Shown here: positions 1 to 64,000 of the stretch, piece after piece
Numbering within the stretch: the first letter of the stretch is position 1
How the letters are laid out: each line of letters opens with the position of its first letter
Origin: Leptonemataceae bacterium
GTDB lineage: Bacteria > Spirochaetota > Leptospiria > Leptospirales > Leptonemataceae
Assembly: GCA_965227295.1 (NCBI GenBank)
Contig: OZ245742.1
Location: forward strand, 5,874,551 to 5,938,550
DNA: 64,000 bases
Reading direction: 5' to 3'
Program-made: the position numbers and the translations under genes
Notes under the pieces: generated by a model
The model's database searches: none
What the model was told of the DNA's origin: nothing
The model's input: the letters and a program-made list of their open reading frames with translations, nothing else

Positions 1-480
1 CTTGCCGGACTCGTTGTCCATGTGCGCACGCATGCGATTCTTGATCATCTCGAGCGTGCCGGACTTGCGCGCAATCTGGAACGGATCGTCGTTGACCATC
101 TCCGCGCTTAAGTTGCGCAACTCGTCCAACACCGGGGCGGCAGAGCGCACATCTCCCGCGGCCAGCAGTTCTTCGGCCCGGTCCACGGTGTCCAGGTAAC
201 TCACGGTAAAACGATGCGGCTTGATGCCCTTAACATCGTCGTAAATGAGCAGCAGCGGGTCGTACTCGCCGTCATCGCCCCGGGCATGTAACTCCGGCGG
301 ACCGTAAGTTAAGTAGACATCCCGCATGGTGAGCCCGGTGAACGGAACGCGCATGAGGTAGGTGGCGTCGAAGAAGACGAGCAGCAGATTCACACCGAGG
401 ACGGTGCAGTACAGTATTTCATAAATGAGCGACGCAATGCGTGCGAGACCACGCGGACGGGGATCATCGAGACTCTTCAT
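1..480 (-). CDS. Conserved hypothetical membrane protein (partial, runs off the window start)
   Basis: Read manually: ATG at 480 gives MKSLDDPRPRGLARIASLIYEILYCTVLGVNLLLVFFDATYL...YDDVKGIKPHRFT. It has an N-terminal TM helix and is missing from the ORF track because its stop lies outside the window. Confidence 0.7.
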   Translation of the reverse strand, partial: MKSLDDPRPRGLARIASLIYEILYCTVLGVNLLLVFFDATYLMRVPFTGLTMRDVYLTYGPPELHARGDDGEYDPLLLIYDDVKGIKPHRFTVSYLDTVDRAEELLAAGDVRSAAPVLDELRNLSAEMVNDDPFQIARKSGTLEMIKNRMRAHMDNESGK

Positions 481-670
481 AAGCAAGGCCAGTTCCTGAT
501 TTTCGACGGAGGGTTTCATGCGAACATCGCGGGCGAAGGACGCGAACGCACCTTAGCGCCCCGGGGCATTCCGTCATGTAATTTTTGGCCGGCCCGCTCC
601 GCGACGTGTCTACAAACACTCCATTAACAATTCCGCATGACAGCACGGCCGCGCGGATCGATACGGACGC

Positions 671-1309
671 GTGCGAGGATTCTTTTGCGTCGTAGAGGGC
701 ATCGACGGCTCCGGTAAGAGCACGCTCATCGAAGGCCTGGACGTGCGCCTGCGTGAATTCGTGCAGGCCGGTAGCTTTACAGGCTGCGATCGTCTGCGCG
801 AACCCACGGACGGAACCTACGGCCGCCGCATTCGCGAGCATCTCCGCAACCGCGACGATCTCGCGCGCAAGGCCTGGCTCGAACTGTTCCTGCTCGATCG
901 CGCGGAAAACGTCGAAGCCAACATTCAACCGGCGTTGCGCGACGGCCGGTTCATCTTACAGGATCGCTACTTCTACTCCACCGCCGCTTACCAGGGATTT
1001 GTGAACGACTCGCCGACACCGGCGGACATCGTCGCCGTCAGCCTCGGTCGTGGTTTTCCGGAGCCGGACCTTGTACTGTATCTCGACCTCGCACCGGAGC
1101 TGGCCCTGGAACGCATCACCGGCAATCGCGCGAGCACTGAAAGCTTCGAAACGCACGAACAACTACAACGTATTCATGCGAACTACGCGAGCATACTGCC
1201 GAACGTCACAGTGAAGCTCGATGCTACACGGTCTCCGCAAGATGTTTGTGATCAGGCCTGTGCCGCGGTCCTTGCGGCGGTACAAAAACGCGCCCGCGCC
1301 GAATCTTAA
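671..1309 (+). CDS. tmk: Thymidylate (dTMP) kinase
   Basis: EGIDGSGKST P-loop, LREP and DRYFYSTAAYQG motifs. Confidence 0.95.
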   Translation: MRGFFCVVEGIDGSGKSTLIEGLDVRLREFVQAGSFTGCDRLREPTDGTYGRRIREHLRNRDDLARKAWLELFLLDRAENVEANIQPALRDGRFILQDRYFYSTAAYQGFVNDSPTPADIVAVSLGRGFPEPDLVLYLDLAPELALERITGNRASTESFETHEQLQRIHANYASILPNVTVKLDATRSPQDVCDQACAAVLAAVQKRARAES

Positions 1310-2403
1310 GGTACGATCGACGCTTCGCTGACTTCCACCGACCAGGCGCCATCGGATTGGTGTTCGAAGCGGATCGTACAATCCAGGAACTTCGCAATCA
1401 CGTCGGCGTTGGTCCGTGTATGCAGCGACAACTCCGTCGTCGTAAAACGGCCGCCGCCGCACAATGCCAGGGGCAGCAGCAGTTGATCGGCCAGGTGTTC
1501 ACCGACGGCGCCCGCGCCGTGTTCATAGTCCTGCGCCTCCTTCACCGCCGCCGCGGCCACGGCCTCCGCCGGGCGGCCCTTTTCGCCGATCACGGCGAAG
1601 ACTTCGGTCACGCGCGCGTACTCAACGTCCAGCAACACCACGTTCCCCGGTCCGGCGCAGTCTTTCAGGTGACGTACCACCACATGCTCCGGCCCGGCCC
1701 CGAACTCCTGCCAGGCCTTTGCGATGGTTCCGGCCTCGCGTTCGGCCACGTGCGTCGGCAATCGCGACGAGAGCACCGTCGCCCGGCGTCCCCGCAGCGG
1801 CCCTCGCTCCACTAAGGCAAACTTGCTGACTTCTTGCGAGATGTGATTATCACACGGCGCAATCCGCGCCCGCAGCCTGCCCCCGCCGGCCGGATAAAAG
1901 CCGTGCCGCCCCAGCTCGATTCCCACCGTCCCGTCGCGACCACCGGCAATGGTATTCAGCAACGGCAGAAAAGATCGTTCCAGAAAATCGAACGAGGGCG
2001 CCAGGGGATTGTGCGTGCCACCGCGAATGTCCACCCGGAACGGCGGGCCCGCGCCCCGGCCGAACAACAGCGGCGGCAGCACCGTCTGCAAGACCAGCGC
2101 CGCACTGCCCGCGGTGCCGATGTCGAACTGAAACTCGCGCCGGTGTACGTCCTGGACACCGGGCCTGAACTCCAGGGTCATCGAAGAAATCGCGTCGCCG
2201 CTCAGGGTTCCGCCGCCCACGACAGCGGCGGCGCGTACCGCGGCGAGATGTTGCGGACGCAACCCGGGCTTCGATCGCCGGGCACGCACGTTTTCGATGC
2301 GCACCGGGCGCCCGCTTAAAATTGAAAGTGCCAGGGAAGAACGGAGGATTTGCCCTCCACCTTCCCCCTCACTGCCGTCGATAATGATCATAGAACTTTG
2401 CAC
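1306..2403 (-). CDS. rtcA: RNA 3'-terminal phosphate cyclase
   Basis: IDGSEGEGGGQILRSSL, KPGLRPQH, GFYPAGGG, HLADQL motifs; true start may be a few codons in (MIIIDGS). Confidence 0.95.
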   Translation of the reverse strand: MQSSMIIIDGSEGEGGGQILRSSLALSILSGRPVRIENVRARRSKPGLRPQHLAAVRAAAVVGGGTLSGDAISSMTLEFRPGVQDVHRREFQFDIGTAGSAALVLQTVLPPLLFGRGAGPPFRVDIRGGTHNPLAPSFDFLERSFLPLLNTIAGGRDGTVGIELGRHGFYPAGGGRLRARIAPCDNHISQEVSKFALVERGPLRGRRATVLSSRLPTHVAEREAGTIAKAWQEFGAGPEHVVVRHLKDCAGPGNVVLLDVEYARVTEVFAVIGEKGRPAEAVAAAAVKEAQDYEHGAGAVGEHLADQLLLPLALCGGGRFTTTELSLHTRTNADVIAKFLDCTIRFEHQSDGAWSVEVSEASIVP

Positions 2404-2512
2404 CGGTCCTGCACGGGTTTCACACCACGTTCACCAGGCTGTCACATATTTTTAACTTTGTCCGGGCACCTTTCGCCAACACTGGAGATTGCGCAAGCCT
2501 GCGCGTGCACCT

Positions 2513-3193
2513 ATGATCGTTTACGCCCACCGCGGCGACAACCGCCACTTCCAGGAAAACACGAAGGCCGCCTTCGATAGCTCGGTGGCCCGCGGCTTCC
2601 GCGCCCTGGAACTGGACCTGCGCCGCCTCGGCGACGATTCGGTGGTCGTCTTTCATGACGCCGACTTCCTGCGCATGGCCGGCCTCGACCGGGATCTCGA
2701 GGAACTGGATCTCGCCACTGCCCGGGAACATTTGCCCGAACTGCTGAGCGCTTACGAATTCATCGCGATGTACGGCCGCACGGACGATCTCAGCATCAAC
2801 TTCGAAATCAAGGACGATCTGCACACGCTGGATCTCGTCGAGCCGTTCCTGCGCCTCTGCCCAGGAGCGGTGGTCTCCTCGTTCCGGCACGAGATCGTGG
2901 ACGCCGCCCTGGATCGCGGCTTCGACGCCGCCTACCTGGTGGAAACGGAACAGGTACTCTTCGACGGCCTGCGCCGATTCCGCGGTGACCGCGTCCACGT
3001 TTCCACTCAGCTCATCCCGATCATCGCGGAGCAGCCCTCACGCTTTCTCTATCACGATCTTTACGTGTACACCATCAATGCAGCGGAGATGGCGGCCCAA
3101 CTCTTTGAGCACGCCTTCTTCCGCGGCTTCTTTACGGACAATCCGGAACTGCTGAGCTTCGATACCGGCGTCTCCCTGGAACGCGCGTCGTAA
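2513..3193 (+). CDS. Glycerophosphodiester phosphodiesterase family protein
   Basis: AHRG, ENT, ELDL, VVFHD, NFEIK motifs; ATG at 2513. Confidence 0.88.
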   Translation: MIVYAHRGDNRHFQENTKAAFDSSVARGFRALELDLRRLGDDSVVVFHDADFLRMAGLDRDLEELDLATAREHLPELLSAYEFIAMYGRTDDLSINFEIKDDLHTLDLVEPFLRLCPGAVVSSFRHEIVDAALDRGFDAAYLVETEQVLFDGLRRFRGDRVHVSTQLIPIIAEQPSRFLYHDLYVYTINAAEMAAQLFEHAFFRGFFTDNPELLSFDTGVSLERAS

Positions 3194-3204
3194 ACATTGC
3201 ATGA

Positions 3205-4548
3205 CTAACTGTTTGCGAAGACTTCCGTAAGGAACGTCTTCACAAACTGCGCCGCCCCGCCCTCTCGGGCCTTGAGGTACTCTTCCGCCCGACGACCGGC
3301 CTGGCGCCGCGTTTCGTCGTCACTCATCCAGGCCCGGGCCGTGTCGCGAATCTGCGCGCCGTGCTCACAGCGCACCAGGCAGCCCTCGCTTTCCAGTTCC
3401 AGCGCCACCGGCGACGTATCGATGCGCGGGCCGGTAATGACCGGACGCGCGAGAGCCGCGGGCTCCGCCGTGTTGTGAATGCGATGATGAAAACCTCCGC
3501 CGACGTAACAAAAGTCCGCGTTGCGATAGGCCAGGGCCAGAATGCCCATGCGGTCCACCAGGACCAGGCGTTCTTTGCCGAGATCGTCCCCGGCCCGGGT
3601 AAAACGCGCGCAGGACAGGCCGACTCCGGCGAGGCCGTCTTCGACTTCGCGCAGGCGTCCCTCGTCGATCTTATGCGGAAAGATCAGCACCTGCCAGCGC
3701 GGAAACTCATCCAGCAGCGCGGGCAGCGCCGGGAAGATCTCCGCGTCGTCCGCCGCGTAGGTGGATGCGAGGATCCACACCGGATTGCGCAGCCGGCGAA
3801 TGCGCGCCAGCAGGCGTTTGTCGTCGGAGCCCGGTGAGCCGTGGCGAATGCGAAAGAGGATGGTATCGTAGCGGGTGTCCCCGGTAACCTGCACACGCTC
3901 GGGCCGGCTTACGAGTCTACGAAACGTGTCGCGGTTCTCGTCGTTCACGACGCCGATGCCGGTGAAGCGATCGTAAGTTGGTCCCCACAAACTTTTAGCG
4001 AAGGTACGTGTGCGCCAGGAGTCCGCGGCAAGGGCCGCGCTGCACAGAAAGCGCGGTACATTTTCTCGTTCCATGCGATACAGCAAATTCGGAAAGACAT
4101 CCCAGGTCATGGTGGCGAAGGCGCGCACCCGGGCCAGGCGCACCACGTCGGTCCAGTTCCAGAACAAATCCAGCGGCAAATAAAACATGAGATCGACGCC
4201 GGGCAGACGACGCAGGCGCACGCTCAAGCTGAACACGCTGATGATGATGCGCTGGTTCGGATAACGCACGCGGATTTCCCGGGCGAGGGCCAGGGCCTGG
4301 TCCAGCTCCCCGGCGGAGGAACCGTGCAGCCAGATGACACCGTTGTCGTGGTTGCTGCGATGCAGGCGGGCATAGTCCCGGAGCAAACGATAGCCCTCGC
4401 GGCGCGAACGCATGAAGAGGCGCAACTTCGGATGAAGCCTGCCGAAGGTCTGGTACACCGGCCAGAGTAACAACAGCAGGATATTATAAAAGAAGAGCGC
4501 CATGAGACGGAGATCCGACAATGTCCTCGCCGGAGCGCGGAGAGTCAT
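3205..4548 (-). CDS. waaA: 3-deoxy-D-manno-octulosonic acid (Kdo) transferase
   Basis: IWLHGSSAGE, YLPLD, VTGDTRYD, VGGGF..HNTAEPA motifs; start uncertain (4548 or 4503). Confidence 0.88.
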   Translation of the reverse strand: MTLRAPARTLSDLRLMALFFYNILLLLLWPVYQTFGRLHPKLRLFMRSRREGYRLLRDYARLHRSNHDNGVIWLHGSSAGELDQALALAREIRVRYPNQRIIISVFSLSVRLRRLPGVDLMFYLPLDLFWNWTDVVRLARVRAFATMTWDVFPNLLYRMERENVPRFLCSAALAADSWRTRTFAKSLWGPTYDRFTGIGVVNDENRDTFRRLVSRPERVQVTGDTRYDTILFRIRHGSPGSDDKRLLARIRRLRNPVWILASTYAADDAEIFPALPALLDEFPRWQVLIFPHKIDEGRLREVEDGLAGVGLSCARFTRAGDDLGKERLVLVDRMGILALAYRNADFCYVGGGFHHRIHNTAEPAALARPVITGPRIDTSPVALELESEGCLVRCEHGAQIRDTARAWMSDDETRRQAGRRAEEYLKAREGGAAQFVKTFLTEVFANS

Positions 4549-4577
4549 CCGAAAACCAGGCAGTCGGGACTACACAA

Positions 4578-5219
4578 ATGAAAGTCATACTCTTCGACAT
4601 GATGCAAACGCTGATCCATGAGCCGTACTTTGCGGCCATCGGTCGGTTGCTGCCGGCGGATCTGGACGCGAAAACCTACTTTCACTGGCGCGACAAAGAA
4701 TCCTTCATCCGCTTCGAGCGCGGTGAGATCGCCGAACACGAACACCTGCAGCAATTCTATCTACCCGATACACCGGCGGACTTGCTCGAGCGCTTTCCCC
4801 GGCCGGAGAAAGTCCGCAAAGCTCTCTTCCAGCAGCTCCGCTACATCGAGGGCATTCCCGAACTCCTGGCCGAACTCCAGCGCCGGGACGACGTGCGCAC
4901 GGGCATCGCTTCGAATTACGCGGAGTGGTACACGGAAATCCTGAAGCGCCTCCCGCGCATTCACGAGGGCATGGACTATCTCTTTTTTTCGTGTGAGATG
5001 GGCGTGCGTAAACCCGACGCGTCTTACTATGAGTTGATCGAAACCGCGCTTCGCAAGGGGCTGCCGCAGTTGAAGGCGTCCGAGATCTTCTTCACGGACG
5101 ACCGGCAGATCAACCTGGACGCGGCGCAGGAACGTGGCTGGGCGACGTTCCGGATGCAGGACGATGCGGCAGCGCTACAATCTGCAATCCGGAGATTTCT
5201 GAAGGAGCCGGCGTCTTAG
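4578..5219 (+). CDS. HAD-superfamily hydrolase
   Basis: ILFD motif I, SCEMGVRKPD, FFTDD..NL. Confidence 0.85.
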   Translation: MKVILFDMMQTLIHEPYFAAIGRLLPADLDAKTYFHWRDKESFIRFERGEIAEHEHLQQFYLPDTPADLLERFPRPEKVRKALFQQLRYIEGIPELLAELQRRDDVRTGIASNYAEWYTEILKRLPRIHEGMDYLFFSCEMGVRKPDASYYELIETALRKGLPQLKASEIFFTDDRQINLDAAQERGWATFRMQDDAAALQSAIRRFLKEPAS

Positions 5220-5974
5220 CCGTTGCGGAGCTGCCCTTCCAGTTCGCGGATGCGGAATTCCGCGCGCCGACGGGCCGCGCGTTCTTCGTCGTAGTCCGCA
5301 AAGGCCTCGCCTCCGTACCGGATTTCGATTTTCCGGCCGGCGGACCAGCCGGAGCGCGGCAGCACGCGCATGGCCAGGCCCGGCAACACGATGCTTTCGA
5401 TCCAGCCGTTTGGCCCCGGCTCCCGTTCCAGGTAGGCGCCGTGGACCTGCTCTCCCGGAACCAGGCTGTACCATTGCAACGAACGCTCGTCGCTGAGCTC
5501 CGGAAAGTACAGCAGGAACTCGGGAACACCGTGGCGTTCGTGAAGTTCTTTCATGAATACCGTGTCTTTCTCTTCTTTGCGGCGATCGTGGATGCTCACG
5601 ACCTCCAGGGCCAGCAAGAGATCGTTGGCCGTAACGCTGGCGGGTTCGTCGGTCCAGGCGAGGGCTACATCCGGAGCGAAGACCTTGCGATCCAGAGAAC
5701 CTCCGGCACCGGCATACCAGACCGGATGATCCGTAAAGAAGCTCAGTCCCTGCGCTCCCGCAATCGAAGAGAACGCGTTCGAGAGGAAACGAACGGCGTC
5801 GTTGTGAGCTCCGCGGTTCACGAAACCCAGTTCCTCATCGAAGTACGGGATGCCGGAACCGAAGTCCCGGTGCTCCGCATGCGAGATAGGCTGTGTGCGG
5901 TACTGACGAAAGAGCGTTTGATTCAACACGAGCGGCCTCCGGGGCGCGTGCGGGAACGCTTCTGCGCTTTGCAT
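5216..5974 (-). CDS. Uma2-like (DUF820) restriction-endonuclease-fold protein
   Basis: APDV, LALEVVS...EKD, GVPEFLLY motifs and a C-terminal coiled-coil tail; AGGAGG RBS before ATG 5974. Confidence 0.8.
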   Translation of the reverse strand: MQSAEAFPHAPRRPLVLNQTLFRQYRTQPISHAEHRDFGSGIPYFDEELGFVNRGAHNDAVRFLSNAFSSIAGAQGLSFFTDHPVWYAGAGGSLDRKVFAPDVALAWTDEPASVTANDLLLALEVVSIHDRRKEEKDTVFMKELHERHGVPEFLLYFPELSDERSLQWYSLVPGEQVHGAYLEREPGPNGWIESIVLPGLAMRVLPRSGWSAGRKIEIRYGGEAFADYDEERAARRRAEFRIRELEGQLRNG

Positions 5975-6305
5975 GGTTTCCACCTCCTGAATTGGGAAAG
6001 AGCAAGCATTGGAGTAGCATGCTCGTGGAGGTAGACCCGCACGCGGATCGTTCCGCACGATTTTCCAAAAATCGAGAGAAAATTCAGAATTTCGCCAAAT
6101 CGCCCGGATGGATGGGGGATTTCAGGCTCCGGTGTCCTCGCTCAGGGGGACGGCAGCTCTTCCGGATCTACGCGAGTACGAAAAAAAACCCCGGGGGGGA
6201 ATCCGGGGTTACAGAAGAGTGTTCATGCGAAAAGCGTCTTACGCGGACCGGCCAGGCCGATCCAGACGCAGACACAAGAATTCGCCCCTGTTTGAAAGTG
6301 TCAAT

Positions 6306-7655
6306 TCAGAAATCCGCCGATTGCGCAGATTTTTCCCGGGCCAGCTCCAGATAGAACTCCGCCGGGGGGGCCGAGGCCTCTCCGCCGTTCGCAATCAGGT
6401 GCCGCGCCCAGCGCCGCTCGGCATACTCGCAAACATCCTGGATGCTCCGCCCGGACAGCCCGTCGGAAGATCGCGCCAGGGCCTCTAAATCTTCCCGTTC
6501 CAGGTGCCGGGCGTAGCGACGGAAAATGGAAGCCCGCTCGCTCGCATTCGGCAGGGGAAAGCTGATGATGGTATCGAAACGGGACAGCAGCGCCCGGTCC
6601 AGGTCCTGGGCCCGGTTGGTGGCGCCGATGGTCAGGATGCCCTCGTGACTGTCCAGGCCGTCGATTTTACGGAGCAGCACCGAGAGGATGCGCCGCGTGG
6701 CCTCGAAGAGGCCGCCCTCCCGGGAGCCGGCCAGGGAATCGATCTCATCGAGGAACAGAATCGCGCGATCGTAACGGGCGGAGATGTCGAAGATCTGCGC
6801 CATGTTCTGGGCCGACTCGCCGTAGTACTTGCTGACGATGTTTTCCACCGGGACGTAGACCATGGGAATGCCCGTCTCGGACGCGATGATGCGGGCCATG
6901 CTGGTCTTGCCGACCCCCGGCGGGCCCTCAAACAGGACCGCTCGCGGGACAGTCCCCTGGCTGGTGCCCCGGGCCAGCTTTGCCACGTCGGCGTAGACGC
7001 CGGGATGTTTCAACGGGAGAATCACACTCTCGAGGACTTCCTGCTTGGTCTTTTTGTATCCGGCGAAGCCGTGTTTCTTTACAAAACCGGCCTTTTTTGC
7101 GTCGGCGTCTTCCTCGGCCGCCTCGCTGGCCGGGGCCTCCTCCTCGCTGCGGTAGACCTGCACGCCGATTTCGGCGAGCTTGCGCGTGGGATCGTCCGTG
7201 ACGGCCCGGGGGTGGAAGAGCTTGAACAGGCTGATCTGGGCCTGGAGTTCGTCCTGGGTAAGATTGCCCTTGCGGCTCACCTCGATGCGATGACTCGTGG
7301 AAATGGAGATGAACTTGAACTTGATGCCCTCGGTGATCTTGCCGCTGAAGGGATTGCCGGCGTCCTGGAAGATGACGTAGCCGGGCTCCAGGGTATGCAC
7401 CCGGATGTGATCGACGTGATTCTTGATGAGATTCAGAGCATCGAAGACGCGTTCTTTGTCGATGTGGGCCACGGGGAACGTGAATTTCGTTTCCCCGCGT
7501 TCGAAGACGAAGTTCGGCACCTCACTGAGGCCGCCGCCGACGGCGCTGAGATGCGACTCCACCTCGGCCTCCAACTGGGCCCGGGCCCGGGGGAATTCCA
7601 GTTCTCCGGAGCGGGCGGTGTCGCTGTCGTTCGTCATAAGCGTTGCTGCGGTCAT
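6306..7655 (-). CDS. AAA+ ATPase
   Basis: GPPGVGKT Walker A, LFLDEID Walker B, GATNRAQDLDRALLSRFD SRH; start set at 7655 to avoid overlap with the divergent gene. Confidence 0.9.
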   Translation of the reverse strand: MTAATLMTNDSDTARSGELEFPRARAQLEAEVESHLSAVGGGLSEVPNFVFERGETKFTFPVAHIDKERVFDALNLIKNHVDHIRVHTLEPGYVIFQDAGNPFSGKITEGIKFKFISISTSHRIEVSRKGNLTQDELQAQISLFKLFHPRAVTDDPTRKLAEIGVQVYRSEEEAPASEAAEEDADAKKAGFVKKHGFAGYKKTKQEVLESVILPLKHPGVYADVAKLARGTSQGTVPRAVLFEGPPGVGKTSMARIIASETGIPMVYVPVENIVSKYYGESAQNMAQIFDISARYDRAILFLDEIDSLAGSREGGLFEATRRILSVLLRKIDGLDSHEGILTIGATNRAQDLDRALLSRFDTIISFPLPNASERASIFRRYARHLEREDLEALARSSDGLSGRSIQDVCEYAERRWARHLIANGGEASAPPAEFYLELAREKSAQSADF

Positions 7656-7773
7656 ACTATCTCTTTCGGCGCGGTTGAAAAATGAATTTGCCCGTTTTTT
7701 TCGTTCGAAGAGCCTGTCCGGATGGCCGCGGCGCCCCCGCGCCCGGCCCGGATACACTCCGTAGATCTCACGC

Positions 7774-8307
7774 ATGAGCGCGAAATGGAAGGCACCCCTG
7801 GGCTCCGGCCCCTCCCCGGCCCGTCCGTACCTGCTGGCGGCCTTCGACGACGCCGACGCGTTCTTGAGCCTGCGCAAGGACGTGGAGAAGCGCTTCGGCC
7901 AGGCCGACTACGAAAGCGAGGCCGTCTCCGGCGATACCCGGGAATCCCTCTACGGCTTCCTGCCCCGGCGCATGGTCCGTGTGCTGAGCTTCCAGCGCCC
8001 GGTCTCCCGGGAGGAGTTGGTCGACATCCGCCAGAGCTGCATCGCCATCGAGACGAAACACCAGGTGCACGGCCGGCCGATTGTGGAACTGGACCCGGGC
8101 TATGTGAGCGAGTTCACCGTGGTTCGCACGTCGCTGGCCGAGGACTTTCACCGGATCTATCTCTACGGCGGCGTATTCGCCGAAACGCTCTTCTTCTTTG
8201 AACGTCTGTCGTTCCGCCCGCAAATCCACACGCCGCAGTTCTTCCGGAAAAAAGAAGTGGTCTCCGTCTTCAACGACCTGCGTTTGATTCACATGGCGGA
8301 CGGATAA
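7774..8307 (+). CDS. DUF4416-like protein
   Basis: R.V.LDPGYV and DF.HRIYL.GGVFAE pattern recalled for DUF4416. Confidence 0.7.
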   Translation: MSAKWKAPLGSGPSPARPYLLAAFDDADAFLSLRKDVEKRFGQADYESEAVSGDTRESLYGFLPRRMVRVLSFQRPVSREELVDIRQSCIAIETKHQVHGRPIVELDPGYVSEFTVVRTSLAEDFHRIYLYGGVFAETLFFFERLSFRPQIHTPQFFRKKEVVSVFNDLRLIHMADG

Positions 8308-8314
8308 GATTTTG

Positions 8315-8331
8315 ACTCCGAGGACCGAGGT
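8315..8331 (+). repeat. Single arm ACTCCGAGGACCGAGGT of a REP/MITE-like repeat
   Basis: Identical to 9753-9769; both are followed by similar sequence (CCGAG..GAAGAC.AGT). Confidence 0.75.
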
Positions 8332-8337
8332 ACCGAG

Positions 8338-9027
8338 ATGAAGACAAGTCTTGAGGGGGTAGCGGAGGACCGGGAGCGCGAGTCAGCGCTGCCCGGAGGG
8401 TGGCGCGGTCGCCGCAGGCGAGACTCGCGCGTTCGCGCAGCGACCCGGGCCGGAGCGAGGGGGAGCGTAGCTCCCCCCTTAAAATATGTTTTACTCTTCT
8501 TTCTTCTTCTCGGAACGGCGCATTGCCACTGGTTTGTGCCGCTCGAAATCGAAGCGGTGTCATTTTGTGATCTGTACGAAGAGAACGGTTGCGTGGAACC
8601 CTGGAACGGAACGCGGCGGACTTACTCGCCTGAGATCCCGGAGTACAAGCAGGATTCGTGGTACGATCTCGGCTATCACATGTACTTTCACACACGCGAG
8701 ACGCCGGGCGTGCGTGTGAAATTCAATCGCGGCCTCAGTTCCGGCGAAATCGCCGGTCTGGAAAAAAACCTGCACTGCGAGTACGAACTGGAACGCGATG
8801 GCAAGATCGTAAGCGGGCACCTGGAAGGCACGCGGGTGGACGCCGACGGCATCTGGTGCTTCGATTACCTCGGCACCATGCTCGTGAACTGGCACAAAGA
8901 GAACGGCTCGGAACAACAGCGGCCGTCCGCGGACTTTTTTCCGGTGCAGTTACGCCTGTTTTTCGCCGCGGGGCAGCCGGCCATCGACGGTGAGATCGAA
9001 GGCGCGGTAGTCGTGAATTTCGAGTAG
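8338..9027 (+). CDS. Hypothetical exported protein or lipoprotein; true start probably near 8470
   Basis: Hydrophobic stretch followed by Cys (KYVLLFFLLLGTAHC); the first ~45 codons overlap a GC-rich repeat. Confidence 0.6.
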   Translation: MKTSLEGVAEDRERESALPGGWRGRRRRDSRVRAATRAGARGSVAPPLKYVLLFFLLLGTAHCHWFVPLEIEAVSFCDLYEENGCVEPWNGTRRTYSPEIPEYKQDSWYDLGYHMYFHTRETPGVRVKFNRGLSSGEIAGLEKNLHCEYELERDGKIVSGHLEGTRVDADGIWCFDYLGTMLVNWHKENGSEQQRPSADFFPVQLRLFFAAGQPAIDGEIEGAVVVNFE

Positions 9028-9118
9028 CCGGCCGCCGCGAAGCGCGATTCGACGCGGTGATTCTGAAAAAAAACAGTTTCATTCACGGCCGGAGCGTTTA
9101 TCCTGGCGGCAAGCGCCG

Positions 9119-9742
9119 ATGTTGCCGGATAATCTACTCGAAGTTACTATCTCCGACGTATCGATCACGAATGTGGGCTTTGCCATCTTCCTGAAGCCCT
9201 CCGATTCGACGTCCAGCAAAGTCGTACCCATCTTCATCGGGCCGCTCGAAACCTACTCCATCTCCAGCGCCCTGGACGGTGTCACCCCGCCGCGGCCGAA
9301 CACCCACGACCTCATCGTAAACATGTTACAGGAGATGGAGGCGCGCATCCTGCACATCATCATCAACGACATCATCGGCTCCATCTTCTACGCGCGCATC
9401 GTTATTCAAACGAACGAAGGCATCGTGGAACTGGACGCGCGGCCGTCGGACTCGGTGGCGGTGGCCATTCGCACGCGCTGCCCCATGTACATGCACGAAA
9501 AGGTCTACAAAGAAGCCGCCGTGGTCATCGGGGAAGAGGGTTCCGCCCAGGCCGCTCCGGAAAACGAAAGCGAAGAGGAAGAGGTCGCCGAGGCCCCGCC
9601 GCAACAGGACCTGCTGCTTTCCGAACCCCGCTCCGAACTGGAAGAACTCAAACAAGAGTTAAACAAGGCCGTCGAGGCCGAGAACTTCGAACGCGCGGCC
9701 ATGCTGCGGGATAAGATCAAGCAAATCCTTCAGGAAAACTGA
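9119..9742 (+). CDS. Bifunctional nuclease (DUF151) with C-terminal UVR domain
   Basis: PIFIG, PRPNTHDL, LDARPSD; AVEAENFERAAMLRDKI. Confidence 0.9.
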   Translation: MLPDNLLEVTISDVSITNVGFAIFLKPSDSTSSKVVPIFIGPLETYSISSALDGVTPPRPNTHDLIVNMLQEMEARILHIIINDIIGSIFYARIVIQTNEGIVELDARPSDSVAVAIRTRCPMYMHEKVYKEAAVVIGEEGSAQAAPENESEEEEVAEAPPQQDLLLSEPRSELEELKQELNKAVEAENFERAAMLRDKIKQILQEN

Positions 9743-9752
9743 AGAGTTTTTA

Positions 9753-9882
9753 ACTCCGAGGACCGAGGTGCCGAGGAGAAGACGAGTTTGCTTTTCATCG
9801 GCGCATGAATGCAGGCGTAGCCGGAAAGCATTCTAACACGAAGACCCTTCCGAAAAAACCTCGCTACCTCGGTCCTCGGAGT
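9753..9882. repeat. 130-bp element with perfect 17-bp inverted repeats between convergent genes
   Basis: ACTCCGAGGACCGAGGT (9753-9769) and ACCTCGGTCCTCGGAGT (9866-9882). Confidence 0.8.
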
Positions 9883-9893
9883 AACACTTCTTC

Positions 9894-10484
9894 TCAAGCA
9901 TCTCCTTTCGCCCGCGACGTCCACTTGATGTCTTCCACACCCTCCACATGGTTGCAGTACCGCGCTGCAACGAAGAGATAATCCGACAATCGATTGATGT
10001 ACTGTAACGCCGTCGCGCTGACGATGTCGGTGCCCGTGGCGTCTTTGTTGCCGTGTGCGTCCATGACCTCCACGCAGCGACGTTCCAGGCGCCGGCAGAT
10101 GGTGCGGCAAACGTGCAGATGCGCCGAGGCGCCGGTGCCGCCGGGCAGGATGAACGCCTTCATGGGTTCCAGTTCGTCGTTCATGCGATCCATGGCGGCC
10201 TCGAGCGCCGTGACGTCTTCGTCGCGAATGACCGGAACGCCGTCGGGTTTGTAGCCGGCAAGTTCGCTGCCGAGTTCGAACAGCAGGTTCTGCTGGGTTA
10301 TGAGTTCTCCGCGCAACTGCGCGTAGGCCGAGCCGCCGGTGGCGGTGAGCGCCACGCCGATGTATGAGTTCAGTTCGTCGGCGATGCCGTAGAGGTCCAC
10401 CCGGGGATGATGTTTCGCCACCCGGGAGTCGCCGACGAGGATGTGCGTTTTGCCGTCGTCGCCTTTCTTCGTGTAGATCTTCAT
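9894..10484 (-). CDS. PduO-type cob(I)alamin adenosyltransferase
   Basis: MKIYTKKGDDGKT, YG..DELNS, FILPGG, CRRLER, YINRLSDYLF. Confidence 0.93.
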   Translation of the reverse strand: MKIYTKKGDDGKTHILVGDSRVAKHHPRVDLYGIADELNSYIGVALTATGGSAYAQLRGELITQQNLLFELGSELAGYKPDGVPVIRDEDVTALEAAMDRMNDELEPMKAFILPGGTGASAHLHVCRTICRRLERRCVEVMDAHGNKDATGTDIVSATALQYINRLSDYLFVAARYCNHVEGVEDIKWTSRAKGDA

Positions 10485-10571
10485 GGCAGGAAAACTGCAG
10501 CGCCACCATTTGCCCGCATAGGATTTTTTAGATGACAACGTCCCCGGCGATGCGGTAGGGTCGGGGCCTGC

Positions 10572-11054
10572 ATGGCCGAAGTAGAACGCATCAACCTGGC
10601 GGAATTCTACAAGCGCTTCGCCGTTAATGCCGCACGCAAGAAGCTGTACCGTAAGTTCGTGGCGGAGCTCGCCATGCTGCGCCGCCAGAGCGAAGAGATC
10701 CGCATCGTCGTCTTCGGCAGCTACGTTACCGATAAAGAAACGCCGGGCGACATCGACGTGCTCGCTTCGATCATTGTGGACGACGACAACTTCCTGGACC
10801 TGGTGCAGAACGGCGTGCGCCAGCGCTTCCCCGACGCGGTGGACTTTCACATGCATCGCGCGAGTCGTTTCCTGAAAACCGGCGAGAAGCTCGTCGAGAA
10901 CTTCAATGAGTTTTCGTTGAATCGCGAGAAGGGCATCCGCATCGAAACCGGCGGCGCCGTGGAAATCGTAGATGCCGGCCTTGTGAAGTTACGCAATCGC
11001 GACGGCGAACCGGTGCCGCCGGCTCCCCCGTCCGATATCGACGGCCCGGCCTGA
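10572..11054 (+). CDS. Pol-beta superfamily nucleotidyltransferase-domain protein
   Basis: VFGSYVTDKETPGDIDV (GS...DxD). Confidence 0.7.
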   Translation: MAEVERINLAEFYKRFAVNAARKKLYRKFVAELAMLRRQSEEIRIVVFGSYVTDKETPGDIDVLASIIVDDDNFLDLVQNGVRQRFPDAVDFHMHRASRFLKTGEKLVENFNEFSLNREKGIRIETGGAVEIVDAGLVKLRNRDGEPVPPAPPSDIDGPA

Positions 11055-11181
11055 GCCGTGTCCCGTCGCCTTCCATCGGCTGGAACGCCGTCCGACTCTT
11101 CGGCGACGATGACCGTGCGGCCCGGTACCGCATTGACACGCAGGTCGCCCCGCGTTATGAATGCAGTGAGGAACGCGCCGA

Positions 11182-11922
11182 ATGTATGATCGATTCATGA
11201 TACCCTCCGTGTTTGCGTGCGTCGCGGCCGCCATGCTGGCCGTACTCGGATCATCACCGGCGCTGGCCGGTCCCGGTGACGGCTATGAAGAACTGCGCAC
11301 CTGTCAGAACCGCGAGTACATCCGCTCCGTCGCCTCGCACGAGTCGAAGCAAAACTCCGACGCCGCCGAGGTGAAACAACGTTACACGAACGTACCGGCG
11401 GCCAACGTGGTGTACTCGGTCAGCATGGAACGGCTGATCGTACTGGAGATGGAAAACATCGAGCAGAGCCTGAAGACCATCGCCGAAAAGTACGCCGAAC
11501 TTCAAGAAGTTACGGGACGCCGCCCTTCGCCGTACACCATGGTCCTGGAAAAATTTCCAGGGGTGTGGCGCGACGGCCAGTTCGTGCGCGCCGAGAAGGC
11601 CATGCATCTGCACTTCGACGAAGCCGGCCAGGTTACCTGCGTGGTCCTCGAAGCCATGAACGTTCCGGTGAATCTGCCCGCCCACTGGACGCGTAAGTAC
11701 ATCCGCCTGTATCTTCCCCACGTGCGCATCCTCGAAATGGAAACCTTCCGCAAGAACTACCGCCTCTACAATACCCTGAACGAGGCGTCCATCGCCCACC
11801 GCCTGGACGGACTCCGGGTGATGAACGAACACGTGCGCACAGTGGTCTATCGCATGGACATGGAAATCGCTTCGTTTTACGATCGGCGTGAAAACCGGGC
11901 CGGCTGGCAGACCGACATCTAA
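11182..11922 (+). CDS. Hypothetical exported protein
   Basis: Signal peptide ending SPALA; coding-like composition. Confidence 0.65.
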   Translation: MYDRFMIPSVFACVAAAMLAVLGSSPALAGPGDGYEELRTCQNREYIRSVASHESKQNSDAAEVKQRYTNVPAANVVYSVSMERLIVLEMENIEQSLKTIAEKYAELQEVTGRRPSPYTMVLEKFPGVWRDGQFVRAEKAMHLHFDEAGQVTCVVLEAMNVPVNLPAHWTRKYIRLYLPHVRILEMETFRKNYRLYNTLNEASIAHRLDGLRVMNEHVRTVVYRMDMEIASFYDRRENRAGWQTDI

Positions 11923-12030
11923 GCGGCAAACCGATCTTCGATTTTACGCGTGAATGAAACACGCGCCCATTCCGCGATTTCGAGTGGACAGCTTCCCGGT
12001 GGTCGGATGTGATCGTGCGCAGCATTCATC

Positions 12031-12630
12031 TTGCGGAGGATTCCTTTGAAACGTTTCTGTGTTTTTCTTGTATGTGCAAGCCTGAGTATGTTCGCGGCCT
12101 GCGGCGACGGCGGTTCCGGCATCAGCATGTACGTAACGGCGAAGTCCGGCCTGTTGATTCGCGCGGACGCCAACACCAACGCCTCGAAGCTCGGCCTGGC
12201 ACCCTACGGAGCGCGCGTCGAGGTCCTGGAACAATCGGACCAGACCATGACCATCGGCGGTAAGACCGGTCACTGGACCCGCGTGAACTACGAGGGCACC
12301 GAGGGCTGGTCCTTCGGCGGATTTCTATCGGCTACGCCGCCGGAAGAAAACAGCGGGCTCTCCGAAGCCGAGGCGCGGGCGTTCTTGATGAAGCCGGAGT
12401 ACGGCTGGGTGCAACAGGGTGAGCAATTCTACATCGCGTTCTTTCCCGACGGACGTCTGTCCATCCAGGGCGACGACGGGGAAGCCACGATGTGGGAAGG
12501 CACCTGGAAGCTCAACGGCAACAAAGTGACGATGATCTGCCAGGACATCAACATGAACGAAACCCACGAAGTGAAGAAGGACGGCCACACGCTCATCCTC
12601 GGTAACAAAAAATACGACATGTCGTCGTAA
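12031..12630 (+). CDS. SH3b-domain lipoprotein
   Basis: Lipobox FAAC; YVTAKSGL.IR...W.RVNY.G.EGW.FGGFL. Confidence 0.8.
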   Translation: MRRIPLKRFCVFLVCASLSMFAACGDGGSGISMYVTAKSGLLIRADANTNASKLGLAPYGARVEVLEQSDQTMTIGGKTGHWTRVNYEGTEGWSFGGFLSATPPEENSGLSEAEARAFLMKPEYGWVQQGEQFYIAFFPDGRLSIQGDDGEATMWEGTWKLNGNKVTMICQDINMNETHEVKKDGHTLILGNKKYDMSS

Positions 12631-12745
12631 GTTGAAATTCGCGCGGGGCAGCACGCGGCTCCCGAATCCAGCGCGAATTTTTTCAACCTCTGTGTCGATT
12701 TGTGCTCCTGTGGTTTGCCTTCGCCGTAGACCAACCACAGGAGCA
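12631..12745. terminator. Two consecutive hairpins after the SH3 gene
   Basis: GTTGAAATTCGCGC...GCGCGAATTTTTTCAAC, then TGCTCCTGTGGTT (12703-12715) with AACCACAGGAGCA (12733-12745). Confidence 0.5.
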
Positions 12746-12976
12746 TTTCATGCGCATCTTACTCAAAAAGCTCGACGACAATCGCACGGAATTCGAATCA
12801 AAACGATAGTTTGACTAAACTATATTGTGTAATCAACGGCAAAATGTCATTAGTGGTGCGCCGTTTAAAATAGACCCCAAATAAAAAGTGCTCGACAGCC
12901 TCCACTCCCCTCTCCTTGCTCAAACATTGCTAATTATTAGTGATCTACACTTAGTAGTCACAATTAAGGAGAACGC

Positions 12977-15358
12977 ATGAGGCATTTCTTAGTCGCATTC
13001 CTCGCGGCGACGCTAACCATAGTGACAACGGCGTGCGCAGACGGTTCCGGCAACGCCGACGACGGCAGCGCCGTGCTGCTCGCTCTGGCGGCGGCGGACC
13101 GCACTCCTCCCGTGGACCTGAGTCCGCTGATGGACCCGAACGCTGCGCCGGTAGCCCCGCGCTCGACTCCGCCCGCCGTCTGGATTCACAGCCCGCCGAG
13201 CGGTTCGTCGTTTCTGAACCTGAACCCCATCTACATCATTTTCACGGAGAGCATGGACCCGGCAACGCTCTCCCTCGGCGGCACCATGGCGTCCCAGGCT
13301 TCGGCTTTGTGGTATCCGTATCAGTTTGCGGATCAGTACCTGATACTCCTGCCCACGAGCGGCTGGCCCGTCGGCCCCGGGCAAACCCTCACGATTGACG
13401 CGGACGACCTCAGCGGCGATCCCCTGCCTACCTTCTCGCTGACCTATACCATTACGCAGGATACGACGGCGCCGACGCTATCCTCGGTTACGCCGACCGA
13501 CGGGGCAAGCATCTGGGACGTTACGGAAATTCGTTTCGTTTTTGATGAAACCCTGAACAGCGCGGTCGCCCCGACCTTCGGCGGCAGCATGGCTTCCCAG
13601 GTCAACGGCTATCAGTACAGCTCCACGAACATCGGCGGCGACACGCTGATCGTGCAAACGAAGACCACCGCCGTACCCGGCGGGCGCTGGACCGCCGGTA
13701 CGGCGCGCACCCTCGACGTAACCGTGGAGGATCCCTCCGGTAACTCCACGACCACCAGCGGCATCGACTTCGATATCTCCGCGATCAGCACCGGCATTGT
13801 CTACGTGTCTACCTCCGGCAACGACGCGAACGCCGGAACCGCCGACGCTCCTAAACTTACGGTGGGCGCAGGTTACTCTGCAGTGCAACAGTTAATGGGT
13901 ACGGGCCGGGTGCACGTCGCGGCGGGCTCGTACACCGAGAATCTCTGGCCGCAAACGGAGGGCATCTCGCTCTACGGCGGCTACTCGGCGGCGAGCTGGG
14001 CGATCCGCGATCCGGCTGTGCACGTTACGACTTTGAACGCGGCCACTTCGACGCAACCGGCCATCTGGATGAGCGGCTATTCCACCACCATCACCAATGC
14101 CACCGTGATCGACGGTTTCACACTCAGCGGCGACAAAGGTTTGATCGTCCAGTACGCCTCGCCGACGATTTCCAACAACGTCATCAACTCCACTACCTGG
14201 CTCGCGCTGTTGGTGGGCAACCACGGTAGCCCCGTCATTACGAACAACGTGATCAACGCCCCGCACCAGACCGGTACGCCGAACGGCAGCCAGGGCGTTG
14301 ACATTCAACTGCTCGATACGGGCACGGCATCGAATGTAACGTTCACGAACAACACGGTCAACCCGGGCAGTTGCGTTTCGCCGTGCACGGCCACGGCGGT
14401 ACGCGTGACGATCGCCAACGGTTCAGCCACGATTTCCGGAAACACGATGACGGCCGGCGCCGCGCGGGATACGCGCGGTTTGCTCATTTCGAACAAGGCC
14501 GCCTACACCGTGACGAACAACGTCATCAGCGCCGGCGGGGCCACCCGGGATACGAAGGGCCTCTACTACCAGGGCGGCGTCGGCTCGACGATTACGATTC
14601 GGGATAACGTCATCGACGGCAGCGACGCACTCTGGGCCATGGGCCTCGACCTGGAACACAACGGCACAGCGATCGTGGAACGCAATACGGTTTACGCGCG
14701 CAGCAACGGCAGCAGCGTTAGCGGAAGTATTTCCACGAGCCACGCCTTGCACGGCAGCATTGACGCGATGACGATTCGCAACAACGTGTTCATCGGCGGG
14801 ATCGGTTTCCACAACACCACGGTATCCTTCGGCGGCACCGGCAGCCGCGATCTATTGAACAATACGATCATCGGCGGTACGGGCTCGCATAACATCAATG
14901 TGGCGTTGATCATCGGCGGCGCGGCCGGCCGGATCGAAAACAATATCGTGATCGATACCGGCAACCGCATGAGCGGGGGCGCAACGTGCATTCAGGGCGA
15001 TATGAACAGCGCGGCCCCGGTGTTTACGCTGAAGAACAACGACATCTTCGGGCCGTGTACCAACCTGGTGTACGACAGCGACGGCGGCTGCGGCGGCGGA
15101 AACTACTGCAATCTGACGCAGTTGAATTCCCTCGGAGCGAACTTTGGCGGCAACGTCGAGACGGATCCTCTGTTCACCGACGCCGACGGCGCCGACAACG
15201 ATGTCTCCACGCCGGCGGACAACGTTTATACGCTGTCGTCTTCCACGCCGGTATCGGTCTACGAGGGCGGTCTTGACCTTTCGCTCGAGTTCACGACGGA
15301 CCGGCTGAATGTCACGCGGACGAGTGACTGGTCCATGGGCGCCTACGAAAAAGACTGA
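12977..15358 (+). CDS. Surface lipoprotein with two Ig-like (Big_5) domains and a right-handed beta-helix
   Basis: AAGGAG RBS, lipobox TTAC, FTESMDP, DTTAP, YVSTSGND.N.GT...P, repeated I.NN.I motifs, GAYE end. Confidence 0.8.
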   Translation: MRHFLVAFLAATLTIVTTACADGSGNADDGSAVLLALAAADRTPPVDLSPLMDPNAAPVAPRSTPPAVWIHSPPSGSSFLNLNPIYIIFTESMDPATLSLGGTMASQASALWYPYQFADQYLILLPTSGWPVGPGQTLTIDADDLSGDPLPTFSLTYTITQDTTAPTLSSVTPTDGASIWDVTEIRFVFDETLNSAVAPTFGGSMASQVNGYQYSSTNIGGDTLIVQTKTTAVPGGRWTAGTARTLDVTVEDPSGNSTTTSGIDFDISAISTGIVYVSTSGNDANAGTADAPKLTVGAGYSAVQQLMGTGRVHVAAGSYTENLWPQTEGISLYGGYSAASWAIRDPAVHVTTLNAATSTQPAIWMSGYSTTITNATVIDGFTLSGDKGLIVQYASPTISNNVINSTTWLALLVGNHGSPVITNNVINAPHQTGTPNGSQGVDIQLLDTGTASNVTFTNNTVNPGSCVSPCTATAVRVTIANGSATISGNTMTAGAARDTRGLLISNKAAYTVTNNVISAGGATRDTKGLYYQGGVGSTITIRDNVIDGSDALWAMGLDLEHNGTAIVERNTVYARSNGSSVSGSISTSHALHGSIDAMTIRNNVFIGGIGFHNTTVSFGGTGSRDLLNNTIIGGTGSHNINVALIIGGAAGRIENNIVIDTGNRMSGGATCIQGDMNSAAPVFTLKNNDIFGPCTNLVYDSDGGCGGGNYCNLTQLNSLGANFGGNVETDPLFTDADGADNDVSTPADNVYTLSSSTPVSVYEGGLDLSLEFTTDRLNVTRTSDWSMGAYEKD

Positions 15359-15477
15359 GGCCCTCACATCAGCCGGCCTTTCCCGGGCCGGCCGATGTTC
15401 AGTCGATCGGGCCAATCGTGTGTTTCCTGTCGCCGGCAGCCTGTTTGGCCCGGTCACTCGATGAGACGGGAGCCAGG

Positions 15478-16011
15478 TCAACGCATGAGAAAGTATGCAG
15501 CAACGAGAATCGTGCAGGCCCAGGTCACGCCGGTGAATACGATCTTCAGCGCGTAACGCAGCCGCGCGAACACGATCGCCCGCACGACAATCTTACGATC
15601 GAGCGTTTGTGTGGGGAACATGGCCAGGTTCTGCAGGCCGCGCAACCAGCGATGACGGCTGCGGGTCCACACCTGAATGAGCGGTTTCAGAAAGCCCGGA
15701 TCATCGTAAGCGCCCTTAAAGCGCAGTACGTCGGGATCATGAGGACTGCTGTGATAGATGCGATTGCCGCAATGCGGACAGAGATAACAATCGACGGTGT
15801 TGCCGCTTTCGGCGCCGCGTTGAAAGTGTTTCAGCTCGCCGTCGATGCGAACGTCCTCGGCGCGCACGTACGACGTGATGCTGAACGCGCTGCTGCTTAA
15901 CTTCTGGCAGTCCTTGCAGTGACAGACGGCGGTGAAGTACGGTTCTCGTTCTAAGGTATAACGGACATTGCCGCACTGACAGCTTCCGGTGATCATGGGC
16001 ATTGCTAGCAC
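15478..16011 (-). CDS. GFA (CENP-V) family Zn protein with a C-terminal TM helix
   Basis: GSCQCG, CHCKDCQK, CPHCG. Confidence 0.88.
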   Translation of the reverse strand: MLAMPMITGSCQCGNVRYTLEREPYFTAVCHCKDCQKLSSSAFSITSYVRAEDVRIDGELKHFQRGAESGNTVDCYLCPHCGNRIYHSSPHDPDVLRFKGAYDDPGFLKPLIQVWTRSRHRWLRGLQNLAMFPTQTLDRKIVVRAIVFARLRYALKIVFTGVTWACTILVAAYFLMR

Positions 16012-16049
16012 CGAATTAGCAGTTTGTCGCTTGTTTTTCGAGGCGCGGC

Positions 16050-16700
16050 AACGGCCGCAGGCCGCAAGCGCAGCGAGCCGCGCGAAGAGATCGTAGCAGA
16101 AACCAGGGGCTGACTAAAAAGGCCGCTCAGGGATGACGGAGCGGCCGCAGACTATCAATTCTTGCGTTAGTGATTGGAAGGGTCGCGCGAAGCGCGAGTC
16201 ACCGCGAAGCGGGTGCAGCTCTCGGCCCTCCTGGCCTTCGCTGCATAAAGCCCTCCGTGGCTAAAACCGAAGCCGACGGCACGGAATCGGCGTAGCCGAT
16301 TCCTCACCCGACGACGCGAAGGCGCGTCGCTATCTTCAAGCCCTGGGCCGCTCTCGGACATCCTGTCCTTCGCGGCATAAGACCATCCATGGCCAAAAAA
16401 GCGCGACCAATTCCGCCCCGCTTGTCGGGGCGGAATTCCTTCTCTTCCCCACCGAGCGCGAAGCGCGGTGGGGAACGCCCATACAAGAATTACTTTACTG
16501 TAAGTTAACGTTGCGATTTTTGGCTTAAAATTACGATGGAATTAAAGCGAGATTTTTTGGGCGCCTCGCCGCTTACGCGGCGACCGGGCTTTCCAGGGCT
16601 CCGCGCTACGCGCTTCGGTCCTCCGCTACGCTCCGGACTCGCGGCTGCGCCACGACCCTTCCAATCCCTGGCGCGAAGAGCTGCAAGTTCGACGATGTCA
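16050..16700. repeat. Cluster of REP-like palindromic repeats
   Basis: Repeated CGCGAAGCGCG/CGCTACGCG units; near-direct repeat at ~16217-16267 and ~16350-16400; 16589-16680 matches 17500-17580 and, inverted, 17605-17700. Confidence 0.7.
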
Positions 16701-16811
16701 CTTTTTGATGGCGACATCGTCGCCCGCGACTTATTGGTCATCCCCGTACGAACACAGGGTCTCAATCGTGCAGTGACGCGGACAGGAAGTCCGCGTCACT
16801 GCACACCTATA

Positions 16812-17348
16812 TTAGTTCACAATAAACTCGTTGAAGTAGACTTCGGTGATCTTGCCTTCCGAGAGCACGTGATTCACCGACGCCTTGATCTCTTCGCGCA
16901 GCTCCAGGCGATCCTGCACCGAAGACAGGCCGTCTTTCGTTTTGCCCATGAGAATGAGGTTGATGATGTTCCGCAATTGGGGCATACGATCGGCGAGTTC
17001 GGCGGACAGGGCCGGGTTGCCTTTGTCGAAGCCGAGGGAGAGTCGCATCTTAATGAAGTGCGGGTCGCCGCGGTCGGCGGTGTTCACGCGAAAGTCCTCG
17101 GGAAAGTTGAACGTCTCCGGCGGCGGCGGCGGTTTGACCACGGCGATGGAGGCCACCTCGCGGTATTGTTGCGCCGCGGCCTGCTGGGCCACGAAGTAAC
17201 TGATGACCGCCATCAGTACGAGTCCCACGGCGCCCAGGGCGACGTAGATTAAGATCTTTACGATTTTGTTTAGTCCGGATGATGCTGAGGGCTCAAAGCC
17301 CCCACCCCCGGAGTCGTCGTCTTCTACTAAATCTTCTTCATCTGCCAT
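16812..17348 (-). CDS. fliL: Flagellar basal body-associated protein FliL
   Basis: N-terminal TM, F.VN.AD, EVYFNEFIVN end; lies downstream of motB. Confidence 0.9.
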   Translation of the reverse strand: MADEEDLVEDDDSGGGGFEPSASSGLNKIVKILIYVALGAVGLVLMAVISYFVAQQAAAQQYREVASIAVVKPPPPPETFNFPEDFRVNTADRGDPHFIKMRLSLGFDKGNPALSAELADRMPQLRNIINLILMGKTKDGLSSVQDRLELREEIKASVNHVLSEGKITEVYFNEFIVN

Positions 17349-17459
17349 TGTGTTGCTCCAGGACGCAGCACGCCCTGTTTAGTTTATCGATGGTTTCGGC
17401 AAATGGCTGAAGATTTCTTTGGGGCGGAGGAGGATGGTACGGTCACAAGAAATTTTTGG

Positions 17460-17790
17460 GCGTCTGCCCGGCCGCGCCGCGGTTGCGGCCGGGCACCGCG
17501 CTTTCCGGGGCTCCGCCTTGAGGCTTCGGTCCTCCGCTTCGCTCCGGACGCGCGCTAACGCGCGCCCCCTCCAATCGCTGACGCAAGAGACATCAATGCA
17601 CAACTCTTTCGCGCCAGGGATGCGCAGGGTCGCGGCGTAGCCGCGAGTCCGGAGCGCGAAGCGCGGAGGACCGAAGCGCGAAGCGCGGAGGACCGAAGCG
17701 ACAGCGGACGCCGGCGCAGCCCCGCTTGTCGGGGCTGCGCCAGTTGGTTCCCCACCGAGCAGCCCGACCGCCGCAACGCGGCGGGGGCGC
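17460..17790. repeat. REP-like palindromic cluster between motB and fliL
   Basis: GCTTCGGTCCTCCGC and inverse GCGGAGGACCGAAGC (two tandem copies); CCCGCTTGTCGGGGC shared with ~16417. Confidence 0.7.
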
Positions 17791-17845
17791 CCAAAATAAA
17801 TCTATCGCACTATTATGCGGGGCGGAGCGAGTGTGGATTCGCGCA

Positions 17846-18685
17846 TCACTGCTGATCCGGCACCAGCGATTCGCTGCCCGGCACGCGTGTATCCGGCAGG
17901 CGGTTCGAAGGTTCGTCGGCGCCGCGCTTCGCTTCTTTGAGCGGCTGCAGCACGATGTCGATGCGCCGGTTGTGCGCCGCGGCTTCCGGCGTGCCCTCAT
18001 CTTCCAGCACGGCCAGGGGACGATACTCGCCGAAGCTGACGGCCTGGATGGTATCGGGGGGCACGCCCTGGTTACTCAAGAACGTGGCCGTTTGCACGGC
18101 GCGGGCGCCGGCCAGGTCCCAGGAGTTGGCGTAGATGCGTTCGTCGCGCGCCGACGTGGGTGAGCCCTGGAGAACCTGATCTTCGCCGCGGGACGAGTGC
18201 CCCTCGACACGGACGAAACGATTGAGATCGCGGGTGAGCGCGGCGACGCGCACGAGAACACGCTCGGCGCTTTCGGTAAGGATGGCGCTGCCTTCTTGAA
18301 AATAATCCGCGCTGATGAGGCTGATCACTAAGCCGCGTTCATCTTCAGTTACGCGCACCTGTTTGGCTTTGATCTCCGGCTTGAAGACGCTCTGGGCCTG
18401 TTGTTTGGCCCGGCTGAGCGAACGACCGGTGGTCTGAGACGGCAACGACTCGACGTTCATGCCCATCTCTTCGAGGCGACCGCGACTTAAGGTCTGACCG
18501 CCGGTGAAGAATCCCAACGAGTTGTTGAAGGCCGAAAGGATGAGCTGGATTTCGACGGGTGTGGCCTTGCCGGTGGTAAAGAGCATGACGAACAGACACA
18601 AGAGCAACGTCACCATGTCCCCGTAGGTAACCATCCATTGCGGGGCCCCTTCTTCGCAGGGAGGACACTTCTTATCGTCTGCCAT
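17846..18685 (-). CDS. motB: Flagellar stator MotB
   Basis: WMVTYGDMVTLLLCLFVML; OmpA-like domain with NRRIDIV. Confidence 0.95.
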   Translation of the reverse strand: MADDKKCPPCEEGAPQWMVTYGDMVTLLLCLFVMLFTTGKATPVEIQLILSAFNNSLGFFTGGQTLSRGRLEEMGMNVESLPSQTTGRSLSRAKQQAQSVFKPEIKAKQVRVTEDERGLVISLISADYFQEGSAILTESAERVLVRVAALTRDLNRFVRVEGHSSRGEDQVLQGSPTSARDERIYANSWDLAGARAVQTATFLSNQGVPPDTIQAVSFGEYRPLAVLEDEGTPEAAAHNRRIDIVLQPLKEAKRGADEPSNRLPDTRVPGSESLVPDQQ

Positions 18686-18686
18686 A

Positions 18687-19469
18687 TTAGCCGCCCACGT
18701 CTTCGAGAGCCCCGCGTTCCGACGGCGGCAGGAAGGACGACAGTTTGTCTTTCACGATCCGCGGGTTATCGCCGGACTGAATCGAGAGAATGCCCTCGAT
18801 CATGATGGATTTCACGGTCATCTCTTCGTCGCTGCGCAGTTGTAGTTTGCGGGCAACGGGAATTGCAAACAAGTTCGCGCCCAGCGAGCCGTAGAGCGTG
18901 GTAATGAGGGCCGCGGCCATACCGGCACCGATGGCGGCCGGGTCGCCGGAGCCCAGGTTCTTGAGCATTTGGATGAGGCCGATGAGCGTGCCCACCATAC
19001 CGAAGGCCGGGAAGAAGGTTCCCAGGTCGTTCCAGAACTTGATGCCGTCGGCGTGGCGTTCGCCGATGTTGTTCATGTCCGTCTGCAAAATGTTGCGCAC
19101 GAGTTCCGGGTCCGTGCCGTCCACCACGAGCTGAATGCCCTTACGCAAGAACGGCTCGTCCAGGTTTACGAGATCGTCCTCGAGGGAGAGCAGACCTTCA
19201 CGGCGAGCGCGCTCGGAGAAGTTCACGAGAGTGAGGATGAGATTGCCGACGTCCGAAAAGCGCGGGGAGAACGCGAACTTGGTGTAGTTCGGAAAGTTCA
19301 TGAGCCGCGCCATGGGCGAGGAGATGACCGCCGCCGCCGCGCCGCCCCCGAACGTGATGAACAGCGACGGGACGTTGAAGATGTCGAGGGGCGACAGGCC
19401 GGCCGTGATCGTGCCGAACATGACCAGGCCGAAGCCGACGACCAATCCACCTACTGTTGCTAAATCCAT
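18687..19469 (-). CDS. motA: Flagellar stator MotA
   Basis: ARREGLLSLE, PAFGMVGTLIGLI, ALITTLYG. Confidence 0.95.
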   Translation of the reverse strand: MDLATVGGLVVGFGLVMFGTITAGLSPLDIFNVPSLFITFGGGAAAAVISSPMARLMNFPNYTKFAFSPRFSDVGNLILTLVNFSERARREGLLSLEDDLVNLDEPFLRKGIQLVVDGTDPELVRNILQTDMNNIGERHADGIKFWNDLGTFFPAFGMVGTLIGLIQMLKNLGSGDPAAIGAGMAAALITTLYGSLGANLFAIPVARKLQLRSDEEMTVKSIMIEGILSIQSGDNPRIVKDKLSSFLPPSERGALEDVGG

Positions 19470-19502
19470 ACGTGCTTTTCGTATTCCGCGGTCGGCCCGG
19501 CG

Positions 19503-19724
19503 CTACGGGCTTTCTCTGGTTATCGACCCGCTTTGCTGGTTGTATGTCAAAATTTTTTGCTCGTACTCCACGATCCGGTCGATGATCTCGTCGGGGCTTT
19601 CCTTCACGGTGTAGCGGCGTTCGTTCGTGAGGACGATCATGGTATCCGGCACGCGTTCTACGGTTTCGATGAGCCGGTGATTTAAGTAGAACTCTTCGCC
19701 TTTTAATCTGTGCAGCAGGATCAT
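19503..19724 (-). CDS. flbD: Flagellar FlbD family protein
   Basis: MILLHRLKG..F.LN..LIE.VE..PDT.I.L pattern upstream of motA. Confidence 0.88.
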   Translation of the reverse strand: MILLHRLKGEEFYLNHRLIETVERVPDTMIVLTNERRYTVKESPDEIIDRIVEYEQKILTYNQQSGSITRESP

Positions 19725-20024
19725 ACGTGTTTACGCGCTTTGCGCGTCGTCCGGCGCGGACTCGCGGTCCTCCGCCACCCCCGGCTGCCCTGCACGGAAC
19801 CGGCTGCGCCGACGGATCACGGAATCGCAAGACGCCCTGCTATCTTATGGAAGATGATCCAGCGTGTACAGGTTTTTTCGGCCCTGGTACGGTCCGGCTT
19901 TGATTTTTTCCACCTGACGTTTCCGGTCTTTCCGGCGACGGCGTCCCGGCGAATTGCTGGACGCGGGATCATCTTATAGAAGATTATCCGACGCGTATCG
20001 CTTCCGCGCTGACTCGGGCCCATC

Positions 20025-21872
20025 TTGATTTTTTCAACTTACACGTTCCTGGTCTTTTTCGCCTGCGTCTTCGTCGCGCAGTGGATTCTGCTGCCGACCC
20101 TGGTGCCGGAGCGGTTCCGGCTGCGGGCGCTGCACGTCCTGCTGCTCGTCGCATCGTACATCTTTTACATGTTCAGCGTGTGGGAGTACGGGTTGCTGAT
20201 CGCCGTCTCCACCCTCGTCGACTACGTCGCCGGTCTCATCCTCGCGCATTATGATCGCGCGTTGCCGGAGGCCCCGCCGCTCCCGCCGCGGGTGGCGACG
20301 AACTTCGGCGTCGACGGCGTGGAACCCGCGGCCCGGGAAGCCGACACCCCCAACGATGCCGAAGTCGAAGCCCACGTCGCCCGGCACGGCGCGGCGCGGG
20401 AGGCCGCCGGCGAGATGGAGCTCAAAAACACGGCGTTGATCCGGCGCACGGCACTGCTGCTGAGCCTCGCGATGAACCTGGGGATTCTCGCGTACTTTAA
20501 GTACTCGGACTTCTTCATCGTCTCCGTGATCCAGTCCATCAACGCGATTGCGCCGGGCACGGTGGGCCCGGAGGATACGGACGCGCTGTTGTTTCGGTTC
20601 ATTCTACCGGTGGGCATTTCGTTTTTTACGTTTCAGTCCATGAGCTACACCATCGACGTGTACCGCGGCGTAATGTTCGTCGAACGCAACTTTGTGCGCT
20701 TCGCGCTCTTCGTTTCGTTTTTTCCGCAGTTAGTGGCCGGGCCCATCGTCACGGCCAAAGAGTTTATTCCGCAATTGTACCGGCTGCCGCGCTTCGACTT
20801 CGAGCGCATGCGCACCGCGGGGCGCTGGTTCGCCCTGGGGTATTTTAAGAAGGTGGTGCTCGCCGACAACATGGCGCCGATAGTGGATCAGATCTATGCG
20901 CGGCCGGAGTTGTATGACGCCGCCGGTCACTGGCTCGGCGCCTGGGCGTTCTGGGTGCAGGTCTACTGTGATTTTTCCGGTTATTCGGACATGGCCTGGG
21001 GCACGGCCATCTTTTTGGGGTACGCGCTGCCGGAGAACTTTCGTTTGCCGTACTTGAGCAAGTCCGTCACCGAACACTGGCAGCGCTGGCACATTTCGCT
21101 GATTCGCTGGAACCGCGATTATCTGTATTTTCCGCTCGGCGGCAACCGCGCGGGGTTCTGGCGGCACAAGTTCAACGTCTGGTTTACGATGTTCGCCGCC
21201 GGCGTGTGGCACGGCGCCAACTGGACGTTCGCGCTCTGGGGCGCGATCCACGGATTGATATTAGCGGTAGAGTCTGCTGTGCGTGAGTTAAGGAAGAAGT
21301 CGAAGGATGCCTCGGAAGCGGCGATGCGGGCGGCTCAGCAGGCGCGAGCGGGAGCTGTACAGGGCGCGGGCGGCGAACGGGGCGCGCGCGAAAAATTGAG
21401 TGCGAGTTCTGCATCCACGAGTGCCCAGGGTGCGGGTGAAAACGGACGGGGCGCGGGCAAAAAATTGTTGACATCTGAGAAAAAACGTGCTCGCCCCCTG
21501 CCGCGGTGGCGCTCGGAGCGCTGGTATCTGGACGTGCTGAAGTTCACTGCGACTTCTTTCGTTACGGTGTTCTTCGGCACTATGTTTCGCTCGGCAAATA
21601 TTAACGATGCGTTCTTGATTATGGAACGCATGTTGTTTCTGAACGTTCCGGTGCAGGCATTGTCGGTGGCGGCTCTGGAAGACAGCGTGATGTGGGGCGT
21701 GTTGTTCGTCTATGCCGGGCATGTGTTGGGCTGGTATGTGTTCGAGCGCAAATGGTTGCGGGACTTCCGGTTGCACGCCTGGGTGGAGTGCGTGTTGTGG
21801 GTCGTGTTCGTGTTTGTGTGCTGGCAGTTCGGCTACTCGGGCGTGGCCCCGTTTATCTACTTTGTGTTCTAG
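20025..21872 (+). CDS. MBOAT family O-acyltransferase (AlgI/DltB-like)
   Basis: LPVGISFFTFQSMSY, FFPQLVAGPI, YCDFSGYSDMA, GVWHGANWTF, PFIYFVF; TTG start; its stop codon lies inside the element's target duplication. Confidence 0.92.
   Translation: MIFSTYTFLVFFACVFVAQWILLPTLVPERFRLRALHVLLLVASYIFYMFSVWEYGLLIAVSTLVDYVAGLILAHYDRALPEAPPLPPRVATNFGVDGVEPAAREADTPNDAEVEAHVARHGAAREAAGEMELKNTALIRRTALLLSLAMNLGILAYFKYSDFFIVSVIQSINAIAPGTVGPEDTDALLFRFILPVGISFFTFQSMSYTIDVYRGVMFVERNFVRFALFVSFFPQLVAGPIVTAKEFIPQLYRLPRFDFERMRTAGRWFALGYFKKVVLADNMAPIVDQIYARPELYDAAGHWLGAWAFWVQVYCDFSGYSDMAWGTAIFLGYALPENFRLPYLSKSVTEHWQRWHISLIRWNRDYLYFPLGGNRAGFWRHKFNVWFTMFAAGVWHGANWTFALWGAIHGLILAVESAVRELRKKSKDASEAAMRAAQQARAGAVQGAGGERGAREKLSASSASTSAQGAGENGRGAGKKLLTSEKKRARPLPRWRSERWYLDVLKFTATSFVTVFFGTMFRSANINDAFLIMERMLFLNVPVQALSVAALEDSVMWGVLFVYAGHVLGWYVFERKWLRDFRLHAWVECVLWVVFVFVCWQFGYSGVAPFIYFVF
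21865..21872 (+). repeat. 8-bp target-site duplication TGTTCTAG (left copy)
   Basis: The same 8-mer lies at 50992-50999, directly after the right end of the element. Confidence 0.92.
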
Positions 21873-23118
21873 ATCTCCGGTCTACAATCCACACAGGCCC
21901 GCGAGCGCGCGCGCCGAGGTTCGGTAGCCTCGGCGCGCGCGTTCGCGGGGCGGACCGTGTCAGACTCGCAGCGGGGCGGCGAAATCGCGCGCGTTCTCGG
22001 GAGCCCCGCCCGTGAGACTCACAGCCGCGGCCCTCTTTCGCCCCCCTGCCGGACGCCCGCTGCGAAAACAAGATTCAATCGGCGATTTCCTCAGCTGAAT
22101 CTGCTCTATTATACTGCGCTAGCGCAGGATGTTCTGGGCCGGGCGTATCCGAAGTTCTGTCCGCATTGTGATGTTGAAATGCACACGCCTGTGGCCGGGC
22201 GCGAGACCGCGGTGCGTTGCGAAACCTGTCACTACATGGGCTCGCGCACGGCGGGCACCCCGCTGGATCACTTAAAGTTACCTCTCTGGACGTTTAGCTA
22301 TGTGCTTGGCGAGGCCGTGCAGACGTTCCCGCAGATGATCTCCGCGGCGCAGATTCAACGGCGGCTCGGATGTTCGAAACAGGCTTCGCTGAATCTCAAG
22401 CGGCGCCTGCAATTGTTCCTCACGGACCTCGTGCCGGCCGTCCGCGAACTGGTGAAGCGCGATCTTGAAGAGGCGTTTTCTGACCTGAAATTGCCGGAAA
22501 ATCAAGACGTTTCGAAGTTTGTCGCGAATAAGCCCGTGGTGCACAGCGACACCCTCGCCTTGTTCTCGGCAACGCAGCGCAGTAACGGCGGTCGCGCAAG
22601 ATGGAAACATACCGGACAGACCGCAAGCATCTATCTTTCGGACAAAGTCGCGGAGCAACGTGGCAAAGTCCAGATCGGAACGCTCGCGCATACCGTTGCG
22701 ATTATGAACGGGCCGGTGCTACTTACGTCCGTTCGCGATCAAACACAGAAGAGTCTTGAACCTTCTTTCAACTTCTTGCCGCGCCTGACGCCGATCATGA
22801 CGGACGAAGGCACGCCGTGGCTGTCGCGTTACTTTCCGAATCATCGCGCCGTAAATCACAGCGCCCGCGCGAAGGACAAACAGCGCAGCAAGTGGGCGCG
22901 GGATCGCTGGAGCCGCAACGGCGTCCACAATCAGGTCGCCGAAGGCAACCAGCGAATCGTTAAGATGAGTTTCCTCGCAGCTTACGGATACTTCGATCCG
23001 AAGTACTCGCAGTTGTATCTCAATGAATACTCCGCGCTCAAGGCCCTGAAGCTCCACGGCCTCGATAGTCTGCTTTCTCTATCAAATCCGACCGGTGTGG
23101 GGAATGTAGACCACAGAT
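21873..23118 (+). mobile_element. 1,246-bp IS1595-like module, copy 1
   Basis: Left end ATCTCCGGTCTACAATCCACAC; right end GTGTGGGGAATGTAGACCACAGAT (imperfect IR). Both ends are fixed to the base by where the copies diverge. Confidence 0.9.
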
Positions 23119-23741
23119 ATAGCGCCCTGCCCTCCGGGCTTCCCGTCGGCACGGGCCTCAGCATATTTCATCGCAAAGTGCAGGAGAATCTGTATATCCC
23201 ACCGCAATTGCACGATCGCAAGGGCCTCGACTATAGCGACTCGCGGCGGCAGATTCGCGGAAATCTCAAGCTGATGTTGGACGAACCGGACCTGTTTGCC
23301 GCCAAACAGGCCCATGTAGATTACCTGAATTCGTTTCAAGGCCTGCCGCCGTTTCGAAAGCAGAACGAAAAGAAATACGCCGCGCAAGCGTCGGCGCTCT
23401 GGAACGCGCTATCGCGACACGACGCGAAGCTATCCGCCGACGTCGCGCGCTCCGTGCGCGTCAATCATCGCATGGTATTAAGGATGATTCGACTGTGGAC
23501 GAAGCTCGGCCTCGTCGAGGCGCGTGAGATTCGCGGCGAGAAGGATCGCCGTAAACAGTTCTGGGTGTCGCGGCGCGTGTCGCTTCTGCCAGCGCTGCTG
23601 TATACCTGGGATCTCGACGGATTCCGCAATCAAACCGAGGCAGGCGTGCCCGTGGACCGCACGAAGAAAACCCGGCGCGGTAAGCACGGGATAACCGGCA
23701 AAGAACGTTCTAAATTTATTCAGGAGATGTATGATGGGTAA
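21957..23741 (+). CDS. IS1595-family DDE transposase with C-terminal winged-helix extension (start uncertain)
   Basis: CPHC..CETC Zn ribbon, HTH (ISAAQIQRRLG), VHSD, IMTDEG..H.AVNHS, HNQVAEG, KY..LYLNEY; the frame reads through the right IR for about 207 more residues. Confidence 0.88.
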   Translation: MSDSQRGGEIARVLGSPARETHSRGPLSPPCRTPAAKTRFNRRFPQLNLLYYTALAQDVLGRAYPKFCPHCDVEMHTPVAGRETAVRCETCHYMGSRTAGTPLDHLKLPLWTFSYVLGEAVQTFPQMISAAQIQRRLGCSKQASLNLKRRLQLFLTDLVPAVRELVKRDLEEAFSDLKLPENQDVSKFVANKPVVHSDTLALFSATQRSNGGRARWKHTGQTASIYLSDKVAEQRGKVQIGTLAHTVAIMNGPVLLTSVRDQTQKSLEPSFNFLPRLTPIMTDEGTPWLSRYFPNHRAVNHSARAKDKQRSKWARDRWSRNGVHNQVAEGNQRIVKMSFLAAYGYFDPKYSQLYLNEYSALKALKLHGLDSLLSLSNPTGVGNVDHRYSALPSGLPVGTGLSIFHRKVQENLYIPPQLHDRKGLDYSDSRRQIRGNLKLMLDEPDLFAAKQAHVDYLNSFQGLPPFRKQNEKKYAAQASALWNALSRHDAKLSADVARSVRVNHRMVLRMIRLWTKLGLVEAREIRGEKDRRKQFWVSRRVSLLPALLYTWDLDGFRNQTEAGVPVDRTKKTRRGKHGITGKERSKFIQEMYDG

Positions 23742-24060
23742 AGTATCGAAGAAGAAAGCCAGTAAAAAAGCGAAGGAGGAACCGCTGAAGTTCTTCGCAT
23801 CGCACTTTTGGGACCTCATGAAGTCTCAGGACTACAAGTGCGCACTCACCGGGCGTGAGTTGACACCGGACAACACCGAAGTCGAGCTGCGCGTGCCGTT
23901 CAAGAGCGTGGGCCGGACGGAGTTCTCGAATCACTACATCGTCGTGCGACAGTTGGCATACACGGCACGGCATGTGAGCGAAGACGAGATCGTCGAGCTG
24001 GCGGCCGACATCATCCGGCATCGCGGCAAGGAGTTCGGCTATGCGCTCCGCAAAGCGTGA
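23731..24060 (+). CDS. Degenerate HNH-like small protein, overlapping the transposase stop
   Basis: QDYKCALTGREL...ELRVPFKSVG....SN resembles the HNH scaffold without the catalytic His. Confidence 0.6.
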   Translation: MMGKVSKKKASKKAKEEPLKFFASHFWDLMKSQDYKCALTGRELTPDNTEVELRVPFKSVGRTEFSNHYIVVRQLAYTARHVSEDEIVELAADIIRHRGKEFGYALRKA

Positions 24061-24697
24061 AGACCTGTTCCCGGCGTGGGGCGTCGAGGCGGCGCTCTCG
24101 CGCTTAAGAGGCCGGCAGAAGAAGTTTGCTGCGTCGCCGATGGAACGCAAGCACGTCGCGCGTGACAAACGCTCGTGGAGCTATGCCTGCGTCTCGGCCG
24201 TGAACAAGATGCGCTATCGGCACCGCGCCGTCTTTCAGGAATCGCGCGAGCCGGATGCGTGGTCGTGGGTGATTGCCGTGCAGAAAAAGAAGCTCGTGCG
24301 GAAGGTTGACCCGGTCGCGGCGTGGCGGGATGCAGAGTATCGGATTCTGGAACGATACTACGGCCGGCTGCGCGAACCTCAATCCAAGCAGGATCGCGAT
24401 CGCTGGCGGTATGTGATTATTCGGCAGCGGTCGTACTTGCGGCGACTACAGGGGCGAGCAAAATCCGGTCCGCCTTCAAACGACTGGGCCAGAGTTCTTA
24501 AAAAAATGGCCCGGATCTCTGCGACACCATCGGAACATAGCAGTGGCCGTGGTTCCTGGAACTGGCGAACGACTGTGGCAGCCCAACGAGAGAAGCTACG
24601 GAACGCCCGCAGGCAGACGGGATGGATGAAGCTTGAAAGCCGACTCCAGTTCAATCCCGCAGCTCGACCATATCATATTTCTGAACCTGTCCACTAA
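24041..24697 (+). CDS. Basic Trp/Arg-rich hypothetical protein with internal pseudo-repeats
   Basis: 218-aa ORF overlapping the previous gene; recurring Trp-initiated basic helices. Confidence 0.55.
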   Translation: MRSAKREDLFPAWGVEAALSRLRGRQKKFAASPMERKHVARDKRSWSYACVSAVNKMRYRHRAVFQESREPDAWSWVIAVQKKKLVRKVDPVAAWRDAEYRILERYYGRLREPQSKQDRDRWRYVIIRQRSYLRRLQGRAKSGPPSNDWARVLKKMARISATPSEHSSGRGSWNWRTTVAAQREKLRNARRQTGWMKLESRLQFNPAARPYHISEPVH

Positions 24698-25022
24698 GGA
24701 TTTGAGCCTTTGCGTAGTGTTCATCGATCACGGACGTGATGCGAATACTGCCAACCTCTTCGCGCTGATAGTAAACATCATCAGTTCCCGTATCTATAGC
24801 TTTTGTCCGAAAGACTTCAAGCTTCTGCCCGGGCTCCGCACCGTCTCGATCACCGATACAAATCACGACTACTTCTTCTTTCACATCGACAACGTTGCCT
24901 CGCATGCCGTACTTGTGATAGAACTTCGAAAAGCTTGCACACGCGAGCGCACTCGAAATCAAAAACAGACATGTCATCAATCGAATCGTTAATTTTATAT
25001 GTTTCATAGAGGATAGATTCAA
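24651..25022 (-). CDS. Small lipoprotein with a beta-barrel resembling the FlgT C-terminus
   Basis: Lipobox LAC; I.IG.RDG...G..L.V...VG.I.I..V....A.A pattern. Confidence 0.6.
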   Translation of the reverse strand: MNLSSMKHIKLTIRLMTCLFLISSALACASFSKFYHKYGMRGNVVDVKEEVVVICIGDRDGAEPGQKLEVFRTKAIDTGTDDVYYQREEVGSIRITSVIDEHYAKAQILSGQVQKYDMVELRD

Positions 25023-25218
25023 CGTAGAATCGGATTAAGTCCATCAAATTCGCGACGGCACTCCAAAAAATTCATAGCCTTCGGAGAACCGCACCTCGCG
25101 ACAATGATCGTTTCATAATGCACGAGAAAGACTACGAGTGCCTGTCGATACACTTCACGAACCATGAATGATACAGTGAGCCGTGACCTGACCAAAACTA
25201 CTTCAATCGTCAGTTTTC

Positions 25219-27276
25219 TTAATCATCGGTCTCGTCGCGCGAAAGATCCACGCTGCGCTTAAGCAACTGCGCGTTCACCGCGACGATCACGGTGCTGAGA
25301 CTCATAAACACCGCGCCCACCGCCGGACTCAGCATGATCCCCAGCGGCGCGAGCACACCTGCCGCGAGGGGAATGGCAACGACGTTGTAGGCCGTCGCCC
25401 AGATTAGATTCTGAATCATCTTGCGATGCGTCGCACGACCGAAGAGCACCAGGTTGCTGATGTCTTTGGGATTGCTGTGCACGAGCACGATGTCCGCCGT
25501 CTCCGCGGCGACGTCGGTGCCGGAGCCGACGGCAATGCCCACGTCCGCCTGGGCCAGGGCCGGCGCGTCGTTGACGCCGTCACCGGTCATGGCGACGAAC
25601 TCGCCGTCGCCTTGCAGTTCTTTAACGATGTCCTGTTTCTCGTGAGGCAGCACGCCCGCATAAAACCCGTTCAGGCCCAGCTCGTCGTGGACGCTCTTCG
25701 CGACGGTCTCATTGTCGCCGGTGGCCATCATCGTTTTGATGCCGGTGTCGTGCAAAATGCGAATCGCCTCGGGAGACTCGGGGCGTATGGAGTCCGCCAG
25801 GCCGACAAAACCCTTGAGTTCTCCGTCCACGACCAGAAAGACCACCGTCTCCGCGCCGGACGCGGCGGCCGAATCGGGAATCGTTATGCCGTTTTCCTTT
25901 AAGAAGCCCGGGCTGACCACCTTCACCTCGCGGGAATCCACGGACGCCTGCACACCCTTGCCGGTGATCGATTGAAAGCCTGACGCCTCCGGGACCGACA
26001 GCTCGCGCTTTTCACAGGCTTGAACGATGGCCTGCGCAATAGGATGCTCCGAATTTTTTTCGAGGGCCCCCGCAAAGCGCAGCACGTCATCCTCCGAAAA
26101 CGAGTCCGACACGCTCACGACCCGCTGCACGCCGAATTCGCCGGTGGTCAGGGTGCCGGTCTTGTCGAAGACGATCGTAGAAATTTTGCGCGCGCTTTCG
26201 AAGGCGGTCCGATTGCGAATCAGCAGGCCGTTTTGTGCGGAGATGGCCGTCGAAATCGCGGCCACCAGGGGAATCGCCAGACCGAGGGCGTGCGGACAGG
26301 AAATCACCATCACGGTCACCATGCGTTCCAGAGCGAAGACGAACTCGTAGCCGAGATAGAGCCAGACCGCTAAGGTCAGCGCGCCGGCGGTTAAGGCGAC
26401 GAAGGTCAGCCAGCGCGCGGCCCGGTCGGCCAGGCGCTGGGTGCGGGACTTCGTTTGCTGGGCCTCTTCGACCAGGCGAATCACTTTAGAAAGATACGAG
26501 TCCTCGCCGGTCTTGTTGACGCGAATGCGCAGCGAGCCCTCACCGTTGACGGAGCCGCCGATCACTTCGTCGCCCGCGGACTTGCGCACCGGCTCCGACT
26601 CGCCGGTGAGCATGGATTCATTGAGATAGCTGTTACCGTCTTCGATGGTGCCGTCGGTGGGAACCTTTTCCCCGGGCTTGATCAGCAACAGATCGCCGGA
26701 CTGTACGTCCTCCAGCGCCACGTCGTTCACGTCGCCGTCCTCGTCGATGCGATGCGCTTCGTTGGGCATCATCTCCACGAGCAGTTCCAGGGCGCGGGAC
26801 GCACCGAGCACCGAGCGCATCTCGATCCAGTGGCCGAGCAGCATGATGTCGATCAGCGTCGCCAGCTCCCAGAAGAACATCTTGCCGGACAGGCCGAAGA
26901 CCACCGCCGAACTGTAAGCGTAGGCCACGAAGATGGCCAGGCCGATTAGAGTCATCATGCCCGGGTTGGCCCGGCGCACCTCATCGAACGTGCCGCGCAG
27001 AAACGGCCAACCGCCGTAGAAAAAGATCATCGACGACAGCCCGAACAGAACGTAGCGGCTCCCTGGAAACTCCAGGGAGAAACCGAGAAACGACTGGATC
27101 ATCGGCGAAAGAACGAGGACCGGCACGGTCAGGACGGCCGATACCGCCAGGCGCTTCTTGAAGTCCCGGATCATTTGCCGGTGATGATCGCCGTGATTGT
27201 GACCGCCGTGGCCGTCGTGATTACCGTGGTCGTGATTGTGTTCGGCGTGTTTTTCGTGGTCTTCGTGATGTTTCAT
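25219..27276 (-). CDS. copB: Copper-translocating P1B-3 ATPase (CopB type)
   Basis: His-rich N-terminus, TGES, CPHALG, DKTGT, SEHP, GDGVNDAP, YN, MSLST. Confidence 0.93.
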   Translation of the reverse strand: MKHHEDHEKHAEHNHDHGNHDGHGGHNHGDHHRQMIRDFKKRLAVSAVLTVPVLVLSPMIQSFLGFSLEFPGSRYVLFGLSSMIFFYGGWPFLRGTFDEVRRANPGMMTLIGLAIFVAYAYSSAVVFGLSGKMFFWELATLIDIMLLGHWIEMRSVLGASRALELLVEMMPNEAHRIDEDGDVNDVALEDVQSGDLLLIKPGEKVPTDGTIEDGNSYLNESMLTGESEPVRKSAGDEVIGGSVNGEGSLRIRVNKTGEDSYLSKVIRLVEEAQQTKSRTQRLADRAARWLTFVALTAGALTLAVWLYLGYEFVFALERMVTVMVISCPHALGLAIPLVAAISTAISAQNGLLIRNRTAFESARKISTIVFDKTGTLTTGEFGVQRVVSVSDSFSEDDVLRFAGALEKNSEHPIAQAIVQACEKRELSVPEASGFQSITGKGVQASVDSREVKVVSPGFLKENGITIPDSAAASGAETVVFLVVDGELKGFVGLADSIRPESPEAIRILHDTGIKTMMATGDNETVAKSVHDELGLNGFYAGVLPHEKQDIVKELQGDGEFVAMTGDGVNDAPALAQADVGIAVGSGTDVAAETADIVLVHSNPKDISNLVLFGRATHRKMIQNLIWATAYNVVAIPLAAGVLAPLGIMLSPAVGAVFMSLSTVIVAVNAQLLKRSVDLSRDETDD

Positions 27277-27306
27277 AGATTCCTCCGATGTACCCGGGTG
27301 CCTTAT

Positions 27307-27597
27307 TCAGGGACGCCGGGCCGTCGCCTCGCGCAGCGAAAAGTTGTAAATCCCGGCGATGCACGCACCACAGAGATACGCCAGCACGAAGCTCTGGAAA
27401 AAACCCAGGCCGGCCTCCCACCAGGGCACGTCCATGCGAATCACGCCGCTGACGTCCAGGCCGTGCAACAGGCTGTTGAAAAAGAGAATCGTCCCTTCGC
27501 GTCCCACGCTCATCATCAGAATGATGCAGCCGGCGTACAGCAGCGCCGCCGTGACGCCCCAGGCGATACCGAACTTAAGTACGTTTATGCGAATCAT
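27307..27597 (-). CDS. Small two-TM membrane protein (DUF5676-like)
   Basis: FFNSLLHGLD between two TM helices; copper-operon context. Confidence 0.65.
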   Translation of the reverse strand: MIRINVLKFGIAWGVTAALLYAGCIILMMSVGREGTILFFNSLLHGLDVSGVIRMDVPWWEAGLGFFQSFVLAYLCGACIAGIYNFSLREATARRP

Positions 27598-27799
27598 GCG
27601 AACCTCCCCGGTGAGAATGACCTTCGTGGCCGTCTCCGCCGTGCATGCCGCTCATAAGAAAAAAATGCGCGGCGAAACAAATCATCAAAAAGAAGAACAG
27701 TGACCACGAGTCGCCGGGCAAAAAGGCCGGTGCGAAAAATATCAACAGCAGCGGCAGCACGCAGATCAAAAGCATCCATATCATGTGAAATCTCATCAT
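27575..27799 (-). CDS. Small His/Met/Cys membrane protein (DUF2933-like)
   Basis: HMIWMLLICVLPLL...C..H..M.GMH plus His tail; GGAGG RBS before 27799. Confidence 0.65.
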   Translation of the reverse strand: MMRFHMIWMLLICVLPLLLIFFAPAFLPGDSWSLFFFLMICFAAHFFLMSGMHGGDGHEGHSHRGGSHDSHKRT

Positions 27800-27857
27800 C
27801 AAACCTCCGAAACCAGAACAGCTCCCCGCCGCTTTTTCCGGGACGGGGAGCTTCGTT

Positions 27858-28400
27858 TTACATTTGAAACTCGGCTTCGTGAACGTGCTTCTTTCCACCG
27901 TAGGTGAACTCGGCCTTCACTTTGTAAGTTCCGGAACCCTGCATGGAAAAACCGATGCCGTGGTGGTGCATGCCGCCGCCGGCCATCACGTGGCCCTCAC
28001 CGTCGGCCAGGACCTTGCCGTCCGGCCCGGTGACCGTGATCTTGAGGCCCTTGGCGTCCTTGATGACCTTCTTCGTATCGAGTTTCATCAGCGTCAGGCT
28101 GAGGTGATGCTGACCGGTGTCGTGCATACCGTGCATGTCCACGTTCATCATCTTCGCCATATCCGCGTGGCCTTCGGCGGTCATGAGGTCGAAGGCGACC
28201 TGAACGCCGTCGTGTTTGACGACCTTCGTCATGTTTTTTCCCGAGTGCATGCCGGGATTATGGCCGTCCATCATATCGCCGGAGTGATGGTCACTCATCG
28301 CACCGCCGTCATGGTGATCCCCCGGCTCGCCGCCGCAGGCAACGCCCAATAAGGCGCCCAAGACGAGGACCGGAATCAATTTCAATAAACTCATAAACAT
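27858..28400 (-). CDS. Met/His-rich periplasmic lipoprotein, probably Cu/Ag-binding
   Basis: AAGGAG RBS, lipobox VAC, many M/H clusters, Ig-like C-terminus. Confidence 0.75.
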   Translation of the reverse strand: MFMSLLKLIPVLVLGALLGVACGGEPGDHHDGGAMSDHHSGDMMDGHNPGMHSGKNMTKVVKHDGVQVAFDLMTAEGHADMAKMMNVDMHGMHDTGQHHLSLTLMKLDTKKVIKDAKGLKITVTGPDGKVLADGEGHVMAGGGMHHHGIGFSMQGSGTYKVKAEFTYGGKKHVHEAEFQM

Positions 28401-28435
28401 CTCCTTATATTAAGTTAAATAAAGACTGGCGCCCT

Positions 28436-29053
28436 TCAATGGTCTCCGGTTTCCAGAAATTCTCCCCGCGGGCCGACGCCGTGCAGGTGCGTGAGTTCGG
28501 CCCCGAAGTGCCCCGCCGCGGAGACCAGGACCGCGGCAGCCAGCATCGTAGCGGCGGCCACGAATTCCAGCCAGCGGCGACGCAGCCCAAGGCCGGCGAG
28601 TTGCAAAGCAAGCGCCGCGGCGGCCGTGTAGATCGTGGCGTAGGCGAAAAAATCGTGGTTGGCGAGGACCGCCCGGGCTTCCGGAGTAAGACCGGTCGTG
28701 TGCGGGTGCACGAAGTAGGCCGCAACCACGCCGCCGATCAGTCCGACGGCGCCCACGGCGATACCCGTCCGGATCAGCGTGTCGTTTCGGAAGATTAAAC
28801 CGACCGGATACAGAATCGCCGCGAGCAACAACAGGACGATCGGGAAGTGAACGACCAAAGGATGCAGCGTCGGAAAGGCCGCGAGAGGCGGCGCGACCGC
28901 TTCCAGAAGTCCGGCCTCGGGAGTGGATTCCGCGGCACTCTCCCCGGATGCGTGGTCCCCGGGCCCGTGGGCATGCAATGGCAGCGCCGCCAGATAGATG
29001 GCCAACCCCAGGGCTAATATTTTCTGAATGATATTTAAGACCCTTGCTTTCAT
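28436..29053 (-). CDS. DUF2231-like membrane protein
   Basis: LHPLVVHFPI and GH.GAEL...HGVG. Confidence 0.75.
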   Translation of the reverse strand: MKARVLNIIQKILALGLAIYLAALPLHAHGPGDHASGESAAESTPEAGLLEAVAPPLAAFPTLHPLVVHFPIVLLLLAAILYPVGLIFRNDTLIRTGIAVGAVGLIGGVVAAYFVHPHTTGLTPEARAVLANHDFFAYATIYTAAAALALQLAGLGLRRRWLEFVAAATMLAAAVLVSAAGHFGAELTHLHGVGPRGEFLETGDH

Positions 29054-30318
29054 TAGGAGCTCCCCCGGACGACCGCGGCCAGAAGCAACCCCGCGGCGAG
29101 CCAGGCCGCGCAGAGATAAACCACGATTCGTTTCAAGCTTACGCCCGCGTCGCCGCCGTGGTCGTGATCATGACCGCCCGCGCTCTGCTCCCGGCGCGCC
29201 CGACGATAACGATACGCGAGCCAGGCCATTCCGAGGCTTACCAGAACGAAGCCGAGGTTTAGATAGAACGTGTAGTCGATCTTAATGCGCGTCACTTCCT
29301 CGACGACCCGGCGGCTCTCCGGCGTGATCCCGAACCAGGCGAAAGCGCCGTTGAGAATCAGGGCGGTGGATACCATGCTGATATACATAATCAGCGCAAT
29401 ATAGAGCGCGATCCTGGTGCCGTAGTACTTGCGATTGACCATGACCAGAGGCGGCACGATCAAATCCGAATAGATGAACGCCATAATGCCCGCGAAAAGC
29501 ACGCCGTTGGCGTTCAGAACCGTGGCGAGGGGAATATTACCCATAGAACCGATGAATGTGGCCGCGGCGACAAAGGGACCGACGAGGGCGTTCTCGACGG
29601 CGATCAACCACGCCGGTAACGTCTCCGTGTACCCGGTTAAGAAGATCGCCTCCCAGAACGACTGCGGGACCAGCGTCGCGATGATGCCGGCGATGGTGAA
29701 GCCGATGAGGATCTCTTCCCAGACCATGCCCCACTCCGCGAAAAAATTCCGCCCGACGCGATTCCAGCCGTCGGCGCTACGAATGCGTTCGCGCCACGAA
29801 AAATCTTCGGTGGCTTCGGTGGCGTGCTTCTCGACGCGACGCCGGGCCGCCTCGGCCCATTCGCGGGGCAACGTCCCACGCATGAGCACGCTGCTGATCG
29901 CAATCAGGACTATGCCGCCGACGAGTTCAGCCATGAGGAACTCAAAGCCGAGAAAGATATAAATCAAAATGCCCAGCTCGATGACGAGGTTCGTCGAGGC
30001 GAACATAAAGGCGACCGTCGCAATAAAATGCGCCCCCTTGGCGACCAGGGTCCGGGCCGCCGCCAGGGCCGCGAAAGAACACGACGACGACAGCGCTCCG
30101 AAGGCCGTGGCGATGCCGATGCTGCGCGGCCCGGCCTCGCCCAGATTCTCCGCCAGGCGCCGACGCGGTACGAAGGCCTGGATCATCGCGCTGATCGTGT
30201 AGCCGAGGACGAAGGCCCAGCCGGCCTTCCAGAAAAACCCCAGCGACGCGTACGCGGAATCGCTGATAGCCGGAATCATCGATACGATAGTTTCCATAAA
30301 ATTATCTCCACTGAACAA
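29053..30318 (-). CDS. Predicted permease (DUF318/ArsP family)
   Basis: SSCSFAALA, ASTNLVIELG, duplicated multi-TM architecture. Confidence 0.8.
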   Translation of the reverse strand: MFSGDNFMETIVSMIPAISDSAYASLGFFWKAGWAFVLGYTISAMIQAFVPRRRLAENLGEAGPRSIGIATAFGALSSSCSFAALAAARTLVAKGAHFIATVAFMFASTNLVIELGILIYIFLGFEFLMAELVGGIVLIAISSVLMRGTLPREWAEAARRRVEKHATEATEDFSWRERIRSADGWNRVGRNFFAEWGMVWEEILIGFTIAGIIATLVPQSFWEAIFLTGYTETLPAWLIAVENALVGPFVAAATFIGSMGNIPLATVLNANGVLFAGIMAFIYSDLIVPPLVMVNRKYYGTRIALYIALIMYISMVSTALILNGAFAWFGITPESRRVVEEVTRIKIDYTFYLNLGFVLVSLGMAWLAYRYRRARREQSAGGHDHDHGGDAGVSLKRIVVYLCAAWLAAGLLLAAVVRGSS

Positions 30319-30321
30319 GAA

Positions 30322-33300
30322 TCATAGATTGCGCCCGGGCTTCGGGACGGTCGCCGCAACTTCCGGCGTGAGCACTTCATCCGCCTCGACTTCGTGAAAC
30401 GGACTCGCCGCTCCGTCCCTGCGCAGGCGCCGCAACTGCAACCATTCGTAGATGGTCGGAATCAACACGAGCGTCACCAGGGTGTCGGTGACCAGGCCGC
30501 CGATCATCGGCGCGGCCAGGCGTTTCATTACGGAAGAGCCGGAGTCCGTGGCCCACATGATTGGAATCAAACCCAGCAAGGTCGTCGCCACAGTCATGAT
30601 CTTCGGCCGCACGCGGCCCACGACGCCTTCAAGCATCGCGGCGCGCAGTTTCTCCGGTGTATCCAGGCCGTGTTCGCGTTTGTGTTTCGCGAGCACCGTG
30701 TCGAGGTACACAAGCAGCACGATGCCCGTCTCCACGGACAAACCCGCCAGAGCAATGAAGCCAACGTCCGTGGCCACGCTTCGATTGTAGCCGAGCAGGA
30801 ACATCAACCATACGCCGCCGGTTACCGCGAAGCCCAGGCAGCCCAGGATGATCGTCGTCTCGGTAAAGTTCTTAAAGTGCAGGTAGAGGAGCACGATGAT
30901 GGCGATAAGCGTCAGTGCGCCGGCGATGCGCAGCCGTTCGGCGGCGCGCTCCAGATACTCGTATTGGCCGCTCCACACCAGGGTTACGCCCGGGGGCTGC
31001 TGCAACTCGCCGGCCTTCAGCTTGTTGCGAATCAGCGCCTTCGCGTTCTCAACGTAGCCGGCCACGTCCTGGGAACTCTTCAAATCCACGAAGATCCACG
31101 CGGTCTTGCGGGCGTTTTCGGTTTTGATGCCCGGCGGCCCGGTGCGCAGGCGCAGCTCCGCCACGTGGGAAATCGGAATGTTCGCCCCCGACGGCGTGCG
31201 CACCCAGACGTCTTTTAACTTCTCCAGATCATCTCTTAGCTCGCGAGGATAACGCACGTTCACGGGATAGCGCGCCAGGCCCTCGACCGTTTCGGTGACG
31301 TTCATCCCGCCCACGGCCGTCATGATCGTATCCTGCACGTCGCCGACGGTCAGCCCGTACCGCGCCGCCGCCTCGCGATTGATGACGTAGTCGATGTAGC
31401 GGCCGCCCGTAACGCGCTCCGAAACCACCGAGGCCGTGCCGGGCACGGTCTTGAGCACGGCTTCGAGTTCGCTGCCGTAGCGCGCCAGTTCGCTTAAGTC
31501 GTCCCCGAGCAACTTTACGCCCACCGGCGTCTTGATGCCCGTCGCCAGCATATCGATGCGCGTGCGAATGGGATACGTCCAGGCGTTGGTCAGCCCCGGG
31601 AACTGAATTTTGTCGTCCAGCTCTCGCATGATTTTTTCGACCGTCATGCCCGACCGCCACTCCGAGCGGTCTTTCAGGATGATCGTAGTCTCGATCATGG
31701 TGAGCGGGGCCGGGTCCGTGGCCGTCTCCGCGCGGCCGATCTTACCGAAGACGTGCTTTACCTCGGGCTGCTCCATGATGATGGCGTCCGTGCGCTGCAG
31801 AATTTCCCGGGCCTTGGTAATCGAAATGCCGGGCAGCGTGGTGGGCATGTACAGGATGTCGCCCTCGTTCAGCGGAGGCATGAATTCACCGCCGATGCCT
31901 TTCACCAGCTTCTTGCCGTTCGAAAAAGGAACGGGAATGCCGTAGATTGGGATCAGGGTCAGTAACATAAAACCACCGAAAGCTAAGAGAAACGTCGCCT
32001 TGCGGTCCAGAGCGGCGTCGATCAGCGGGCGGTACGTGCGCACGAAAAAGCGCGCGATGGGGTTGTCCTCTTCCGCCCGGGTGTCGCCGCGCACAAAAAG
32101 CGAAATCAGCACCGGGATGATCGTAATTGCGATGACGGCGGCGAAGGCCATGGCGAAGGTCTTGGTCAACGCCAGGGGGCGAAAGAGCCGGCCGGACTGC
32201 TCTTCCAGCACCAGGATCGGCAGAAACGAAACGGTAATGATCAACAGCGAAAAGAAGAGCGCCGGCCCGACTTCGAGAGACGCCCGCCGGACGACGACGT
32301 CGTGGGCGGCGTCGGGATCGTGCTCCCGGTGCTTGTGCACGTTTTCGACGAGCACGATCGAGGCGTCCACCATCACCCCGATGGCGATGGCGATGCCGCC
32401 GAGGGACATGATATTGGCGTTGATGCCGAGAAAGTCCATCAGCGCCAGGGACGCGAGAATCCCGATGGGCAGCGTCACCACGGCCACTAAGGCCGAGCGA
32501 GCGTGCATTAAGAAAACGGCGATAACGATCGCCACGACGAGCATCTCCTCGACCAGCTTCCAGGAAACGTTTTTGACGGCGCGATAGATCAAATTCGAAC
32601 GATCATAGGCCGTGCGAATTTCGACCCCCTCCGGCAGCGACGGTCGAATCTCTTCGATGCGCTGCTTCACGCGTTCAATGATTTCGAGCGCGTTTTCGCC
32701 GAAGCGCATCACGACGATGCCGGCCACCACCTCCCCCTCGCCGTTCCACTCGGCGATGCCCCGGCGAATCTCCGGGCCGATCTGCACGTGGGCGACGTCG
32801 TCGATGGTGATGGGATTGCCCTGATCGTCCACGCGCAACACCACACTGCGAATATCGTCGACGGACTGGATGTAACCCAGGCCCCGCACCATGTACTCGG
32901 TCTCGCCCATCTCGATCAGTCGCCCGCCGGTGTCGCGGTTCGAACGCGCCAGACGCGAGCGCACGGTTTCGAGGGAAATGTCGTGCAGCAGCAAGCGCGT
33001 GGGATCCACCTCGACCTGGTACTGCTTCACGAAGCCGCCGATGCTCGCGACCTCGGCCACGCCTTTGAGGCTGGCGAGTTCGTAGCGAATGCTCCAGTCC
33101 TGGAGCGAACGCAGCTCCTGGTTGTTTAACTTTCCGCTGGTGTCGGTTACTATGTACTGATAGACCCAGCCCACGCCGGTGGCGTCGGGACCGAGCTGCG
33201 GCTTCACGCCCGGCGGCAGGCGCGACGACGAGTTGATGTACTCCAGCACCCGCGAGCGCGCCCAGTAGATGTCCGTGCCGTCCTCGAAGATCACGTAGAC

Positions 33301-33576
33301 CATCGAGAAACCGAAGAACGAATAGCCCCGCACCACCTTGGCGTGGGGCACGGCCAGCATGGCCGACGTCAGCGGGTAGGTAACCTGGTCTTCGACGACC
33401 TGGGGGGCCTGGCCGGTGTACTCGGTGTAGATGATCACCTGCACGTCGGAGAGATCCGGAATGGCGTCGATAGGAATGGTCTGGATCGCCCGCAGTCCGG
33501 CGAAGACCACGGCCCCGGCGGCGATCAAGACGAGCGCCTTGTTCTTGAGCGAAAATTCGATAATGCGTGCAATCAA
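30322..33576 (-). CDS. cusA: CusA/SilA-type heavy-metal RND efflux pump
   Basis: DAIPDLSDVQVI, GPDATGVGWVYQY, FMPPLNEGD, RIDMLATG (Met ligands of monovalent HME pumps). Confidence 0.92.
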   Translation of the reverse strand: MIARIIEFSLKNKALVLIAAGAVVFAGLRAIQTIPIDAIPDLSDVQVIIYTEYTGQAPQVVEDQVTYPLTSAMLAVPHAKVVRGYSFFGFSMVYVIFEDGTDIYWARSRVLEYINSSSRLPPGVKPQLGPDATGVGWVYQYIVTDTSGKLNNQELRSLQDWSIRYELASLKGVAEVASIGGFVKQYQVEVDPTRLLLHDISLETVRSRLARSNRDTGGRLIEMGETEYMVRGLGYIQSVDDIRSVVLRVDDQGNPITIDDVAHVQIGPEIRRGIAEWNGEGEVVAGIVVMRFGENALEIIERVKQRIEEIRPSLPEGVEIRTAYDRSNLIYRAVKNVSWKLVEEMLVVAIVIAVFLMHARSALVAVVTLPIGILASLALMDFLGINANIMSLGGIAIAIGVMVDASIVLVENVHKHREHDPDAAHDVVVRRASLEVGPALFFSLLIITVSFLPILVLEEQSGRLFRPLALTKTFAMAFAAVIAITIIPVLISLFVRGDTRAEEDNPIARFFVRTYRPLIDAALDRKATFLLAFGGFMLLTLIPIYGIPVPFSNGKKLVKGIGGEFMPPLNEGDILYMPTTLPGISITKAREILQRTDAIIMEQPEVKHVFGKIGRAETATDPAPLTMIETTIILKDRSEWRSGMTVEKIMRELDDKIQFPGLTNAWTYPIRTRIDMLATGIKTPVGVKLLGDDLSELARYGSELEAVLKTVPGTASVVSERVTGGRYIDYVINREAAARYGLTVGDVQDTIMTAVGGMNVTETVEGLARYPVNVRYPRELRDDLEKLKDVWVRTPSGANIPISHVAELRLRTGPPGIKTENARKTAWIFVDLKSSQDVAGYVENAKALIRNKLKAGELQQPPGVTLVWSGQYEYLERAAERLRIAGALTLIAIIVLLYLHFKNFTETTIILGCLGFAVTGGVWLMFLLGYNRSVATDVGFIALAGLSVETGIVLLVYLDTVLAKHKREHGLDTPEKLRAAMLEGVVGRVRPKIMTVATTLLGLIPIMWATDSGSSVMKRLAAPMIGGLVTDTLVTLVLIPTIYEWLQLRRLRRDGAASPFHEVEADEVLTPEVAATVPKPGRNL

Positions 33577-34985
33577 TGGTTGTGCCCTCCCATCGGATCG
33601 GGTGCTTCATCCATAGAATCGCCGTCGCCCGCTCCCGCGGAGCCGCTCCCGCCCCGCATTTTACGCACGGCCTCCTGGATGCGCGACTCGGAGTCTAACA
33701 AAAACTGACCGGAAGTTACCACGGCCTCGTGTTCGGAGAGGCCGTCGAGGATTTGCAGGCGGTCGTTTTCGTCGGTGACGCCCACGCTTACGATCCGCGG
33801 CTCGAAGGCGCCGTTGCCGCGGTAGACGAAGGCGAGCGTGCGTTCCCCGGTGCGGATGACCGCCGAAGACGGCACCGTCAGAAACTCCCCGTCCAGCGTG
33901 CGGCGCAGCTTGAGCGTAGCGTACATGCCGGGCTTCAACGTGCGCCCCGGATTCGCGAAGGATACACGGACGCGCAGGTCCCGGGTCTCCGCCCGCATAA
34001 ACGGAAACACGAAGCTGACCCGTCCCTCGAAGGTCTTCCCCGGTACCTGGGGGACGATCATCTCCACCGGCAGCCCGGTCTCCACGAAGGGAATATCTTT
34101 TTCGGGAATGTGAATGTAGGCCCACACGGTCGAAAGATCGACGATGCGAAACAGATCCGTGCCCTCGGCGATCTTCGCGCCCTGGACGACGTTTTTTTCG
34201 ACGACGACGCCGGAAATGGGCGCGTGGATCGTGAGCAGCCGCGACGGCGTGCCGCGCTTCTCCAGCGCCGCGATCTGCGCCGCGCTGATGTTCCAGTACT
34301 GTAATCTACGGCGAGCGGCGCTTAAGAGGCGCTCCACCTCCGGCGAAGGCCCCAGACTCTGCTTGCTTTTATAGAGCTGAAGATACTCCTCCTGAGTCGC
34401 CACCAGCTCCGGGCTGTAGACGCCGGCCAGGGCCTGGCCCCGGCGCACGCTGGCGCCGGTAATGTTCACGTAGAGTTTTTCGACCCAGCCGCCGAAGCGG
34501 GCGTTCACCACGGCTTCGGCGTTTTCGGCAAAGTCGATGTGCGCCACGGCGCGAATCTCTTTCGTAATCTCCCGGCGCGTAACGATCTCGGTGTTCACAC
34601 CCATTTTTTGAATGACCGCCGGGTCCACCCGCACGATGGGCGGGGCCGGCGCACTGCTCGCATCATCGGCAGCTCCGTCGCCGTCGGCCGCGCTCATGTT
34701 GGCGCCGTCAGCCTCCGCCCCGGAGCCGCCGTCGTCGCCGCCGTGCACCGTGCCGTCGTCGTGCAGGTGCGGCTTCATCGGAACCAGGTCCATACCGCAA
34801 ATCGGGCACGAGCCCGGGCCGTCCTGAATGACCTGGGGATGCATGGGGCACGTGTACAGACTCGACGCCTCCGGCGCCGACGCACCGCCCCCGCGCAGAG
34901 CCGGGACGGCGAAGTAGATACCGGCGCCGAGTCCGCCCAGAGCCAGGACAATGATTAACATGGTAATATACTTTTTCCGATTCAT
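33573..34985 (-). CDS. cusB: CusB-type periplasmic adaptor with heavy-metal-binding domain
   Basis: YTCPMHP..PGSCPICGMDLV, YSPEL, LKPGMY, SGQFLLDSES. Confidence 0.9.
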   Translation of the reverse strand: MNRKKYITMLIIVLALGGLGAGIYFAVPALRGGGASAPEASSLYTCPMHPQVIQDGPGSCPICGMDLVPMKPHLHDDGTVHGGDDGGSGAEADGANMSAADGDGAADDASSAPAPPIVRVDPAVIQKMGVNTEIVTRREITKEIRAVAHIDFAENAEAVVNARFGGWVEKLYVNITGASVRRGQALAGVYSPELVATQEEYLQLYKSKQSLGPSPEVERLLSAARRRLQYWNISAAQIAALEKRGTPSRLLTIHAPISGVVVEKNVVQGAKIAEGTDLFRIVDLSTVWAYIHIPEKDIPFVETGLPVEMIVPQVPGKTFEGRVSFVFPFMRAETRDLRVRVSFANPGRTLKPGMYATLKLRRTLDGEFLTVPSSAVIRTGERTLAFVYRGNGAFEPRIVSVGVTDENDRLQILDGLSEHEAVVTSGQFLLDSESRIQEAVRKMRGGSGSAGAGDGDSMDEAPDPMGGHNH

Positions 34986-36400
34986 GGTGTTTCCTCCGCA
35001 TCCGCGGTGTACGCGGGGATGATGACGTTCAGCAGGCGGGCCTCTTCGAAGACGAGTCGCTCACGTTCGCCGCGCAGGCGGATCACCTCGGCCTCCTGCA
35101 TAAAGAGGGTATTCCAGCTTTCCAGCAGCGCGAAGAAGTCGATGCGACCGGTCTCGTAAGCGAGGCGCGCCGAGTCCCGGGCCCGGGCGGCCTGGGGAAT
35201 CAGGCTGTCCTGGAACAGACGGATGCGCTCCGTAAGCGAACGGCGGTCCGCCGCGAGGGAACGCAGGCGATACTGGATGCGCTGGATCACCTCGACCCGC
35301 GAGATCCGCGTGGCCCGGTCGCGTTTCTCCTGAGCGTCCACGGCGGAGCCCGCGGAGAGCGCCGACCAGAGCGGCACCGTCATGGTAAAGCCGAAGCTGT
35401 AAAAGTCCTCGCCGAAGGCGGGATCGCCGCTGATTTTCTCTCGTTCGCGATACGAGGCGAAGACCTCGAAGTCCGGCAGGTACTCCATCCGGGCGAGGCG
35501 GCGCCGCTCGCGCACGGCCTGTAGTTCCAGGTCCATCATCGCGACGTCGAGGGAAGCGGCGGCCACTGCCTCTTCCTCGACGCCGATGCGCCGGACCTGC
35601 TCCGACAGCGTCGCTCGATACTCATCAAGGACGCCGTCGGCGCTCAGCGCGCGCAGCAGTTGTTGCGCCCCGGCGTCGTCGGCCCGCTCCGCGTCAGATT
35701 TCGCCGGGTCCGGGATAAGATAGTAGGCGAGCATGGCCAGCTTCGCCTGGCGCCGGCCCTCAAATTCCGTGTTCCGCTGTTCGAACGTGGAAAAATTGAG
35801 CTCGGCCCGGGAGACGTCGGCCAGCGATCCGCGGCCGACGGAGTATCGCGTGCGCGCCACGTTGCTGACCAGTTGAAACCGGCGCGCGTAGTCCTGATTG
35901 AGTCGCAGGAGCCGGTCCAGGACCACGGCCTCGGAAGCGTCTTTCAAAAATTCATAGGCGAGATTATTTTTATCGACCGCCAGCCGGAGCAGGGCCTGCC
36001 GGGCCTCAAGGTCGGAGACGTTGGCCTGAGTCGTCAGGCGTCCGGGAAACGGGATCGGCTGGCGCACCGAAAACTCAATGCCCGTCATGGGCGTTTGATC
36101 TCGAATGATGCGCAGATTTTTCTTGTACGGCAGATTCGACCAGGCGACCCCGACCCTCGGGTCCGGGTACTTCCAGGCGGCGTACTCCGCCAGATCCTTG
36201 CGCGCGGCGGCCTCAAGAGCCTGCAAGCGAATCCGCGGGTGGTGCGTGCTGATCTCGACCACAATGCGATCCACGCCCGGGGATTCCCGGTCCGGCGCTT
36301 CGGCTTCGACAGCCGAACGTTCTTCCGCCGGGAGCACGCGGCCCGTGATCAGTACGAGCAGGCAGAGCACTCCCCAACGGGCAATTCTGTGGTGGTGCAT
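34982..36400 (-). CDS. TolC-family outer membrane factor
   Basis: YPDP, Q.IPFPG, YETGR.DF..LL; GGAGG RBS before ATG 36400. Confidence 0.85.
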   Translation of the reverse strand: MHHHRIARWGVLCLLVLITGRVLPAEERSAVEAEAPDRESPGVDRIVVEISTHHPRIRLQALEAAARKDLAEYAAWKYPDPRVGVAWSNLPYKKNLRIIRDQTPMTGIEFSVRQPIPFPGRLTTQANVSDLEARQALLRLAVDKNNLAYEFLKDASEAVVLDRLLRLNQDYARRFQLVSNVARTRYSVGRGSLADVSRAELNFSTFEQRNTEFEGRRQAKLAMLAYYLIPDPAKSDAERADDAGAQQLLRALSADGVLDEYRATLSEQVRRIGVEEEAVAAASLDVAMMDLELQAVRERRRLARMEYLPDFEVFASYREREKISGDPAFGEDFYSFGFTMTVPLWSALSAGSAVDAQEKRDRATRISRVEVIQRIQYRLRSLAADRRSLTERIRLFQDSLIPQAARARDSARLAYETGRIDFFALLESWNTLFMQEAEVIRLRGERERLVFEEARLLNVIIPAYTADAEETP

Positions 36401-36493
36401 AGGACCTCCATTCCTTCGATACAATCCGGGGCGAACCCGGCGGTACGCGGGCAGACCGCGCCGATGCAGTCGTAACTACGAAGAAATGGAGGT

Positions 36494-36930
36494 TTAGATC
36501 AGCAGGATTTGCAGTCGCATGTGCAGCGCGACATTCGACGGCGGAGGGGCGTGCGGAATCAATCGATCGGCAGAAACACGGCGGGTGGGCGCGGAGACCG
36601 GAAGGTCACGCCGGGATTCCAACAGCGGGACAAAGGCCAACTCGGGCGCCGGAAAGAACACGCTGTCCACCGGAGCAAGGACGGCGGCGTGAGCCCGAAC
36701 GCAACAGTCCGTCTCGCCGGGCTCGGGAGCGGACGGCGCCGGGGATTCAGCGGCGACCCGATGACAAGAAGGCAGCGTATCTGTTGCGGACGCGTCCATC
36801 GCCGACTCCGATAACGGCGACGCACATAGTCCCAGCGGGCAGAGCGTCAGCTGTAGAACGGCACCGAGTGCCGCCACCGATCCCATCCAGCGCAGGCCGG
36901 AGGATCCCGGCCGTATTTGCTTGCTCACTG
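36494..36930 (-). CDS. Hypothetical Cys/His leader protein upstream of the cus operon (start uncertain)
   Basis: TM segment, SCH, DCC, HAPPP...LLI end; resembles small ORFs that precede metal RND operons. Confidence 0.45.
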
Positions 36931-37001
36931 CTCGCACGACTCCAGCATAAAGGTGCGACTGTGTAACTTCGTCAAGAAAAAAACGTGGACGGAACTCGAT
37001 G

Positions 37002-37018
37002 ATACCGCATATGGGTAT
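37002..37018. promoter_or_regulatory. CsoR-type operator ATACC-N7-GGTAT
   Basis: ATACCgcatatgGGTAT, ending 7 bp before the csoR start, between the divergent csoR and cus/cop genes. Confidence 0.7.
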
Positions 37019-37025
37019 GCAGTAT

Positions 37026-37322
37026 ATGGCATCCCGAAAGCTTCGTAAGAAAACAGTGCGACAACCCCGCAAGAGCACCATGCAAACACGCATGAACAAG
37101 ATCGCCGGACAGGTCGCGGGAATCCAGGACATGATCGAACGAGATCGCTACTGCGTGGACATTATGACGCAAATCAGCGCTGTAAAGTCCGCTCTGGACA
37201 GCGTCGCCATGCTTTTGTTGGAAGACCACACCCGGCACTGCGTTAAGGATGCCCTCGTCGGCGGCAACGGAACTCAAAAAATCGAAGAACTCGTTCGCGT
37301 CGTGAAGAAATACACAAAGTAA
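37026..37322 (+). CDS. csoR: CsoR/RcnR family copper-sensing repressor
   Basis: R...I.GQV.GI..MIE..RYC.DI..QISA...HTRHCV (C-H-C ligands). Confidence 0.9.
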   Translation: MASRKLRKKTVRQPRKSTMQTRMNKIAGQVAGIQDMIERDRYCVDIMTQISAVKSALDSVAMLLLEDHTRHCVKDALVGGNGTQKIEELVRVVKKYTK

Positions 37323-37367
37323 AGGAGCGCCTCGTTGATCCGGGGCGCTCCCTGTGAATGCGCGGGC

Positions 37368-37610
37368 TCAGGCCAACGCCGCCTTCACCGTGGCCACATC
37401 GACGCCGCGACCGGCGCAACAATCCGCAGGCTTGCCGTTGACGAGCACAGCCGGAATGGATGCAATCCCCAGGGACTTTGCCCGGGACACGACCGCTGGA
37501 TCGTCCATGTCCAATATCGTAACTTCTTTAGAACCGGCGATTCCATTCAATTCGACAATCGTGTCTTCGCAGAGAGCGCATCCGGCGCTGAATACTTCGA
37601 CTTTTTTCAT
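37368..37610 (-). CDS. Small thioredoxin/glutaredoxin-like protein with an extra CC pair
   Basis: GCALC, GI.SIPAVLVNGK.ADCC. Confidence 0.8.
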   Translation of the reverse strand: MKKVEVFSAGCALCEDTIVELNGIAGSKEVTILDMDDPAVVSRAKSLGIASIPAVLVNGKPADCCAGRGVDVATVKAALA

Positions 37611-37615
37611 AATTT

Positions 37616-38359
37616 TTACCTCACTTGTTTAAATTCACATTGAGTGCAATCTTGTATCTGAGCAGGCTGCGGCCACGCGTTCCACAGGGAGACGCATAGC
37701 AGGCCGGCGGTTCCAGCGTAGAGCAGCGGATCCGAGTTCCAGTAAAACTTTCCGAGCAGAATGACCGCTGACGCGACGAGCCCGGCGGCGAACGGAAGAT
37801 AGCCGCGTCGTTGCTTCGCTCGAAAAGCCAGCAGGAACAGCACGACGCCGAGAGAGACCGCTGTGATGGGCAGCAGGTACGGCGTATAATTCCAGAAGCC
37901 GATGCCGAGCGACCCGAGGATCGCGGCGTAGGCCGGCAGGCAGGCGGCGCACGTCAGCTTCGGCAGCAGGGCCGGGACAATCGCCACTATCGATCCAAGA
38001 ATGCCGCGCAGACCCCGCGATGGGCCGGCGTCGATCGCGTGATCAGGCCCGGCTGAGAGAGCGGCCAGTACTCTGTCGACCGGTGGCGCCCCGGTTTTTT
38101 CATTTGAACCATAGAGCCGACACGCATTCGCCGTGTCACCGGGCGGAGCGCCGCCGACATCCACACCGTCCACGAGAATGGTCGGTGAGCCGTAGGCTTT
38201 CGCGTAAGCGGGGGCGTCTTGCGCCGCGCTGTCCCACTCCACCCAACGTGATGGCAGGCGCAACGTTGTCAGGGCCTCGATAATTACCTGCCGGGCCCGA
38301 TGCGTATTCGGGCAATCAGCACTAAAAATGAGTTCTACGTCTTTCAAATCTGCCTCCAT
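37616..38359 (-). CDS. Thioredoxin-like domain fused to a MerC-like transporter
   Basis: DCPN...GSPTILVDG...ACRLY N-domain; CAACLPAYAA.L.SLG.G followed by four TM helices. Confidence 0.75.
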   Translation of the reverse strand: MEADLKDVELIFSADCPNTHRARQVIIEALTTLRLPSRWVEWDSAAQDAPAYAKAYGSPTILVDGVDVGGAPPGDTANACRLYGSNEKTGAPPVDRVLAALSAGPDHAIDAGPSRGLRGILGSIVAIVPALLPKLTCAACLPAYAAILGSLGIGFWNYTPYLLPITAVSLGVVLFLLAFRAKQRRGYLPFAAGLVASAVILLGKFYWNSDPLLYAGTAGLLCVSLWNAWPQPAQIQDCTQCEFKQVR

Positions 38360-38763
38360 TAATTCACTTCCTCTTCCAATGCCTCAAGAATCGGACAGCG
38401 ATTGCTCTGCTCCTCGGCCAGACAGGCGTCGGCGAGTCGCGAAAGGACCTGTTCCATTTTCTTCAGTGCTTTGATTTTCGCGCGCACCTCGGCGAGCTTT
38501 TGCTCGGTATTGCGGCGGACCTGGCCGCAGTCGGTGGGATTGCTACGGCGCAGGAGGAGTAGCTCCTGAATCTGGGCCAGCGTAAAGCCGAGGGATTTAG
38601 CCTGCTTGATAAACAGGATCGTCTGGAGCACTTCTTCCGGGTAACGGCGATAGGTATCCGCCCGTTCCGGTTGCTGAATCAGCCCTTTCCGTTCATAGAA
38701 GCGAATGGTTTCTACGTTTACTGCTGCTTTATCGGCGAGCTGCCCGATGGTGAAAGACTCCAT
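38359..38763 (-). CDS. merR: MerR-family regulator of the Hg(II)-responsive type
   Basis: TIGQLA..A.VNVETIRFYER.GL; three Cys (DC, AC, CPILEAL) spaced as in Hg-MerR. Confidence 0.85.
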   Translation of the reverse strand: MESFTIGQLADKAAVNVETIRFYERKGLIQQPERADTYRRYPEEVLQTILFIKQAKSLGFTLAQIQELLLLRRSNPTDCGQVRRNTEQKLAEVRAKIKALKKMEQVLSRLADACLAEEQSNRCPILEALEEEVN

Positions 38764-38772
38764 AACAGGGTT

Positions 38773-38804
38773 AATATACACTCCGTACTGTAGTACGGTG
38801 TCAA
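38773..38804 (-). promoter_or_regulatory. MerR-type promoter/operator
   Basis: Minus strand reads TTGACA-20 bp-TATATT, with dyad CCGTACT-AC-AGTACGG (38783-38798) in the spacer. Confidence 0.88.
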
Positions 38805-39682
38805 TACCGGAGAGTAAATTTTTCTAACCGGGTTTGCTCTGATGAAGAACTCTCAGGACACTAAATCACCCGGTCTGAAGGTTCAGACCCCTGAGGCTAC
38901 CGCTCGACAATCATAAAGCAAGGATCAATGGAAGTTCCGCCTGGTAGACAAGGCCGCTCTATCCGGCAAAAGAAACACAAGTGTCAAACCAGAAATCGCC
39001 GATTGAATCTTGTTTTCGCAGCGGGCGTCCGGCAGGGGGGCGAAAGAGGGCCGCGGCTGTGAGTCTCACGGGCGGGGCTCCCGAGAACGCGCGCGATTTC
39101 GCCGCCCCGCTGCGAGTCTGACACGGTCCGCCCCGCGAACGCGCGCGCCGAGGCTACCGAACCTCGGCGCGCGCGCTCGCGGGCCTGTGTGGATTGTAGA
39201 CCGGAGATATGCGCGGATTTTCGAGCGGCTGCGGGCATGAAACGAGGGTCGATGACGTACAGTGAAGCTGTCCAGCAGAAATTCACAAAAACGGCCTCGG
39301 TGGATTTGTGGCCACAAAGGCGGAGCATTTGTCGAGGCGCGTGGTGCGGTCGGGGGACATCGCGCCGGCGGAAACCGGACGCATCCCGGGGTTCACGGCC
39401 GGCCGGCGGATCTGGCGGGCGGTGCGGCCTGGTGTGAATCCGGGGATTAAGAAAACCGGGGCGGTGGCGGTCGGATCGCGGGGGCCTCGCGCCGCGGACA
39501 GCCTTCGAAGCGGGGCGGCGCGGAAATCGGCCTGCCCGCGAGCGCCGCGCGCCTCGACAAATGCGAGGGGCGTGTGGCCACAAGAACGGAAGAGAGGTAA
39601 AGAACATCATCAGCGGCAAGGGAACCACGGACGACGGAATCAGAAAACTGTACAAGCTTGAGATGAAAAGAGACTAACTCGC

Positions 39683-39799
39683 GATCACGGAAGACGATCA
39701 CGGAAGACGATCACGGAAGACGATCACGGAAGACGATCACGGAAGACGATCACGGAAGACGATCACGCAAAGGAATCACGCAAAGGAATCACGCAAAGA
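39683..39799 (+). repeat. 13-bp tandem array, 9 units: 6x GATCACGGAAGAC plus 3x RATCACGCAAAGR
   Basis: Counted directly. Confidence 0.95.
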
Positions 39800-40100
39800 G
39801 GGCAAACATCAGATGAGGAACACTTAGAGATCCGGAGCGCCTGGCGTCGCCGGATTCAATGAGCTTGCCCGGGAGAAATCCGGCCGCTTTTCCGGGACGT
39901 GGATTCCAGCAATCGAAGACGTCGGTGCTAACTAATTTCGGCCGAATCCTAACCCCCGCCGCTCCAGCTCGTATTGGTTTTTCCAGGCAATCACGGGAAG
40001 TCGAAGTTCACAGCCAGCGCCGAGATTCCGCGCCGCGTTTCGTCGGCAACGCGTCTCTGCTTATCGCATGCTGCGCCTGGGAACCGCCGTATACAAATAT

Positions 40101-40141
40101 CCCATGCAGGCGAAAACCCACCGGGTCTTCGCCTGCATGGG
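40101..40141. terminator. Strong hairpin downstream of the czc/CDF genes
   Basis: CCCATGCAGGCGAA...TTCGCCTGCATGGG. Confidence 0.65.
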
Positions 40142-40242
40142 CGACAACGTTATCGCTCCTCTTCCCAGCCGTGAGCCTGCTGCGTGCTATGCGGTCGCGG
40201 CAATGTAACACCTGACAGGCCTCTATCCCTTCCTGCCCACCC

Positions 40243-41127
40243 TCAGTCATGACATGCCCTGTACTCTTGATCGCCCCAGTTTTTCTCGATTTGCAACGTA
40301 GTATGAGTAATCTTGAACTTTTCGTAGAGCCCTTCCCTTATCTCATACAACAGTTGATCGTCATGCTCCTCCGGAATGATAAGATGAGCAGTGAGCGCAA
40401 CTTCGGTGGTACTCAAGGCCCAGATATGCAAATCATGGACTTCTTTCACTGTCTTGAGCCCTTCAAGAAAGAGCCTTACCTGCTCATGATCAATATCTTC
40501 AGGAACTCCGTCGAGGGCCAGCCGTACCGATTCGCTCAAGAGTCCCCAGGTGCTGTAGGCAATCACAACGACAATGATCAAACCCAGAACAGGATCGATC
40601 CAGGTCGCGCCCGTGAACATGATCGCGAGGCCGCCCAATAGAACGCCAAGGGTAACACCGGCGTCCGCAGCCATGTGCAGGAACGCACCCTGGATATTCA
40701 GGTCACTTTTGCGATCTCGAAAAAACAGGAAGGCGGTGCCTGTATTTACGACGAGACCCATGGCGGCGACAATAAAGACAGTGATGCCCGGTACGTCCGC
40801 GGGCTGGCTGAATTTCTTGACAGCTTCCAGCACAATAAAGCCGGCGGCAAAGATTAAAATAATTCCATTGAACATCGAGGCCAGAATAGTTGCTTTCCGA
40901 AAGCCATATGTGTAATTCTTTGACGGACGTTGCCCGGCCAGCCACATCGCTGCCCAGGCCAGAATGAGACCAAAGACGTCCCCTGCGTTGTGCCCGGCGT
41001 CAGCCATCAAAGCCGTCGAATCGACCGAAAAGCCATAAGCAAATTCGACAATTACATAGATAGTGTTCAGAGCAATGCCGATAGCAAACGCCTTGCCGTA
41101 CTCCATGGATGAATGTGAATGAGTCAT
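40243..41127 (-). CDS. czcD: CDF family Zn/Co/Cd transporter
   Basis: ALMADAGHNAGD, LNIQGAFLHMAAD, VHDLHIWALS, HTTLQIE. Confidence 0.9.
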   Translation of the reverse strand: MTHSHSSMEYGKAFAIGIALNTIYVIVEFAYGFSVDSTALMADAGHNAGDVFGLILAWAAMWLAGQRPSKNYTYGFRKATILASMFNGIILIFAAGFIVLEAVKKFSQPADVPGITVFIVAAMGLVVNTGTAFLFFRDRKSDLNIQGAFLHMAADAGVTLGVLLGGLAIMFTGATWIDPVLGLIIVVVIAYSTWGLLSESVRLALDGVPEDIDHEQVRLFLEGLKTVKEVHDLHIWALSTTEVALTAHLIIPEEHDDQLLYEIREGLYEKFKITHTTLQIEKNWGDQEYRACHD

Positions 41128-41146
41128 CAGCCGCCCCCAATTAAGT

Positions 41147-41953
41147 TCAGTTAGCTAATTTTAGAATCCGTGTTGCTCCGCGAAAAACAACGGCAAACAC
41201 GATCGCGCCCACGACCAGATCCGGCCATTTGCTTTCCAGCCAGTAGACGAGAAGTCCGGCGAGGATGACCCCGCCGTTTACAATAATGTCATTCGACGTA
41301 AAGATCGCGCTGGCCTGCATATGGGCTTCTTTGCTTCGTGCTTTCGTTATTAGCCAGAGTGAGACAACATTCCCCAGGAGGGCCACGCACGAAACGAGGA
41401 TCATCCACCGAAAGAGCGGCGTATCACCTTCGCCAAAAAACCTTCTCACGACTTCCGAAAAACCCAGAATCGCCAGGCTTATTTGAAAATAACCGCTAAT
41501 CTTCGCGACTTGCTTCTGTCGAGACGCCGCCGCCCCAACGGCCATGAGGCTCAGGCCGTATACAATCGAATCGGCGAGCATATCGAGGGAGTCGGCGATC
41601 AATCCCAGCGAATTGGAAATCCAACCGGCGAGCATTTCCGCAATAAACAACGTAAAGTTTATGCCCAGAACAGACCACAGAATACTTTTCTGGCGAACAG
41701 GGCCGGAATTAAGCAACGGCAAATCAGACGCAGAAGTATCTTGAAGCTCGTCCTGCAGGTCCAGCTCACTGATGGCCTGCTGAATGGGCAGCACGTCCCC
41801 GGTGTAAAAGACTTCCAGCGTCCGCGCCGGAATGTCAAACTCAAGACGCCGCACCCGGTCAAAACCGGCCAGCTTCATGCGAATCATTTGCTCCTCGGAC
41901 AGGCAATCCATCTGGCGAATGATAAACTTGCTTTTTTGGACACGATCAGTCAT
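41147..41953 (-). CDS. Cation-efflux (CDF-like) transporter with an N-terminal HMA-like domain
   Basis: MDC.SEE N-domain; ADSLDMLAD, IFTSND, WPDL. Confidence 0.82.
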   Translation of the reverse strand: MTDRVQKSKFIIRQMDCLSEEQMIRMKLAGFDRVRRLEFDIPARTLEVFYTGDVLPIQQAISELDLQDELQDTSASDLPLLNSGPVRQKSILWSVLGINFTLFIAEMLAGWISNSLGLIADSLDMLADSIVYGLSLMAVGAAASRQKQVAKISGYFQISLAILGFSEVVRRFFGEGDTPLFRWMILVSCVALLGNVVSLWLITKARSKEAHMQASAIFTSNDIIVNGGVILAGLLVYWLESKWPDLVVGAIVFAVVFRGATRILKLAN

Positions 41954-42326
41954 AGGAGTCAACTCCTGCCTGCTCAAGAACGGCGACGAGATCCGCTTCG
42001 ATTTTCATATGTTGTAGCGCAGGCACATTCGCCCCGCCCGTGTTCCCGGTCGGATAATTGTTCACAAAGGACATCGCTCCGCCGACCAACAAGCGCGGGA
42101 TTTGCCCGATCACTTCTTTCGCGTTTCGATTGCGCAGACCGAAAACCAGCATTCGCCAGTGCACATAAGTGTGCTGCCAGGGATAGGCCTGCCCGATGAT
42201 ATGCGCTCGTTCGAGGTGACGCCACGCGGCGGGCGAATCGCCGGCCGCAAGCTGCTTGCGATACTCCTCAAGTTCGCTCTGAAAATAAGGCCGCAGGCCG
42301 GCCGGCATTCTTGTATTGAATCTCAT
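41946..42326 (-). CDS. DUF3703-like protein
   Basis: AWRHLERAHIIGQ, H..VHW.ML, PTGNTGGANV. Confidence 0.8.
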   Translation of the reverse strand: MRFNTRMPAGLRPYFQSELEEYRKQLAAGDSPAAWRHLERAHIIGQAYPWQHTYVHWRMLVFGLRNRNAKEVIGQIPRLLVGGAMSFVNNYPTGNTGGANVPALQHMKIEADLVAVLEQAGVDSYD

Positions 42327-42345
42327 ACACTTCTCCTTTACGCAG

Positions 42346-45300
42346 TTATTCTACATGGCTTTGCGGATCGCCGTCCCGATGCAGCCATGAGTAGGCCAGC
42401 GGAAGTAATGCGAGCGTTGCCACGGTGGCCGTAAAGATCCCACCGACGACGACTGTCGCGAGCGGGCGCTGGACCTCGGCCCCCATTCCCGTCGCCAGCA
42501 TCATCGGGAAAAAGCCGAGGATGTCCGTAAACGCCGTCATCAACACCGCTCGCAAGCGCAGTGCGGCTCCGCGTCGAATCAAAGCGTTACCATCACTTTC
42601 TCCGCCGGCACGCAATTCATTGTAGAAGTTCACAAGGACGACCCCGTTCAGAACAGCAATCCCCGACAGAGCAATCAGACCGACGCCGGCGGAAATGCTG
42701 AACGGTAGTCCCATCAGCTGCAGGCTAACGGCGCCTCCGGCCAGAGCGAAGGGCACCAGCGCGAAGATCAACACGGTCTGTTTTACGCTACGGAAGGCCG
42801 AAAAAATCATAAACGCGACAATCAATAAAGCCAGCGGTGCGACAATCAACAGGCGACTGCGCGCCTGCTCTAGATTGCGAAAGTTTCCGCCCCATTCCAG
42901 AAAGATTCCTTCCGGCAACCGCACCTTCGTTTCGATCGCACGCTGTGCGTCCTCGACGACGCTGGCCGTATCTCTGCCGCGCGGGTTTATCAACACGGCG
43001 GTGCGGCGCCGGGCGGACTCACGTTTAATCATGTCGAAGGCGTCGACGAATTCGATGCGTGCCAGAGAATGTAGCGGCGCCGTAAGGTTGTCCGCCACGC
43101 CGACCGGCAGATTGTAGATCGTCTCGAAGGAGCGCCGGGCATCGCCGTCCAGACGCAGCACGACGGGAAAACGTCGTACGCCGCGATAGAGATAGCCGAC
43201 CTCGGTCCCACCCAGAGCCAGTTGCACCGTATCCAGAACTTCGTGCGCCGGGACGCCGAATTGACGCAGGCGCTGTAGGTCCGGAGTTACGCTGAGAATC
43301 GGAGACTTGCCCTGAAGTTCCGCTTCGACGTCGCCCGCGCCCGGAACGGAGGAAATCGCCGCGACGAGTTGCTCGCTGACCGATTGCAGTTCGTCGAGAT
43401 CTTCGCCGTAGACCTTGAGCGCGACGTCGGCCCGCGCGCCCTCCATTAATTCGTTGAAGCGCAGCTGAATGGGCTGACTCATCAGAATGCGCTGGCCGGG
43501 GATTTCCGCTTTCAGGCGCGCGGCCAGTTCTTCGCGTAGTTCGTCCGGCGTTCGGGGACGACCCGTATCCGGCACGACCGTCCAGTCCTCCGGAGCCTTG
43601 AGCATTACGATCGTATCGGCGGTGTTCACGCCCATTGGGTCCGTCGCGATTTCCGCGGTACCGATTCGCGAGAATACCCGGTGAACCTCAGGAAACTCTT
43701 TGATCAAATTCTGGGAAATCCTTTCCAGTTCGATCGAACGATCGATGCCGACCGTCACCGGGCGTACAAACTGCACGGCGATAGAACCTTCGTAAAGCCG
43801 CGGAATAAATTCGCTGCCGGCGCGCCAGAGCAGTAAGGCCCCGAGACCCGGTACGATCAGCGACGAGGCGAGAATTGGTCCGCGATAGCGGATCAGGAAA
43901 GTGAGCAAACGCTGATAGAGGGCTTCCAGCCGCTGCATCAACCAGTGCGGGCGGGCGCGCCGCCGGCCTGACAGGAGCGCCCCGGCGAGAGCCGGAACCA
44001 GCGTGAACGATAGCACGAAGGCGCAAAACAGTGCGAATACGAAAGCGATCGCCATAGGCCGGAACATTTTGCCTTCGATGCCGGTCAACGTCAGAATCGG
44101 AATGAATACAATCACGATAATCAACTGACCGAAACCGGCGGCGTTTCGAATCTCCACGGCCGCGTCGGCGACGACTTCGCGAACTTCCGGGCGGCTCAGG
44201 GTTCGGCCGAGCTCCTCTCCGCGTGCTTCCACCCGCTGCATACAGTTGTCGATAACGATCACCGCTCCGTCGATGATGATGCCGAAATCCAGAGCGCCGA
44301 GTGACATCAGGTTGGCCGAATAGCCCGCCGCATCCATCAACGCCAGAGTACCCAGCATAGACAGCGGAATTACAAAGGCGCTGATCAACGCGGCGCGAAA
44401 ATTACCGGTCAGCACGAACAACACCACGATCACCAGCGCGGCGCCGAATATAAGATTTTCCCGCACGGTGGAGATGGTCGCGTCGACCAGCTCGGAACGA
44501 TCATAAAGAATTTCAAGTTCCGCCCATTCCGGCAGATCGACCGCTATCGCTTCCAGCCGTGCGGCGGCGTCGGCGGCGACAGCGCGACTGTTCTCTCCAA
44601 GCAGCATGAAGACGGTGCCAAGCACGCCTTCCTGTCCATCGATCACCGCCGCCCCCGTGCGCAGCTCGCGGCCCGGCCGCACAACGGCGACATCACCGAC
44701 CGTGACCACCGTGAGATCCGGCAGGGTGGCCACGGGCAGCGCCCGAATCTGATCCAATGAGCGAAAAACACCGTCGGCCTGCACCAGAAATTGTTCGGCA
44801 GTTTGCTGGACGTAAGCTCCGCCGGTGTTCTTGTTGCTCGCCTTGAGTGCCGCAGCGAATTCGTCGATGTGCAGACCGAAACGCGCCAGACGCGCCGGGG
44901 ACGGCTGCACATGATATTCTTCTGGATAACCGCCGATCGTATTTACCTCAGCGACGCCCCGCGTCTGAAGTAGCCGCGGCTTAATGTCCCATTCTTGCAG
45001 TGTGCGCAGGTCCATTAATTGCCGCAGACGTTGATCGGAATCCTCGGCGGGTTCTTTCGCGCGCACGGTATAATGGAGGATTTCGCCCAATCCCGTCGAG
45101 ATCGGGCCGAGGCGCGGCTGCACGCCCTCGATCAATTCCACGGACTGGAGTTGTTCGGAGATCAATTGTCGCGCCCGATACAGATCTGTGCCTTCTTCGA
45201 ACTCCACGGTAACCTGAGAAAGGCCGTAGCGCGTGATTGAACGAACGCCGGCCACGCGCGGAATCGTGCGCATCGCGTTTTCGATCGGATAGGTCACATT

Positions 45301-45537
45301 CATTTCAGCGGTCTCCGGCGTGAGCGCCGGCACCGCCGTGTTGACCTGCACCTGCACATTGGTAATATCCGGCACGGCGTCGATGGGAATGGAATAGAAC
45401 GCGGCGACGCCGGCCAGAATCAGGCACAACGTTCCAACGTATACGAACGCCGGAGTGTAGACAGATCGACGAATCATCGTGTCGAGAAAATTTCCGGCCG
45501 ACCCGGCGCCGGGAGTAGATGGGGATGATGGAGACAT
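42346..45537 (-). CDS. czcA: CzcA-type heavy-metal RND efflux pump
   Basis: DAVPDITNVQVQVNT, LGPISTGLGEI, LGALDFGIIIDGAV, GAEVQRPLATVV. Confidence 0.92.
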   Translation of the reverse strand: MSPSSPSTPGAGSAGNFLDTMIRRSVYTPAFVYVGTLCLILAGVAAFYSIPIDAVPDITNVQVQVNTAVPALTPETAEMNVTYPIENAMRTIPRVAGVRSITRYGLSQVTVEFEEGTDLYRARQLISEQLQSVELIEGVQPRLGPISTGLGEILHYTVRAKEPAEDSDQRLRQLMDLRTLQEWDIKPRLLQTRGVAEVNTIGGYPEEYHVQPSPARLARFGLHIDEFAAALKASNKNTGGAYVQQTAEQFLVQADGVFRSLDQIRALPVATLPDLTVVTVGDVAVVRPGRELRTGAAVIDGQEGVLGTVFMLLGENSRAVAADAAARLEAIAVDLPEWAELEILYDRSELVDATISTVRENLIFGAALVIVVLFVLTGNFRAALISAFVIPLSMLGTLALMDAAGYSANLMSLGALDFGIIIDGAVIVIDNCMQRVEARGEELGRTLSRPEVREVVADAAVEIRNAAGFGQLIIVIVFIPILTLTGIEGKMFRPMAIAFVFALFCAFVLSFTLVPALAGALLSGRRRARPHWLMQRLEALYQRLLTFLIRYRGPILASSLIVPGLGALLLWRAGSEFIPRLYEGSIAVQFVRPVTVGIDRSIELERISQNLIKEFPEVHRVFSRIGTAEIATDPMGVNTADTIVMLKAPEDWTVVPDTGRPRTPDELREELAARLKAEIPGQRILMSQPIQLRFNELMEGARADVALKVYGEDLDELQSVSEQLVAAISSVPGAGDVEAELQGKSPILSVTPDLQRLRQFGVPAHEVLDTVQLALGGTEVGYLYRGVRRFPVVLRLDGDARRSFETIYNLPVGVADNLTAPLHSLARIEFVDAFDMIKRESARRRTAVLINPRGRDTASVVEDAQRAIETKVRLPEGIFLEWGGNFRNLEQARSRLLIVAPLALLIVAFMIFSAFRSVKQTVLIFALVPFALAGGAVSLQLMGLPFSISAGVGLIALSGIAVLNGVVLVNFYNELRAGGESDGNALIRRGAALRLRAVLMTAFTDILGFFPMMLATGMGAEVQRPLATVVVGGIFTATVATLALLPLAYSWLHRDGDPQSHVE

Positions 45538-45575
45538 GATATACCTCAGTCTTTCTAACTTTCCTTAGAGGGAGA

Positions 45576-46184
45576 TTAGTGTCCGTGACCGGAGCCGGTG
45601 GCGCCGAACGCAGTCAGATAGGCCAGGTGCAGCAGCGCCGCCCCGGAATGAACGAGTTCCGCTGTGGCCGGCGGCAGGCCGGGTCGCAGGCGTATGCGCC
45701 GTGCGCTGCCGTCACTCCCCGACACGGAAACTTCGAATTGCCGTATACGATTGCGAGAGCGCAGATACACGAAAATCCGGCGTTCCGAAAAAACCAGAGA
45801 CTTCTCCGGCACGAGGAATTCCTCGCCACTGACTGCATACTTCTGTAGCGGAGCGAAACCGAGGCGCAGACGGCCGATAGCCGCCGGTGCGAGCTCGATA
45901 CCTTCGACTTCGTCCGCGAACACCACGGCCATTTCGGGGCCGGCTGTCATGGCCTCGCCATGTTCGCCATGTTCGCCATGTTCGCCATGTTCGCCATGTT
46001 CGCCATGTTCGCCATGTTCGCCATGTTCGCCATGTTCGCCGTGCTCGCCGTGCTCGCCGTGCTCGCCGTGCTCGCCGTGTTCGCCGTGTTCGCCGTGTTC
46101 GCCGTGCTCGCCGTGCTCGCCGCCGCATGCGGCCAGAGCGCTACAGAGCAAAAGCGTCAAAACAACCACTTTAGAATATTCCAT
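45576..46184 (-). CDS. Short adaptor-position lipoprotein with a (GEH)18 tract
   Basis: Lipobox LAAC; lies between czcC and czcA; ATG at 46184 overlaps the TolC stop. Confidence 0.75.
45960..46121 (-). repeat. 18 x 9-bp coding tandem repeat (Gly-Glu-His)
   Basis: Plus strand: 9x ATGTTCGCC, 4x GTGCTCGCC, 3x GTGTTCGCC, 2x GTGCTCGCC. Confidence 0.95.
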
Positions 46185-47490
46185 CGCCTTCGACCTCCGA
46201 TAAGAGTCGTCCGTCGATAACGTAAATCGACAGCAAAGCCAGTAGCGCGGCATCCTCACGTTCGTGATACTCATGTACGTATTCGATCATGCCGCGATGA
46301 AACTCGATCACCGTAGCCGCCGAAACTCGCCCGCGGGCTATGGCGGCACGCACCTGCCTGTGTTGGATTTCGAGGGCCGCAAACGACAGGCTGCGCTGCA
46401 GGGCGCGGCGCGCACCGGTATACTCGCGGAGCAAACGGTCTCGCTCCAACTGGAGGCGATCCTGAACGGACGCCGCGCGGGCCTGCTCCGCGGCAACGGC
46501 AGCACGGGCCGCGTCCCGGCCGCCTTCGTTGGTATGGTAAAGCGGCAGTGTCATGCGAAAGCTGAGTCCCAGTTCCGCCTCGGAAGACGAAGTCGAGCCG
46601 CCGAAGATGCCTCCCGACGGTATCCGACCGCGCCGGTACTCCAGAGCCGGGCCGATGCTGAGGTTCGGATACGCTTCCGCATCTTCTTGTTGCATCGCTG
46701 CTCGCGCGCGCGCAACTCGCTCGCGGGCGAGCCGCAATTCGGCCGCCTTGTCTTCTGTCGGCGGCTCCTGTAGCGTCGCGGCCACCGGCCAGCGCGGTTC
46801 GGGTATGCTTGCGGCGACCTGTGCGAAATCCGTGGCGGGAAGGCCGGTGGCGTAGCGCAATTCAATGACGAGTCGGTCTCGCTCCGCGTTAAGATGATCG
46901 ATGCGCATACGAACCCGGGCGAGAGCTACTTCGTAGCTTGCGCGACTCGCCTGCTGTTCGCCGCTCAACGCAGGTCGACGGCTGTACTTCGATACGGCGT
47001 TACCAAAGGCACGCTCCGCTTCTCGTAGATGACCGATCTCGTCCGCGAGATGCCGGAGACTATGAAGCCGTAGAGCGCTCTCGATGACGATCTCCATGCG
47101 ACGCAGCTCCAGGCGGCTGCGGGCCAGAGCAAGGTTCTGCTCCGCCACATCCATGCGGGCCGCACGTTTACCTGCCGTCTCAAACGTATGTTCAAATGAA
47201 GCTTCGGCCGTAAACGAATCCGGGCCGCCCAGCACACGCGAACCCAGTTCCGGGTTCGGATTCTGTTTCGCACGATCGACTTCGGCGGCGTACCGCTTCA
47301 ATTCGACCGTCGCCGCCTGCAATTCGGGGTTGTGTTTCATTGCGCAACGCAGCACTTCGTTCGCGGTGCTTGCTCGACATTGCGTAGCATTTGTCTTTAC
47401 CATATCGTCCGCTCGCAAGATTTCGGGTGCGGCGCTGAACGCGGCCCAGAATACGGCGGGGACAACAAACGCGTTCCAACGCATTCGCAT
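46171..47490 (-). CDS. czcC: CzcC/TolC-family outer membrane factor
   Basis: Signal peptide, NPEL, PNPEL, ET.GKR.AR, YPNLSIG, LPLY. Confidence 0.82.
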
Positions 47491-47604
47491 AGGTTTTCTC
47501 CAGTTCGTTTAATTCATACGACCGCGCACGACAACGGGTTGCGGTTGATGCTTGCGCCCCGGAAGACGGATCCAGGGCGACGAGACTGTATTTCCAGCGT
47601 CAGG

Positions 47605-48054
47605 TTAGAGAGGGGGAGCGCGGGGTGAGGTTGCTGTACGATAAAGTGAGAAGGGCGGCAAAGATGCCGCGATGAGAACCGTTCGAGCGCTAATCGTATG
47701 CACGACCGGCAAGCCTGGATACGTAGCGCAGCCGGACGCAACGGGACTCTGGGCCGGAGTGCCCGTGTCGGCGTCCGCGCGATTGAGAGCGGCGATACCG
47801 AGGGTTTCCAGCACATGCTCGACTGGTGCTTCGGAAGGAGTCGCCGGACTTTCATGGCTTACGCAGGCCGGCTCGCTGTGAACGGGAGCTATATGGGCGG
47901 CAGGACCGTGCGTGCTGCCATGATGGCAGTGCAGACCTATAAAGGATAAGGCCAGAGCCCATCCGAGGTGCAGAACCAACAGACGAGCGGCAATCGACTG
48001 TGACCTCATTCCCCCCACGAAAGAAAGCTTCCCTGGATTAACCGCGTATGTCAA
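47605..48054 (-). CDS. Hypothetical His/Cys leader protein upstream of czcC (start uncertain)
   Basis: TM segment, HCHH, ends in PRAPP. Confidence 0.45.
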   Translation of the reverse strand: MTYAVNPGKLSFVGGMRSQSIAARLLVLHLGWALALSFIGLHCHHGSTHGPAAHIAPVHSEPACVSHESPATPSEAPVEHVLETLGIAALNRADADTGTPAQSPVASGCATYPGLPVVHTISARTVLIAASLPPFSLYRTATSPRAPPL

Positions 48055-48338
48055 CTATAAGATTCGGATGCAAATCGTGAAATTTTCGTTCTGGAGAAGC
48101 AGATAGGAACCCATGGTTGCCGCCAACAACTAATTTATCGGGATCGAGTCTGCGTCCTCCATAGCTGCCCGTTGCTCCAATCGAGTTCGATGTCAAGTAA
48201 AGACGAGCCCGTATTGCGCGGCTGCATGCTAACTTCAGTCTCTGTTCAAACTCTTGCGATCCTTAGTCCCCTTTATCATCCCGCAAGAATCCGACCTGTG
48301 GTTCGTGACGGAAAACACTGCGTCTGAGAGGGAAGCAA

Positions 48339-48770
48339 ATGATTGGCATTCAGAGAATCATCTTGAGCCACGAGGACCTGGCAGCTCTGCATCGCCACGA
48401 GCCCATCCGCGTGGAGCACGTAGAGTATGCACCGTTGGTGATTGAATTCCTGGGCAAAGGCCCCACGGATCGTTTTGCCATCGGTGTTTCGCAGTTCGTT
48501 CCGTACGGCGACAGCGGTCGCTTGCTCTGCGATCGTGAAAAGGGGTTCGAAATCTCGGCGAACGACGAGTGGCTGCTGTTAACTTTCGAGCCAAACCACC
48601 GGCGAACTCAAGGAAGTCTATACACCCGTACGGCTTCCGAGGTCGTCGCGATTGAGTTCCCTATTAAAGAGGGACCGCAAGTTATTTGTGGAGCTTCAGC
48701 AAGTCGCCTACGAGTGGGAGTAGGAAATCCGGCGCGCCGACTACCCCGGAGCGCTGAAAAAAGCCTGTAG
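48339..48770 (+). pseudogene. Possible degraded DUF6908-like plasmid/ICE protein
   Basis: IRVE..EY.PLVIE.LG.GP...I.VS....G.L..D.E..FE resembles DUF6908 from memory; the C-terminus appears to shift frame (ELQQVAYEWE*). Confidence 0.35.
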
Positions 48771-49029
48771 TACCCGCTGTTCAATGATCTCGACAAACAG
48801 GAGGCAGAGGCATGAGGGACCCGGGACGAAATCCTGTACAGTATCGCGTCGGCATCAGCGACGCGATGCGGAACGAAGTTCGAGCGCGTTTCGAAAACAC
48901 TTCGCAGCACATCCATAATGTCATCGCGGCCGATTTTCGCAATCGTCCCCCGCTCATCGACTTGATCGGAAAGCCGCCGGAGAGGGTCTCGGTTGATGAC
49001 GGCTGGGAAGAGGAGCGATAACGTTGTCG

Positions 49030-49070
49030 CCCATGCAGGCGAAGACCCGGTGGGTTTTCGCCTGCATGGG
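49030..49070. terminator. Strong hairpin after short ORF 48812-49021
   Basis: CCCATGCAGGCGAA...TTCGCCTGCATGGG; inverted twin at 40101-40141. Confidence 0.65.
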
Positions 49071-49371
49071 ATATTTGTATACGGCGGTTCCCAGGCGCAG
49101 CATGCGATAAGCAGAGACGCGTTGCCGACGAAACGCGGCGCGGAATCTCGGCGCTGGCTGTGAACTTCGACTTCCCGTGATTGCCTGGAAAAACCAATAC
49201 GAGCTGGAGCGGCGGGGGTTAGGATTCGGCCGAAATTAGTTAGCACCGACGTCTTCGATTGCTGGAATCCACGTCCCGGAAAAGCGGCCGGATTTCTCCC
49301 GGGCAAGCTCATTGAATCCGGCGACGCCAGGCGCTCCGGATCTCTAAGTGTTCCTCATCTGATGTTTGCCC

Positions 49372-49514
49372 TCTTTGCGTGATTCCTTTGCGTGATTCCT
49401 TTGCGTGATTCCTTTGCGTGATTCCTTTGCGTGATCGTCTTCCGTGATCGTCTTCCGTGATCGTCTTCCGTGATCGTCTTCCGTGATCGTCTTCCGTGAT
49501 CGTCTTCCGTGATC
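49372..49514 (+). repeat. 13-bp tandem array, 11 units: 5x YCTTTGCGTGATY plus 6x GTCTTCCGTGATC
   Basis: Counted directly. Confidence 0.95.
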
Positions 49515-49541
49515 GCGAGTTAGTCTCTTTTCATCTCAAGC

Positions 49542-50999
49542 TTGTACAGTTTTCTGATTCCGTCGTCCGTGGTTCCCTTGCCGCTGATGATGTTCTTTAC
49601 CTCTCTTCCGTTCTTGTGGCCACACGCCCCTCGCATTTGTGGCCACAAATCCACCGAGGCCGTTTTTGTGAATTTCTGCTGGACAGCTTCACTGTACGTC
49701 ATCGACCCTCGTTTCATGCCCGCAGCCGCTCGAAAATCCGCGCATATCTCCGGTCTACAATCCACACAGGCCCGCGAGCGCGCGCGCCGAGGTTCGGTAG
49801 CCTCGGCGCGCGCGTTCGCGGGGCGGACCGTGTCAGACTCGCAGCGGGGCGGCGAAATCGCGCGCGTTCTCGGGAGCCCCGCCCGTGAGACTCACAGCCG
49901 CGGCCCTCTTTCGCCCCCCTGCCGGACGCCCGCTGCGAAAACAAGATTCAATCGGCGATTTCCTCAGCTGAATCTGCTCTATTATACTGCGCTAGCGCAG
50001 GATGTTCTGGGCCGGGCGTATCCGAAGTTCTGTCCGCATTGTGATGTTGAAATGCACACGCCTGTGGCCGGGCGCGAGACCGCGGTGCGTTGCGAAACCT
50101 GTCACTACATGGGCTCGCGCACGGCGGGCACCCCGCTGGATCACTTAAAGTTACCTCTCTGGACGTTTAGCTATGTGCTTGGCGAGGCCGTGCAGACGTT
50201 CCCGCAGATGATCTCCGCGGCGCAGATTCAACGGCGGCTCGGATGTTCGAAACAGGCTTCGCTGAATCTCAAGCGGCGCCTGCAATTGTTCCTCACGGAC
50301 CTCGTGCCGGCCGTCCGCGAACTGGTGAAGCGCGATCTTGAAGAGGCGTTTTCTGACCTGAAATTGCCGGAAAATCAAGACGTTTCGAAGTTTGTCGCGA
50401 ATAAGCCCGTGGTGCACAGCGACACCCTCGCCTTGTTCTCGGCAACGCAGCGCAGTAACGGCGGTCGCGCAAGATGGAAACATACCGGACAGACCGCAAG
50501 CATCTATCTTTCGGACAAAGTCGCGGAGCAACGTGGCAAAGTCCAGATCGGAACGCTCGCGCATACCGTTGCGATTATGAACGGGCCGGTGCTACTTACG
50601 TCCGTTCGCGATCAAACACAGAAGAGTCTTGAACCTTCTTTCAACTTCTTGCCGCGCCTGACGCCGATCATGACGGACGAAGGCACGCCGTGGCTGTCGC
50701 GTTACTTTCCGAATCATCGCGCCGTAAATCACAGCGCCCGCGCGAAGGACAAACAGCGCAGCAAGTGGGCGCGGGATCGCTGGAGCCGCAACGGCGTCCA
50801 CAATCAGGTCGCCGAAGGCAACCAGCGAATCGTTAAGATGAGTTTCCTCGCAGCTTACGGATACTTCGATCCGAAGTACTCGCAGTTGTATCTCAATGAA
50901 TACTCCGCGCTCAAGGCCCTGAAGCTCCACGGCCTCGATAGTCTGCTTTCTCTATCAAATCCGACCGGTGTGGGGAATGTAGACCACAGATTGTTCTAG
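49542..50999 (+). CDS. IS1595-family transposase, C-terminally truncated form (in-frame ATG at 49716)
   Basis: Identical core to copy 1; the frame opens upstream of the left IR and ends DHRLF* at the TAG of the target duplication. Confidence 0.85.
   Translation: MYSFLIPSSVVPLPLMMFFTSLPFLWPHAPRICGHKSTEAVFVNFCWTASLYVIDPRFMPAAARKSAHISGLQSTQARERARRGSVASARAFAGRTVSDSQRGGEIARVLGSPARETHSRGPLSPPCRTPAAKTRFNRRFPQLNLLYYTALAQDVLGRAYPKFCPHCDVEMHTPVAGRETAVRCETCHYMGSRTAGTPLDHLKLPLWTFSYVLGEAVQTFPQMISAAQIQRRLGCSKQASLNLKRRLQLFLTDLVPAVRELVKRDLEEAFSDLKLPENQDVSKFVANKPVVHSDTLALFSATQRSNGGRARWKHTGQTASIYLSDKVAEQRGKVQIGTLAHTVAIMNGPVLLTSVRDQTQKSLEPSFNFLPRLTPIMTDEGTPWLSRYFPNHRAVNHSARAKDKQRSKWARDRWSRNGVHNQVAEGNQRIVKMSFLAAYGYFDPKYSQLYLNEYSALKALKLHGLDSLLSLSNPTGVGNVDHRLF
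49746..50991 (+). mobile_element. 1,246-bp IS1595-like module, copy 2
   Basis: Direct repeat of 21873-23118. Confidence 0.9.
50992..50999 (+). repeat. 8-bp target duplication TGTTCTAG, between module 2 and module 3
   Basis: ...CCACAGAT|TGTTCTAG|ATCTCCGG... Confidence 0.92.
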
Positions 51000-52245
51000 A
51001 TCTCCGGTCTACAATCCACACAGGCCCGCGAGCGCGCGCGCCGAGGTTCGGTAGCCTCGGCGCGCGCGTTCGCGGGGCGGACCGTGTCAGACTCGCAGCG
51101 GGGCGGCGAAATCGCGCGCGTTCTCGGGAGCCCCGCCCGTGAGACTCACAGCCGCGGCCCTCTTTCGCCCCCCTGCCGGACGCCCGCTGCGAAAACAAGA
51201 TTCAATCGGCGATTTCCTCAGCTGAATCTGCTCTATTATACTGCGCTAGCGCAGGATGTTCTGGGCCGGGCGTATCCGAAGTTCTGTCCGCATTGTGATG
51301 TTGAAATGCACACGCCTGTGGCCGGGCGCGAGACCGCGGTGCGTTGCGAAACCTGTCACTACATGGGCTCGCGCACGGCGGGCACCCCGCTGGATCACTT
51401 AAAGTTACCTCTCTGGACGTTTAGCTATGTGCTTGGCGAGGCCGTGCAGACGTTCCCGCAGATGATCTCCGCGGCGCAGATTCAACGGCGGCTCGGATGT
51501 TCGAAACAGGCTTCGCTGAATCTCAAGCGGCGCCTGCAATTGTTCCTCACGGACCTCGTGCCGGCCGTCCGCGAACTGGTGAAGCGCGATCTTGAAGAGG
51601 CGTTTTCTGACCTGAAATTGCCGGAAAATCAAGACGTTTCGAAGTTTGTCGCGAATAAGCCCGTGGTGCACAGCGACACCCTCGCCTTGTTCTCGGCAAC
51701 GCAGCGCAGTAACGGCGGTCGCGCAAGATGGAAACATACCGGACAGACCGCAAGCATCTATCTTTCGGACAAAGTCGCGGAGCAACGTGGCAAAGTCCAG
51801 ATCGGAACGCTCGCGCATACCGTTGCGATTATGAACGGGCCGGTGCTACTTACGTCCGTTCGCGATCAAACACAGAAGAGTCTTGAACCTTCTTTCAACT
51901 TCTTGCCGCGCCTGACGCCGATCATGACGGACGAAGGCACGCCGTGGCTGTCGCGTTACTTTCCGAATCATCGCGCCGTAAATCACAGCGCCCGCGCGAA
52001 GGACAAACAGCGCAGCAAGTGGGCGCGGGATCGCTGGAGCCGCAACGGCGTCCACAATCAGGTCGCCGAAGGCAACCAGCGAATCGTTAAGATGAGTTTC
52101 CTCGCAGCTTACGGATACTTCGATCCGAAGTACTCGCAGTTGTATCTCAATGAATACTCCGCGCTCAAGGCCCTGAAGCTCCACGGCCTCGATAGTCTGC
52201 TTTCTCTATCAAATCCGACCGGTGTGGGGAATGTAGACCACAGAT
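51000..52245 (+). mobile_element. 1,246-bp IS1595-like module, copy 3
   Basis: Direct repeat of 21873-23118. Confidence 0.9.
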
Positions 52246-52868
52246 ATAGCGCCCTGCCCTCCGGGCTTCCCGTCGGCACGGGCCTCAGCATATTTCATCG
52301 CAAAGTGCAGGAGAATCTGTATATCCCACCGCAATTGCACGATCGCAAGGGCCTCGACTATAGCGACTCGCGGCGGCAGATTCGCGGAAATCTCAAGCTG
52401 ATGTTGGACGAACCGGACCTGTTTGCCGCCAAACAGGCCCATGTAGATTACCTGAATTCGTTTCAAGGCCTGCCGCCGTTTCGAAAGCAGAACGAAAAGA
52501 AATACGCCGCGCAAGCGTCGGCGCTCTGGAACGCGCTATCGCGACACGACGCGAAGCTATCCGCCGACGTCGCGCGCTCCGTGCGCGTCAATCATCGCAT
52601 GGTATTAAGGATGATTCGACTGTGGACGAAGCTCGGCCTCGTCGAGGCGCGTGAGATTCGCGGCGAGAAGGATCGCCGTAAACAGTTCTGGGTGTCGCGG
52701 CGCGTGTCGCTTCTGCCAGCGCTGCTGTATACCTGGGATCTCGACGGATTCCGCAATCAAACCGAGGCAGGCGTGCCCGTGGACCGCACGAAGAAAACCC
52801 GGCGCGGTAAGCACGGGATAACCGGCAAAGAACGTTCTAAATTTATTCAGGAGATGTATGATGGGTAA
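51084..52868 (+). CDS. IS1595-family transposase with winged-helix extension (duplicate)
   Basis: Identical to 21957-23741. Confidence 0.88.
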   Translation: MSDSQRGGEIARVLGSPARETHSRGPLSPPCRTPAAKTRFNRRFPQLNLLYYTALAQDVLGRAYPKFCPHCDVEMHTPVAGRETAVRCETCHYMGSRTAGTPLDHLKLPLWTFSYVLGEAVQTFPQMISAAQIQRRLGCSKQASLNLKRRLQLFLTDLVPAVRELVKRDLEEAFSDLKLPENQDVSKFVANKPVVHSDTLALFSATQRSNGGRARWKHTGQTASIYLSDKVAEQRGKVQIGTLAHTVAIMNGPVLLTSVRDQTQKSLEPSFNFLPRLTPIMTDEGTPWLSRYFPNHRAVNHSARAKDKQRSKWARDRWSRNGVHNQVAEGNQRIVKMSFLAAYGYFDPKYSQLYLNEYSALKALKLHGLDSLLSLSNPTGVGNVDHRYSALPSGLPVGTGLSIFHRKVQENLYIPPQLHDRKGLDYSDSRRQIRGNLKLMLDEPDLFAAKQAHVDYLNSFQGLPPFRKQNEKKYAAQASALWNALSRHDAKLSADVARSVRVNHRMVLRMIRLWTKLGLVEAREIRGEKDRRKQFWVSRRVSLLPALLYTWDLDGFRNQTEAGVPVDRTKKTRRGKHGITGKERSKFIQEMYDG

Positions 52869-53187
52869 AGTATCGAAGAAGAAAGCCAGTAAAAAAGCGA
52901 AGGAGGAACCGCTGAAGTTCTTCGCATCGCACTTTTGGGACCTCATGAAGTCTCAGGACTACAAGTGCGCACTCACCGGGCGTGAGTTGACACCGGACAA
53001 CACCGAAGTCGAGCTGCGCGTGCCGTTCAAGAGCGTGGGCCGGACGGAGTTCTCGAATCACTACATCGTCGTGCGACAGTTGGCATACACGGCACGGCAT
53101 GTGAGCGAAGACGAGATCGTCGAGCTGGCGGCCGACATCATCCGGCATCGCGGCAAGGAGTTCGGCTATGCGCTCCGCAAAGCGTGA
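52858..53187 (+). CDS. Degenerate HNH-like protein (duplicate)
   Basis: Identical to 23731-24060. Confidence 0.6.
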   Translation: MMGKVSKKKASKKAKEEPLKFFASHFWDLMKSQDYKCALTGRELTPDNTEVELRVPFKSVGRTEFSNHYIVVRQLAYTARHVSEDEIVELAADIIRHRGKEFGYALRKA

Positions 53188-53824
53188 AGACCTGTTCCCG
53201 GCGTGGGGCGTCGAGGCGGCGCTCTCGCGCTTAAGAGGCCGGCAGAAGAAGTTTGCTGCGTCGCCGATGGAACGCAAGCACGTCGCGCGTGACAAACGCT
53301 CGTGGAGCTATGCCTGCGTCTCGGCCGTGAACAAGATGCGCTATCGGCACCGCGCCGTCTTTCAGGAATCGCGCGAGCCGGATGCGTGGTCGTGGGTGAT
53401 TGCCGTGCAGAAAAAGAAGCTCGTGCGGAAGGTTGACCCGGTCGCGGCGTGGCGGGATGCAGAGTATCGGATTCTGGAACGATACTACGGCCGGCTGCGC
53501 GAACCTCAATCCAAGCAGGATCGCGATCGCTGGCGGTATGTGATTATTCGGCAGCGGTCGTACTTGCGGCGACTACAGGGGCGAGCAAAATCCGGTCCGC
53601 CTTCAAACGACTGGGCCAGAGTTCTTAAAAAAATGGCCCGGATCTCTGCGACACCATCGGAACATAGCAGTGGCCGTGGTTCCTGGAACTGGCGAACGAC
53701 TGTGGCAGCCCAACGAGAGAAGCTACGGAACGCCCGCAGGCAGACGGGATGGATGAAGCTTGAAAGCCGACTCCAGTTCAATCCCGCAGCTCGACCATAT
53801 CATATTTCTGAACCTGTCCACTAA
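53168..53824 (+). CDS. Trp/Arg-rich hypothetical protein (duplicate)
   Basis: Identical to 24041-24697. Confidence 0.55.
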   Translation: MRSAKREDLFPAWGVEAALSRLRGRQKKFAASPMERKHVARDKRSWSYACVSAVNKMRYRHRAVFQESREPDAWSWVIAVQKKKLVRKVDPVAAWRDAEYRILERYYGRLREPQSKQDRDRWRYVIIRQRSYLRRLQGRAKSGPPSNDWARVLKKMARISATPSEHSSGRGSWNWRTTVAAQREKLRNARRQTGWMKLESRLQFNPAARPYHISEPVH

Positions 53825-54149
53825 GGATTTGAGCCTTTGCGTAGTGTTCATCGATCACGGACGTGATGCGAATACTGCCAACCTCTTCGCGCTGATAGTA
53901 AACATCATCAGTTCCCGTATCTATAGCTTTTGTCCGAAAGACTTCAAGCTTCTGCCCGGGCTCCGCACCGTCTCGATCACCGATACAAATCACGACTACT
54001 TCTTCTTTCACATCGACAACGTTGCCTCGCATGCCGTACTTGTGATAGAACTTCGAAAAGCTTGCACACGCGAGCGCACTCGAAATCAAAAACAGACATG
54101 TCATCAATCGAATCGTTAATTTTATATGTTTCATAGAGGATAGATTCAA
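53778..54149 (-). CDS. Small lipoprotein (duplicate)
   Basis: Identical to 24651-25022. Confidence 0.6.
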   Translation of the reverse strand: MNLSSMKHIKLTIRLMTCLFLISSALACASFSKFYHKYGMRGNVVDVKEEVVVICIGDRDGAEPGQKLEVFRTKAIDTGTDDVYYQREEVGSIRITSVIDEHYAKAQILSGQVQKYDMVELRD

Positions 54150-54345
54150 CGTAGAATCGGATTAAGTCCATCAAATTCGCGACGGCACTCCAAAAAATTC
54201 ATAGCCTTCGGAGAACCGCACCTCGCGACAATGATCGTTTCATAATGCACGAGAAAGACTACGAGTGCCTGTCGATACACTTCACGAACCATGAATGATA
54301 CAGTGAGCCGTGACCTGACCAAAACTACTTCAATCGTCAGTTTTC

Positions 54346-56403
54346 TTAATCATCGGTCTCGTCGCGCGAAAGATCCACGCTGCGCTTAAGCAACTGCGCG
54401 TTCACCGCGACGATCACGGTGCTGAGACTCATAAACACCGCGCCCACCGCCGGACTCAGCATGATCCCCAGCGGCGCGAGCACACCTGCCGCGAGGGGAA
54501 TGGCAACGACGTTGTAGGCCGTCGCCCAGATTAGATTCTGAATCATCTTGCGATGCGTCGCACGACCGAAGAGCACCAGGTTGCTGATGTCTTTGGGATT
54601 GCTGTGCACGAGCACGATGTCCGCCGTCTCCGCGGCGACGTCGGTGCCGGAGCCGACGGCAATGCCCACGTCCGCCTGGGCCAGGGCCGGCGCGTCGTTG
54701 ACGCCGTCACCGGTCATGGCGACGAACTCGCCGTCGCCTTGCAGTTCTTTAACGATGTCCTGTTTCTCGTGAGGCAGCACGCCCGCATAAAACCCGTTCA
54801 GGCCCAGCTCGTCGTGGACGCTCTTCGCGACGGTCTCATTGTCGCCGGTGGCCATCATCGTTTTGATGCCGGTGTCGTGCAAAATGCGAATCGCCTCGGG
54901 AGACTCGGGGCGTATGGAGTCCGCCAGGCCGACAAAACCCTTGAGTTCTCCGTCCACGACCAGAAAGACCACCGTCTCCGCGCCGGACGCGGCGGCCGAA
55001 TCGGGAATCGTTATGCCGTTTTCCTTTAAGAAGCCCGGGCTGACCACCTTCACCTCGCGGGAATCCACGGACGCCTGCACACCCTTGCCGGTGATCGATT
55101 GAAAGCCTGACGCCTCCGGGACCGACAGCTCGCGCTTTTCACAGGCTTGAACGATGGCCTGCGCAATAGGATGCTCCGAATTTTTTTCGAGGGCCCCCGC
55201 AAAGCGCAGCACGTCATCCTCCGAAAACGAGTCCGACACGCTCACGACCCGCTGCACGCCGAATTCGCCGGTGGTCAGGGTGCCGGTCTTGTCGAAGACG
55301 ATCGTAGAAATTTTGCGCGCGCTTTCGAAGGCGGTCCGATTGCGAATCAGCAGGCCGTTTTGTGCGGAGATGGCCGTCGAAATCGCGGCCACCAGGGGAA
55401 TCGCCAGACCGAGGGCGTGCGGACAGGAAATCACCATCACGGTCACCATGCGTTCCAGAGCGAAGACGAACTCGTAGCCGAGATAGAGCCAGACCGCTAA
55501 GGTCAGCGCGCCGGCGGTTAAGGCGACGAAGGTCAGCCAGCGCGCGGCCCGGTCGGCCAGGCGCTGGGTGCGGGACTTCGTTTGCTGGGCCTCTTCGACC
55601 AGGCGAATCACTTTAGAAAGATACGAGTCCTCGCCGGTCTTGTTGACGCGAATGCGCAGCGAGCCCTCACCGTTGACGGAGCCGCCGATCACTTCGTCGC
55701 CCGCGGACTTGCGCACCGGCTCCGACTCGCCGGTGAGCATGGATTCATTGAGATAGCTGTTACCGTCTTCGATGGTGCCGTCGGTGGGAACCTTTTCCCC
55801 GGGCTTGATCAGCAACAGATCGCCGGACTGTACGTCCTCCAGCGCCACGTCGTTCACGTCGCCGTCCTCGTCGATGCGATGCGCTTCGTTGGGCATCATC
55901 TCCACGAGCAGTTCCAGGGCGCGGGACGCACCGAGCACCGAGCGCATCTCGATCCAGTGGCCGAGCAGCATGATGTCGATCAGCGTCGCCAGCTCCCAGA
56001 AGAACATCTTGCCGGACAGGCCGAAGACCACCGCCGAACTGTAAGCGTAGGCCACGAAGATGGCCAGGCCGATTAGAGTCATCATGCCCGGGTTGGCCCG
56101 GCGCACCTCATCGAACGTGCCGCGCAGAAACGGCCAACCGCCGTAGAAAAAGATCATCGACGACAGCCCGAACAGAACGTAGCGGCTCCCTGGAAACTCC
56201 AGGGAGAAACCGAGAAACGACTGGATCATCGGCGAAAGAACGAGGACCGGCACGGTCAGGACGGCCGATACCGCCAGGCGCTTCTTGAAGTCCCGGATCA
56301 TTTGCCGGTGATGATCGCCGTGATTGTGACCGCCGTGGCCGTCGTGATTACCGTGGTCGTGATTGTGTTCGGCGTGTTTTTCGTGGTCTTCGTGATGTTT
56401 CAT
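54346..56403 (-). CDS. copB: CopB-type P1B-3 ATPase (duplicate)
   Basis: Identical to 25219-27276. Confidence 0.93.
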   Translation of the reverse strand: MKHHEDHEKHAEHNHDHGNHDGHGGHNHGDHHRQMIRDFKKRLAVSAVLTVPVLVLSPMIQSFLGFSLEFPGSRYVLFGLSSMIFFYGGWPFLRGTFDEVRRANPGMMTLIGLAIFVAYAYSSAVVFGLSGKMFFWELATLIDIMLLGHWIEMRSVLGASRALELLVEMMPNEAHRIDEDGDVNDVALEDVQSGDLLLIKPGEKVPTDGTIEDGNSYLNESMLTGESEPVRKSAGDEVIGGSVNGEGSLRIRVNKTGEDSYLSKVIRLVEEAQQTKSRTQRLADRAARWLTFVALTAGALTLAVWLYLGYEFVFALERMVTVMVISCPHALGLAIPLVAAISTAISAQNGLLIRNRTAFESARKISTIVFDKTGTLTTGEFGVQRVVSVSDSFSEDDVLRFAGALEKNSEHPIAQAIVQACEKRELSVPEASGFQSITGKGVQASVDSREVKVVSPGFLKENGITIPDSAAASGAETVVFLVVDGELKGFVGLADSIRPESPEAIRILHDTGIKTMMATGDNETVAKSVHDELGLNGFYAGVLPHEKQDIVKELQGDGEFVAMTGDGVNDAPALAQADVGIAVGSGTDVAAETADIVLVHSNPKDISNLVLFGRATHRKMIQNLIWATAYNVVAIPLAAGVLAPLGIMLSPAVGAVFMSLSTVIVAVNAQLLKRSVDLSRDETDD

Positions 56404-56433
56404 AGATTCCTCCGATGTACCCGGGTGCCTTAT

Positions 56434-56724
56434 TCAGGGACGCCGGGCCGTCGCCTCGCGCAGCGAAAAGTTGTAAATCCCGGCGATGCACGCACCACAG
56501 AGATACGCCAGCACGAAGCTCTGGAAAAAACCCAGGCCGGCCTCCCACCAGGGCACGTCCATGCGAATCACGCCGCTGACGTCCAGGCCGTGCAACAGGC
56601 TGTTGAAAAAGAGAATCGTCCCTTCGCGTCCCACGCTCATCATCAGAATGATGCAGCCGGCGTACAGCAGCGCCGCCGTGACGCCCCAGGCGATACCGAA
56701 CTTAAGTACGTTTATGCGAATCAT
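56434..56724 (-). CDS. DUF5676-like membrane protein (duplicate)
   Basis: Identical to 27307-27597. Confidence 0.65.
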   Translation of the reverse strand: MIRINVLKFGIAWGVTAALLYAGCIILMMSVGREGTILFFNSLLHGLDVSGVIRMDVPWWEAGLGFFQSFVLAYLCGACIAGIYNFSLREATARRP

Positions 56725-56926
56725 GCGAACCTCCCCGGTGAGAATGACCTTCGTGGCCGTCTCCGCCGTGCATGCCGCTCATAAGAAAAAAATGCGCGGC
56801 GAAACAAATCATCAAAAAGAAGAACAGTGACCACGAGTCGCCGGGCAAAAAGGCCGGTGCGAAAAATATCAACAGCAGCGGCAGCACGCAGATCAAAAGC
56901 ATCCATATCATGTGAAATCTCATCAT
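56702..56926 (-). CDS. DUF2933-like membrane protein (duplicate)
   Basis: Identical to 27575-27799. Confidence 0.65.
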   Translation of the reverse strand: MMRFHMIWMLLICVLPLLLIFFAPAFLPGDSWSLFFFLMICFAAHFFLMSGMHGGDGHEGHSHRGGSHDSHKRT

Positions 56927-56984
56927 CAAACCTCCGAAACCAGAACAGCTCCCCGCCGCTTTTTCCGGGACGGGGAGCTTCGTT

Positions 56985-57527
56985 TTACATTTGAAACTCG
57001 GCTTCGTGAACGTGCTTCTTTCCACCGTAGGTGAACTCGGCCTTCACTTTGTAAGTTCCGGAACCCTGCATGGAAAAACCGATGCCGTGGTGGTGCATGC
57101 CGCCGCCGGCCATCACGTGGCCCTCACCGTCGGCCAGGACCTTGCCGTCCGGCCCGGTGACCGTGATCTTGAGGCCCTTGGCGTCCTTGATGACCTTCTT
57201 CGTATCGAGTTTCATCAGCGTCAGGCTGAGGTGATGCTGACCGGTGTCGTGCATACCGTGCATGTCCACGTTCATCATCTTCGCCATATCCGCGTGGCCT
57301 TCGGCGGTCATGAGGTCGAAGGCGACCTGAACGCCGTCGTGTTTGACGACCTTCGTCATGTTTTTTCCCGAGTGCATGCCGGGATTATGGCCGTCCATCA
57401 TATCGCCGGAGTGATGGTCACTCATCGCACCGCCGTCATGGTGATCCCCCGGCTCGCCGCCGCAGGCAACGCCCAATAAGGCGCCCAAGACGAGGACCGG
57501 AATCAATTTCAATAAACTCATAAACAT
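56985..57527 (-). CDS. Met/His-rich lipoprotein (duplicate)
   Basis: Identical to 27858-28400. Confidence 0.75.
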   Translation of the reverse strand: MFMSLLKLIPVLVLGALLGVACGGEPGDHHDGGAMSDHHSGDMMDGHNPGMHSGKNMTKVVKHDGVQVAFDLMTAEGHADMAKMMNVDMHGMHDTGQHHLSLTLMKLDTKKVIKDAKGLKITVTGPDGKVLADGEGHVMAGGGMHHHGIGFSMQGSGTYKVKAEFTYGGKKHVHEAEFQM

Positions 57528-57562
57528 CTCCTTATATTAAGTTAAATAAAGACTGGCGCCCT

Positions 57563-58180
57563 TCAATGGTCTCCGGTTTCCAGAAATTCTCCCCGCGGGC
57601 CGACGCCGTGCAGGTGCGTGAGTTCGGCCCCGAAGTGCCCCGCCGCGGAGACCAGGACCGCGGCAGCCAGCATCGTAGCGGCGGCCACGAATTCCAGCCA
57701 GCGGCGACGCAGCCCAAGGCCGGCGAGTTGCAAAGCAAGCGCCGCGGCGGCCGTGTAGATCGTGGCGTAGGCGAAAAAATCGTGGTTGGCGAGGACCGCC
57801 CGGGCTTCCGGAGTAAGACCGGTCGTGTGCGGGTGCACGAAGTAGGCCGCAACCACGCCGCCGATCAGTCCGACGGCGCCCACGGCGATACCCGTCCGGA
57901 TCAGCGTGTCGTTTCGGAAGATTAAACCGACCGGATACAGAATCGCCGCGAGCAACAACAGGACGATCGGGAAGTGAACGACCAAAGGATGCAGCGTCGG
58001 AAAGGCCGCGAGAGGCGGCGCGACCGCTTCCAGAAGTCCGGCCTCGGGAGTGGATTCCGCGGCACTCTCCCCGGATGCGTGGTCCCCGGGCCCGTGGGCA
58101 TGCAATGGCAGCGCCGCCAGATAGATGGCCAACCCCAGGGCTAATATTTTCTGAATGATATTTAAGACCCTTGCTTTCAT
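57563..58180 (-). CDS. DUF2231-like membrane protein (duplicate)
   Basis: Identical to 28436-29053. Confidence 0.75.
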   Translation of the reverse strand: MKARVLNIIQKILALGLAIYLAALPLHAHGPGDHASGESAAESTPEAGLLEAVAPPLAAFPTLHPLVVHFPIVLLLLAAILYPVGLIFRNDTLIRTGIAVGAVGLIGGVVAAYFVHPHTTGLTPEARAVLANHDFFAYATIYTAAAALALQLAGLGLRRRWLEFVAAATMLAAAVLVSAAGHFGAELTHLHGVGPRGEFLETGDH

Positions 58181-59445
58181 TAGGAGCTCCCCCGGACGAC
58201 CGCGGCCAGAAGCAACCCCGCGGCGAGCCAGGCCGCGCAGAGATAAACCACGATTCGTTTCAAGCTTACGCCCGCGTCGCCGCCGTGGTCGTGATCATGA
58301 CCGCCCGCGCTCTGCTCCCGGCGCGCCCGACGATAACGATACGCGAGCCAGGCCATTCCGAGGCTTACCAGAACGAAGCCGAGGTTTAGATAGAACGTGT
58401 AGTCGATCTTAATGCGCGTCACTTCCTCGACGACCCGGCGGCTCTCCGGCGTGATCCCGAACCAGGCGAAAGCGCCGTTGAGAATCAGGGCGGTGGATAC
58501 CATGCTGATATACATAATCAGCGCAATATAGAGCGCGATCCTGGTGCCGTAGTACTTGCGATTGACCATGACCAGAGGCGGCACGATCAAATCCGAATAG
58601 ATGAACGCCATAATGCCCGCGAAAAGCACGCCGTTGGCGTTCAGAACCGTGGCGAGGGGAATATTACCCATAGAACCGATGAATGTGGCCGCGGCGACAA
58701 AGGGACCGACGAGGGCGTTCTCGACGGCGATCAACCACGCCGGTAACGTCTCCGTGTACCCGGTTAAGAAGATCGCCTCCCAGAACGACTGCGGGACCAG
58801 CGTCGCGATGATGCCGGCGATGGTGAAGCCGATGAGGATCTCTTCCCAGACCATGCCCCACTCCGCGAAAAAATTCCGCCCGACGCGATTCCAGCCGTCG
58901 GCGCTACGAATGCGTTCGCGCCACGAAAAATCTTCGGTGGCTTCGGTGGCGTGCTTCTCGACGCGACGCCGGGCCGCCTCGGCCCATTCGCGGGGCAACG
59001 TCCCACGCATGAGCACGCTGCTGATCGCAATCAGGACTATGCCGCCGACGAGTTCAGCCATGAGGAACTCAAAGCCGAGAAAGATATAAATCAAAATGCC
59101 CAGCTCGATGACGAGGTTCGTCGAGGCGAACATAAAGGCGACCGTCGCAATAAAATGCGCCCCCTTGGCGACCAGGGTCCGGGCCGCCGCCAGGGCCGCG
59201 AAAGAACACGACGACGACAGCGCTCCGAAGGCCGTGGCGATGCCGATGCTGCGCGGCCCGGCCTCGCCCAGATTCTCCGCCAGGCGCCGACGCGGTACGA
59301 AGGCCTGGATCATCGCGCTGATCGTGTAGCCGAGGACGAAGGCCCAGCCGGCCTTCCAGAAAAACCCCAGCGACGCGTACGCGGAATCGCTGATAGCCGG
59401 AATCATCGATACGATAGTTTCCATAAAATTATCTCCACTGAACAA
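58180..59445 (-). CDS. DUF318/ArsP-family permease (duplicate)
   Basis: Identical to 29053-30318. Confidence 0.8.
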   Translation of the reverse strand: MFSGDNFMETIVSMIPAISDSAYASLGFFWKAGWAFVLGYTISAMIQAFVPRRRLAENLGEAGPRSIGIATAFGALSSSCSFAALAAARTLVAKGAHFIATVAFMFASTNLVIELGILIYIFLGFEFLMAELVGGIVLIAISSVLMRGTLPREWAEAARRRVEKHATEATEDFSWRERIRSADGWNRVGRNFFAEWGMVWEEILIGFTIAGIIATLVPQSFWEAIFLTGYTETLPAWLIAVENALVGPFVAAATFIGSMGNIPLATVLNANGVLFAGIMAFIYSDLIVPPLVMVNRKYYGTRIALYIALIMYISMVSTALILNGAFAWFGITPESRRVVEEVTRIKIDYTFYLNLGFVLVSLGMAWLAYRYRRARREQSAGGHDHDHGGDAGVSLKRIVVYLCAAWLAAGLLLAAVVRGSS

Positions 59446-59448
59446 GAA

Positions 59449-62400
59449 TCATAGATTGCGCCCGGGCTTCGGGACGGTCGCCGCAACTTCCGGCGTGAGC
59501 ACTTCATCCGCCTCGACTTCGTGAAACGGACTCGCCGCTCCGTCCCTGCGCAGGCGCCGCAACTGCAACCATTCGTAGATGGTCGGAATCAACACGAGCG
59601 TCACCAGGGTGTCGGTGACCAGGCCGCCGATCATCGGCGCGGCCAGGCGTTTCATTACGGAAGAGCCGGAGTCCGTGGCCCACATGATTGGAATCAAACC
59701 CAGCAAGGTCGTCGCCACAGTCATGATCTTCGGCCGCACGCGGCCCACGACGCCTTCAAGCATCGCGGCGCGCAGTTTCTCCGGTGTATCCAGGCCGTGT
59801 TCGCGTTTGTGTTTCGCGAGCACCGTGTCGAGGTACACAAGCAGCACGATGCCCGTCTCCACGGACAAACCCGCCAGAGCAATGAAGCCAACGTCCGTGG
59901 CCACGCTTCGATTGTAGCCGAGCAGGAACATCAACCATACGCCGCCGGTTACCGCGAAGCCCAGGCAGCCCAGGATGATCGTCGTCTCGGTAAAGTTCTT
60001 AAAGTGCAGGTAGAGGAGCACGATGATGGCGATAAGCGTCAGTGCGCCGGCGATGCGCAGCCGTTCGGCGGCGCGCTCCAGATACTCGTATTGGCCGCTC
60101 CACACCAGGGTTACGCCCGGGGGCTGCTGCAACTCGCCGGCCTTCAGCTTGTTGCGAATCAGCGCCTTCGCGTTCTCAACGTAGCCGGCCACGTCCTGGG
60201 AACTCTTCAAATCCACGAAGATCCACGCGGTCTTGCGGGCGTTTTCGGTTTTGATGCCCGGCGGCCCGGTGCGCAGGCGCAGCTCCGCCACGTGGGAAAT
60301 CGGAATGTTCGCCCCCGACGGCGTGCGCACCCAGACGTCTTTTAACTTCTCCAGATCATCTCTTAGCTCGCGAGGATAACGCACGTTCACGGGATAGCGC
60401 GCCAGGCCCTCGACCGTTTCGGTGACGTTCATCCCGCCCACGGCCGTCATGATCGTATCCTGCACGTCGCCGACGGTCAGCCCGTACCGCGCCGCCGCCT
60501 CGCGATTGATGACGTAGTCGATGTAGCGGCCGCCCGTAACGCGCTCCGAAACCACCGAGGCCGTGCCGGGCACGGTCTTGAGCACGGCTTCGAGTTCGCT
60601 GCCGTAGCGCGCCAGTTCGCTTAAGTCGTCCCCGAGCAACTTTACGCCCACCGGCGTCTTGATGCCCGTCGCCAGCATATCGATGCGCGTGCGAATGGGA
60701 TACGTCCAGGCGTTGGTCAGCCCCGGGAACTGAATTTTGTCGTCCAGCTCTCGCATGATTTTTTCGACCGTCATGCCCGACCGCCACTCCGAGCGGTCTT
60801 TCAGGATGATCGTAGTCTCGATCATGGTGAGCGGGGCCGGGTCCGTGGCCGTCTCCGCGCGGCCGATCTTACCGAAGACGTGCTTTACCTCGGGCTGCTC
60901 CATGATGATGGCGTCCGTGCGCTGCAGAATTTCCCGGGCCTTGGTAATCGAAATGCCGGGCAGCGTGGTGGGCATGTACAGGATGTCGCCCTCGTTCAGC
61001 GGAGGCATGAATTCACCGCCGATGCCTTTCACCAGCTTCTTGCCGTTCGAAAAAGGAACGGGAATGCCGTAGATTGGGATCAGGGTCAGTAACATAAAAC
61101 CACCGAAAGCTAAGAGAAACGTCGCCTTGCGGTCCAGAGCGGCGTCGATCAGCGGGCGGTACGTGCGCACGAAAAAGCGCGCGATGGGGTTGTCCTCTTC
61201 CGCCCGGGTGTCGCCGCGCACAAAAAGCGAAATCAGCACCGGGATGATCGTAATTGCGATGACGGCGGCGAAGGCCATGGCGAAGGTCTTGGTCAACGCC
61301 AGGGGGCGAAAGAGCCGGCCGGACTGCTCTTCCAGCACCAGGATCGGCAGAAACGAAACGGTAATGATCAACAGCGAAAAGAAGAGCGCCGGCCCGACTT
61401 CGAGAGACGCCCGCCGGACGACGACGTCGTGGGCGGCGTCGGGATCGTGCTCCCGGTGCTTGTGCACGTTTTCGACGAGCACGATCGAGGCGTCCACCAT
61501 CACCCCGATGGCGATGGCGATGCCGCCGAGGGACATGATATTGGCGTTGATGCCGAGAAAGTCCATCAGCGCCAGGGACGCGAGAATCCCGATGGGCAGC
61601 GTCACCACGGCCACTAAGGCCGAGCGAGCGTGCATTAAGAAAACGGCGATAACGATCGCCACGACGAGCATCTCCTCGACCAGCTTCCAGGAAACGTTTT
61701 TGACGGCGCGATAGATCAAATTCGAACGATCATAGGCCGTGCGAATTTCGACCCCCTCCGGCAGCGACGGTCGAATCTCTTCGATGCGCTGCTTCACGCG
61801 TTCAATGATTTCGAGCGCGTTTTCGCCGAAGCGCATCACGACGATGCCGGCCACCACCTCCCCCTCGCCGTTCCACTCGGCGATGCCCCGGCGAATCTCC
61901 GGGCCGATCTGCACGTGGGCGACGTCGTCGATGGTGATGGGATTGCCCTGATCGTCCACGCGCAACACCACACTGCGAATATCGTCGACGGACTGGATGT
62001 AACCCAGGCCCCGCACCATGTACTCGGTCTCGCCCATCTCGATCAGTCGCCCGCCGGTGTCGCGGTTCGAACGCGCCAGACGCGAGCGCACGGTTTCGAG
62101 GGAAATGTCGTGCAGCAGCAAGCGCGTGGGATCCACCTCGACCTGGTACTGCTTCACGAAGCCGCCGATGCTCGCGACCTCGGCCACGCCTTTGAGGCTG
62201 GCGAGTTCGTAGCGAATGCTCCAGTCCTGGAGCGAACGCAGCTCCTGGTTGTTTAACTTTCCGCTGGTGTCGGTTACTATGTACTGATAGACCCAGCCCA
62301 CGCCGGTGGCGTCGGGACCGAGCTGCGGCTTCACGCCCGGCGGCAGGCGCGACGACGAGTTGATGTACTCCAGCACCCGCGAGCGCGCCCAGTAGATGTC

Positions 62401-62703
62401 CGTGCCGTCCTCGAAGATCACGTAGACCATCGAGAAACCGAAGAACGAATAGCCCCGCACCACCTTGGCGTGGGGCACGGCCAGCATGGCCGACGTCAGC
62501 GGGTAGGTAACCTGGTCTTCGACGACCTGGGGGGCCTGGCCGGTGTACTCGGTGTAGATGATCACCTGCACGTCGGAGAGATCCGGAATGGCGTCGATAG
62601 GAATGGTCTGGATCGCCCGCAGTCCGGCGAAGACCACGGCCCCGGCGGCGATCAAGACGAGCGCCTTGTTCTTGAGCGAAAATTCGATAATGCGTGCAAT
62701 CAA
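59449..62703 (-). CDS. cusA: CusA-type RND pump (duplicate)
   Basis: Identical to 30322-33576. Confidence 0.92.
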   Translation of the reverse strand: MIARIIEFSLKNKALVLIAAGAVVFAGLRAIQTIPIDAIPDLSDVQVIIYTEYTGQAPQVVEDQVTYPLTSAMLAVPHAKVVRGYSFFGFSMVYVIFEDGTDIYWARSRVLEYINSSSRLPPGVKPQLGPDATGVGWVYQYIVTDTSGKLNNQELRSLQDWSIRYELASLKGVAEVASIGGFVKQYQVEVDPTRLLLHDISLETVRSRLARSNRDTGGRLIEMGETEYMVRGLGYIQSVDDIRSVVLRVDDQGNPITIDDVAHVQIGPEIRRGIAEWNGEGEVVAGIVVMRFGENALEIIERVKQRIEEIRPSLPEGVEIRTAYDRSNLIYRAVKNVSWKLVEEMLVVAIVIAVFLMHARSALVAVVTLPIGILASLALMDFLGINANIMSLGGIAIAIGVMVDASIVLVENVHKHREHDPDAAHDVVVRRASLEVGPALFFSLLIITVSFLPILVLEEQSGRLFRPLALTKTFAMAFAAVIAITIIPVLISLFVRGDTRAEEDNPIARFFVRTYRPLIDAALDRKATFLLAFGGFMLLTLIPIYGIPVPFSNGKKLVKGIGGEFMPPLNEGDILYMPTTLPGISITKAREILQRTDAIIMEQPEVKHVFGKIGRAETATDPAPLTMIETTIILKDRSEWRSGMTVEKIMRELDDKIQFPGLTNAWTYPIRTRIDMLATGIKTPVGVKLLGDDLSELARYGSELEAVLKTVPGTASVVSERVTGGRYIDYVINREAAARYGLTVGDVQDTIMTAVGGMNVTETVEGLARYPVNVRYPRELRDDLEKLKDVWVRTPSGANIPISHVAELRLRTGPPGIKTENARKTAWIFVDLKSSQDVAGYVENAKALIRNKLKAGELQQPPGVTLVWSGQYEYLERAAERLRIAGALTLIAIIVLLYLHFKNFTETTIILGCLGFAVTGGVWLMFLLGYNRSVATDVGFIALAGLSVETGIVLLVYLDTVLAKHKREHGLDTPEKLRAAMLEGVVGRVRPKIMTVATTLLGLIPIMWATDSGSSVMKRLAAPMIGGLVTDTLVTLVLIPTIYEWLQLRRLRRDGAASPFHEVEADEVLTPEVAATVPKPGRNL

Positions 62704-64000
62704 TGGTTGTGCCCTCCCATCGGATCGGGTGCTTCATCCATAGAATCGCCGTCGCCCGCTCCCGCGGAGCCGCTCCCGCCCCGCATTTTACGCACGGCCT
62801 CCTGGATGCGCGACTCGGAGTCTAACAAAAACTGACCGGAAGTTACCACGGCCTCGTGTTCGGAGAGGCCGTCGAGGATTTGCAGGCGGTCGTTTTCGTC
62901 GGTGACGCCCACGCTTACGATCCGCGGCTCGAAGGCGCCGTTGCCGCGGTAGACGAAGGCGAGCGTGCGTTCCCCGGTGCGGATGACCGCCGAAGACGGC
63001 ACCGTCAGAAACTCCCCGTCCAGCGTGCGGCGCAGCTTGAGCGTAGCGTACATGCCGGGCTTCAACGTGCGCCCCGGATTCGCGAAGGATACACGGACGC
63101 GCAGGTCCCGGGTCTCCGCCCGCATAAACGGAAACACGAAGCTGACCCGTCCCTCGAAGGTCTTCCCCGGTACCTGGGGGACGATCATCTCCACCGGCAG
63201 CCCGGTCTCCACGAAGGGAATATCTTTTTCGGGAATGTGAATGTAGGCCCACACGGTCGAAAGATCGACGATGCGAAACAGATCCGTGCCCTCGGCGATC
63301 TTCGCGCCCTGGACGACGTTTTTTTCGACGACGACGCCGGAAATGGGCGCGTGGATCGTGAGCAGCCGCGACGGCGTGCCGCGCTTCTCCAGCGCCGCGA
63401 TCTGCGCCGCGCTGATGTTCCAGTACTGTAATCTACGGCGAGCGGCGCTTAAGAGGCGCTCCACCTCCGGCGAAGGCCCCAGACTCTGCTTGCTTTTATA
63501 GAGCTGAAGATACTCCTCCTGAGTCGCCACCAGCTCCGGGCTGTAGACGCCGGCCAGGGCCTGGCCCCGGCGCACGCTGGCGCCGGTAATGTTCACGTAG
63601 AGTTTTTCGACCCAGCCGCCGAAGCGGGCGTTCACCACGGCTTCGGCGTTTTCGGCAAAGTCGATGTGCGCCACGGCGCGAATCTCTTTCGTAATCTCCC
63701 GGCGCGTAACGATCTCGGTGTTCACACCCATTTTTTGAATGACCGCCGGGTCCACCCGCACGATGGGCGGGGCCGGCGCACTGCTCGCATCATCGGCAGC
63801 TCCGTCGCCGTCGGCCGCGCTCATGTTGGCGCCGTCAGCCTCCGCCCCGGAGCCGCCGTCGTCGCCGCCGTGCACCGTGCCGTCGTCGTGCAGGTGCGGC
63901 TTCATCGGAACCAGGTCCATACCGCAAATCGGGCACGAGCCCGGGCCGTCCTGAATGACCTGGGGATGCATGGGGCACGTGTACAGACTCGACGCCTCCG
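62700..64000 (-). CDS. cusB: CusB-type adaptor (duplicate, 5' end outside the window)
   Basis: Identical to the matching part of 33573-34985. Confidence 0.9.
   Translation of the reverse strand, partial: EASSLYTCPMHPQVIQDGPGSCPICGMDLVPMKPHLHDDGTVHGGDDGGSGAEADGANMSAADGDGAADDASSAPAPPIVRVDPAVIQKMGVNTEIVTRREITKEIRAVAHIDFAENAEAVVNARFGGWVEKLYVNITGASVRRGQALAGVYSPELVATQEEYLQLYKSKQSLGPSPEVERLLSAARRRLQYWNISAAQIAALEKRGTPSRLLTIHAPISGVVVEKNVVQGAKIAEGTDLFRIVDLSTVWAYIHIPEKDIPFVETGLPVEMIVPQVPGKTFEGRVSFVFPFMRAETRDLRVRVSFANPGRTLKPGMYATLKLRRTLDGEFLTVPSSAVIRTGERTLAFVYRGNGAFEPRIVSVGVTDENDRLQILDGLSEHEAVVTSGQFLLDSESRIQEAVRKMRGGSGSAGAGDGDSMDEAPDPMGGHNH

Follow-up and report, generated by a model that had tools for sequence, protein, structure and literature searches.

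Tandem islands bounded by identical IS1595-family insertion sequences behind an acyltransferase gene in a Leptonemataceae bacterium

Among systems based on insertion sequences (IS), IS1, Tn9 and the r-determinant display direct IS repeats around cargo, cointegrates, and circles of one IS plus cargo, in which they resemble the units described here and the mobile form proposed for them. In amplified r-determinants one IS is shared between repeats, the period being IS plus cargo. IS1595 was reportedly related to IS1 by Siguier et al. in 2009. Tn7 inserts at attTn7 in a specific orientation just downstream of a conserved gene, which is left undamaged, as in the present arrays; in both cases the site is apparently recognized via the 3' coding end of that gene. 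The Tn7 duplication is 5 bp. Tandem dimers of IS21 and IS30 contain junctions of the form IRR-short spacer-IRL between two IS copies, similar to those between abutting IS copies at this locus. Circles of IS21 and IS30 are named in the available part of PMC7986276, in which IS26 cointegrates, translocatable units and pseudo-compound transposons provide a precedent for a mobile form composed of one IS plus DNA. A pseudo-compound transposon of the IS1595 family is itself already in print (Tn7560/ISApl4, IS1016 group; PMC12561309, available part). A description of the layout analyzed here, which is common to Leptospira and relatives, was not found in the literature.

The window, that is, the whole 64,000-nucleotide stretch analyzed, forms the last 64 kb of one contig of 5,938,550 bp; its array resumes at the contig start. 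The repeated unit is 29,127 bp, consisting of an 8-bp target (T), a 1,246-bp IS (M), 26,627 bp of cargo and a further M. The first copy of T (TGTTCTAG) is located at 21865-21872 (+ strand), and the same 8-mer occurs between all adjacent modules of the array. It is followed by M1 (21873-23118, +), identified by its inverted repeat (IR) pattern, Pfam DDE domain and invariant residues, with 22-bp repeats at 21873-21894 (IRL) and 23097-23118 (IRR). Beyond the cargo lies M2 (49746-50991, +), 100% identical to M1, and then, by sequence comparison, a second T (TGTTCTAG) at 50992-50999 (+) as the spacer between M2 and M3. A reading made previously from the sequence only had described two such M copies, 26,627 bp apart between T copies, with inner flanks ...CCGCGCAT before M2 and ATAGCGCC... 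after M1, all of which was confirmed. It had also placed M only twice and target DNA to the right of the second T. Both points were corrected: a third M (M3, 51000-52245), 100% identical to the others, follows the second T directly and opens a second unit copy with the same cargo (51000-64000, +), which is 100% identical to 21873-34873 and is cut by the window and contig end. With T included, 21865-34873 equals 50992-64000 over 13,009 bp, 100% identical up to the window end. The contig start (1-8753) holds the remainder of a unit copy, identical to 41084-49435 except for 7 extra 13-bp repeat units. It should be noted that the contig ends inside the second unit copy, so that neither the completeness of that copy nor the total number of units is fixed.

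M is an insertion sequence of the IS1595 family. When the window was searched with the pattern of its 22-bp terminal inverted repeats, 7 matches were obtained where 0.01 would be expected, and PF12762 (DDE_Tnp_IS1595) scored 31.5 bits, relative to a gathering score of 27, on the long and short transposase forms alike (Pfam). An IS1595 DDE family is also precomputed for most homologues. D198, D283, E329 and K336 are invariant in an alignment of 18 transposase sequences (A1). Regarding the Zn-ribbon (CxxC...CxxC), two of the cysteines (C88 and C91) are invariant and the other two (C68 and C71) are kept in at least 90% of the same 18 sequences; the Pfam Zn_Tnp_IS1595 model gave no score at E<=1e-3. 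As is characteristic of the family, the repeats are accompanied by an 8-bp duplication, observed as 8-bp direct repeats at unit ends and one 8-mer at empty sites. The earlier assignment to an IS1595-type IS with 8-bp duplication is upheld. M departs from the family in that its transposase gene is not self-contained, as there is no internal stop codon. Membership of IS6/IS26 was ruled out, the IS1595 DDE domain being the only one detected by Pfam.

The transposase ORF ends in the target 8-mer at the right copy, or 207 codons further, in the adjoining flank Z, at the left copy. At M2 the frame stops at the TAG of T, giving the short form (...DHRLF*), while the long form at M1 (21957-23741, +) comprises 594 aa from GTG, with Zn-ribbon, DDE core and a C-terminal domain (CTD) past IRR. 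The IRR-encoded NV(D/G) motif is where the long and short forms end in A1. The CTD (23119-23741, +; 207 aa) is the part of the transposase outside the IS and is helical with a winged helix. Its AF2 model (pLDDT 83) has a winged-helix core, a structure search returned generic MarR/ArsR-like folds only, none at E<=1e-3, and the weak Pfam match was to HTH_27 (E 0.027). With a dN/dS of 0.146 against an 86%-identical sister unit, the CTD is under purifying selection. The sequence-only reading correctly noted a frame open for 207 codons past M1, and upstream of M2 from TTG 49542, and proposed a single gene spanning both inverted repeats. This holds at IRR, in view of the constraint on the CTD, and fails at IRL. 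There, the frame upstream of the repeat (dN/dS 0.88) and the first 192 nt of M (1.32) evolve neutrally. Moreover, a 52-nt near-perfect GC hairpin (24-bp) lies just inside IRL (21898-21949, +). Folding of the identical M2 copy (49746-49850) yielded -68.7 kcal/mol over 105 nt, with z -5.8 and 0 of 200 shuffles as stable. The hairpin probably insulates the transposase gene against outside transcription.

Homologues were expected to carry the extension across IRR together with two downstream genes, and this is the case: the stop is absent from 21 of the 22 full-length transposase matches in relatives, and the first downstream gene, o109, comes after the long form at each of the 24 aligned loci (A3). 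o109 (23731-24060, +), whose start overlaps the transposase stop, encodes a small protein with a probable HNH fold, judging from ESM Atlas (0.96 to HNH clusters), the alignment, Pfam matches of family members and weak PDB matches (PDB HNH, E 0.07-0.7). HNH endonucleases have a beta-beta-alpha-metal motif with a catalytic His and a conserved Asn. Across the 24 homologues Asn67 is invariant, and the catalytic His, kept in a distant subfamily, is Leu in the subfamily of the window. Pfam HNH_5 scores in 6 of the 24 family members, the window o109 having no Pfam match. The second gene, o218 (24041-24697, +), encodes a basic, conserved protein that is all-helical and has Trp residues at regular spacing, and homologues lie downstream of o109 in 15 loci, Leptospira among them. 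Its AF2 model (pLDDT 59) gave no fold assignment, and the ESM Atlas search was empty. dN/dS is 0.09 for o109 and 0.25 for o218.

The cargo falls into two compartments on the minus strand. Compartment A (25219-38781; Pfam) encodes a P-type ATPase, DUF2231, an ArsP-like permease, RND/MFP/OMF heavy-metal efflux, a MerC-like protein and a MerR regulator. Compartment B (40243-47490; Pfam, NCBIfam) encodes two CDF transporters, a second RND pump, a 9-bp-repeat (collagen/His-Xaa-Ser-like) protein and an OMF. Upstream of the right-hand M lies a conserved flank, designated Y, which was delimited by sequence comparison (48999-49745, +) and ends ...CCGCGCAT; its end motif (G/C)(T/G)GCAT is conserved in G001, a genome of the same genus, as well as in one further MAG and in Leptospira. 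The tandem repeats and palindrome reported earlier upstream of M2 both fall within Y: the repeats have a 13-bp unit and occupy 49373-49515, and the palindrome (49030-49070) is terminator-like. A DUF6908-like ORF (48339-48770, +; Pfam E 0.0096, and 1.1e-14 for the G001 homologue) belongs, in this genus, to the backbone on the Y side, at 52% to the sister unit (tblastn). A feature absent from the sequence-only reading is an inverted M head with about 1 kb of its upstream flank at 38992-40172. Self-comparison and the IR pattern resolve it into a minus-strand copy of the leading 217 bp of M with its IRL (38992-39208; IRL 39187-39208), and, by self-comparison, an inverted Y copy (39209-40172, -) with 13-bp tandem repeats at 39682-39798. 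An equivalent inverted M head is found in all 6 units examined of G000 and G001.

The array lies behind a host gene of the MBOAT acyltransferase family (20025-21872, +; Pfam MBOAT E 5.9e-24), the frame of which ends ...APFIYFVF* at the IS boundary, with its TAG stop as the final three bases of T. M-family copies of this genome are all located in two arrays behind MBOAT-type gene ends. No solo M at random sites with unrelated flanks was found in this genome, a count that came out in favor of the sequence-only reading. Across genomes, units of the form T-M-Z...cargo...Y-M-T, with islands of 20-40 kb, are stacked with solo M copies head to tail in one orientation, directly behind the host-gene stop and with single 8-bp spacers between them. 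In G001 the orthologous MBOAT gene end also bears an array, of 4 full units, 3 solo M and a fifth M-Z, all with spacer TGTTTTAG; the Leptospira genome G030 contains 2 units behind a SpoIIE-type host gene. Twenty-three module copies at genome-contig loci were readable. T on the left and Z on the right flank 12 of them, Y on the left and T on the right flank 5, and T lies on both sides of 4; the other two comprise one with Y on the left and an unrelated right flank, and one that is ambiguous. In Leptospira G025 and G050 the site is empty and holds one copy of the 8-mer, which shows that the arrays are true insertions with 8-bp duplication. M lies exactly 2 nt past TAG in 7 of the 13 genomes having the gene end that is empty in G025 and G050, and the 8-mers differ. 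Nearest the host gene lie two identical units without foreign IS; the distal unit and solos contain foreign IS together with a frameshift and a mutated spacer.

In 11 of the 13 units the two flanking M copies show 100% identity, while copies from different units are 70-86% identical (14-30% differences). No difference was observed in 11,115 bp over 9 pairs, nor in a further 1,237 bp and 1,121 bp. Identity within units together with divergence between them fits an origin from a single-M form. The exceptions are the G027 unit (92.1%, both frames open, clean 8-bp duplication) and the G036 unit (94.2%), one of the two being decayed, with 2 TGA stops in the long form. For complete solo M copies (n=5), the best match to any resident unit is at most 86.4%. 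Inverted repeats within the same units as the 9 pairs display 100 differences in 11,759 bp. The inverted M head plus Y copy is 99.5-100% identical to its partner in 4 of 6 units, which cointegration could not regenerate, implying that gene conversion is active and could homogenize the flanking M copies too. Unitig depth for M relative to the island was 696-700 versus 311-348 in one run and 52.6 versus 22-23 in another (Logan contigs, two runs of one study), a ratio of about two, as the integrated two-M form alone would give. Among these contigs, for which joints were not included, no circular or single-M molecule appeared.

The best reading, to which we give an even chance, is an IS26-like cointegrate/translocatable-unit cycle on an IS1595 element, with position-specific targeting and a transposase that would be full-length only beside the cargo. 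The heritable mobile form would be one M plus island in the style of the IS26 translocatable unit, its circle being posited by analogy. Replicative transposition of M from this single-M form into the target would generate a cointegrate in which M and the 8-bp target are duplicated. Subsequently, recombination between the twin M copies would release the island and leave a solo M behind, which would explain why the arrays contain divergent solo M copies. Long-form enzyme would be produced only where M abuts Z, and would probably provide target choice through its winged-helix domain, a purely conjectural role for the CTD. New insertions would enter beside the host gene, with older units pushed outward and then decaying. 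Several results count against this cycle, namely the non-identical flanking copies in G027 and G036, gene conversion as another source of identity, and a depth ratio that the integrated form alone explains. Moreover, tandem identical units (T-M-X-M-T-M-X-M) require a copy-increasing step beyond simple excision and reinsertion, and several M-Z units have no right-hand M (G001 unit 5, the G000 5.03-Mb array and L041).

Possible, though doubtful, is the proposal that M-X-M is an ordinary compound transposon that uses its outer IRL and its outer IRR to move whole, whether by cut-and-paste or copy-out/paste-in, with gene conversion keeping the twin M copies identical and the inner IRR in the operon as a tolerated relic. 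Outer IRL, outer IRR and an 8-bp duplication bound every unit, a second whole-unit insertion would simply explain the two identical tandem units, and the inverted head/Y repeats are evidently subject to gene conversion. The G027 unit, with both frames open at 92% identity, fits as well, and the inverse-PCR product of an IS1595-family IS is compatible with an IRR-spacer-IRL junction (PMC12561309, available part). However, flanking identity is bimodal, with 0 differences in 11 units and 6-8% in two, inverted repeats in the same units have accumulated differences, and every solo M is foreign to the resident units. The right M copy never decays in intact units, in which these differ from long-established compound transposons like Tn5 and Tn10. 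It is unlikely that M transposes alone while the island enters and leaves by RecA-dependent homologous recombination of its single M with a resident solo M. Such a process needs an identical solo M already at the site, and no resident unit is matched by any of the 5 complete solos, even though flanking M copies are identical, perfect 1.2-kb direct repeats are good RecA substrates and every array contains a T-flanked solo M. How islands reach naive sites, for example the ones left unoccupied in G025 and G050, would be unexplained, and the DprA-like recombination-mediator gene in the Y backbone of G001 units, which would suit this process, is absent from Leptospira units.

A stronger version of the sequence-only reading, in which the larger episome would be autonomous, a replicating plasmid-like circle of 27.9 kb with the 13-bp repeats as iterons and M as integration site, is very improbable. 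Replication, partition and transfer genes were not found in the window unit, 5 G001 units and 2 Leptospira units, and a relative occurs in only 1 record among 72,556 plasmids, a 393-kb replicon. The 13-bp tandem repeats beside IRL, which occur in two inverted copies, and a winged helix like those of iteron-binding initiators would suit an episome, but the repeats number only 2.8 copies in one G001 unit scanned and are absent from the Leptospira stretch scanned. Depth over M is double the depth over the island, and island DNA shows no excess, which argues weakly against an episome. Hardly credible at all is a mis-assembled repeat at the contig end as the source of the tandem unit and its M-T-M junction. 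The contig does end within the second copy, and its start resumes at another island point, 6.2 kb further, but junctions of the M-8 bp-M type also appear in assemblies made independently (G001, closed Leptospira genomes, L048 and L051), the 7 extra 13-bp units in the contig-start copy indicate that at least two island copies exist, and the first full unit (21865-50999) lies in the interior of the contig.

In comparison with known systems, the period of the arrays is two IS plus cargo plus 8 bp, unlike that of the r-determinant. Relative to Tn7, the duplication is 8 bp and IS-sized twin ends take the place of multi-site ends; TnsB-type (rve), TnsC and TnsD/TniQ domains were not detected by Pfam in the backbone of the window, G001 and Leptospira units. 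Matches to rve in G030 were rejected as a Tn7-like transposase, as they belong to unrelated IS3-type insertions in the cargo. In contrast to IS21 and IS30 dimers, the abutting copies are from different units, 14-30% different, and the spacer is the full 8-bp target. The likeness to IS26/IS6, as presented in the available part of PMC7986276, extends to cargo between identical direct IS copies, 8-bp duplication, unit arrays, a proposed mobile form of one IS plus adjacent DNA, and the cointegrate as insertion product. Here, however, the IS has an IS1595-type DDE domain with Zn-ribbon, and each unit keeps its own M pair with IRR-8 bp-IRL junctions, whereas adjacent IS26 units share one IS. Insertion is position- and orientation-specific, behind a host-gene stop codon, and the transposase gene extends past the IS into a conserved domain and a two-gene operon, an arrangement with no known counterpart in IS26. 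Tn7560/ISApl4 shares direct-repeat IS1595-family IS around cargo, 8-bp duplications and an inverse-PCR IRR-spacer-IRL junction resembling M-T-M (PMC12561309, available part). ISApl4 differs in being 712 bp, with a self-contained 654-bp gene and 39 scattered copies at A/T-rich sites, and site specificity, gene extension, accessory operon and stacked arrays do not feature in the available part of that account. Given these IS26 (PMC7986276) and IS1595-family (PMC12561309) precedents, as far as the available parts of both sources go, the new element class proposed from the sequence is not wholly new: IS26 translocatable units and pseudo-compound transposons work likewise.

The 8-bp target T (TGTTCTAG) lies at 21865-21872 and 50992-50999, and the 1,246-bp IS1595-family element M is found between these sites at 21873-23118 and 49746-50991, in two copies that are 100% identical and spaced 26,627 bp apart. 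The twin modules and 8-mers reported in the sequence-only reading were therefore placed exactly. The terminal inverted repeats of M are 22 bp long, a pattern with 7 matches in the window versus 0.01 expected by chance, and the product of M is an IS1595/ISXO2-type DDE transposase (Pfam PF12762, 31.5 bits, cut-off 27). The two-module layout described earlier is correct as far as it goes but incomplete. A third identical M occupies 51000-52245, immediately 3' of the second 8-mer, and 50992-64000 is an exact repeat of 21865-34873, with zero differences to the last window base, indicating that the right-hand “target” is the second copy of a whole 29,127-bp unit (T-M-cargo island-M) in an array reaching beyond the window. 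Within the island, the first 217 bp of M recur in inverted orientation at 38992-40172, together with approximately 1 kb of flank from upstream of the second M.

The window forms the final 64 kb of one contig, which is 5,938,550 bp long and at whose start the array resumes. Here, the flank to the right of M was defined as Z, starting ATAGCGCC, and that to its left as Y, ending CCGCGCAT. The array in the assembly then reads: MBOAT gene-T-M-Z..Y-M-T-M-Z..(contig end / contig start)..Y-M-T-M'-Z'..Y'-M'-T-M''-T-M'''-T*-(foreign IS)-M''''(truncated). The M' pair match each other at 100% and M at 86.5%, while M'' and M''' display 77% and 85% identity to M, respectively. At the contig start, the copy of the island equals window 41084-49435 except for 7 extra 13-bp repeat units, implying that the island is present in at least two copies. 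The contig breaks within the second copy, in which 34874-41083 (6.2 kb) has no counterpart; this gap more likely reflects a repeat that the assembly failed to resolve at its break than a real loss. No clear microhomology was observed where the contig end (64000) would join the contig start (1) if the molecule is circular. A second array at 5.03 Mb, decayed and with the spacer AGTTTTAG, is situated behind another MBOAT-like gene; at least 12 MBOAT-family paralogues occur in this genome, with arrays behind only two. The sequence-only reading had taken M to be something other than a free IS, and the count of solo copies agrees with this, as no M-family copy was found in this genome outside the two array regions (20 DNA-search and 13 protein-search matches, all inside). 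A short repeat at 16339-16745, of approximately 150-350 bp and present in many copies genome-wide at 78-95%, looks REP- or MITE-like and unrelated to the islands.

The transposase frame in M contains no stop codon. Where M is followed by T, the frame ends in DHRLF at the TAG of T (the short form), and where M is followed by Z, it stays open for 207 more codons, termed the CTD (the long form). Among relatives, 22 matches extend to the C-terminal part, and 21 of them are free of stops; the other has two TGA codons. Approximately 30 of the 120 listed protein-collection homologues cover at least 85% of the 594-aa query, including Leptospira proteins of 43-46% identity, and short forms of 417-424 aa were found in the same genomes as long forms. 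It can be observed in alignment A1 that the short forms end just past NV(D/G), a motif that the right inverted repeat encodes, and that the long forms continue in frame via a linker of variable length. Taken together, the missing stops, the extended homologues and the alignment pattern demonstrate that the frame across the right inverted repeat is not chance read-through. The expectation that homologues carry the extension was borne out in this manner, and a small gene, o109, lies directly downstream of the long form in 24/24 aligned loci.

Selection was estimated by comparing the window unit with its 86%-identical sister unit. The dN/dS ratio is 0.084 for the DDE body, 0.146 for the CTD, 0.091 for o109 (an HNH-like gene overlapping the transposase stop) and 0.25 for o218 (the gene after o109). 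It reaches 0.88 in the frame upstream of the left repeat and 1.32 in the first 192 nt of M read in the transposase frame, a segment that contains a 24-bp GC hairpin (-68.7 kcal/mol, z -5.8). These values and the hairpin indicate that the gene spans the right inverted repeat and not the left. The earlier proposal of one gene spanning both repeats is therefore retained for the right end and abandoned for the left, and the start of the proposed 632-aa gene, ATG 49716, had been placed too far upstream.

The CTD was modeled with good confidence as helices and a winged helix (pLDDT 83). Foldseek against the PDB returned generic MarR/ArsR-type regulators only, none at E<=1e-3, and Pfam and NCBIfam gave nothing for the CTD beyond a generic winged helix. 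The HNH-like core of o109 has Leu in the subfamily of the window at the position of the catalytic His, which is retained in a distant Leptospira subfamily. The latter, at 33-44% identity (L053, L055, L058 and L065, loci from Leptospira noguchii, L. ainlahdjerensis, L. adleri and L. alexanderi), has 2-3 tandem modules approximately 1.2 kb apart. The product of o218 is basic and helical, with regularly spaced Trp residues; a search for its function in Pfam, NCBIfam and Atlas gave no match, and the AF2 model was poor (pLDDT 59). No further right inverted repeat, as a larger unit transposon would have, was detected downstream of Z in the window at <=3 mismatches.

In units of G001, a genome of the same genus, the Y side has two sets of DprA-like, DUF6908 and staphylococcal-nuclease-like genes, arranged as a long inverted repeat. 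The window retains a DUF6908-like ORF and 13-bp repeats, and these three Y-side genes are absent from the Leptospira units. The 13-bp repeats lie beside the left inverted repeat at 49373-49515 (approximately 11 units, in Y) and at 39682-39798 (approximately 9 units, in the inverted Y), and the array at the contig start (about 8381-8640) has 7 units more than the window Y; with a copy number differing among the three Y copies, it behaves like a VNTR. The inverted Y contains, at 39306-39583, a 278-bp segment bounded by inverted arms of 49 nt, of which the direct Y keeps a single arm; this collapse explains why the two Y copies are offset by 217-243 bp. A promoter scan of Y gave no sigma-70-like site. 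Cargo varies by unit: that of the window comprises a P-type ATPase, two RND systems, CDF transporters and a MerR regulator, and other units carry efflux, regulator, defence-like reverse transcriptase, HNH, GIY-YIG and AAA_15 genes. A small minus-strand ORF (45576-46274), situated between the genes for the RND pump and the OMF, contains approximately 18.7 copies of a 9-bp tandem repeat (45955-46122) and scores weakly with the Collagen model of Pfam and the His-Xaa-Ser repeat models of NCBIfam; its product may be a repetitive metal-binding periplasmic protein. A similar 9-bp array occurs in a G001 unit (L022, 15994-16199). The larger free-standing episome of the sequence-only reading is very unlikely, since no replication, partition or conjugation gene was found in the window, G001 and Leptospira units, and a tblastn search with a Leptospira long form matched one of 72,556 plasmid records, at 78% query coverage and 40% identity.

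The same design recurs in relatives, with a long-transposase match in 27 of 41 genomes (this genome and 40 relatives). In G001, the array adjoins the end of the orthologous MBOAT gene (APFIYFVF, then stop) and consists of 4 full units, 3 solo M and a fifth M-Z, all spacers being TGTTTTAG; flanking M copies are 100% identical inside each unit and 78-83% across units. Leptospira genome G030 (GC 38%) has 2 tandem units, with islands of 40.7 and 30.4 kb and flanking M that match at 100% inside a unit and at 85% from unit to unit; they follow the stop codon of a SpoIIE-type gene. In two other genomes (G025 and G050), the end of this gene is fused directly to the right-flank DNA of the G030 array with a single 8-mer, indicating that the G030 array is an insertion with an 8-bp duplication. 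M is located exactly 2 nt past the TAG in 7 of the 13 Leptospira genomes having the SpoIIE-type gene end. The 8-mers at those sites vary (TTGTAGTT, ..AT, ..AA, ..AG, CTTTAGAA), as does the stop codon itself at MBOAT-type sites (TAG, TGA), implying that position rather than the 8-mer is recognized. The recognized feature is probably the 3' end of the host gene.

Module flanks were surveyed in 47 genome_contigs loci, all from Leptospira, Leptospirales, Spirochaetia or “bacterium” assemblies, and were read from protein anchors; a loose inverted-repeat-core regex over the 47 loci was discarded as too noisy. Both flanks were readable for 23 module copies, 12 being T-left/Z-right, 5 Y-left/T-right and 4 T/T, with one Y-left copy having an unrelated right flank and one ambiguous copy. 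The latter (L041, a draft Leptospira noguchii contig) was the sole candidate in other genomes for a Y-M-Z single-module form and was not counted, as its left flank merely ends GGGCGC and displays no nucleotide similarity to the G030 Y regions. Positions 3866-6657 of the contig include a lone M, its unbroken long form and the genes o109 and o218; the contig carries no partner M, and approximately 100 nt of the upstream flank belong to a short genome-wide repeat of more than 40 copies.

The outer structure of the units is compatible with a form bearing one M that integrates by replicative transposition and thereby duplicates M, with M-X-M traveling whole as a compound transposon, and with a single-M circle entering a resident solo M via homologous recombination. 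Flanking M copies display 0 differences over 11,115 bp (9 pairs), and a further two pairs match fully over 1,237 and 1,121 bp, yet units differ from one another by 14-30% and the inverted repeats inside those units have accumulated 100 differences in 11,759 bp. This supports a single-M stage, whether followed by replicative integration or by recombination into a solo M, and weighs against M-X-M moving whole. Two units have diverged flanking M (94.2% and 92.1%), one of them also with a broken long form, showing that flanking copies do drift when left alone, which was likewise counted for a single-M stage. Islands that leave would leave solo M copies behind, and the five complete solo M copies reach at best 86.4% identity to any resident unit, as expected if solos are remnants of departed islands. 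Several observations are neutral toward a single-M stage or against it. The inverted head/Y repeat is nearly identical in 4 of 6 units, indicating that gene conversion is at work; the unit with flanking M of 92% identity, in G027, has both frames open; and the two identical tandem units need a copy-increasing step. No circular form was observed: assembled sequencing contigs (Logan, two runs of one study) over 48000-54000 contained neither joints nor bridging records, and M depth in them was approximately twice island depth, as predicted from the integrated form alone. On balance, replicative integration of a single-M form is given about an even chance of being correct, transport of M-X-M as a whole is rather unlikely, and recombination into a resident solo M is more unlikely still.

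Regarding the target, the CTD would direct its choice, and new insertions would always go beside the host gene. The latter is suggested by the order of decay along the array: the two units nearest the host gene are identical and free of foreign IS, and the distal unit and solos display foreign IS, a frameshift, truncation and a mutated spacer. Four unrelated multi-copy IS reside in the older, distal part of the array, outside the window (G000:C1:38221-39631, 40063-42428, 32338-34363 and 30167-31333), and one of these, of approximately 1.4 kb, lies inside CTAG of the last spacer, with CTAG duplicated. A joint reading, held tentatively and with somewhat more doubt than belief, is that these are an unrecognized class of site-specific Leptospirales mobile islands, whose own right end deliberately splits the transposase gene. 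A complete enzyme able to select its target would be encoded, together with its two partner genes, only at places where the IS borders the island, namely in the left copy and in the transfer form with a single IS. Each integration would yield a truncated twin, and islands would stack chronologically behind a host stop codon, cassette-like at an attachment site. If this is true, cointegrate or translocatable-unit gene movement, until now linked with IS26 and related elements, reaches another IS family, with two features not known from IS26-type systems, namely position-specific island stacking and a transposase whose full length is set by the neighbor of the IS. The design also provides a concrete rule for spotting 20-40-kb islands (metal efflux, defence-like genes, regulators) in Leptospira and related spirochaetes, including pathogens, where such genes are now mostly annotated as hypothetical or “ISXO2-like” proteins, and a system in which to test how a DDE transposase gains target specificity.

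Among known systems, Tn7 at attTn7 follows a similar target logic, but Tn7 proteins are absent from the islands. No published description of such an architecture was found in the full-text literature, subscription journals excepted. The closest known systems are the pseudo-compound transposons and translocatable units of the IS26 family (PMC7986276). Within the IS1595 family, PMC12561309 describes Tn7560 with ISApl4 as a pseudo-compound transposon, with an inverse-PCR product compatible with a right repeat-spacer-left repeat junction. In contrast to the islands, neither is described with a transposase gene that continues past the IS to a conserved domain and an operon, with insertion fixed to a host stop codon, or with stacked units each keeping its own IS pair (PMC7986276, PMC12561309). 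The finding itself is genuine and of wider reach than the sequence-only reading could show, and the islands are classed here as a variant of the pseudo-compound transposon and translocatable-unit kind. Confirmation of the single-M intermediate and of targeting by the CTD may justify a class of its own.

Follow-up and report, generated by a model that had tools for sequence, protein, structure and literature searches.

The locus described here raises a simple question: why does the reading frame of a transposase run through its own right inverted repeat and into a folded region on the far side? The window, a 64-kb stretch of DNA from a Leptospira-order bacterium (G000), contains such a frame, as the initial annotation had claimed. 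The open reading frame (ORF) at 21957 to 23741 (+) is real and encodes 594 amino acids from a GTG, in a frame that is already open from 21873, and a winged helix is predicted beyond the repeat. The peptide that had been quoted for the right inverted repeat, VGNVDHR, is indeed encoded there in frame (aa 381 to 387). The best inverted repeat of the region from 21400 to 24800 has 27-nt arms at 21869 to 21895 and 23096 to 23122 that are 81% complementary. Copy boundaries set the limits of the repeat-bounded unit, which we call U, at 21873 and 23118; its 23-nt ends match at 19 of 23 positions. The window contains four copies of the left-end 23-mer and three of the right-end 23-mer, compared to an expectation of 0 (100 shuffles).

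21873 to 21895 (+): left inverted repeat (IRL), ATCTCCGGTCTACAATCCACACA.
21873 to 23118 (+): unit U, repeat-bounded, 1246 bp, with zinc ribbon, helix-turn-helix (HTH) and DDE core, without an ATG before the zinc ribbon and without a stop codon.
21898 to 21949 (+): GC-rich palindrome with 22-nt arms, 95% complementary, between IRL and the first GTG.
21957 to 23741 (+): long ORF, 594 aa from GTG, comprising the DDE core and a C-terminal extension.
22158 to 22235 (+): zinc ribbon CxxC...CxxC(H), aa 68 to 93, recognized by motif, with a weak match (12.1 bits) to Pfam Zn_ribbon_IS1595.
22710 to 23030 (+): match to Pfam DDE_Tnp_IS1595, aa 252 to 358 (alignment A1).
23096 to 23118 (+): right inverted repeat (IRR), inside the ORF and encoding VGNVDHR.
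23119 to 23741 (+): C-terminal extension, aa 388 to 594 (207 aa), beyond IRR and conserved across the order.

The core of this protein passes the Pfam model DDE_Tnp_IS1595 (PF12762) by a small margin, scoring 31.5 bits against a cut-off of 27 (E 2.1e-7, aa 252 to 358). The NCBIfam model NF033547, "IS1595 family transposase," returned no match for the 594-aa ORF, and the protein encoded by U together with its left flank (LF, below) reached 18.3 bits against a cut-off of 75. The zinc ribbon likewise stayed under the cut-off of PF12760 (25.4 bits), with C88 and C91 nearly invariant among the 27 sequences of alignment A1. In the same alignment D283, E329 and K336 are invariant and D198 is at least 90% conserved, with the lysine seven residues past the glutamate, and we infer catalytic roles for these four residues. 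Both terminal inverted repeats and an 8-bp target duplication, hallmarks of the IS1595 type, are present; a duplication of 8 bp is typical of the family (ISfinder). These comparisons suggest, if only marginally, that the element is a distant, Leptospirales-specific member of the IS1595 family. Pfam and NCBIfam detected no relatives of TnsA-E or TniQ among the three core genes, and searches of the open, nonsubscription literature on IS1595 in combination with Leptospira, winged helices or cointegrates brought up no description of the element. Leptospira genomes carry relatives that are annotated as hypothetical or truncated transposases.

The coding sequence appears to cross the left end of U as well. 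Insertion sequences (IS) are defined as repeat-bounded segments that enclose their own transposase gene, and U departs from the strict form of that definition: in all 19 copies that abut an 8-bp spacer, the stretch between the left repeat and the zinc ribbon lacks an in-frame ATG (0 in 1840 codons), and the U frame, having no stop before IRR, ends in the spacer or 207 codons beyond. Start-codon depletion is not specific to the frame, with 19 in frame compared to 42 and 16 in the other two, and 7 of the 19 copies are without any ATG, GTG or TTG. Copies preceded by LF all have an ATG 4 to 10 codons outside the left repeat. A start codon outside the repeats was absent from the initial annotation. 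The flank and the short ORF that begins in it are located as follows.

49615 to 49647: two palindromes TGTGGCCACA, 23 bp apart, in the left flank.
49632 to 49745 (+): conserved left flank (LF), with an ATG at 49716, 10 codons before IRL.
49716 to 50999 (+): short ORF, 427 aa, running from the LF ATG through U and ending in HRLF at the spacer TAG.

In G012, which belongs to another family, LF contains a near-consensus promoter, TTGACG-N17-TATAGT. Neither the G000 LF nor the region upstream of the long ORF gave a sigma-70-like match in a simple promoter scan.

On the chromosome, each module runs in the order U, extension, small genes, cargo, LF and U, with both U copies in direct orientation. 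The window holds one such module next to its target gene and the beginning of a second copy.

20025 to 21872 (+): MBOAT-family gene, the insertion target (Pfam MBOAT, E 5.9e-24), whose stop codon TAG at 21870 to 21872 adjoins the element.
21865 to 21872: 8-bp target copy, TGTTCTAG, the same 8-mer as the spacer of all tandem units.
25219 to 48054: cargo for metal resistance, with a P-type ATPase, an ArsP permease, two RND/MFP/OMP efflux sets, a MerR regulator and CDF transporters.
38992 to 39322 (-): inverted partial copy, comprising the first 217 bp of U and 114 bp of left flank.
39682 to 39798: 13-bp perfect tandem array, inverted partner of 49373 to 49515.
49373 to 49515: perfect tandem arrays with a 13-bp unit, whose end is 231 bp upstream of the right-hand U's IRL.
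49746 to 50991 (+): right-hand U of module a, 100% identical to 21873 to 23118.
50992 to 50999: 8-bp spacer between tandem units, TGTTCTAG.
51000 to 64000 (+): second U-extension-cargo copy, 100% identical to 21873 to 34873 and reaching the contig end, through either amplification or an assembly effect.

The site of insertion is precise. At the window locus and four more MBOAT-adjacent loci (five of five), no nucleotide separates the MBOAT stop codon from the left repeat. Duplications of 8 bp flank each module, and modules and solo U copies stack head to tail at one 8-bp site, with spacers equal to the end of the host gene: TGTTCTAG in G000, TGTTTTAG in the sister genome G065 and AGTTTTAG at the second MBOAT locus. 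In G012, TTGTAGTT appears three times around two modules. Among 11 related loci, four have an empty site, one of them with flanks that overlap by exactly 8 bp, and five are occupied at the same point. We rejected the stronger rule that insertion always follows a gene's stop codon; this was true at seven of eight sites, the exception being G114, where a mere 5-codon frame lies at the duplication. Targets differ between lineages, the end of a SpoIIE gene being used besides that of MBOAT.

Identical direct copies of U surround the cargo, with the target duplication outside them, in 10 of 10 modules (two in G000, four in G065, two in G012 and one each in G085 and G114). Within a module the two U copies are 99.8 to 100% identical, compared to 65.8 to 86.5% between modules. 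In G000 every long copy has a U that matches, at 100% identity, the short U with which the following array opens, against 77 to 86% between modules; in G065 the pairs are 100% identical in four of four modules and all other U pairs 65.8 to 86.3%; and the pairs of G012 (two of two modules), G085 and G114 are identical at 100%, 100% and 99.8%, respectively. Copies 100% identical to the U at 21873 to 23118 start at 49746 and 51000 in the window and at 8754 in the genome. Cargo varies from module to module, the inverted partial copy is also found in modules of G065, and no 8-bp duplication occurs at the junctions of U with LF and with the extension.

From this structure we consider it probable that the long ORF is the C-terminally complete copy of a transposase gene, that both repeats lie inside the coding sequence, and that the element is an IS26-like pseudo-compound transposon or cointegrate with strict target choice. 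The gene would then have three parts: LF, with the sole usable ATG and, in one lineage, a promoter; U, with the zinc ribbon, HTH and DDE core; and the extension, followed by the small genes orf109 and orf218. A circular LF-U-extension-cargo form with one U would integrate by copy-in, in the manner of IS26, and would duplicate U as it did so. Integration would part the ATG and promoter from the extension, and full-length protein would therefore come solely from the circle or another un-split form. A fuller version of this scheme is one that we put forward tentatively, at somewhat less than even chances. It holds that the transposase gene is self-disassembling, being complete solely in the excised circle; that copy-in breaks the gene up, leaving a long copy without its head and a short copy without its tail, and so switches the element off; and that the tail module (winged helix plus HNH-fold partner) directs insertion to the base after the stop codon of one host gene, where metal-resistance modules stack up. 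Three public sequencing runs share 0.95, 0.91 and 0.07 of the window's sampled words, no RNA run being listed among them. Contigs of the first two break inside the repeat, and the junction types found there are the expected ones alone; no circle or un-split LF-U-extension was seen in them. A plasmid collection likewise contained no un-split element, its one partial match being to Leptospira, with 53% cover.

The same loci could be read as a classical compound transposon, in which the extension, cargo and LF were trapped between two U copies that had inserted independently, the whole moves by its outer ends, the short LF-U protein is the active enzyme, and the long ORF is an accessory or regulatory product made through internal starts or re-initiation. 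The short form begins with an ATG and encodes the zinc ribbon-HTH-DDE core in full, a GTG or TTG precedes the zinc ribbon in 12 of the 19 spacer-abutting copies (the window's GTG at 21957 included), and an upstream TAG is in frame with U in this genus. With GTG or TTG in those 12 copies, weak internal starts or re-initiation past the in-frame TAG could therefore yield long protein from an integrated element. Read-through of the in-frame TAG was rejected as a general route to the long protein, the TAG being in frame in this genus and not in G012. The IS-only circles of ISApl4, an IS1595-family element, also speak for a compound structure, since a circle that consists of the IS itself would fit copy-out/paste-in of the whole compound element instead. 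We nevertheless find this reading unlikely. The U copies of all 10 modules match almost perfectly although the modules differ by 14 to 34%, as copying of U with every integration would predict. Moreover, long copies of the G012 type are devoid of ATG, GTG and TTG over 109 to 115 codons, and in the window a strong hairpin overlaps GTG 21957 (RNA fold of 21873 to 21975: -66.6 kcal/mol, z -6.1).

If the long ORF is the C-terminally complete gene copy, the next question is what its extension adds. AlphaFold2 modeling of aa 378 to 594 from a 25-row alignment (mean pLDDT 72.7) produced a helix-strand-helix-helix-hairpin arrangement at model residues 88 to 162, where pLDDT rises to 84 to 90.

23349 to 23573 (+): predicted winged helix-turn-helix, aa 465 to 539 (AlphaFold2, structural matches).

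This region shows the H1-B1-H2-H3-B2-B3 topology and superimposes on Zalpha (1qbj) with a Z of 8.0 and an rmsd of 1.6 A over 63 residues. Compared with solved structures, the extension model reached a Z of at least 5 for 621 of 1000 chains, the best of which are winged-helix proteins. Modeling supports a confidently predicted winged helix in the extension, a putative DNA-binding domain. The initial annotation had gone further and called it MarR-type. The fold in that claim stands, on AlphaFold2 and Foldseek evidence, but specificity for MarR does not: because VIA Z scores are alike (7 to 8) for Zalpha, SelB, ArsR, IclR, MarR and PadR proteins, and because the extension scores below the gathering cut-offs of Pfam MarR, MarR_2 and HTH_27, "MarR-like" is valid at the level of fold alone. 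HTH_27 came to 13.6 to 15 bits against a cut-off of 22.2 and matched 2 of 25 relatives (E ~0.02 to 0.03). MarR proteins head the Foldseek list (E 0.015 to 0.06) with a global TM of just 0.2 to 0.25, and MarR structures align with an rmsd of 4 to 8 A over 74 to 84 residues (Z ~7), good alignment being confined to model residues 87 to 170. A Pfam scan of the 25 extension relatives gave scattered subthreshold matches alone, and a PDB profile search with the extension alignment gave nothing meaningful (best E 0.18). One homologue bears a precomputed PF12802 label.

It is plausible that the winged-helix extension, perhaps together with orf109 and orf218, would serve strict target choice or autoregulation. 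These two small genes follow directly.

23731 to 24060 (+): orf109, overlapping the end of the long ORF, with an HNH-like fold.
24041 to 24697 (+): orf218, basic and Trp-rich, overlapping the end of orf109, without a family match.

At 17 distinct places, orf109 follows the long gene in every case and orf218 in 14. The AlphaFold2 model of orf109 (pLDDT 73.9) has a beta-beta-alpha fold with modest VIA Z scores of 5 to 6.3 to the HNH domains of Cas9, IscB, retron, Cap5 and McrA proteins, and HNH domains make up nearly all of its top 25 structural rows. An HNH nuclease would be expected to have a catalytic His and metal- or zinc-binding residues; in alignment A3, the invariant residues are C37, L39, G41, L44, E52, P56, N67, Y69 and R80, Cys pairs are absent, and no His is invariant, the usual catalytic one included. 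The orf109 alignment returned 0 matches in a PDB profile search, and orf218 matched nothing in Pfam or NCBIfam. A predicted complex of the extension with orf109 scored 0.00 in a run without controls.

Another possible role for the extension is that of a repressor or iteron-binding domain, which would act on the 13-bp arrays or on the TGTGGCCACA palindromes and set expression or copy number, not target choice. Winged-helix dimers commonly bind paired or arrayed sites of this kind. Every LF in this genus contains perfect 13-bp arrays, placed 146 to 231 bp upstream of the left repeat (in G065, analogous arrays with other unit sequences lie ~146 bp upstream of IRL), and LF has its two palindromes at close spacing. 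Several features make this role improbable. The array unit differs in sequence between modules, and the inverted LF copies are without the second palindrome. The two G012 left flanks that were checked contain no short-period array, and the extension is conserved in that lineage. Because G012 keeps the extension without an array in those flanks (n = 2), binding to the 13-bp arrays, as had been proposed initially, would not be its general function.

The extension's distribution bears on whether it joined the transposase by accident. Of the 151 genomes in the order, 40 contain the extension. Matches at E <= 1.5e-20 number 33, of which 25 lie in open frames of 562 to 691 aa and the other 8 are cut by an adjoining contig end. 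Wherever the locus could be read across the order (25 of 25), the DDE core continues into the extension, with the same junction codon in two families; the long forms can be aligned at identities as low as 34%, and the short forms end exactly at IRR. The dN/dS check that had been suggested for homologues gave 0.09 to 0.39 (10 pairs), indicative of purifying selection. The initial annotation had named two outcomes that would count against it, an unfolded winged helix and an extension never linked to a DDE domain elsewhere. Neither was found, because a folded winged helix is predicted and the extension is DDE-linked in other genomes. Its description of the extension as a domain outside the mobile module has to be replaced. 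By these sequence comparisons, the extension belongs to the gene as a conserved portion under purifying selection, is always within the larger module, and is not an accidental fusion.

A chance event, in which a stop-less IS1595-type IS inserted ahead of, and in frame with, a host gene for a winged-helix protein, with local and inconsequential effect, is accordingly given very little probability. U does end at the canonical end of an IS1595 transposase, ~50 aa past the E(7)K motif, and database relatives of the extension amount to just 48 cluster representatives among 1.84 billion. Set against these points are the shared junction codon and extension in two families, the dN/dS values and the missing 8-bp duplications at the LF and extension junctions of U; the identity range of 34 to 66% argues against one fusion having been spread recently by transfer. 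A host gene family that is not mobile DNA at all, expanded by unequal crossing-over and gene conversion, could explain why copies cluster in a few regions and why the arrays have a fixed 1254 bp period and a constant spacer, but it is hardly credible beside terminal inverted repeats, 8-bp duplications of host sequence, empty sites in sister species, a conserved DDE triad and cargo that differs between modules.

A conserved lineage has thus set both the start codon and a putative DNA-binding domain outside the repeats, which offers a simple structural coupling of transposase expression to the excised state; the gene layout hints at a built-in mobility switch. The lineage is also an example of a DDE transposon that inserts, exact to the base pair, at one chromosomal "safe harbour," although its IS family is not known for such targeting, and that builds long arrays of resistance modules there, as IS26 does for antibiotic resistance. 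Should the winged-helix tail prove to set the target, a one-protein DDE transposase would have in it a compact module for site selection that could be retargeted.

Several known systems share parts of this design. Tn7 inserts at attTn7 downstream of glmS and leaves the gene intact; the outcome here is alike, with insertion at a constant position immediately past the 3' end of a host gene that is conserved, whereas the transposase belongs to a different DDE family. Circle-junction promoters of the IS3/IS30 type and the dependence of Tn916 expression on circularization rest on the same idea, an expression unit that is put together in the excised circle alone and dismantled upon integration. In those systems a promoter alone is assembled or brought upstream, whereas here the coding sequence itself would be joined. 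MarR regulators share the winged-helix fold, which in this element is fused to a transposase and falls below the cut-offs of the MarR Pfam models. A precedent from the IS1595 family is ISApl4, for which 8-bp repeats, a circular form and the pseudo-compound transposon Tn7560 are described (PMC12561309). The two share a Pfam superfamily, 8-bp direct repeats and direct copies in a pseudo-compound resistance transposon; ISApl4 is a 712-bp element whose 654-bp gene is self-contained and whose many insertion sites are dispersed and A/T-rich (PMC12561309), compared to 1246 bp and a gene that crosses both ends here. Relative to ISApl4, this element also has an extra winged-helix domain, two accessory genes and a strict target choice. 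The pseudo-compound transposons and translocatable units of IS26 and the IS6 family (PMC7986276) resemble it in their identical direct IS copies around resistance cargo, 8-bp duplications and module arrays. There, a circular unit of one IS plus cargo integrates as a cointegrate (PMC7986276), a route that the structure would suggest here as well. Unlike IS26, this element has a transposase that is IS1595-like by Pfam, its adjacent modules share no IS copy and are separated by an 8-bp duplication, and it occupies one fixed host site. Finally, an IS6-family IS encloses its transposase gene completely; in the present gene, the start codon and 207 codons fall beyond the repeats.

The transposase gene and the unit around it occupy the plus strand as follows.

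21957-23741, plus strand: long ORF, 594 aa, in a frame open from 21873
21873-23118: unit U, 1246 bp, bounded by repeats, its limits set by copy boundaries

In Pfam, the IS1595-family ISXO2-like DDE domain matches residues 252 to 358 of the ORF with 31.5 bits, where the cut-off is 27; matches to the IS1595 zinc ribbon and to HTH_27 (aa 477 to 535) were only weak. Around the gene, the best inverted repeat has its arms at 21869-21895 and 23096-23122, and the 23-nt ends of U match at 19 of 23 positions. Because the right repeat of U is in frame with the long ORF and encodes VGNVDHR, the initial annotation was correct that the transposase reads through its own right inverted repeat.

The C-terminal extension encoded beyond that repeat (aa 388 to 594) is a real, conserved domain. 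A search of 5.8 billion proteins scored 8000 candidates, of which 153 matched at E <= 0.001; those with names are from Leptospira, Turneriella and "Leptospirales bacterium." Among 1.84 billion cluster representatives just 48 matched the extension, the short sequences among them being indistinguishable from fragments or internal-start gene calls. When 27 sequences were aligned, the extension was carried by long forms of ~520 to 635 aa (34 to 66% identical), and the right repeat's V.NV..R motif was the exact end point of short forms. Among 151 whole genomes of the order, 40 have the extension, and its linkage to the DDE domain recurs there: there are 33 matches at E <= 1.5e-20, of which 25 fall in open frames of 562 to 691 aa and eight are cut by a contig end within ~80 to 230 nt. 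Across homologues, dN/dS of the extension was 0.09 to 0.39 (10 pairs).

The extension had been described as MarR-like. AlphaFold2, run with 25 relatives, gave a mean pLDDT of 72.7 for aa 378 to 594 and predicted a folded winged helix at aa 465 to 539 (pLDDT 84 to 90). MarR-family chains headed the Foldseek list for the predicted structure, yet only at E values of 0.015 to 0.06, and a second structural aligner scored Zalpha, SelB, ArsR, IclR, MarR and PadR domains equally against the model (Z of 7 to 8). A language-model atlas likewise indicated small winged-helix clusters (scores of ~0.9). The predicted fold is a winged helix that is not specifically of the MarR type.

This genome, a single contig of 5,938,550 bases whose final 64 kb are the window, holds several full-length copies of U as well as additional partial ones.

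Copies of U, by start position
Window 21873, 49746 and 51000, and genome 8754: 100% identical
Genome 10008 and 34459: 86% to the window copy, 100% to each other
Genome 35713: 77%
Genome 36976: 85%, frameshifted

The copies stand head to tail, separated by a constant 8-bp spacer, TGTTCTAG, which also ends the MBOAT gene to the left of the U copy at window 21873, and the extension continues from the last unit of each array. The sister genome follows the same pattern, with TGTTTTAG as both MBOAT end and spacer, and a second MBOAT paralogue likewise ends in the sequence of its spacer, AGTTTTAG. In all five MBOAT-adjacent loci, no base separates the stop codon from the left repeat. In the order relative G012, TTGTAGTT occurs three times around two modules, and the upstream gene, encoding a SpoIIE-domain protein, has its stop codon inside the duplication. 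Among eleven related loci, the site is uninterrupted in four, five carry an element at the identical point, and two differ. At the uninterrupted site of G002, the flanks overlap by exactly the 8 bp duplicated in G012. A gene end lies at the duplication in seven of eight sites examined, the exception being G114. The modules are insertions with 8-bp duplications and corresponding empty sites, made repeatedly at identical phosphodiester bonds in strict reuse of one site. The full-length solo unit farthest to the right (genome 36976-38220) is frameshifted and the next is truncated, a pattern consistent with copy age increasing away from the MBOAT gene. An insert of 1.4 kb outside the window (genome 38221-39631) lies in the CTAG of a spacer between two units; it has inverted repeats of ~18 to 22 nt at its ends and a 379-codon transposase-like ORF.

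Each long copy shares an identical U with the first short copy in the array that follows, so a module, flanked by direct copies of U, reads U-extension-cargo-LF-U, where LF is a conserved left flank. This rule holds in two modules here, in four of the sister genome (100%, against 65.8 to 86.3% for all other U pairs), in two of G012, which belongs to the other family of the order (100%), and in G085 (100%) and G114 (99.8%). Metal-resistance genes make up the cargo in the window: a P-type ATPase, an ArsP permease, two RND/MFP/OMP sets, a MerR regulator and CDF transporters. Conserved accessory genes accompany the extension: orf109 lies directly 3' of the long gene at 17 of 17 distinct places and orf218 belongs to the set that follows at 14 of 17, with stop and start codons overlapping along all three genes. 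The orf109 product (23731-24060) has a predicted HNH-nuclease-like fold but neither a conserved catalytic His nor the Cys pairs; it may act as a partner that binds DNA without catalysis.

Two segments of 13 kb (21865-34875 and 50992-64000) are 100% identical, the second running exactly to the contig end, and window 41084-49513 recurs at the contig start (genome 1-8430) at 99.7%. This reflects either real tandem module amplification or an artefact of assembly closure across repeats. Between efflux genes, a 9-bp tandem repeat (45955-46122, 18.7 copies) sits in a minus-strand ORF (45576-46274) with a collagen triple-helix Pfam match.

The start codon lies outside U. In nineteen copies the left repeat abuts a spacer; every long copy and the short solo copies are among them. 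Between left repeat and zinc ribbon, these contain no in-frame ATG in 1840 codons. Depletion of start codons there is not frame-specific (19 in frame versus 42 and 16 in the other frames). Twelve have GTG or TTG before the zinc ribbon; seven have no ATG, GTG or TTG there, and the two G012 long copies have none for 109 to 115 codons. An ATG is found only in LF, 4 to 10 codons outside the left repeat of copies preceded by it.

Start peptides in LF (bar, left-repeat boundary written as /)
This genome: MPAAARKSAH/IS
Sister genome: MAATARKSVH/IS
G012: MSGA/YSF

Just upstream, the G012 LF has TTGACG-N17-TATAGT; a simple scan of LF in this genome gave no promoter. The automatic call of the window's protein (P0001, 520 aa) begins past the zinc ribbon's first CxxC. 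The reading frame runs through a GC-rich, very stable hairpin with 22-nt arms (21898-21949) immediately inside the left repeat, and the hairpin overlapping GTG 21957 has a folding energy of -66.6 kcal/mol (z of -6.1).

Perfect 13-bp tandem arrays of 2 to 18 copies (window 39682-39798 and 49373-49515; genome 8290-8523, 20360-20458 and 32094-32244) sit in LF, and the distance from them to the left repeat downstream is always the same. Binding of these arrays by the winged helix, as initially suggested, is not a general explanation, because the arrays are genus-specific and their unit sequence varies between modules and genomes. LF also contains the palindrome TGTGGCCACA twice, 23 bp apart (49615-49647). 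An inverted partial copy comprising LF and the first ~217 bp of U (38992-39322, minus strand) has equivalents in every module examined in this genus (the sister genome and two further loci, L052 and L053), some kilobases downstream of the core genes and with constant truncation length; inverted LF copies retain just the proximal TGTGGCCACA.

A split-gene switch is a plausible model. A circular LF-U-extension-cargo unit would integrate by copy-in, as in IS26 cointegrate formation, thereby duplicating U. If the two U copies recombined, the circle would be freed and a solo U would stay behind between two spacers; such solo units are present in the arrays. The gene would be whole in the circle and split in the chromosome, where the long copy lacks the LF start codon and the short copy lacks the extension. 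The winged-helix tail would add a predicted DNA-binding domain to the N-terminal Zn-HTH, which makes it the obvious candidate for setting target choice or autoregulation. Overall, the initial interpretation is partly supported, its underlying observation being confirmed.

Tn7's attTn7 and circle-junction promoters offer resemblances to the element. We found no description of its arrangement in the openly accessible literature searched. The modules behave like IS26 pseudo-compound transposons and translocatable units (PMC7986276), and similarly to ISApl4/Tn7560, an IS1595-family system that makes 8-bp repeats, has directly oriented copies and takes a circular form (PMC12561309). Unlike both, the present element has a gene that crosses both repeats, adds a winged-helix domain and two accessory genes, and uses a single site. 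Among IS1595-type elements and pseudo-compound transposons it is a new form, marked by an unusual gene across both ends and strict target choice.

Follow-up and report, generated by a model that had tools for sequence, protein, structure and literature searches.

Does the insertion of a mobile element change the very enzyme that moved it? This question is raised by a locus in which a transposase gene lies in two incomplete versions, one with an upstream start codon and one with a C-terminal tail, within the window (the whole stretch of DNA analysed, 64,000 nucleotides; Table 1). A first-pass annotation had described three modules here and proposed that full-length protein could be made only from a circular form, so that integration itself would alter the enzyme.

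Table 1. Features of the window, in order of position.
Feature	Position	Strand	Remarks
Target gene, MBOAT-family O-acyltransferase	20025-21872	+	Pfam MBOAT E 5.9e-24; ends ...PFIYFVF*
Left target-site duplication TGTTCTAG	21865-21872		8 bp, the last 8 bp of the MBOAT gene
Left terminal unit, element copy 1	21873-23118	+	100% identical to 49746-50991
Left inverted repeat of left unit	21873-21895		In unconstrained 5' leader of the gene
Perfect palindrome, 52 nt	21898-21949	+	Between left repeat and GTG 21957
Long transposase ORF, copy 1	21957-23741	+	594 aa from GTG
Right inverted repeat of left unit	23096-23118		Inside coding sequence, codon 387, disordered linker
Partner ORF p109	23731-24060	+	109 aa, after long ORF
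Partner ORF p218	24041-24697	+	218 aa, after p109
Cargo 1	25219-38781	-	Pfam: P-type ATPase, DUF2231, ArsP-type permease, heavy-metal RND pump with its membrane-fusion and outer-membrane proteins, weak MerC-like match, MerR regulator
Inverted fragment of unit	38992-39208	-	First 217 bp of unit, 100% identical, element interior
Inverted copy of upstream region U	39209-40172	-	Holds 234-bp insertion at 39323-39556
Cargo 2	40243-47490	-	Pfam: two cation-diffusion facilitators, DUF3703, second RND pump, outer-membrane factor
Upstream region U	48999-49745	+	13-bp tandem repeats 49373-49515; small antisense ORF 49520-49720
Short transposase ORF	49542-50999	+	485 aa from TTG; ends ...GVGNVDHRLF*
Short ORF from ATG	49716-50999	+	LF* end falls in target duplication
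Right terminal unit, element copy 1 (first-pass module 2)	49746-50991	+	From ORF lists and exact repeats; 100% identical over 1,246 bp to 21873-23118 and to 51000-52245
Right target-site duplication TGTTCTAG	50992-50999		Also left flank of element copy 2
Element copy 2 (first-pass module 3)	51000-64000	+	Starts here, runs off contig end
Parts of element copy 2	unit 51000-52245, p109 52858-53187, p218 53168-53824, then cargo	+
Long transposase ORF, copy 2	51084-52868	+	594 aa

One gene that spans both repeats of the unit

Copy 1 of the element (29,119 bp, 21873-50991) carries heavy-metal efflux genes and has at both ends, as a direct repeat, an IS1595-type unit of 1,246 bp, whose own ends form an imperfect inverted repeat (19/23 bases matching). 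Chance is ruled out for this unit structure, since the copies agree exactly and other genomes show breaks at these very points. The reading frame of the unit has no internal stop, is open through both inverted repeats and continues for 207 conserved codons past the right one. Core and tail form one long gene, and both unit repeats lie within it. Because the right repeat sits inside the linker of the 594-aa transposase, the left copy keeps the tail and the right copy keeps the upstream region U. A 1.2-kb piece of the gene is thus repeated at both element ends and gives two incomplete transposase versions per insertion, and as a result of this split gene callers report proteins of about 390-440, 520 and 580-640 aa.

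The long transposase is made up of a putative Zn ribbon, an IS1595-type DDE domain, a disordered linker and a winged-helix tail. The DDE domain corresponds to Pfam PF12762 (DDE_Tnp_IS1595; residues 252-358, E 2.1e-7, 31.5 bits against a Pfam cut-off of 27). The N-terminal CPHC...CETC ribbon matches Pfam Zn_ribbon_IS1595 weakly (E 0.11); C88 and C91 are invariant in alignment A1 (17 sequences) and nearly so in the wider alignment A3. An AF2 model of the long form has a pLDDT of 78.3, falling below 50 at the core/tail boundary (residues 378-400). When the whole model was compared with the PDB by Foldseek, nothing was returned at E <= 0.001; the weak rows include the ISCth4 transposase, retroviral integrases and MarR/ArsR winged-helix proteins. 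Purifying selection acts on the tail (pN/pS 0.19-0.27), which diverges together with the core (86% across both parts). None of 21 tail matches lacks an adjoining core, and a search for tail-only proteins gave 1 partial hit among 71 candidates. Partner genes p109 and p218 follow the long form in all lineages (p109 is syntenic at 21/21 tail-bearing places by tblastn), and neither has a Pfam match, even at E up to 5. Two further origins of the arrangement were considered and rejected: landing of one element inside the gene of another predicts orphan tails, of which there are none, and a self-contained IS whose ORF reads accidentally into its flank is at odds with a tail that is conserved and under selection.

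Much of the first-pass description stands. It had assigned to module 2 the upstream region and an ATG 30 bp outside the left inverted repeat, with a tail-less product ending DHRLF*, and the ORF list agrees, placing the in-frame ATG at 49716-49718, 30 bp ahead of the repeat boundary at 49746. Modules 1 and 3 have, as claimed, the tail and partners and lack the upstream region, being in the same frame and 207 codons longer; the GTG at 21957, codon 28 from the repeat boundary, is indeed the sole in-frame ATG/GTG/TTG between that boundary and the CPHC of the Zn ribbon. The division of the gene into two incomplete versions proved to be complementary and systematic: in 6/6 composites the left copy consists of unit and tail without U, and the right copy of U and unit without tail. 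The modules were real as repeats, but their boundaries had to be redrawn, since a single element has module 1 as its left end and module 2 as its right end, and a second element copy starts with module 3.

Insertion after MBOAT stop codons

The element starts at the base right after the TAG stop of the MBOAT gene, whose orientation and reading frame it shares, and TGTTCTAG is found on both sides of 21873-50991. The frame of the right unit runs into the duplicated target, whose TAG terminates it (LF*). The 8-bp spacer is a copy of the last 8 bp of the adjacent MBOAT gene at three sites, reading TGTTCTAG in this window, AGTTTTAG at 5.03 Mb and TGTTTTAG in a relative. The left repeat lies directly after the MBOAT stop, always co-oriented, at all nine MBOAT-adjacent loci from 5 genomes. 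Within this genome the units are confined to two MBOAT-linked islands and none is dispersed.

Other Leptospirales, and another part of this genome, contain composites built in the same way. Within one element the end units are 99.8-100% identical (6/6 composites), whereas units of different elements are 66-86% identical. Units are intact inside composites (12/12), and three of the seven solo units are broken; some solo units are flanked by a target duplication. Leptospira assemblies also hold contigs of 1.15-1.22 kb that consist of the unit alone, and a plasmid search with the protein returned 1 record, a partial Leptospira match.

A proposed transposition cycle

The contrast in identity within and between elements implies passage through a single-unit, probably circular, form. 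We regard it as rather probable that the 29,119-bp element cycles via such a form and duplicates the unit on integration after the MBOAT stop. The single-unit form would have the order U-unit-tail-cargo and would most simply be a circle, joining the upstream ATG, the unit and the tail. On integration, replicative DDE transposition of the cointegrate type, as for the pseudo-compound transposons of IS26, would duplicate the unit, and recombination between two units would free the single-unit form again, leaving a solo unit as a scar. The winged-helix tail may choose the MBOAT-end target.

Several points run counter to this cycle. Identical end units could also be obtained by gene conversion, and the flanks would look no different if the whole composite moved by means of its outer left and right repeats. 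In addition, the 5.03-Mb element has the left long copy, but its right-hand unit is absent. Nor was a single-unit or circular form observed, as U precedes none of the 12 tail-bearing copies examined.

A further point against the cycle lies in the element interior. An inverted fragment of the unit (its first 96-300 bp) accompanies an inverted U in every element, with fragments of this size at the matching place in L002, L004, L005, L006 and L008; the cycle model neither needs nor explains them.

Start codons and a possible integration-dependent switch

From the arrangement of the DNA, an integration-dependent switch is structurally plausible. In its strong form, the promoter and start would lie in U and only the single-unit circle would make the ATG-to-tail protein; in the integrated state, U would drive a tail-less enzyme and the full-length copy would be silent or dependent on MBOAT read-through. 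We hold this strong form to be possible, yet on the whole doubtful.

The case for it begins with the last 31 bp of U (the U-tip), which contain the conserved in-frame ATG at 49716 and are conserved in the relative and in two metagenome contigs. A metagenome scan for U-tip junctions gave 2 hits only, with a pattern that did not include the ATG. This ATG is in frame at 14/14 U/unit junctions read as DNA (6 in the relative and 5 here, 2 on metagenome contigs, and that of L013, where the spacing is 21 nt and not 30 nt), and the proteins of 14 short-form clusters begin with it. In 19/20 units the reading frame meets no stop between the first base of the left repeat and the Zn ribbon, although this distance varies from 91 to 117 codons, and the unit plus the duplication is a multiple of 3 in 10/10 periods of 5 distinct lengths. 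Moreover, three of 12 tail-bearing copies (B, the 5.03-Mb copy and rE1) have no in-frame ATG/GTG/TTG within the unit before the conserved N-terminal motif.

Against it, 14/19 units own an internal in-frame start. This start is a GTG in A, C and E (codon 28), a TTG in 7 units, which all have it at one conserved position, and an ATG in L010, L014 and the 5.03-Mb short copy. Neither the part supplied from outside nor the first ~62 codons are constrained at the amino-acid level (pN/pS about 1), so there is no sign of translation between the left repeat and codon ~62. No Shine-Dalgarno-like sequence was seen by eye in the U-tip, and a scan of 49300-51300 found no sigma-70-like promoter (0.6 expected) and 2 terminator-like sites (2.2 expected). 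Conservation of the U-tip could mark a DNA site rather than coding. Finally, none of the 12 tail-bearing copies examined has U upstream, and no single-unit or circular form was seen among them.

The leader of this genome's units also counts against the strong form. The palindrome folds at -58.2 kcal/mol (z -6.7), and the B-type unit, with other sequence in its leader, has a stem just as perfect. Leader folds of this genome's three unit types reach z -5.7 to -7.2; for nine units of other lineages z lies between -2.3 and +0.4, and L005 alone falls nominally below its shuffles. The large hairpin is therefore local to this genome, because the folds of other lineages show none comparable. A hairpin common to all lineages was tried and rejected, the consensus fold giving only 8 weak pairs.

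The switch proposed in the first-pass annotation thus keeps its complementary halves and conserved ATG, whereas the internal starts, including the GTG of this locus, count against it. The idea is unproven, as internal GTG/TTG starts are present in most copies and neither a promoter nor a circle was seen. The resemblance then drawn to elements whose attP lies inside a gene is not borne out: the junctions are inverted-repeat ends with an 8-bp duplication, as in DDE transposition, and not the simple attL/attR core repeats of such integrative elements, and a Pfam scan of 27 element ORFs found no tyrosine or serine recombinase.

An improbable alternative: an ordinary compound transposon

Another explanation is that two autonomous 1.25-kb IS copies bracket resistance genes by chance, in which case the in-frame run into the tail would be incidental and the short ORF would be a normal IS transposase. 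In its favour, nothing that is usual for IS1595 is missing from the 387-aa core, with its DDE domain and putative Zn ribbon, and there are duplication-flanked solo units and unit-only Leptospira contigs. However, the tail is conserved, in frame and selected in all 21 tail-bearing places and never stands alone; the units keep to their two MBOAT-linked islands instead of dispersing; tail and U always fall on opposite copies, left and right; and the unit by itself gives its ORF no stop and no conserved start. We therefore consider an ordinary compound transposon improbable and retain the cycle through a single-unit form as the preferred reading.

The tandem array and its assembly

In the array, copies 1 and 2 are followed by a 25.7-kb element of another type (B), and this in turn by solo units. 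The sequence 21865-34873 equals 50992-64000 (100% over 13,009 bp), and genome positions 1-9999, at the contig start, match 41084-50999 of the window at 99.7%, which fits as the continuation of copy 2; there copy 2 differs from copy 1 by 6,210 bp. The array was probably built by repeated insertion into one site. Unequal crossing-over between units was rejected as the origin of copy 2, as the joint keeps two units and the 8-bp duplication. It should be noted that the tandem picture partly rests on the assembly, because copy 2 ends exactly at the contig end.

That the truncated copy and the tandem second copy are mis-joined repeats is suggested by the exact 13,009-bp repeat stopping at the last contig base and by the contig start repeating 41084-50999, but is very unlikely, given that the order U, short copy, 8 bp, long copy is also found well inside the contig (genome 34459-35713) and 4 times in the relative's 6.4-Mb contig, that short copy, 8-bp spacer and long copy (without U) recur at 5.03 Mb, and that A-type unit words have a depth of 650-700 against 390-410 for the two-copy B type (short-read unitigs, run X1). 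These depths, which are not copy numbers, give a weak hint of about four A copies. Among Logan unitigs on 50500-51500, no listed piece crosses the unit-8 bp-unit joint, a 1.2-kb repeat that short reads cannot span, and the loose ends show no junction that the assembly lacks.

Meaning and comparison with known systems

Taken together, these data permit a joint reading that we offer tentatively, judging it possible rather than probable. A DDE transposon would have its ends inside its own transposase gene, which would be whole only in the circle; integration would copy the middle of the gene, leaving one version with promoter and ATG but no tail and another with the tail only. The tail would steer the element to the MBOAT stop, an integration-competent enzyme in the circle would give way to a tail-less enzyme or regulator in the chromosome as a switch on integration state, and the identical ends would date insertions in the manner of LTRs.

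No account of such a construction among IS1595 relatives was found in the literature searched, within which it would be an undescribed way of building a mobile element for this group. Four things stand out: the element homes precisely, and in one orientation, to stop codons within a multi-copy gene family; a piece of the transposase gene serves as its LTR-like direct repeats; it accretes in tandem into islands of > 100 kb; and its cargo is for heavy-metal efflux. If expression does need the single-unit form, this would be a new example of a mobile element reading its own integration state. The precise homing may serve as a natural safe-site insertion system.

Members of the IS1595 family have terminal inverted repeats, an 8-bp target duplication and a transposase gene between the repeats. 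The present element shares with them (ISXO2-like) the DDE_Tnp_IS1595 domain, imperfect terminal repeats and the 8-bp duplication, and has a putative N-terminal CxxC...CxxC ribbon, but its transposase ORF runs through both repeats instead of being contained between them, and it has an extra 207-aa winged-helix tail, two conserved partner genes and strict site and orientation specificity. Tn7 at attTn7 (glmS) inserts in one orientation just downstream of a conserved gene, which stays intact. Oriented insertion just past a gene, an intact target and site reuse leading to tandem accretion are likewise found here, although the targets are several MBOAT paralogues; a Pfam scan of the element ORFs detected no TnsABCD-like proteins, the only DDE protein being of IS1595 type. 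By analogy with LTR retroelements, the ends would be identical at insertion and diverge between lineages, and solo units fit as scars; in this case, however, there is no reverse transcription and the repeat is a piece of the transposase gene.

In IS3/IS30/IS110-type circle-junction promoters and the SSV1-type partitioned integrase, a signal or gene is whole only when the element is excised. Integration takes a gene apart here as well. The difference is that a 1.2-kb gene part is duplicated, giving two overlapping incomplete versions, and that the enzyme is of the DDE type. For IS26, a cointegrate and pseudo-compound transposon model is set out in PMC7986276. This transposase is of IS1595 and not IS6 type, the repeated unit does not contain a whole transposase gene, and neighbouring elements are separated by a target duplication with no shared IS; we infer replicative transposition. 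Nevertheless, as in the IS26/IS6 pseudo-compound transposons treated in that paper, direct end copies lie around a resistance segment, an 8-bp duplication surrounds the whole and arrays are formed, and the single-IS circle of the translocatable unit described there fits as the intermediate or donor here.

Two incomplete versions of one transposase gene

The first-pass annotation described a transposase gene present in two incomplete versions, and this observation is confirmed, its account of the ORF and of the modules (the three copies of the unit) agreeing with the ORF listing. In module 2, the ORF of 485 aa (read from a TTG, C-terminus ...GVGNVDHRLF*) has an in-frame ATG 30 bp outside the repeat boundary and terminates two codons past the right repeat, inside the 8-bp TGTTCTAG that precedes the next unit. 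In modules 1 and 3, the frame extends for 207 codons to reach 594 aa, the next ORFs encode 109 and 218 aa (p109 and p218), and one GTG is the sole in-frame ATG, GTG or TTG between the boundary and the Zn-ribbon CPHC. The unit ends in imperfect inverted repeats (19 of 23 bases matching), and its ORF meets no stop codon within it. The unit protein carries an ISXO2/IS1595 DDE domain (E 2.1e-7, above Pfam's cut-off) and a CxxC...CxxC ribbon, to which the Pfam match is weak (E 0.11).

Homologues, including those of Leptospira, form two classes: long proteins of 520-635 aa with the tail, and short ones of ~390-440 aa with a common end residue. Purifying selection acts on the tail (pN/pS 0.19-0.27), types A (the window's) and B share 86% DNA identity over core and tail alike and so diverge in step, and p109 always comes next after the tail. 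An AlphaFold2 model built on 33 aligned sequences (mean pLDDT 78.3) places the unit boundary at residue 387, inside a segment of pLDDT <50 (residues 378-400) that separates the catalytic core from the C-terminal domain; the winged helix lies at 493-539. Foldseek returned nothing at E <= 0.001, the weak rows being an IS256-family transposase, integrases and MarR-type regulators, and Pfam HTH_27 matches weakly (E 0.027). Since the tail is selected, co-diverges with the core, is always followed by p109 and is joined through a low-pLDDT segment, the sequence comparisons and the predicted structure show core and tail to be one gene, not a fusion.

Element layout and tandem array

Because TGTTCTAG stands on both flanks, modules 1 and 2 are the ends of one element with the unit directly repeated at each, and module 3 opens a second copy that continues at the contig start. 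In a relative, the array runs through four composites (a unit at both ends) of 17-22 kb and three solo units to a fifth left end. In every element, a fragment of the unit's start and, joined to it, a copy of the upstream region (U) are present in inverted orientation; the element at 5.03 Mb is without a right-hand unit.

Features of the element and its surroundings (window coordinates unless marked genome; element parts and array members in order)
Feature	Position	Remarks
Inverted-repeat pair	16579-17690	~90 bp, 86-90%, ~930 bp apart, upstream of MotA/MotB-like genes
TGTTCTAG	21865-21872; 50992-50999	
Units of modules 1, 2, 3	21873-23118; 49746-50991; 51000-52245	1,246 bp, 100% (self-comparison)
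Long repeat	21865-34873; 50992-64000	13,009 bp, 100% (self-comparison); right copy reaches the window's final base
Internal GTG	21957	
Element	21873-50991	29,119 bp
Part 1		long gene, p109, p218
Part 2		metal-efflux block: P-type ATPase, ArsP-type permease, RND pump and partners, MerR
Part 3		inverted 217-bp fragment of unit start, joined to inverted copy of U
Part 4		second efflux block: two cation-diffusion facilitators, second RND pump
Part 5	48999-49745	U, carrying 13-bp tandem repeats
RND block of first cargo	30397-36266	paralogue at genome 5043423-5049246, 77-83% DNA identity, close to the second MBOAT-linked island
ORF (-)	45576-46274	contains 9-bp tandem unit, ~20 copies, two sub-variants (45928-46143)
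Two adjacent 13-bp arrays in U	49373-49515	4.8 and 6.6 copies
ORF (+) of module 2	49542-50999	
Upstream ATG	49716	
Second copy, continuation	genome 1-10007	against 41084-50999, 99.7%
Type-B element	genome 10008-35704	25,697 bp; 8-bp spacer between members
Solo units C and D		8-bp spacers
Decayed unit E		spacer before it broken by an unrelated IS

A collagen repeat is the sole Pfam match of the ORF at 45576-46274, which is therefore likely to be a linker of low complexity separating the RND pump from the gene for the outer-membrane factor. The 13-bp repeats of U may be protein-binding iterons; the second element copy (counterpart at L043:8290-8523, another analyzed sequence) is longer by 91 bp, or 7 additional repeats. 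U also contains a small antisense ORF. Unrelated multi-copy ISs lie inside the island (L044:18226-19631 and L044:12338-14363, in a further analyzed sequence); one of ~1.4 kb occupies the 8-bp spacer between D and E, and one of ~2.0 kb lies inside U of the B element.

The window is the final 64 kb of one 5,938,550-bp contig, and the exact 13-kb repeat runs up to its end. Copy 2 would miss 6,210 bp (34874-41083) precisely at the contig end/start joint, where just 2 bases are common. Unitig depths in one run (650-700 for A-type, 390-410 for B-type), which are not copy numbers, hint at about four A units. The finding is independent of copy 2; the arrangement of U, short copy, spacer and long copy recurs deep inside the contig (genome 34459-35713) and four times in the relative.

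Target site

The TGTTCTAG to the left of module 1 closes a gene of the MBOAT family (Pfam E 5.9e-24, C-terminus ...PFIYFVF*), of which it forms the final 8 bp. The second island, at 5.03 Mb, begins likewise after another MBOAT paralogue (end ...CAGTTTTAG), and its short and long copies are separated by AGTTTTAG. The MBOAT gene of a related Leptospirales genome (6.44-Mb contig) has the end ...GTGTTTTAG, and every spacer there is TGTTTTAG (7 junctions, pattern search). Since the spacers match the local MBOAT ends, on sequence grounds the spacer is a target-site duplication of 8 bp, produced by insertions that hit a single site repeatedly. All nine loci next to an MBOAT gene (two in this genome, seven in relatives; five genomes, several paralogues) have a left repeat that starts immediately downstream of the stop codon, with no base between, in the orientation of the MBOAT gene.

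Across the whole genome, 12 such paralogues end F[IVF]YF[QV]F-stop; two are occupied, the only TAG-ending ones, and the targets in relatives include TGA-ending genes. A Leptospira adleri contig (L012:1-260) holds a short-unit end, an 8-bp spacer and a long copy, but this spacer differs and an MBOAT gene is absent; the target of the Leptospira relatives thus appears to be another one.

Start codon

The first-pass annotation went on to interpret the two versions as an integration-dependent switch, which is partly supported: the incomplete versions stand, but the switch itself, in which the upstream ATG is the real start, we consider rather unlikely. In its favor, conservation of the final ~31 bp of U extends to the relative and two metagenome contigs, and the ATG is in frame at all 14 junctions read as DNA, including the analyzed sequence L013 with a spacing of 21 nt instead of 30 nt. 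Fourteen short-form protein clusters start at this ATG, a count biased by the preference of gene callers for uninterrupted frames. Read from the left repeat's first base, the frame stays open as far as the Zn ribbon in 19 of 20 units (91-117 codons), and unit plus duplication is divisible by three in 10 of 10 periods. In type B, type D, the long copy at 5.03 Mb and, in the relative, rE1 and rs4, the conserved N-terminal motif AK..FN is preceded by no in-frame start within the unit. However, 14 of 19 units do possess an internal start, among them GTG at codon 28 in type A and, in seven units, TTG at one conserved position, as in two Leptospira copies. Moreover, pN/pS stays at ~1 over the stretch that begins at the left repeat and reaches codon ~62, and values of 0.03-0.4 are found only once the AK motif begins (three lineages). 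Leaders in this genome contain a 24-bp hairpin with perfect pairing (z -5.7 to -7.2), absent from other lineages, and a scan of 49300-51300 found no sigma-70-like promoter.

A proposed single-unit stage

End units of the same composite are 99.8-100% identical in 6 of 6 cases (A and B here, E1-E4 in the relative), whereas units of different elements share 66-86% identity. LTRs present the same pattern, alike within an element and divergent between elements; LTR ends become identical at every insertion. Orphan tails are absent from the 21 tblastn tail matches, each of which adjoins a core, and the 71 candidates for free-standing tail proteins yielded one partial protein only. All 12 units inside composites are intact, and three of seven solo units are broken (D, E and rs2, where the break may be a homopolymer error).

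From the end-unit identity, the lack of orphan tails and the intact composite units, we infer a three-step single-unit cycle as the simplest account. The element would pass through a self-closed one-unit form (U-unit-tail-cargo), integration would duplicate the unit, and recombination between units would free the one-unit form, leaving a solo unit behind. No circle or empty variant was seen. Formation of copy 2 by unequal crossing-over between units is ruled out because the joint retains two units and the duplication.

Comparison with known systems

As background for comparison, we draw on features of the IS1595 family, Tn7, the IS911 and IS30 junction promoters, the SSV1 integrase and LTR elements. 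One account (PMC7986276) describes cointegrate logic for IS26-type pseudo-compound transposons, which matches the cycle that we infer here. The part of the full-text literature reached by our search gave no account of an IS1595-type element with MBOAT genes as its target or with a split transposase gene. The element is a site-specific member of the IS1595 family with LTR-like ends made of part of its own gene.
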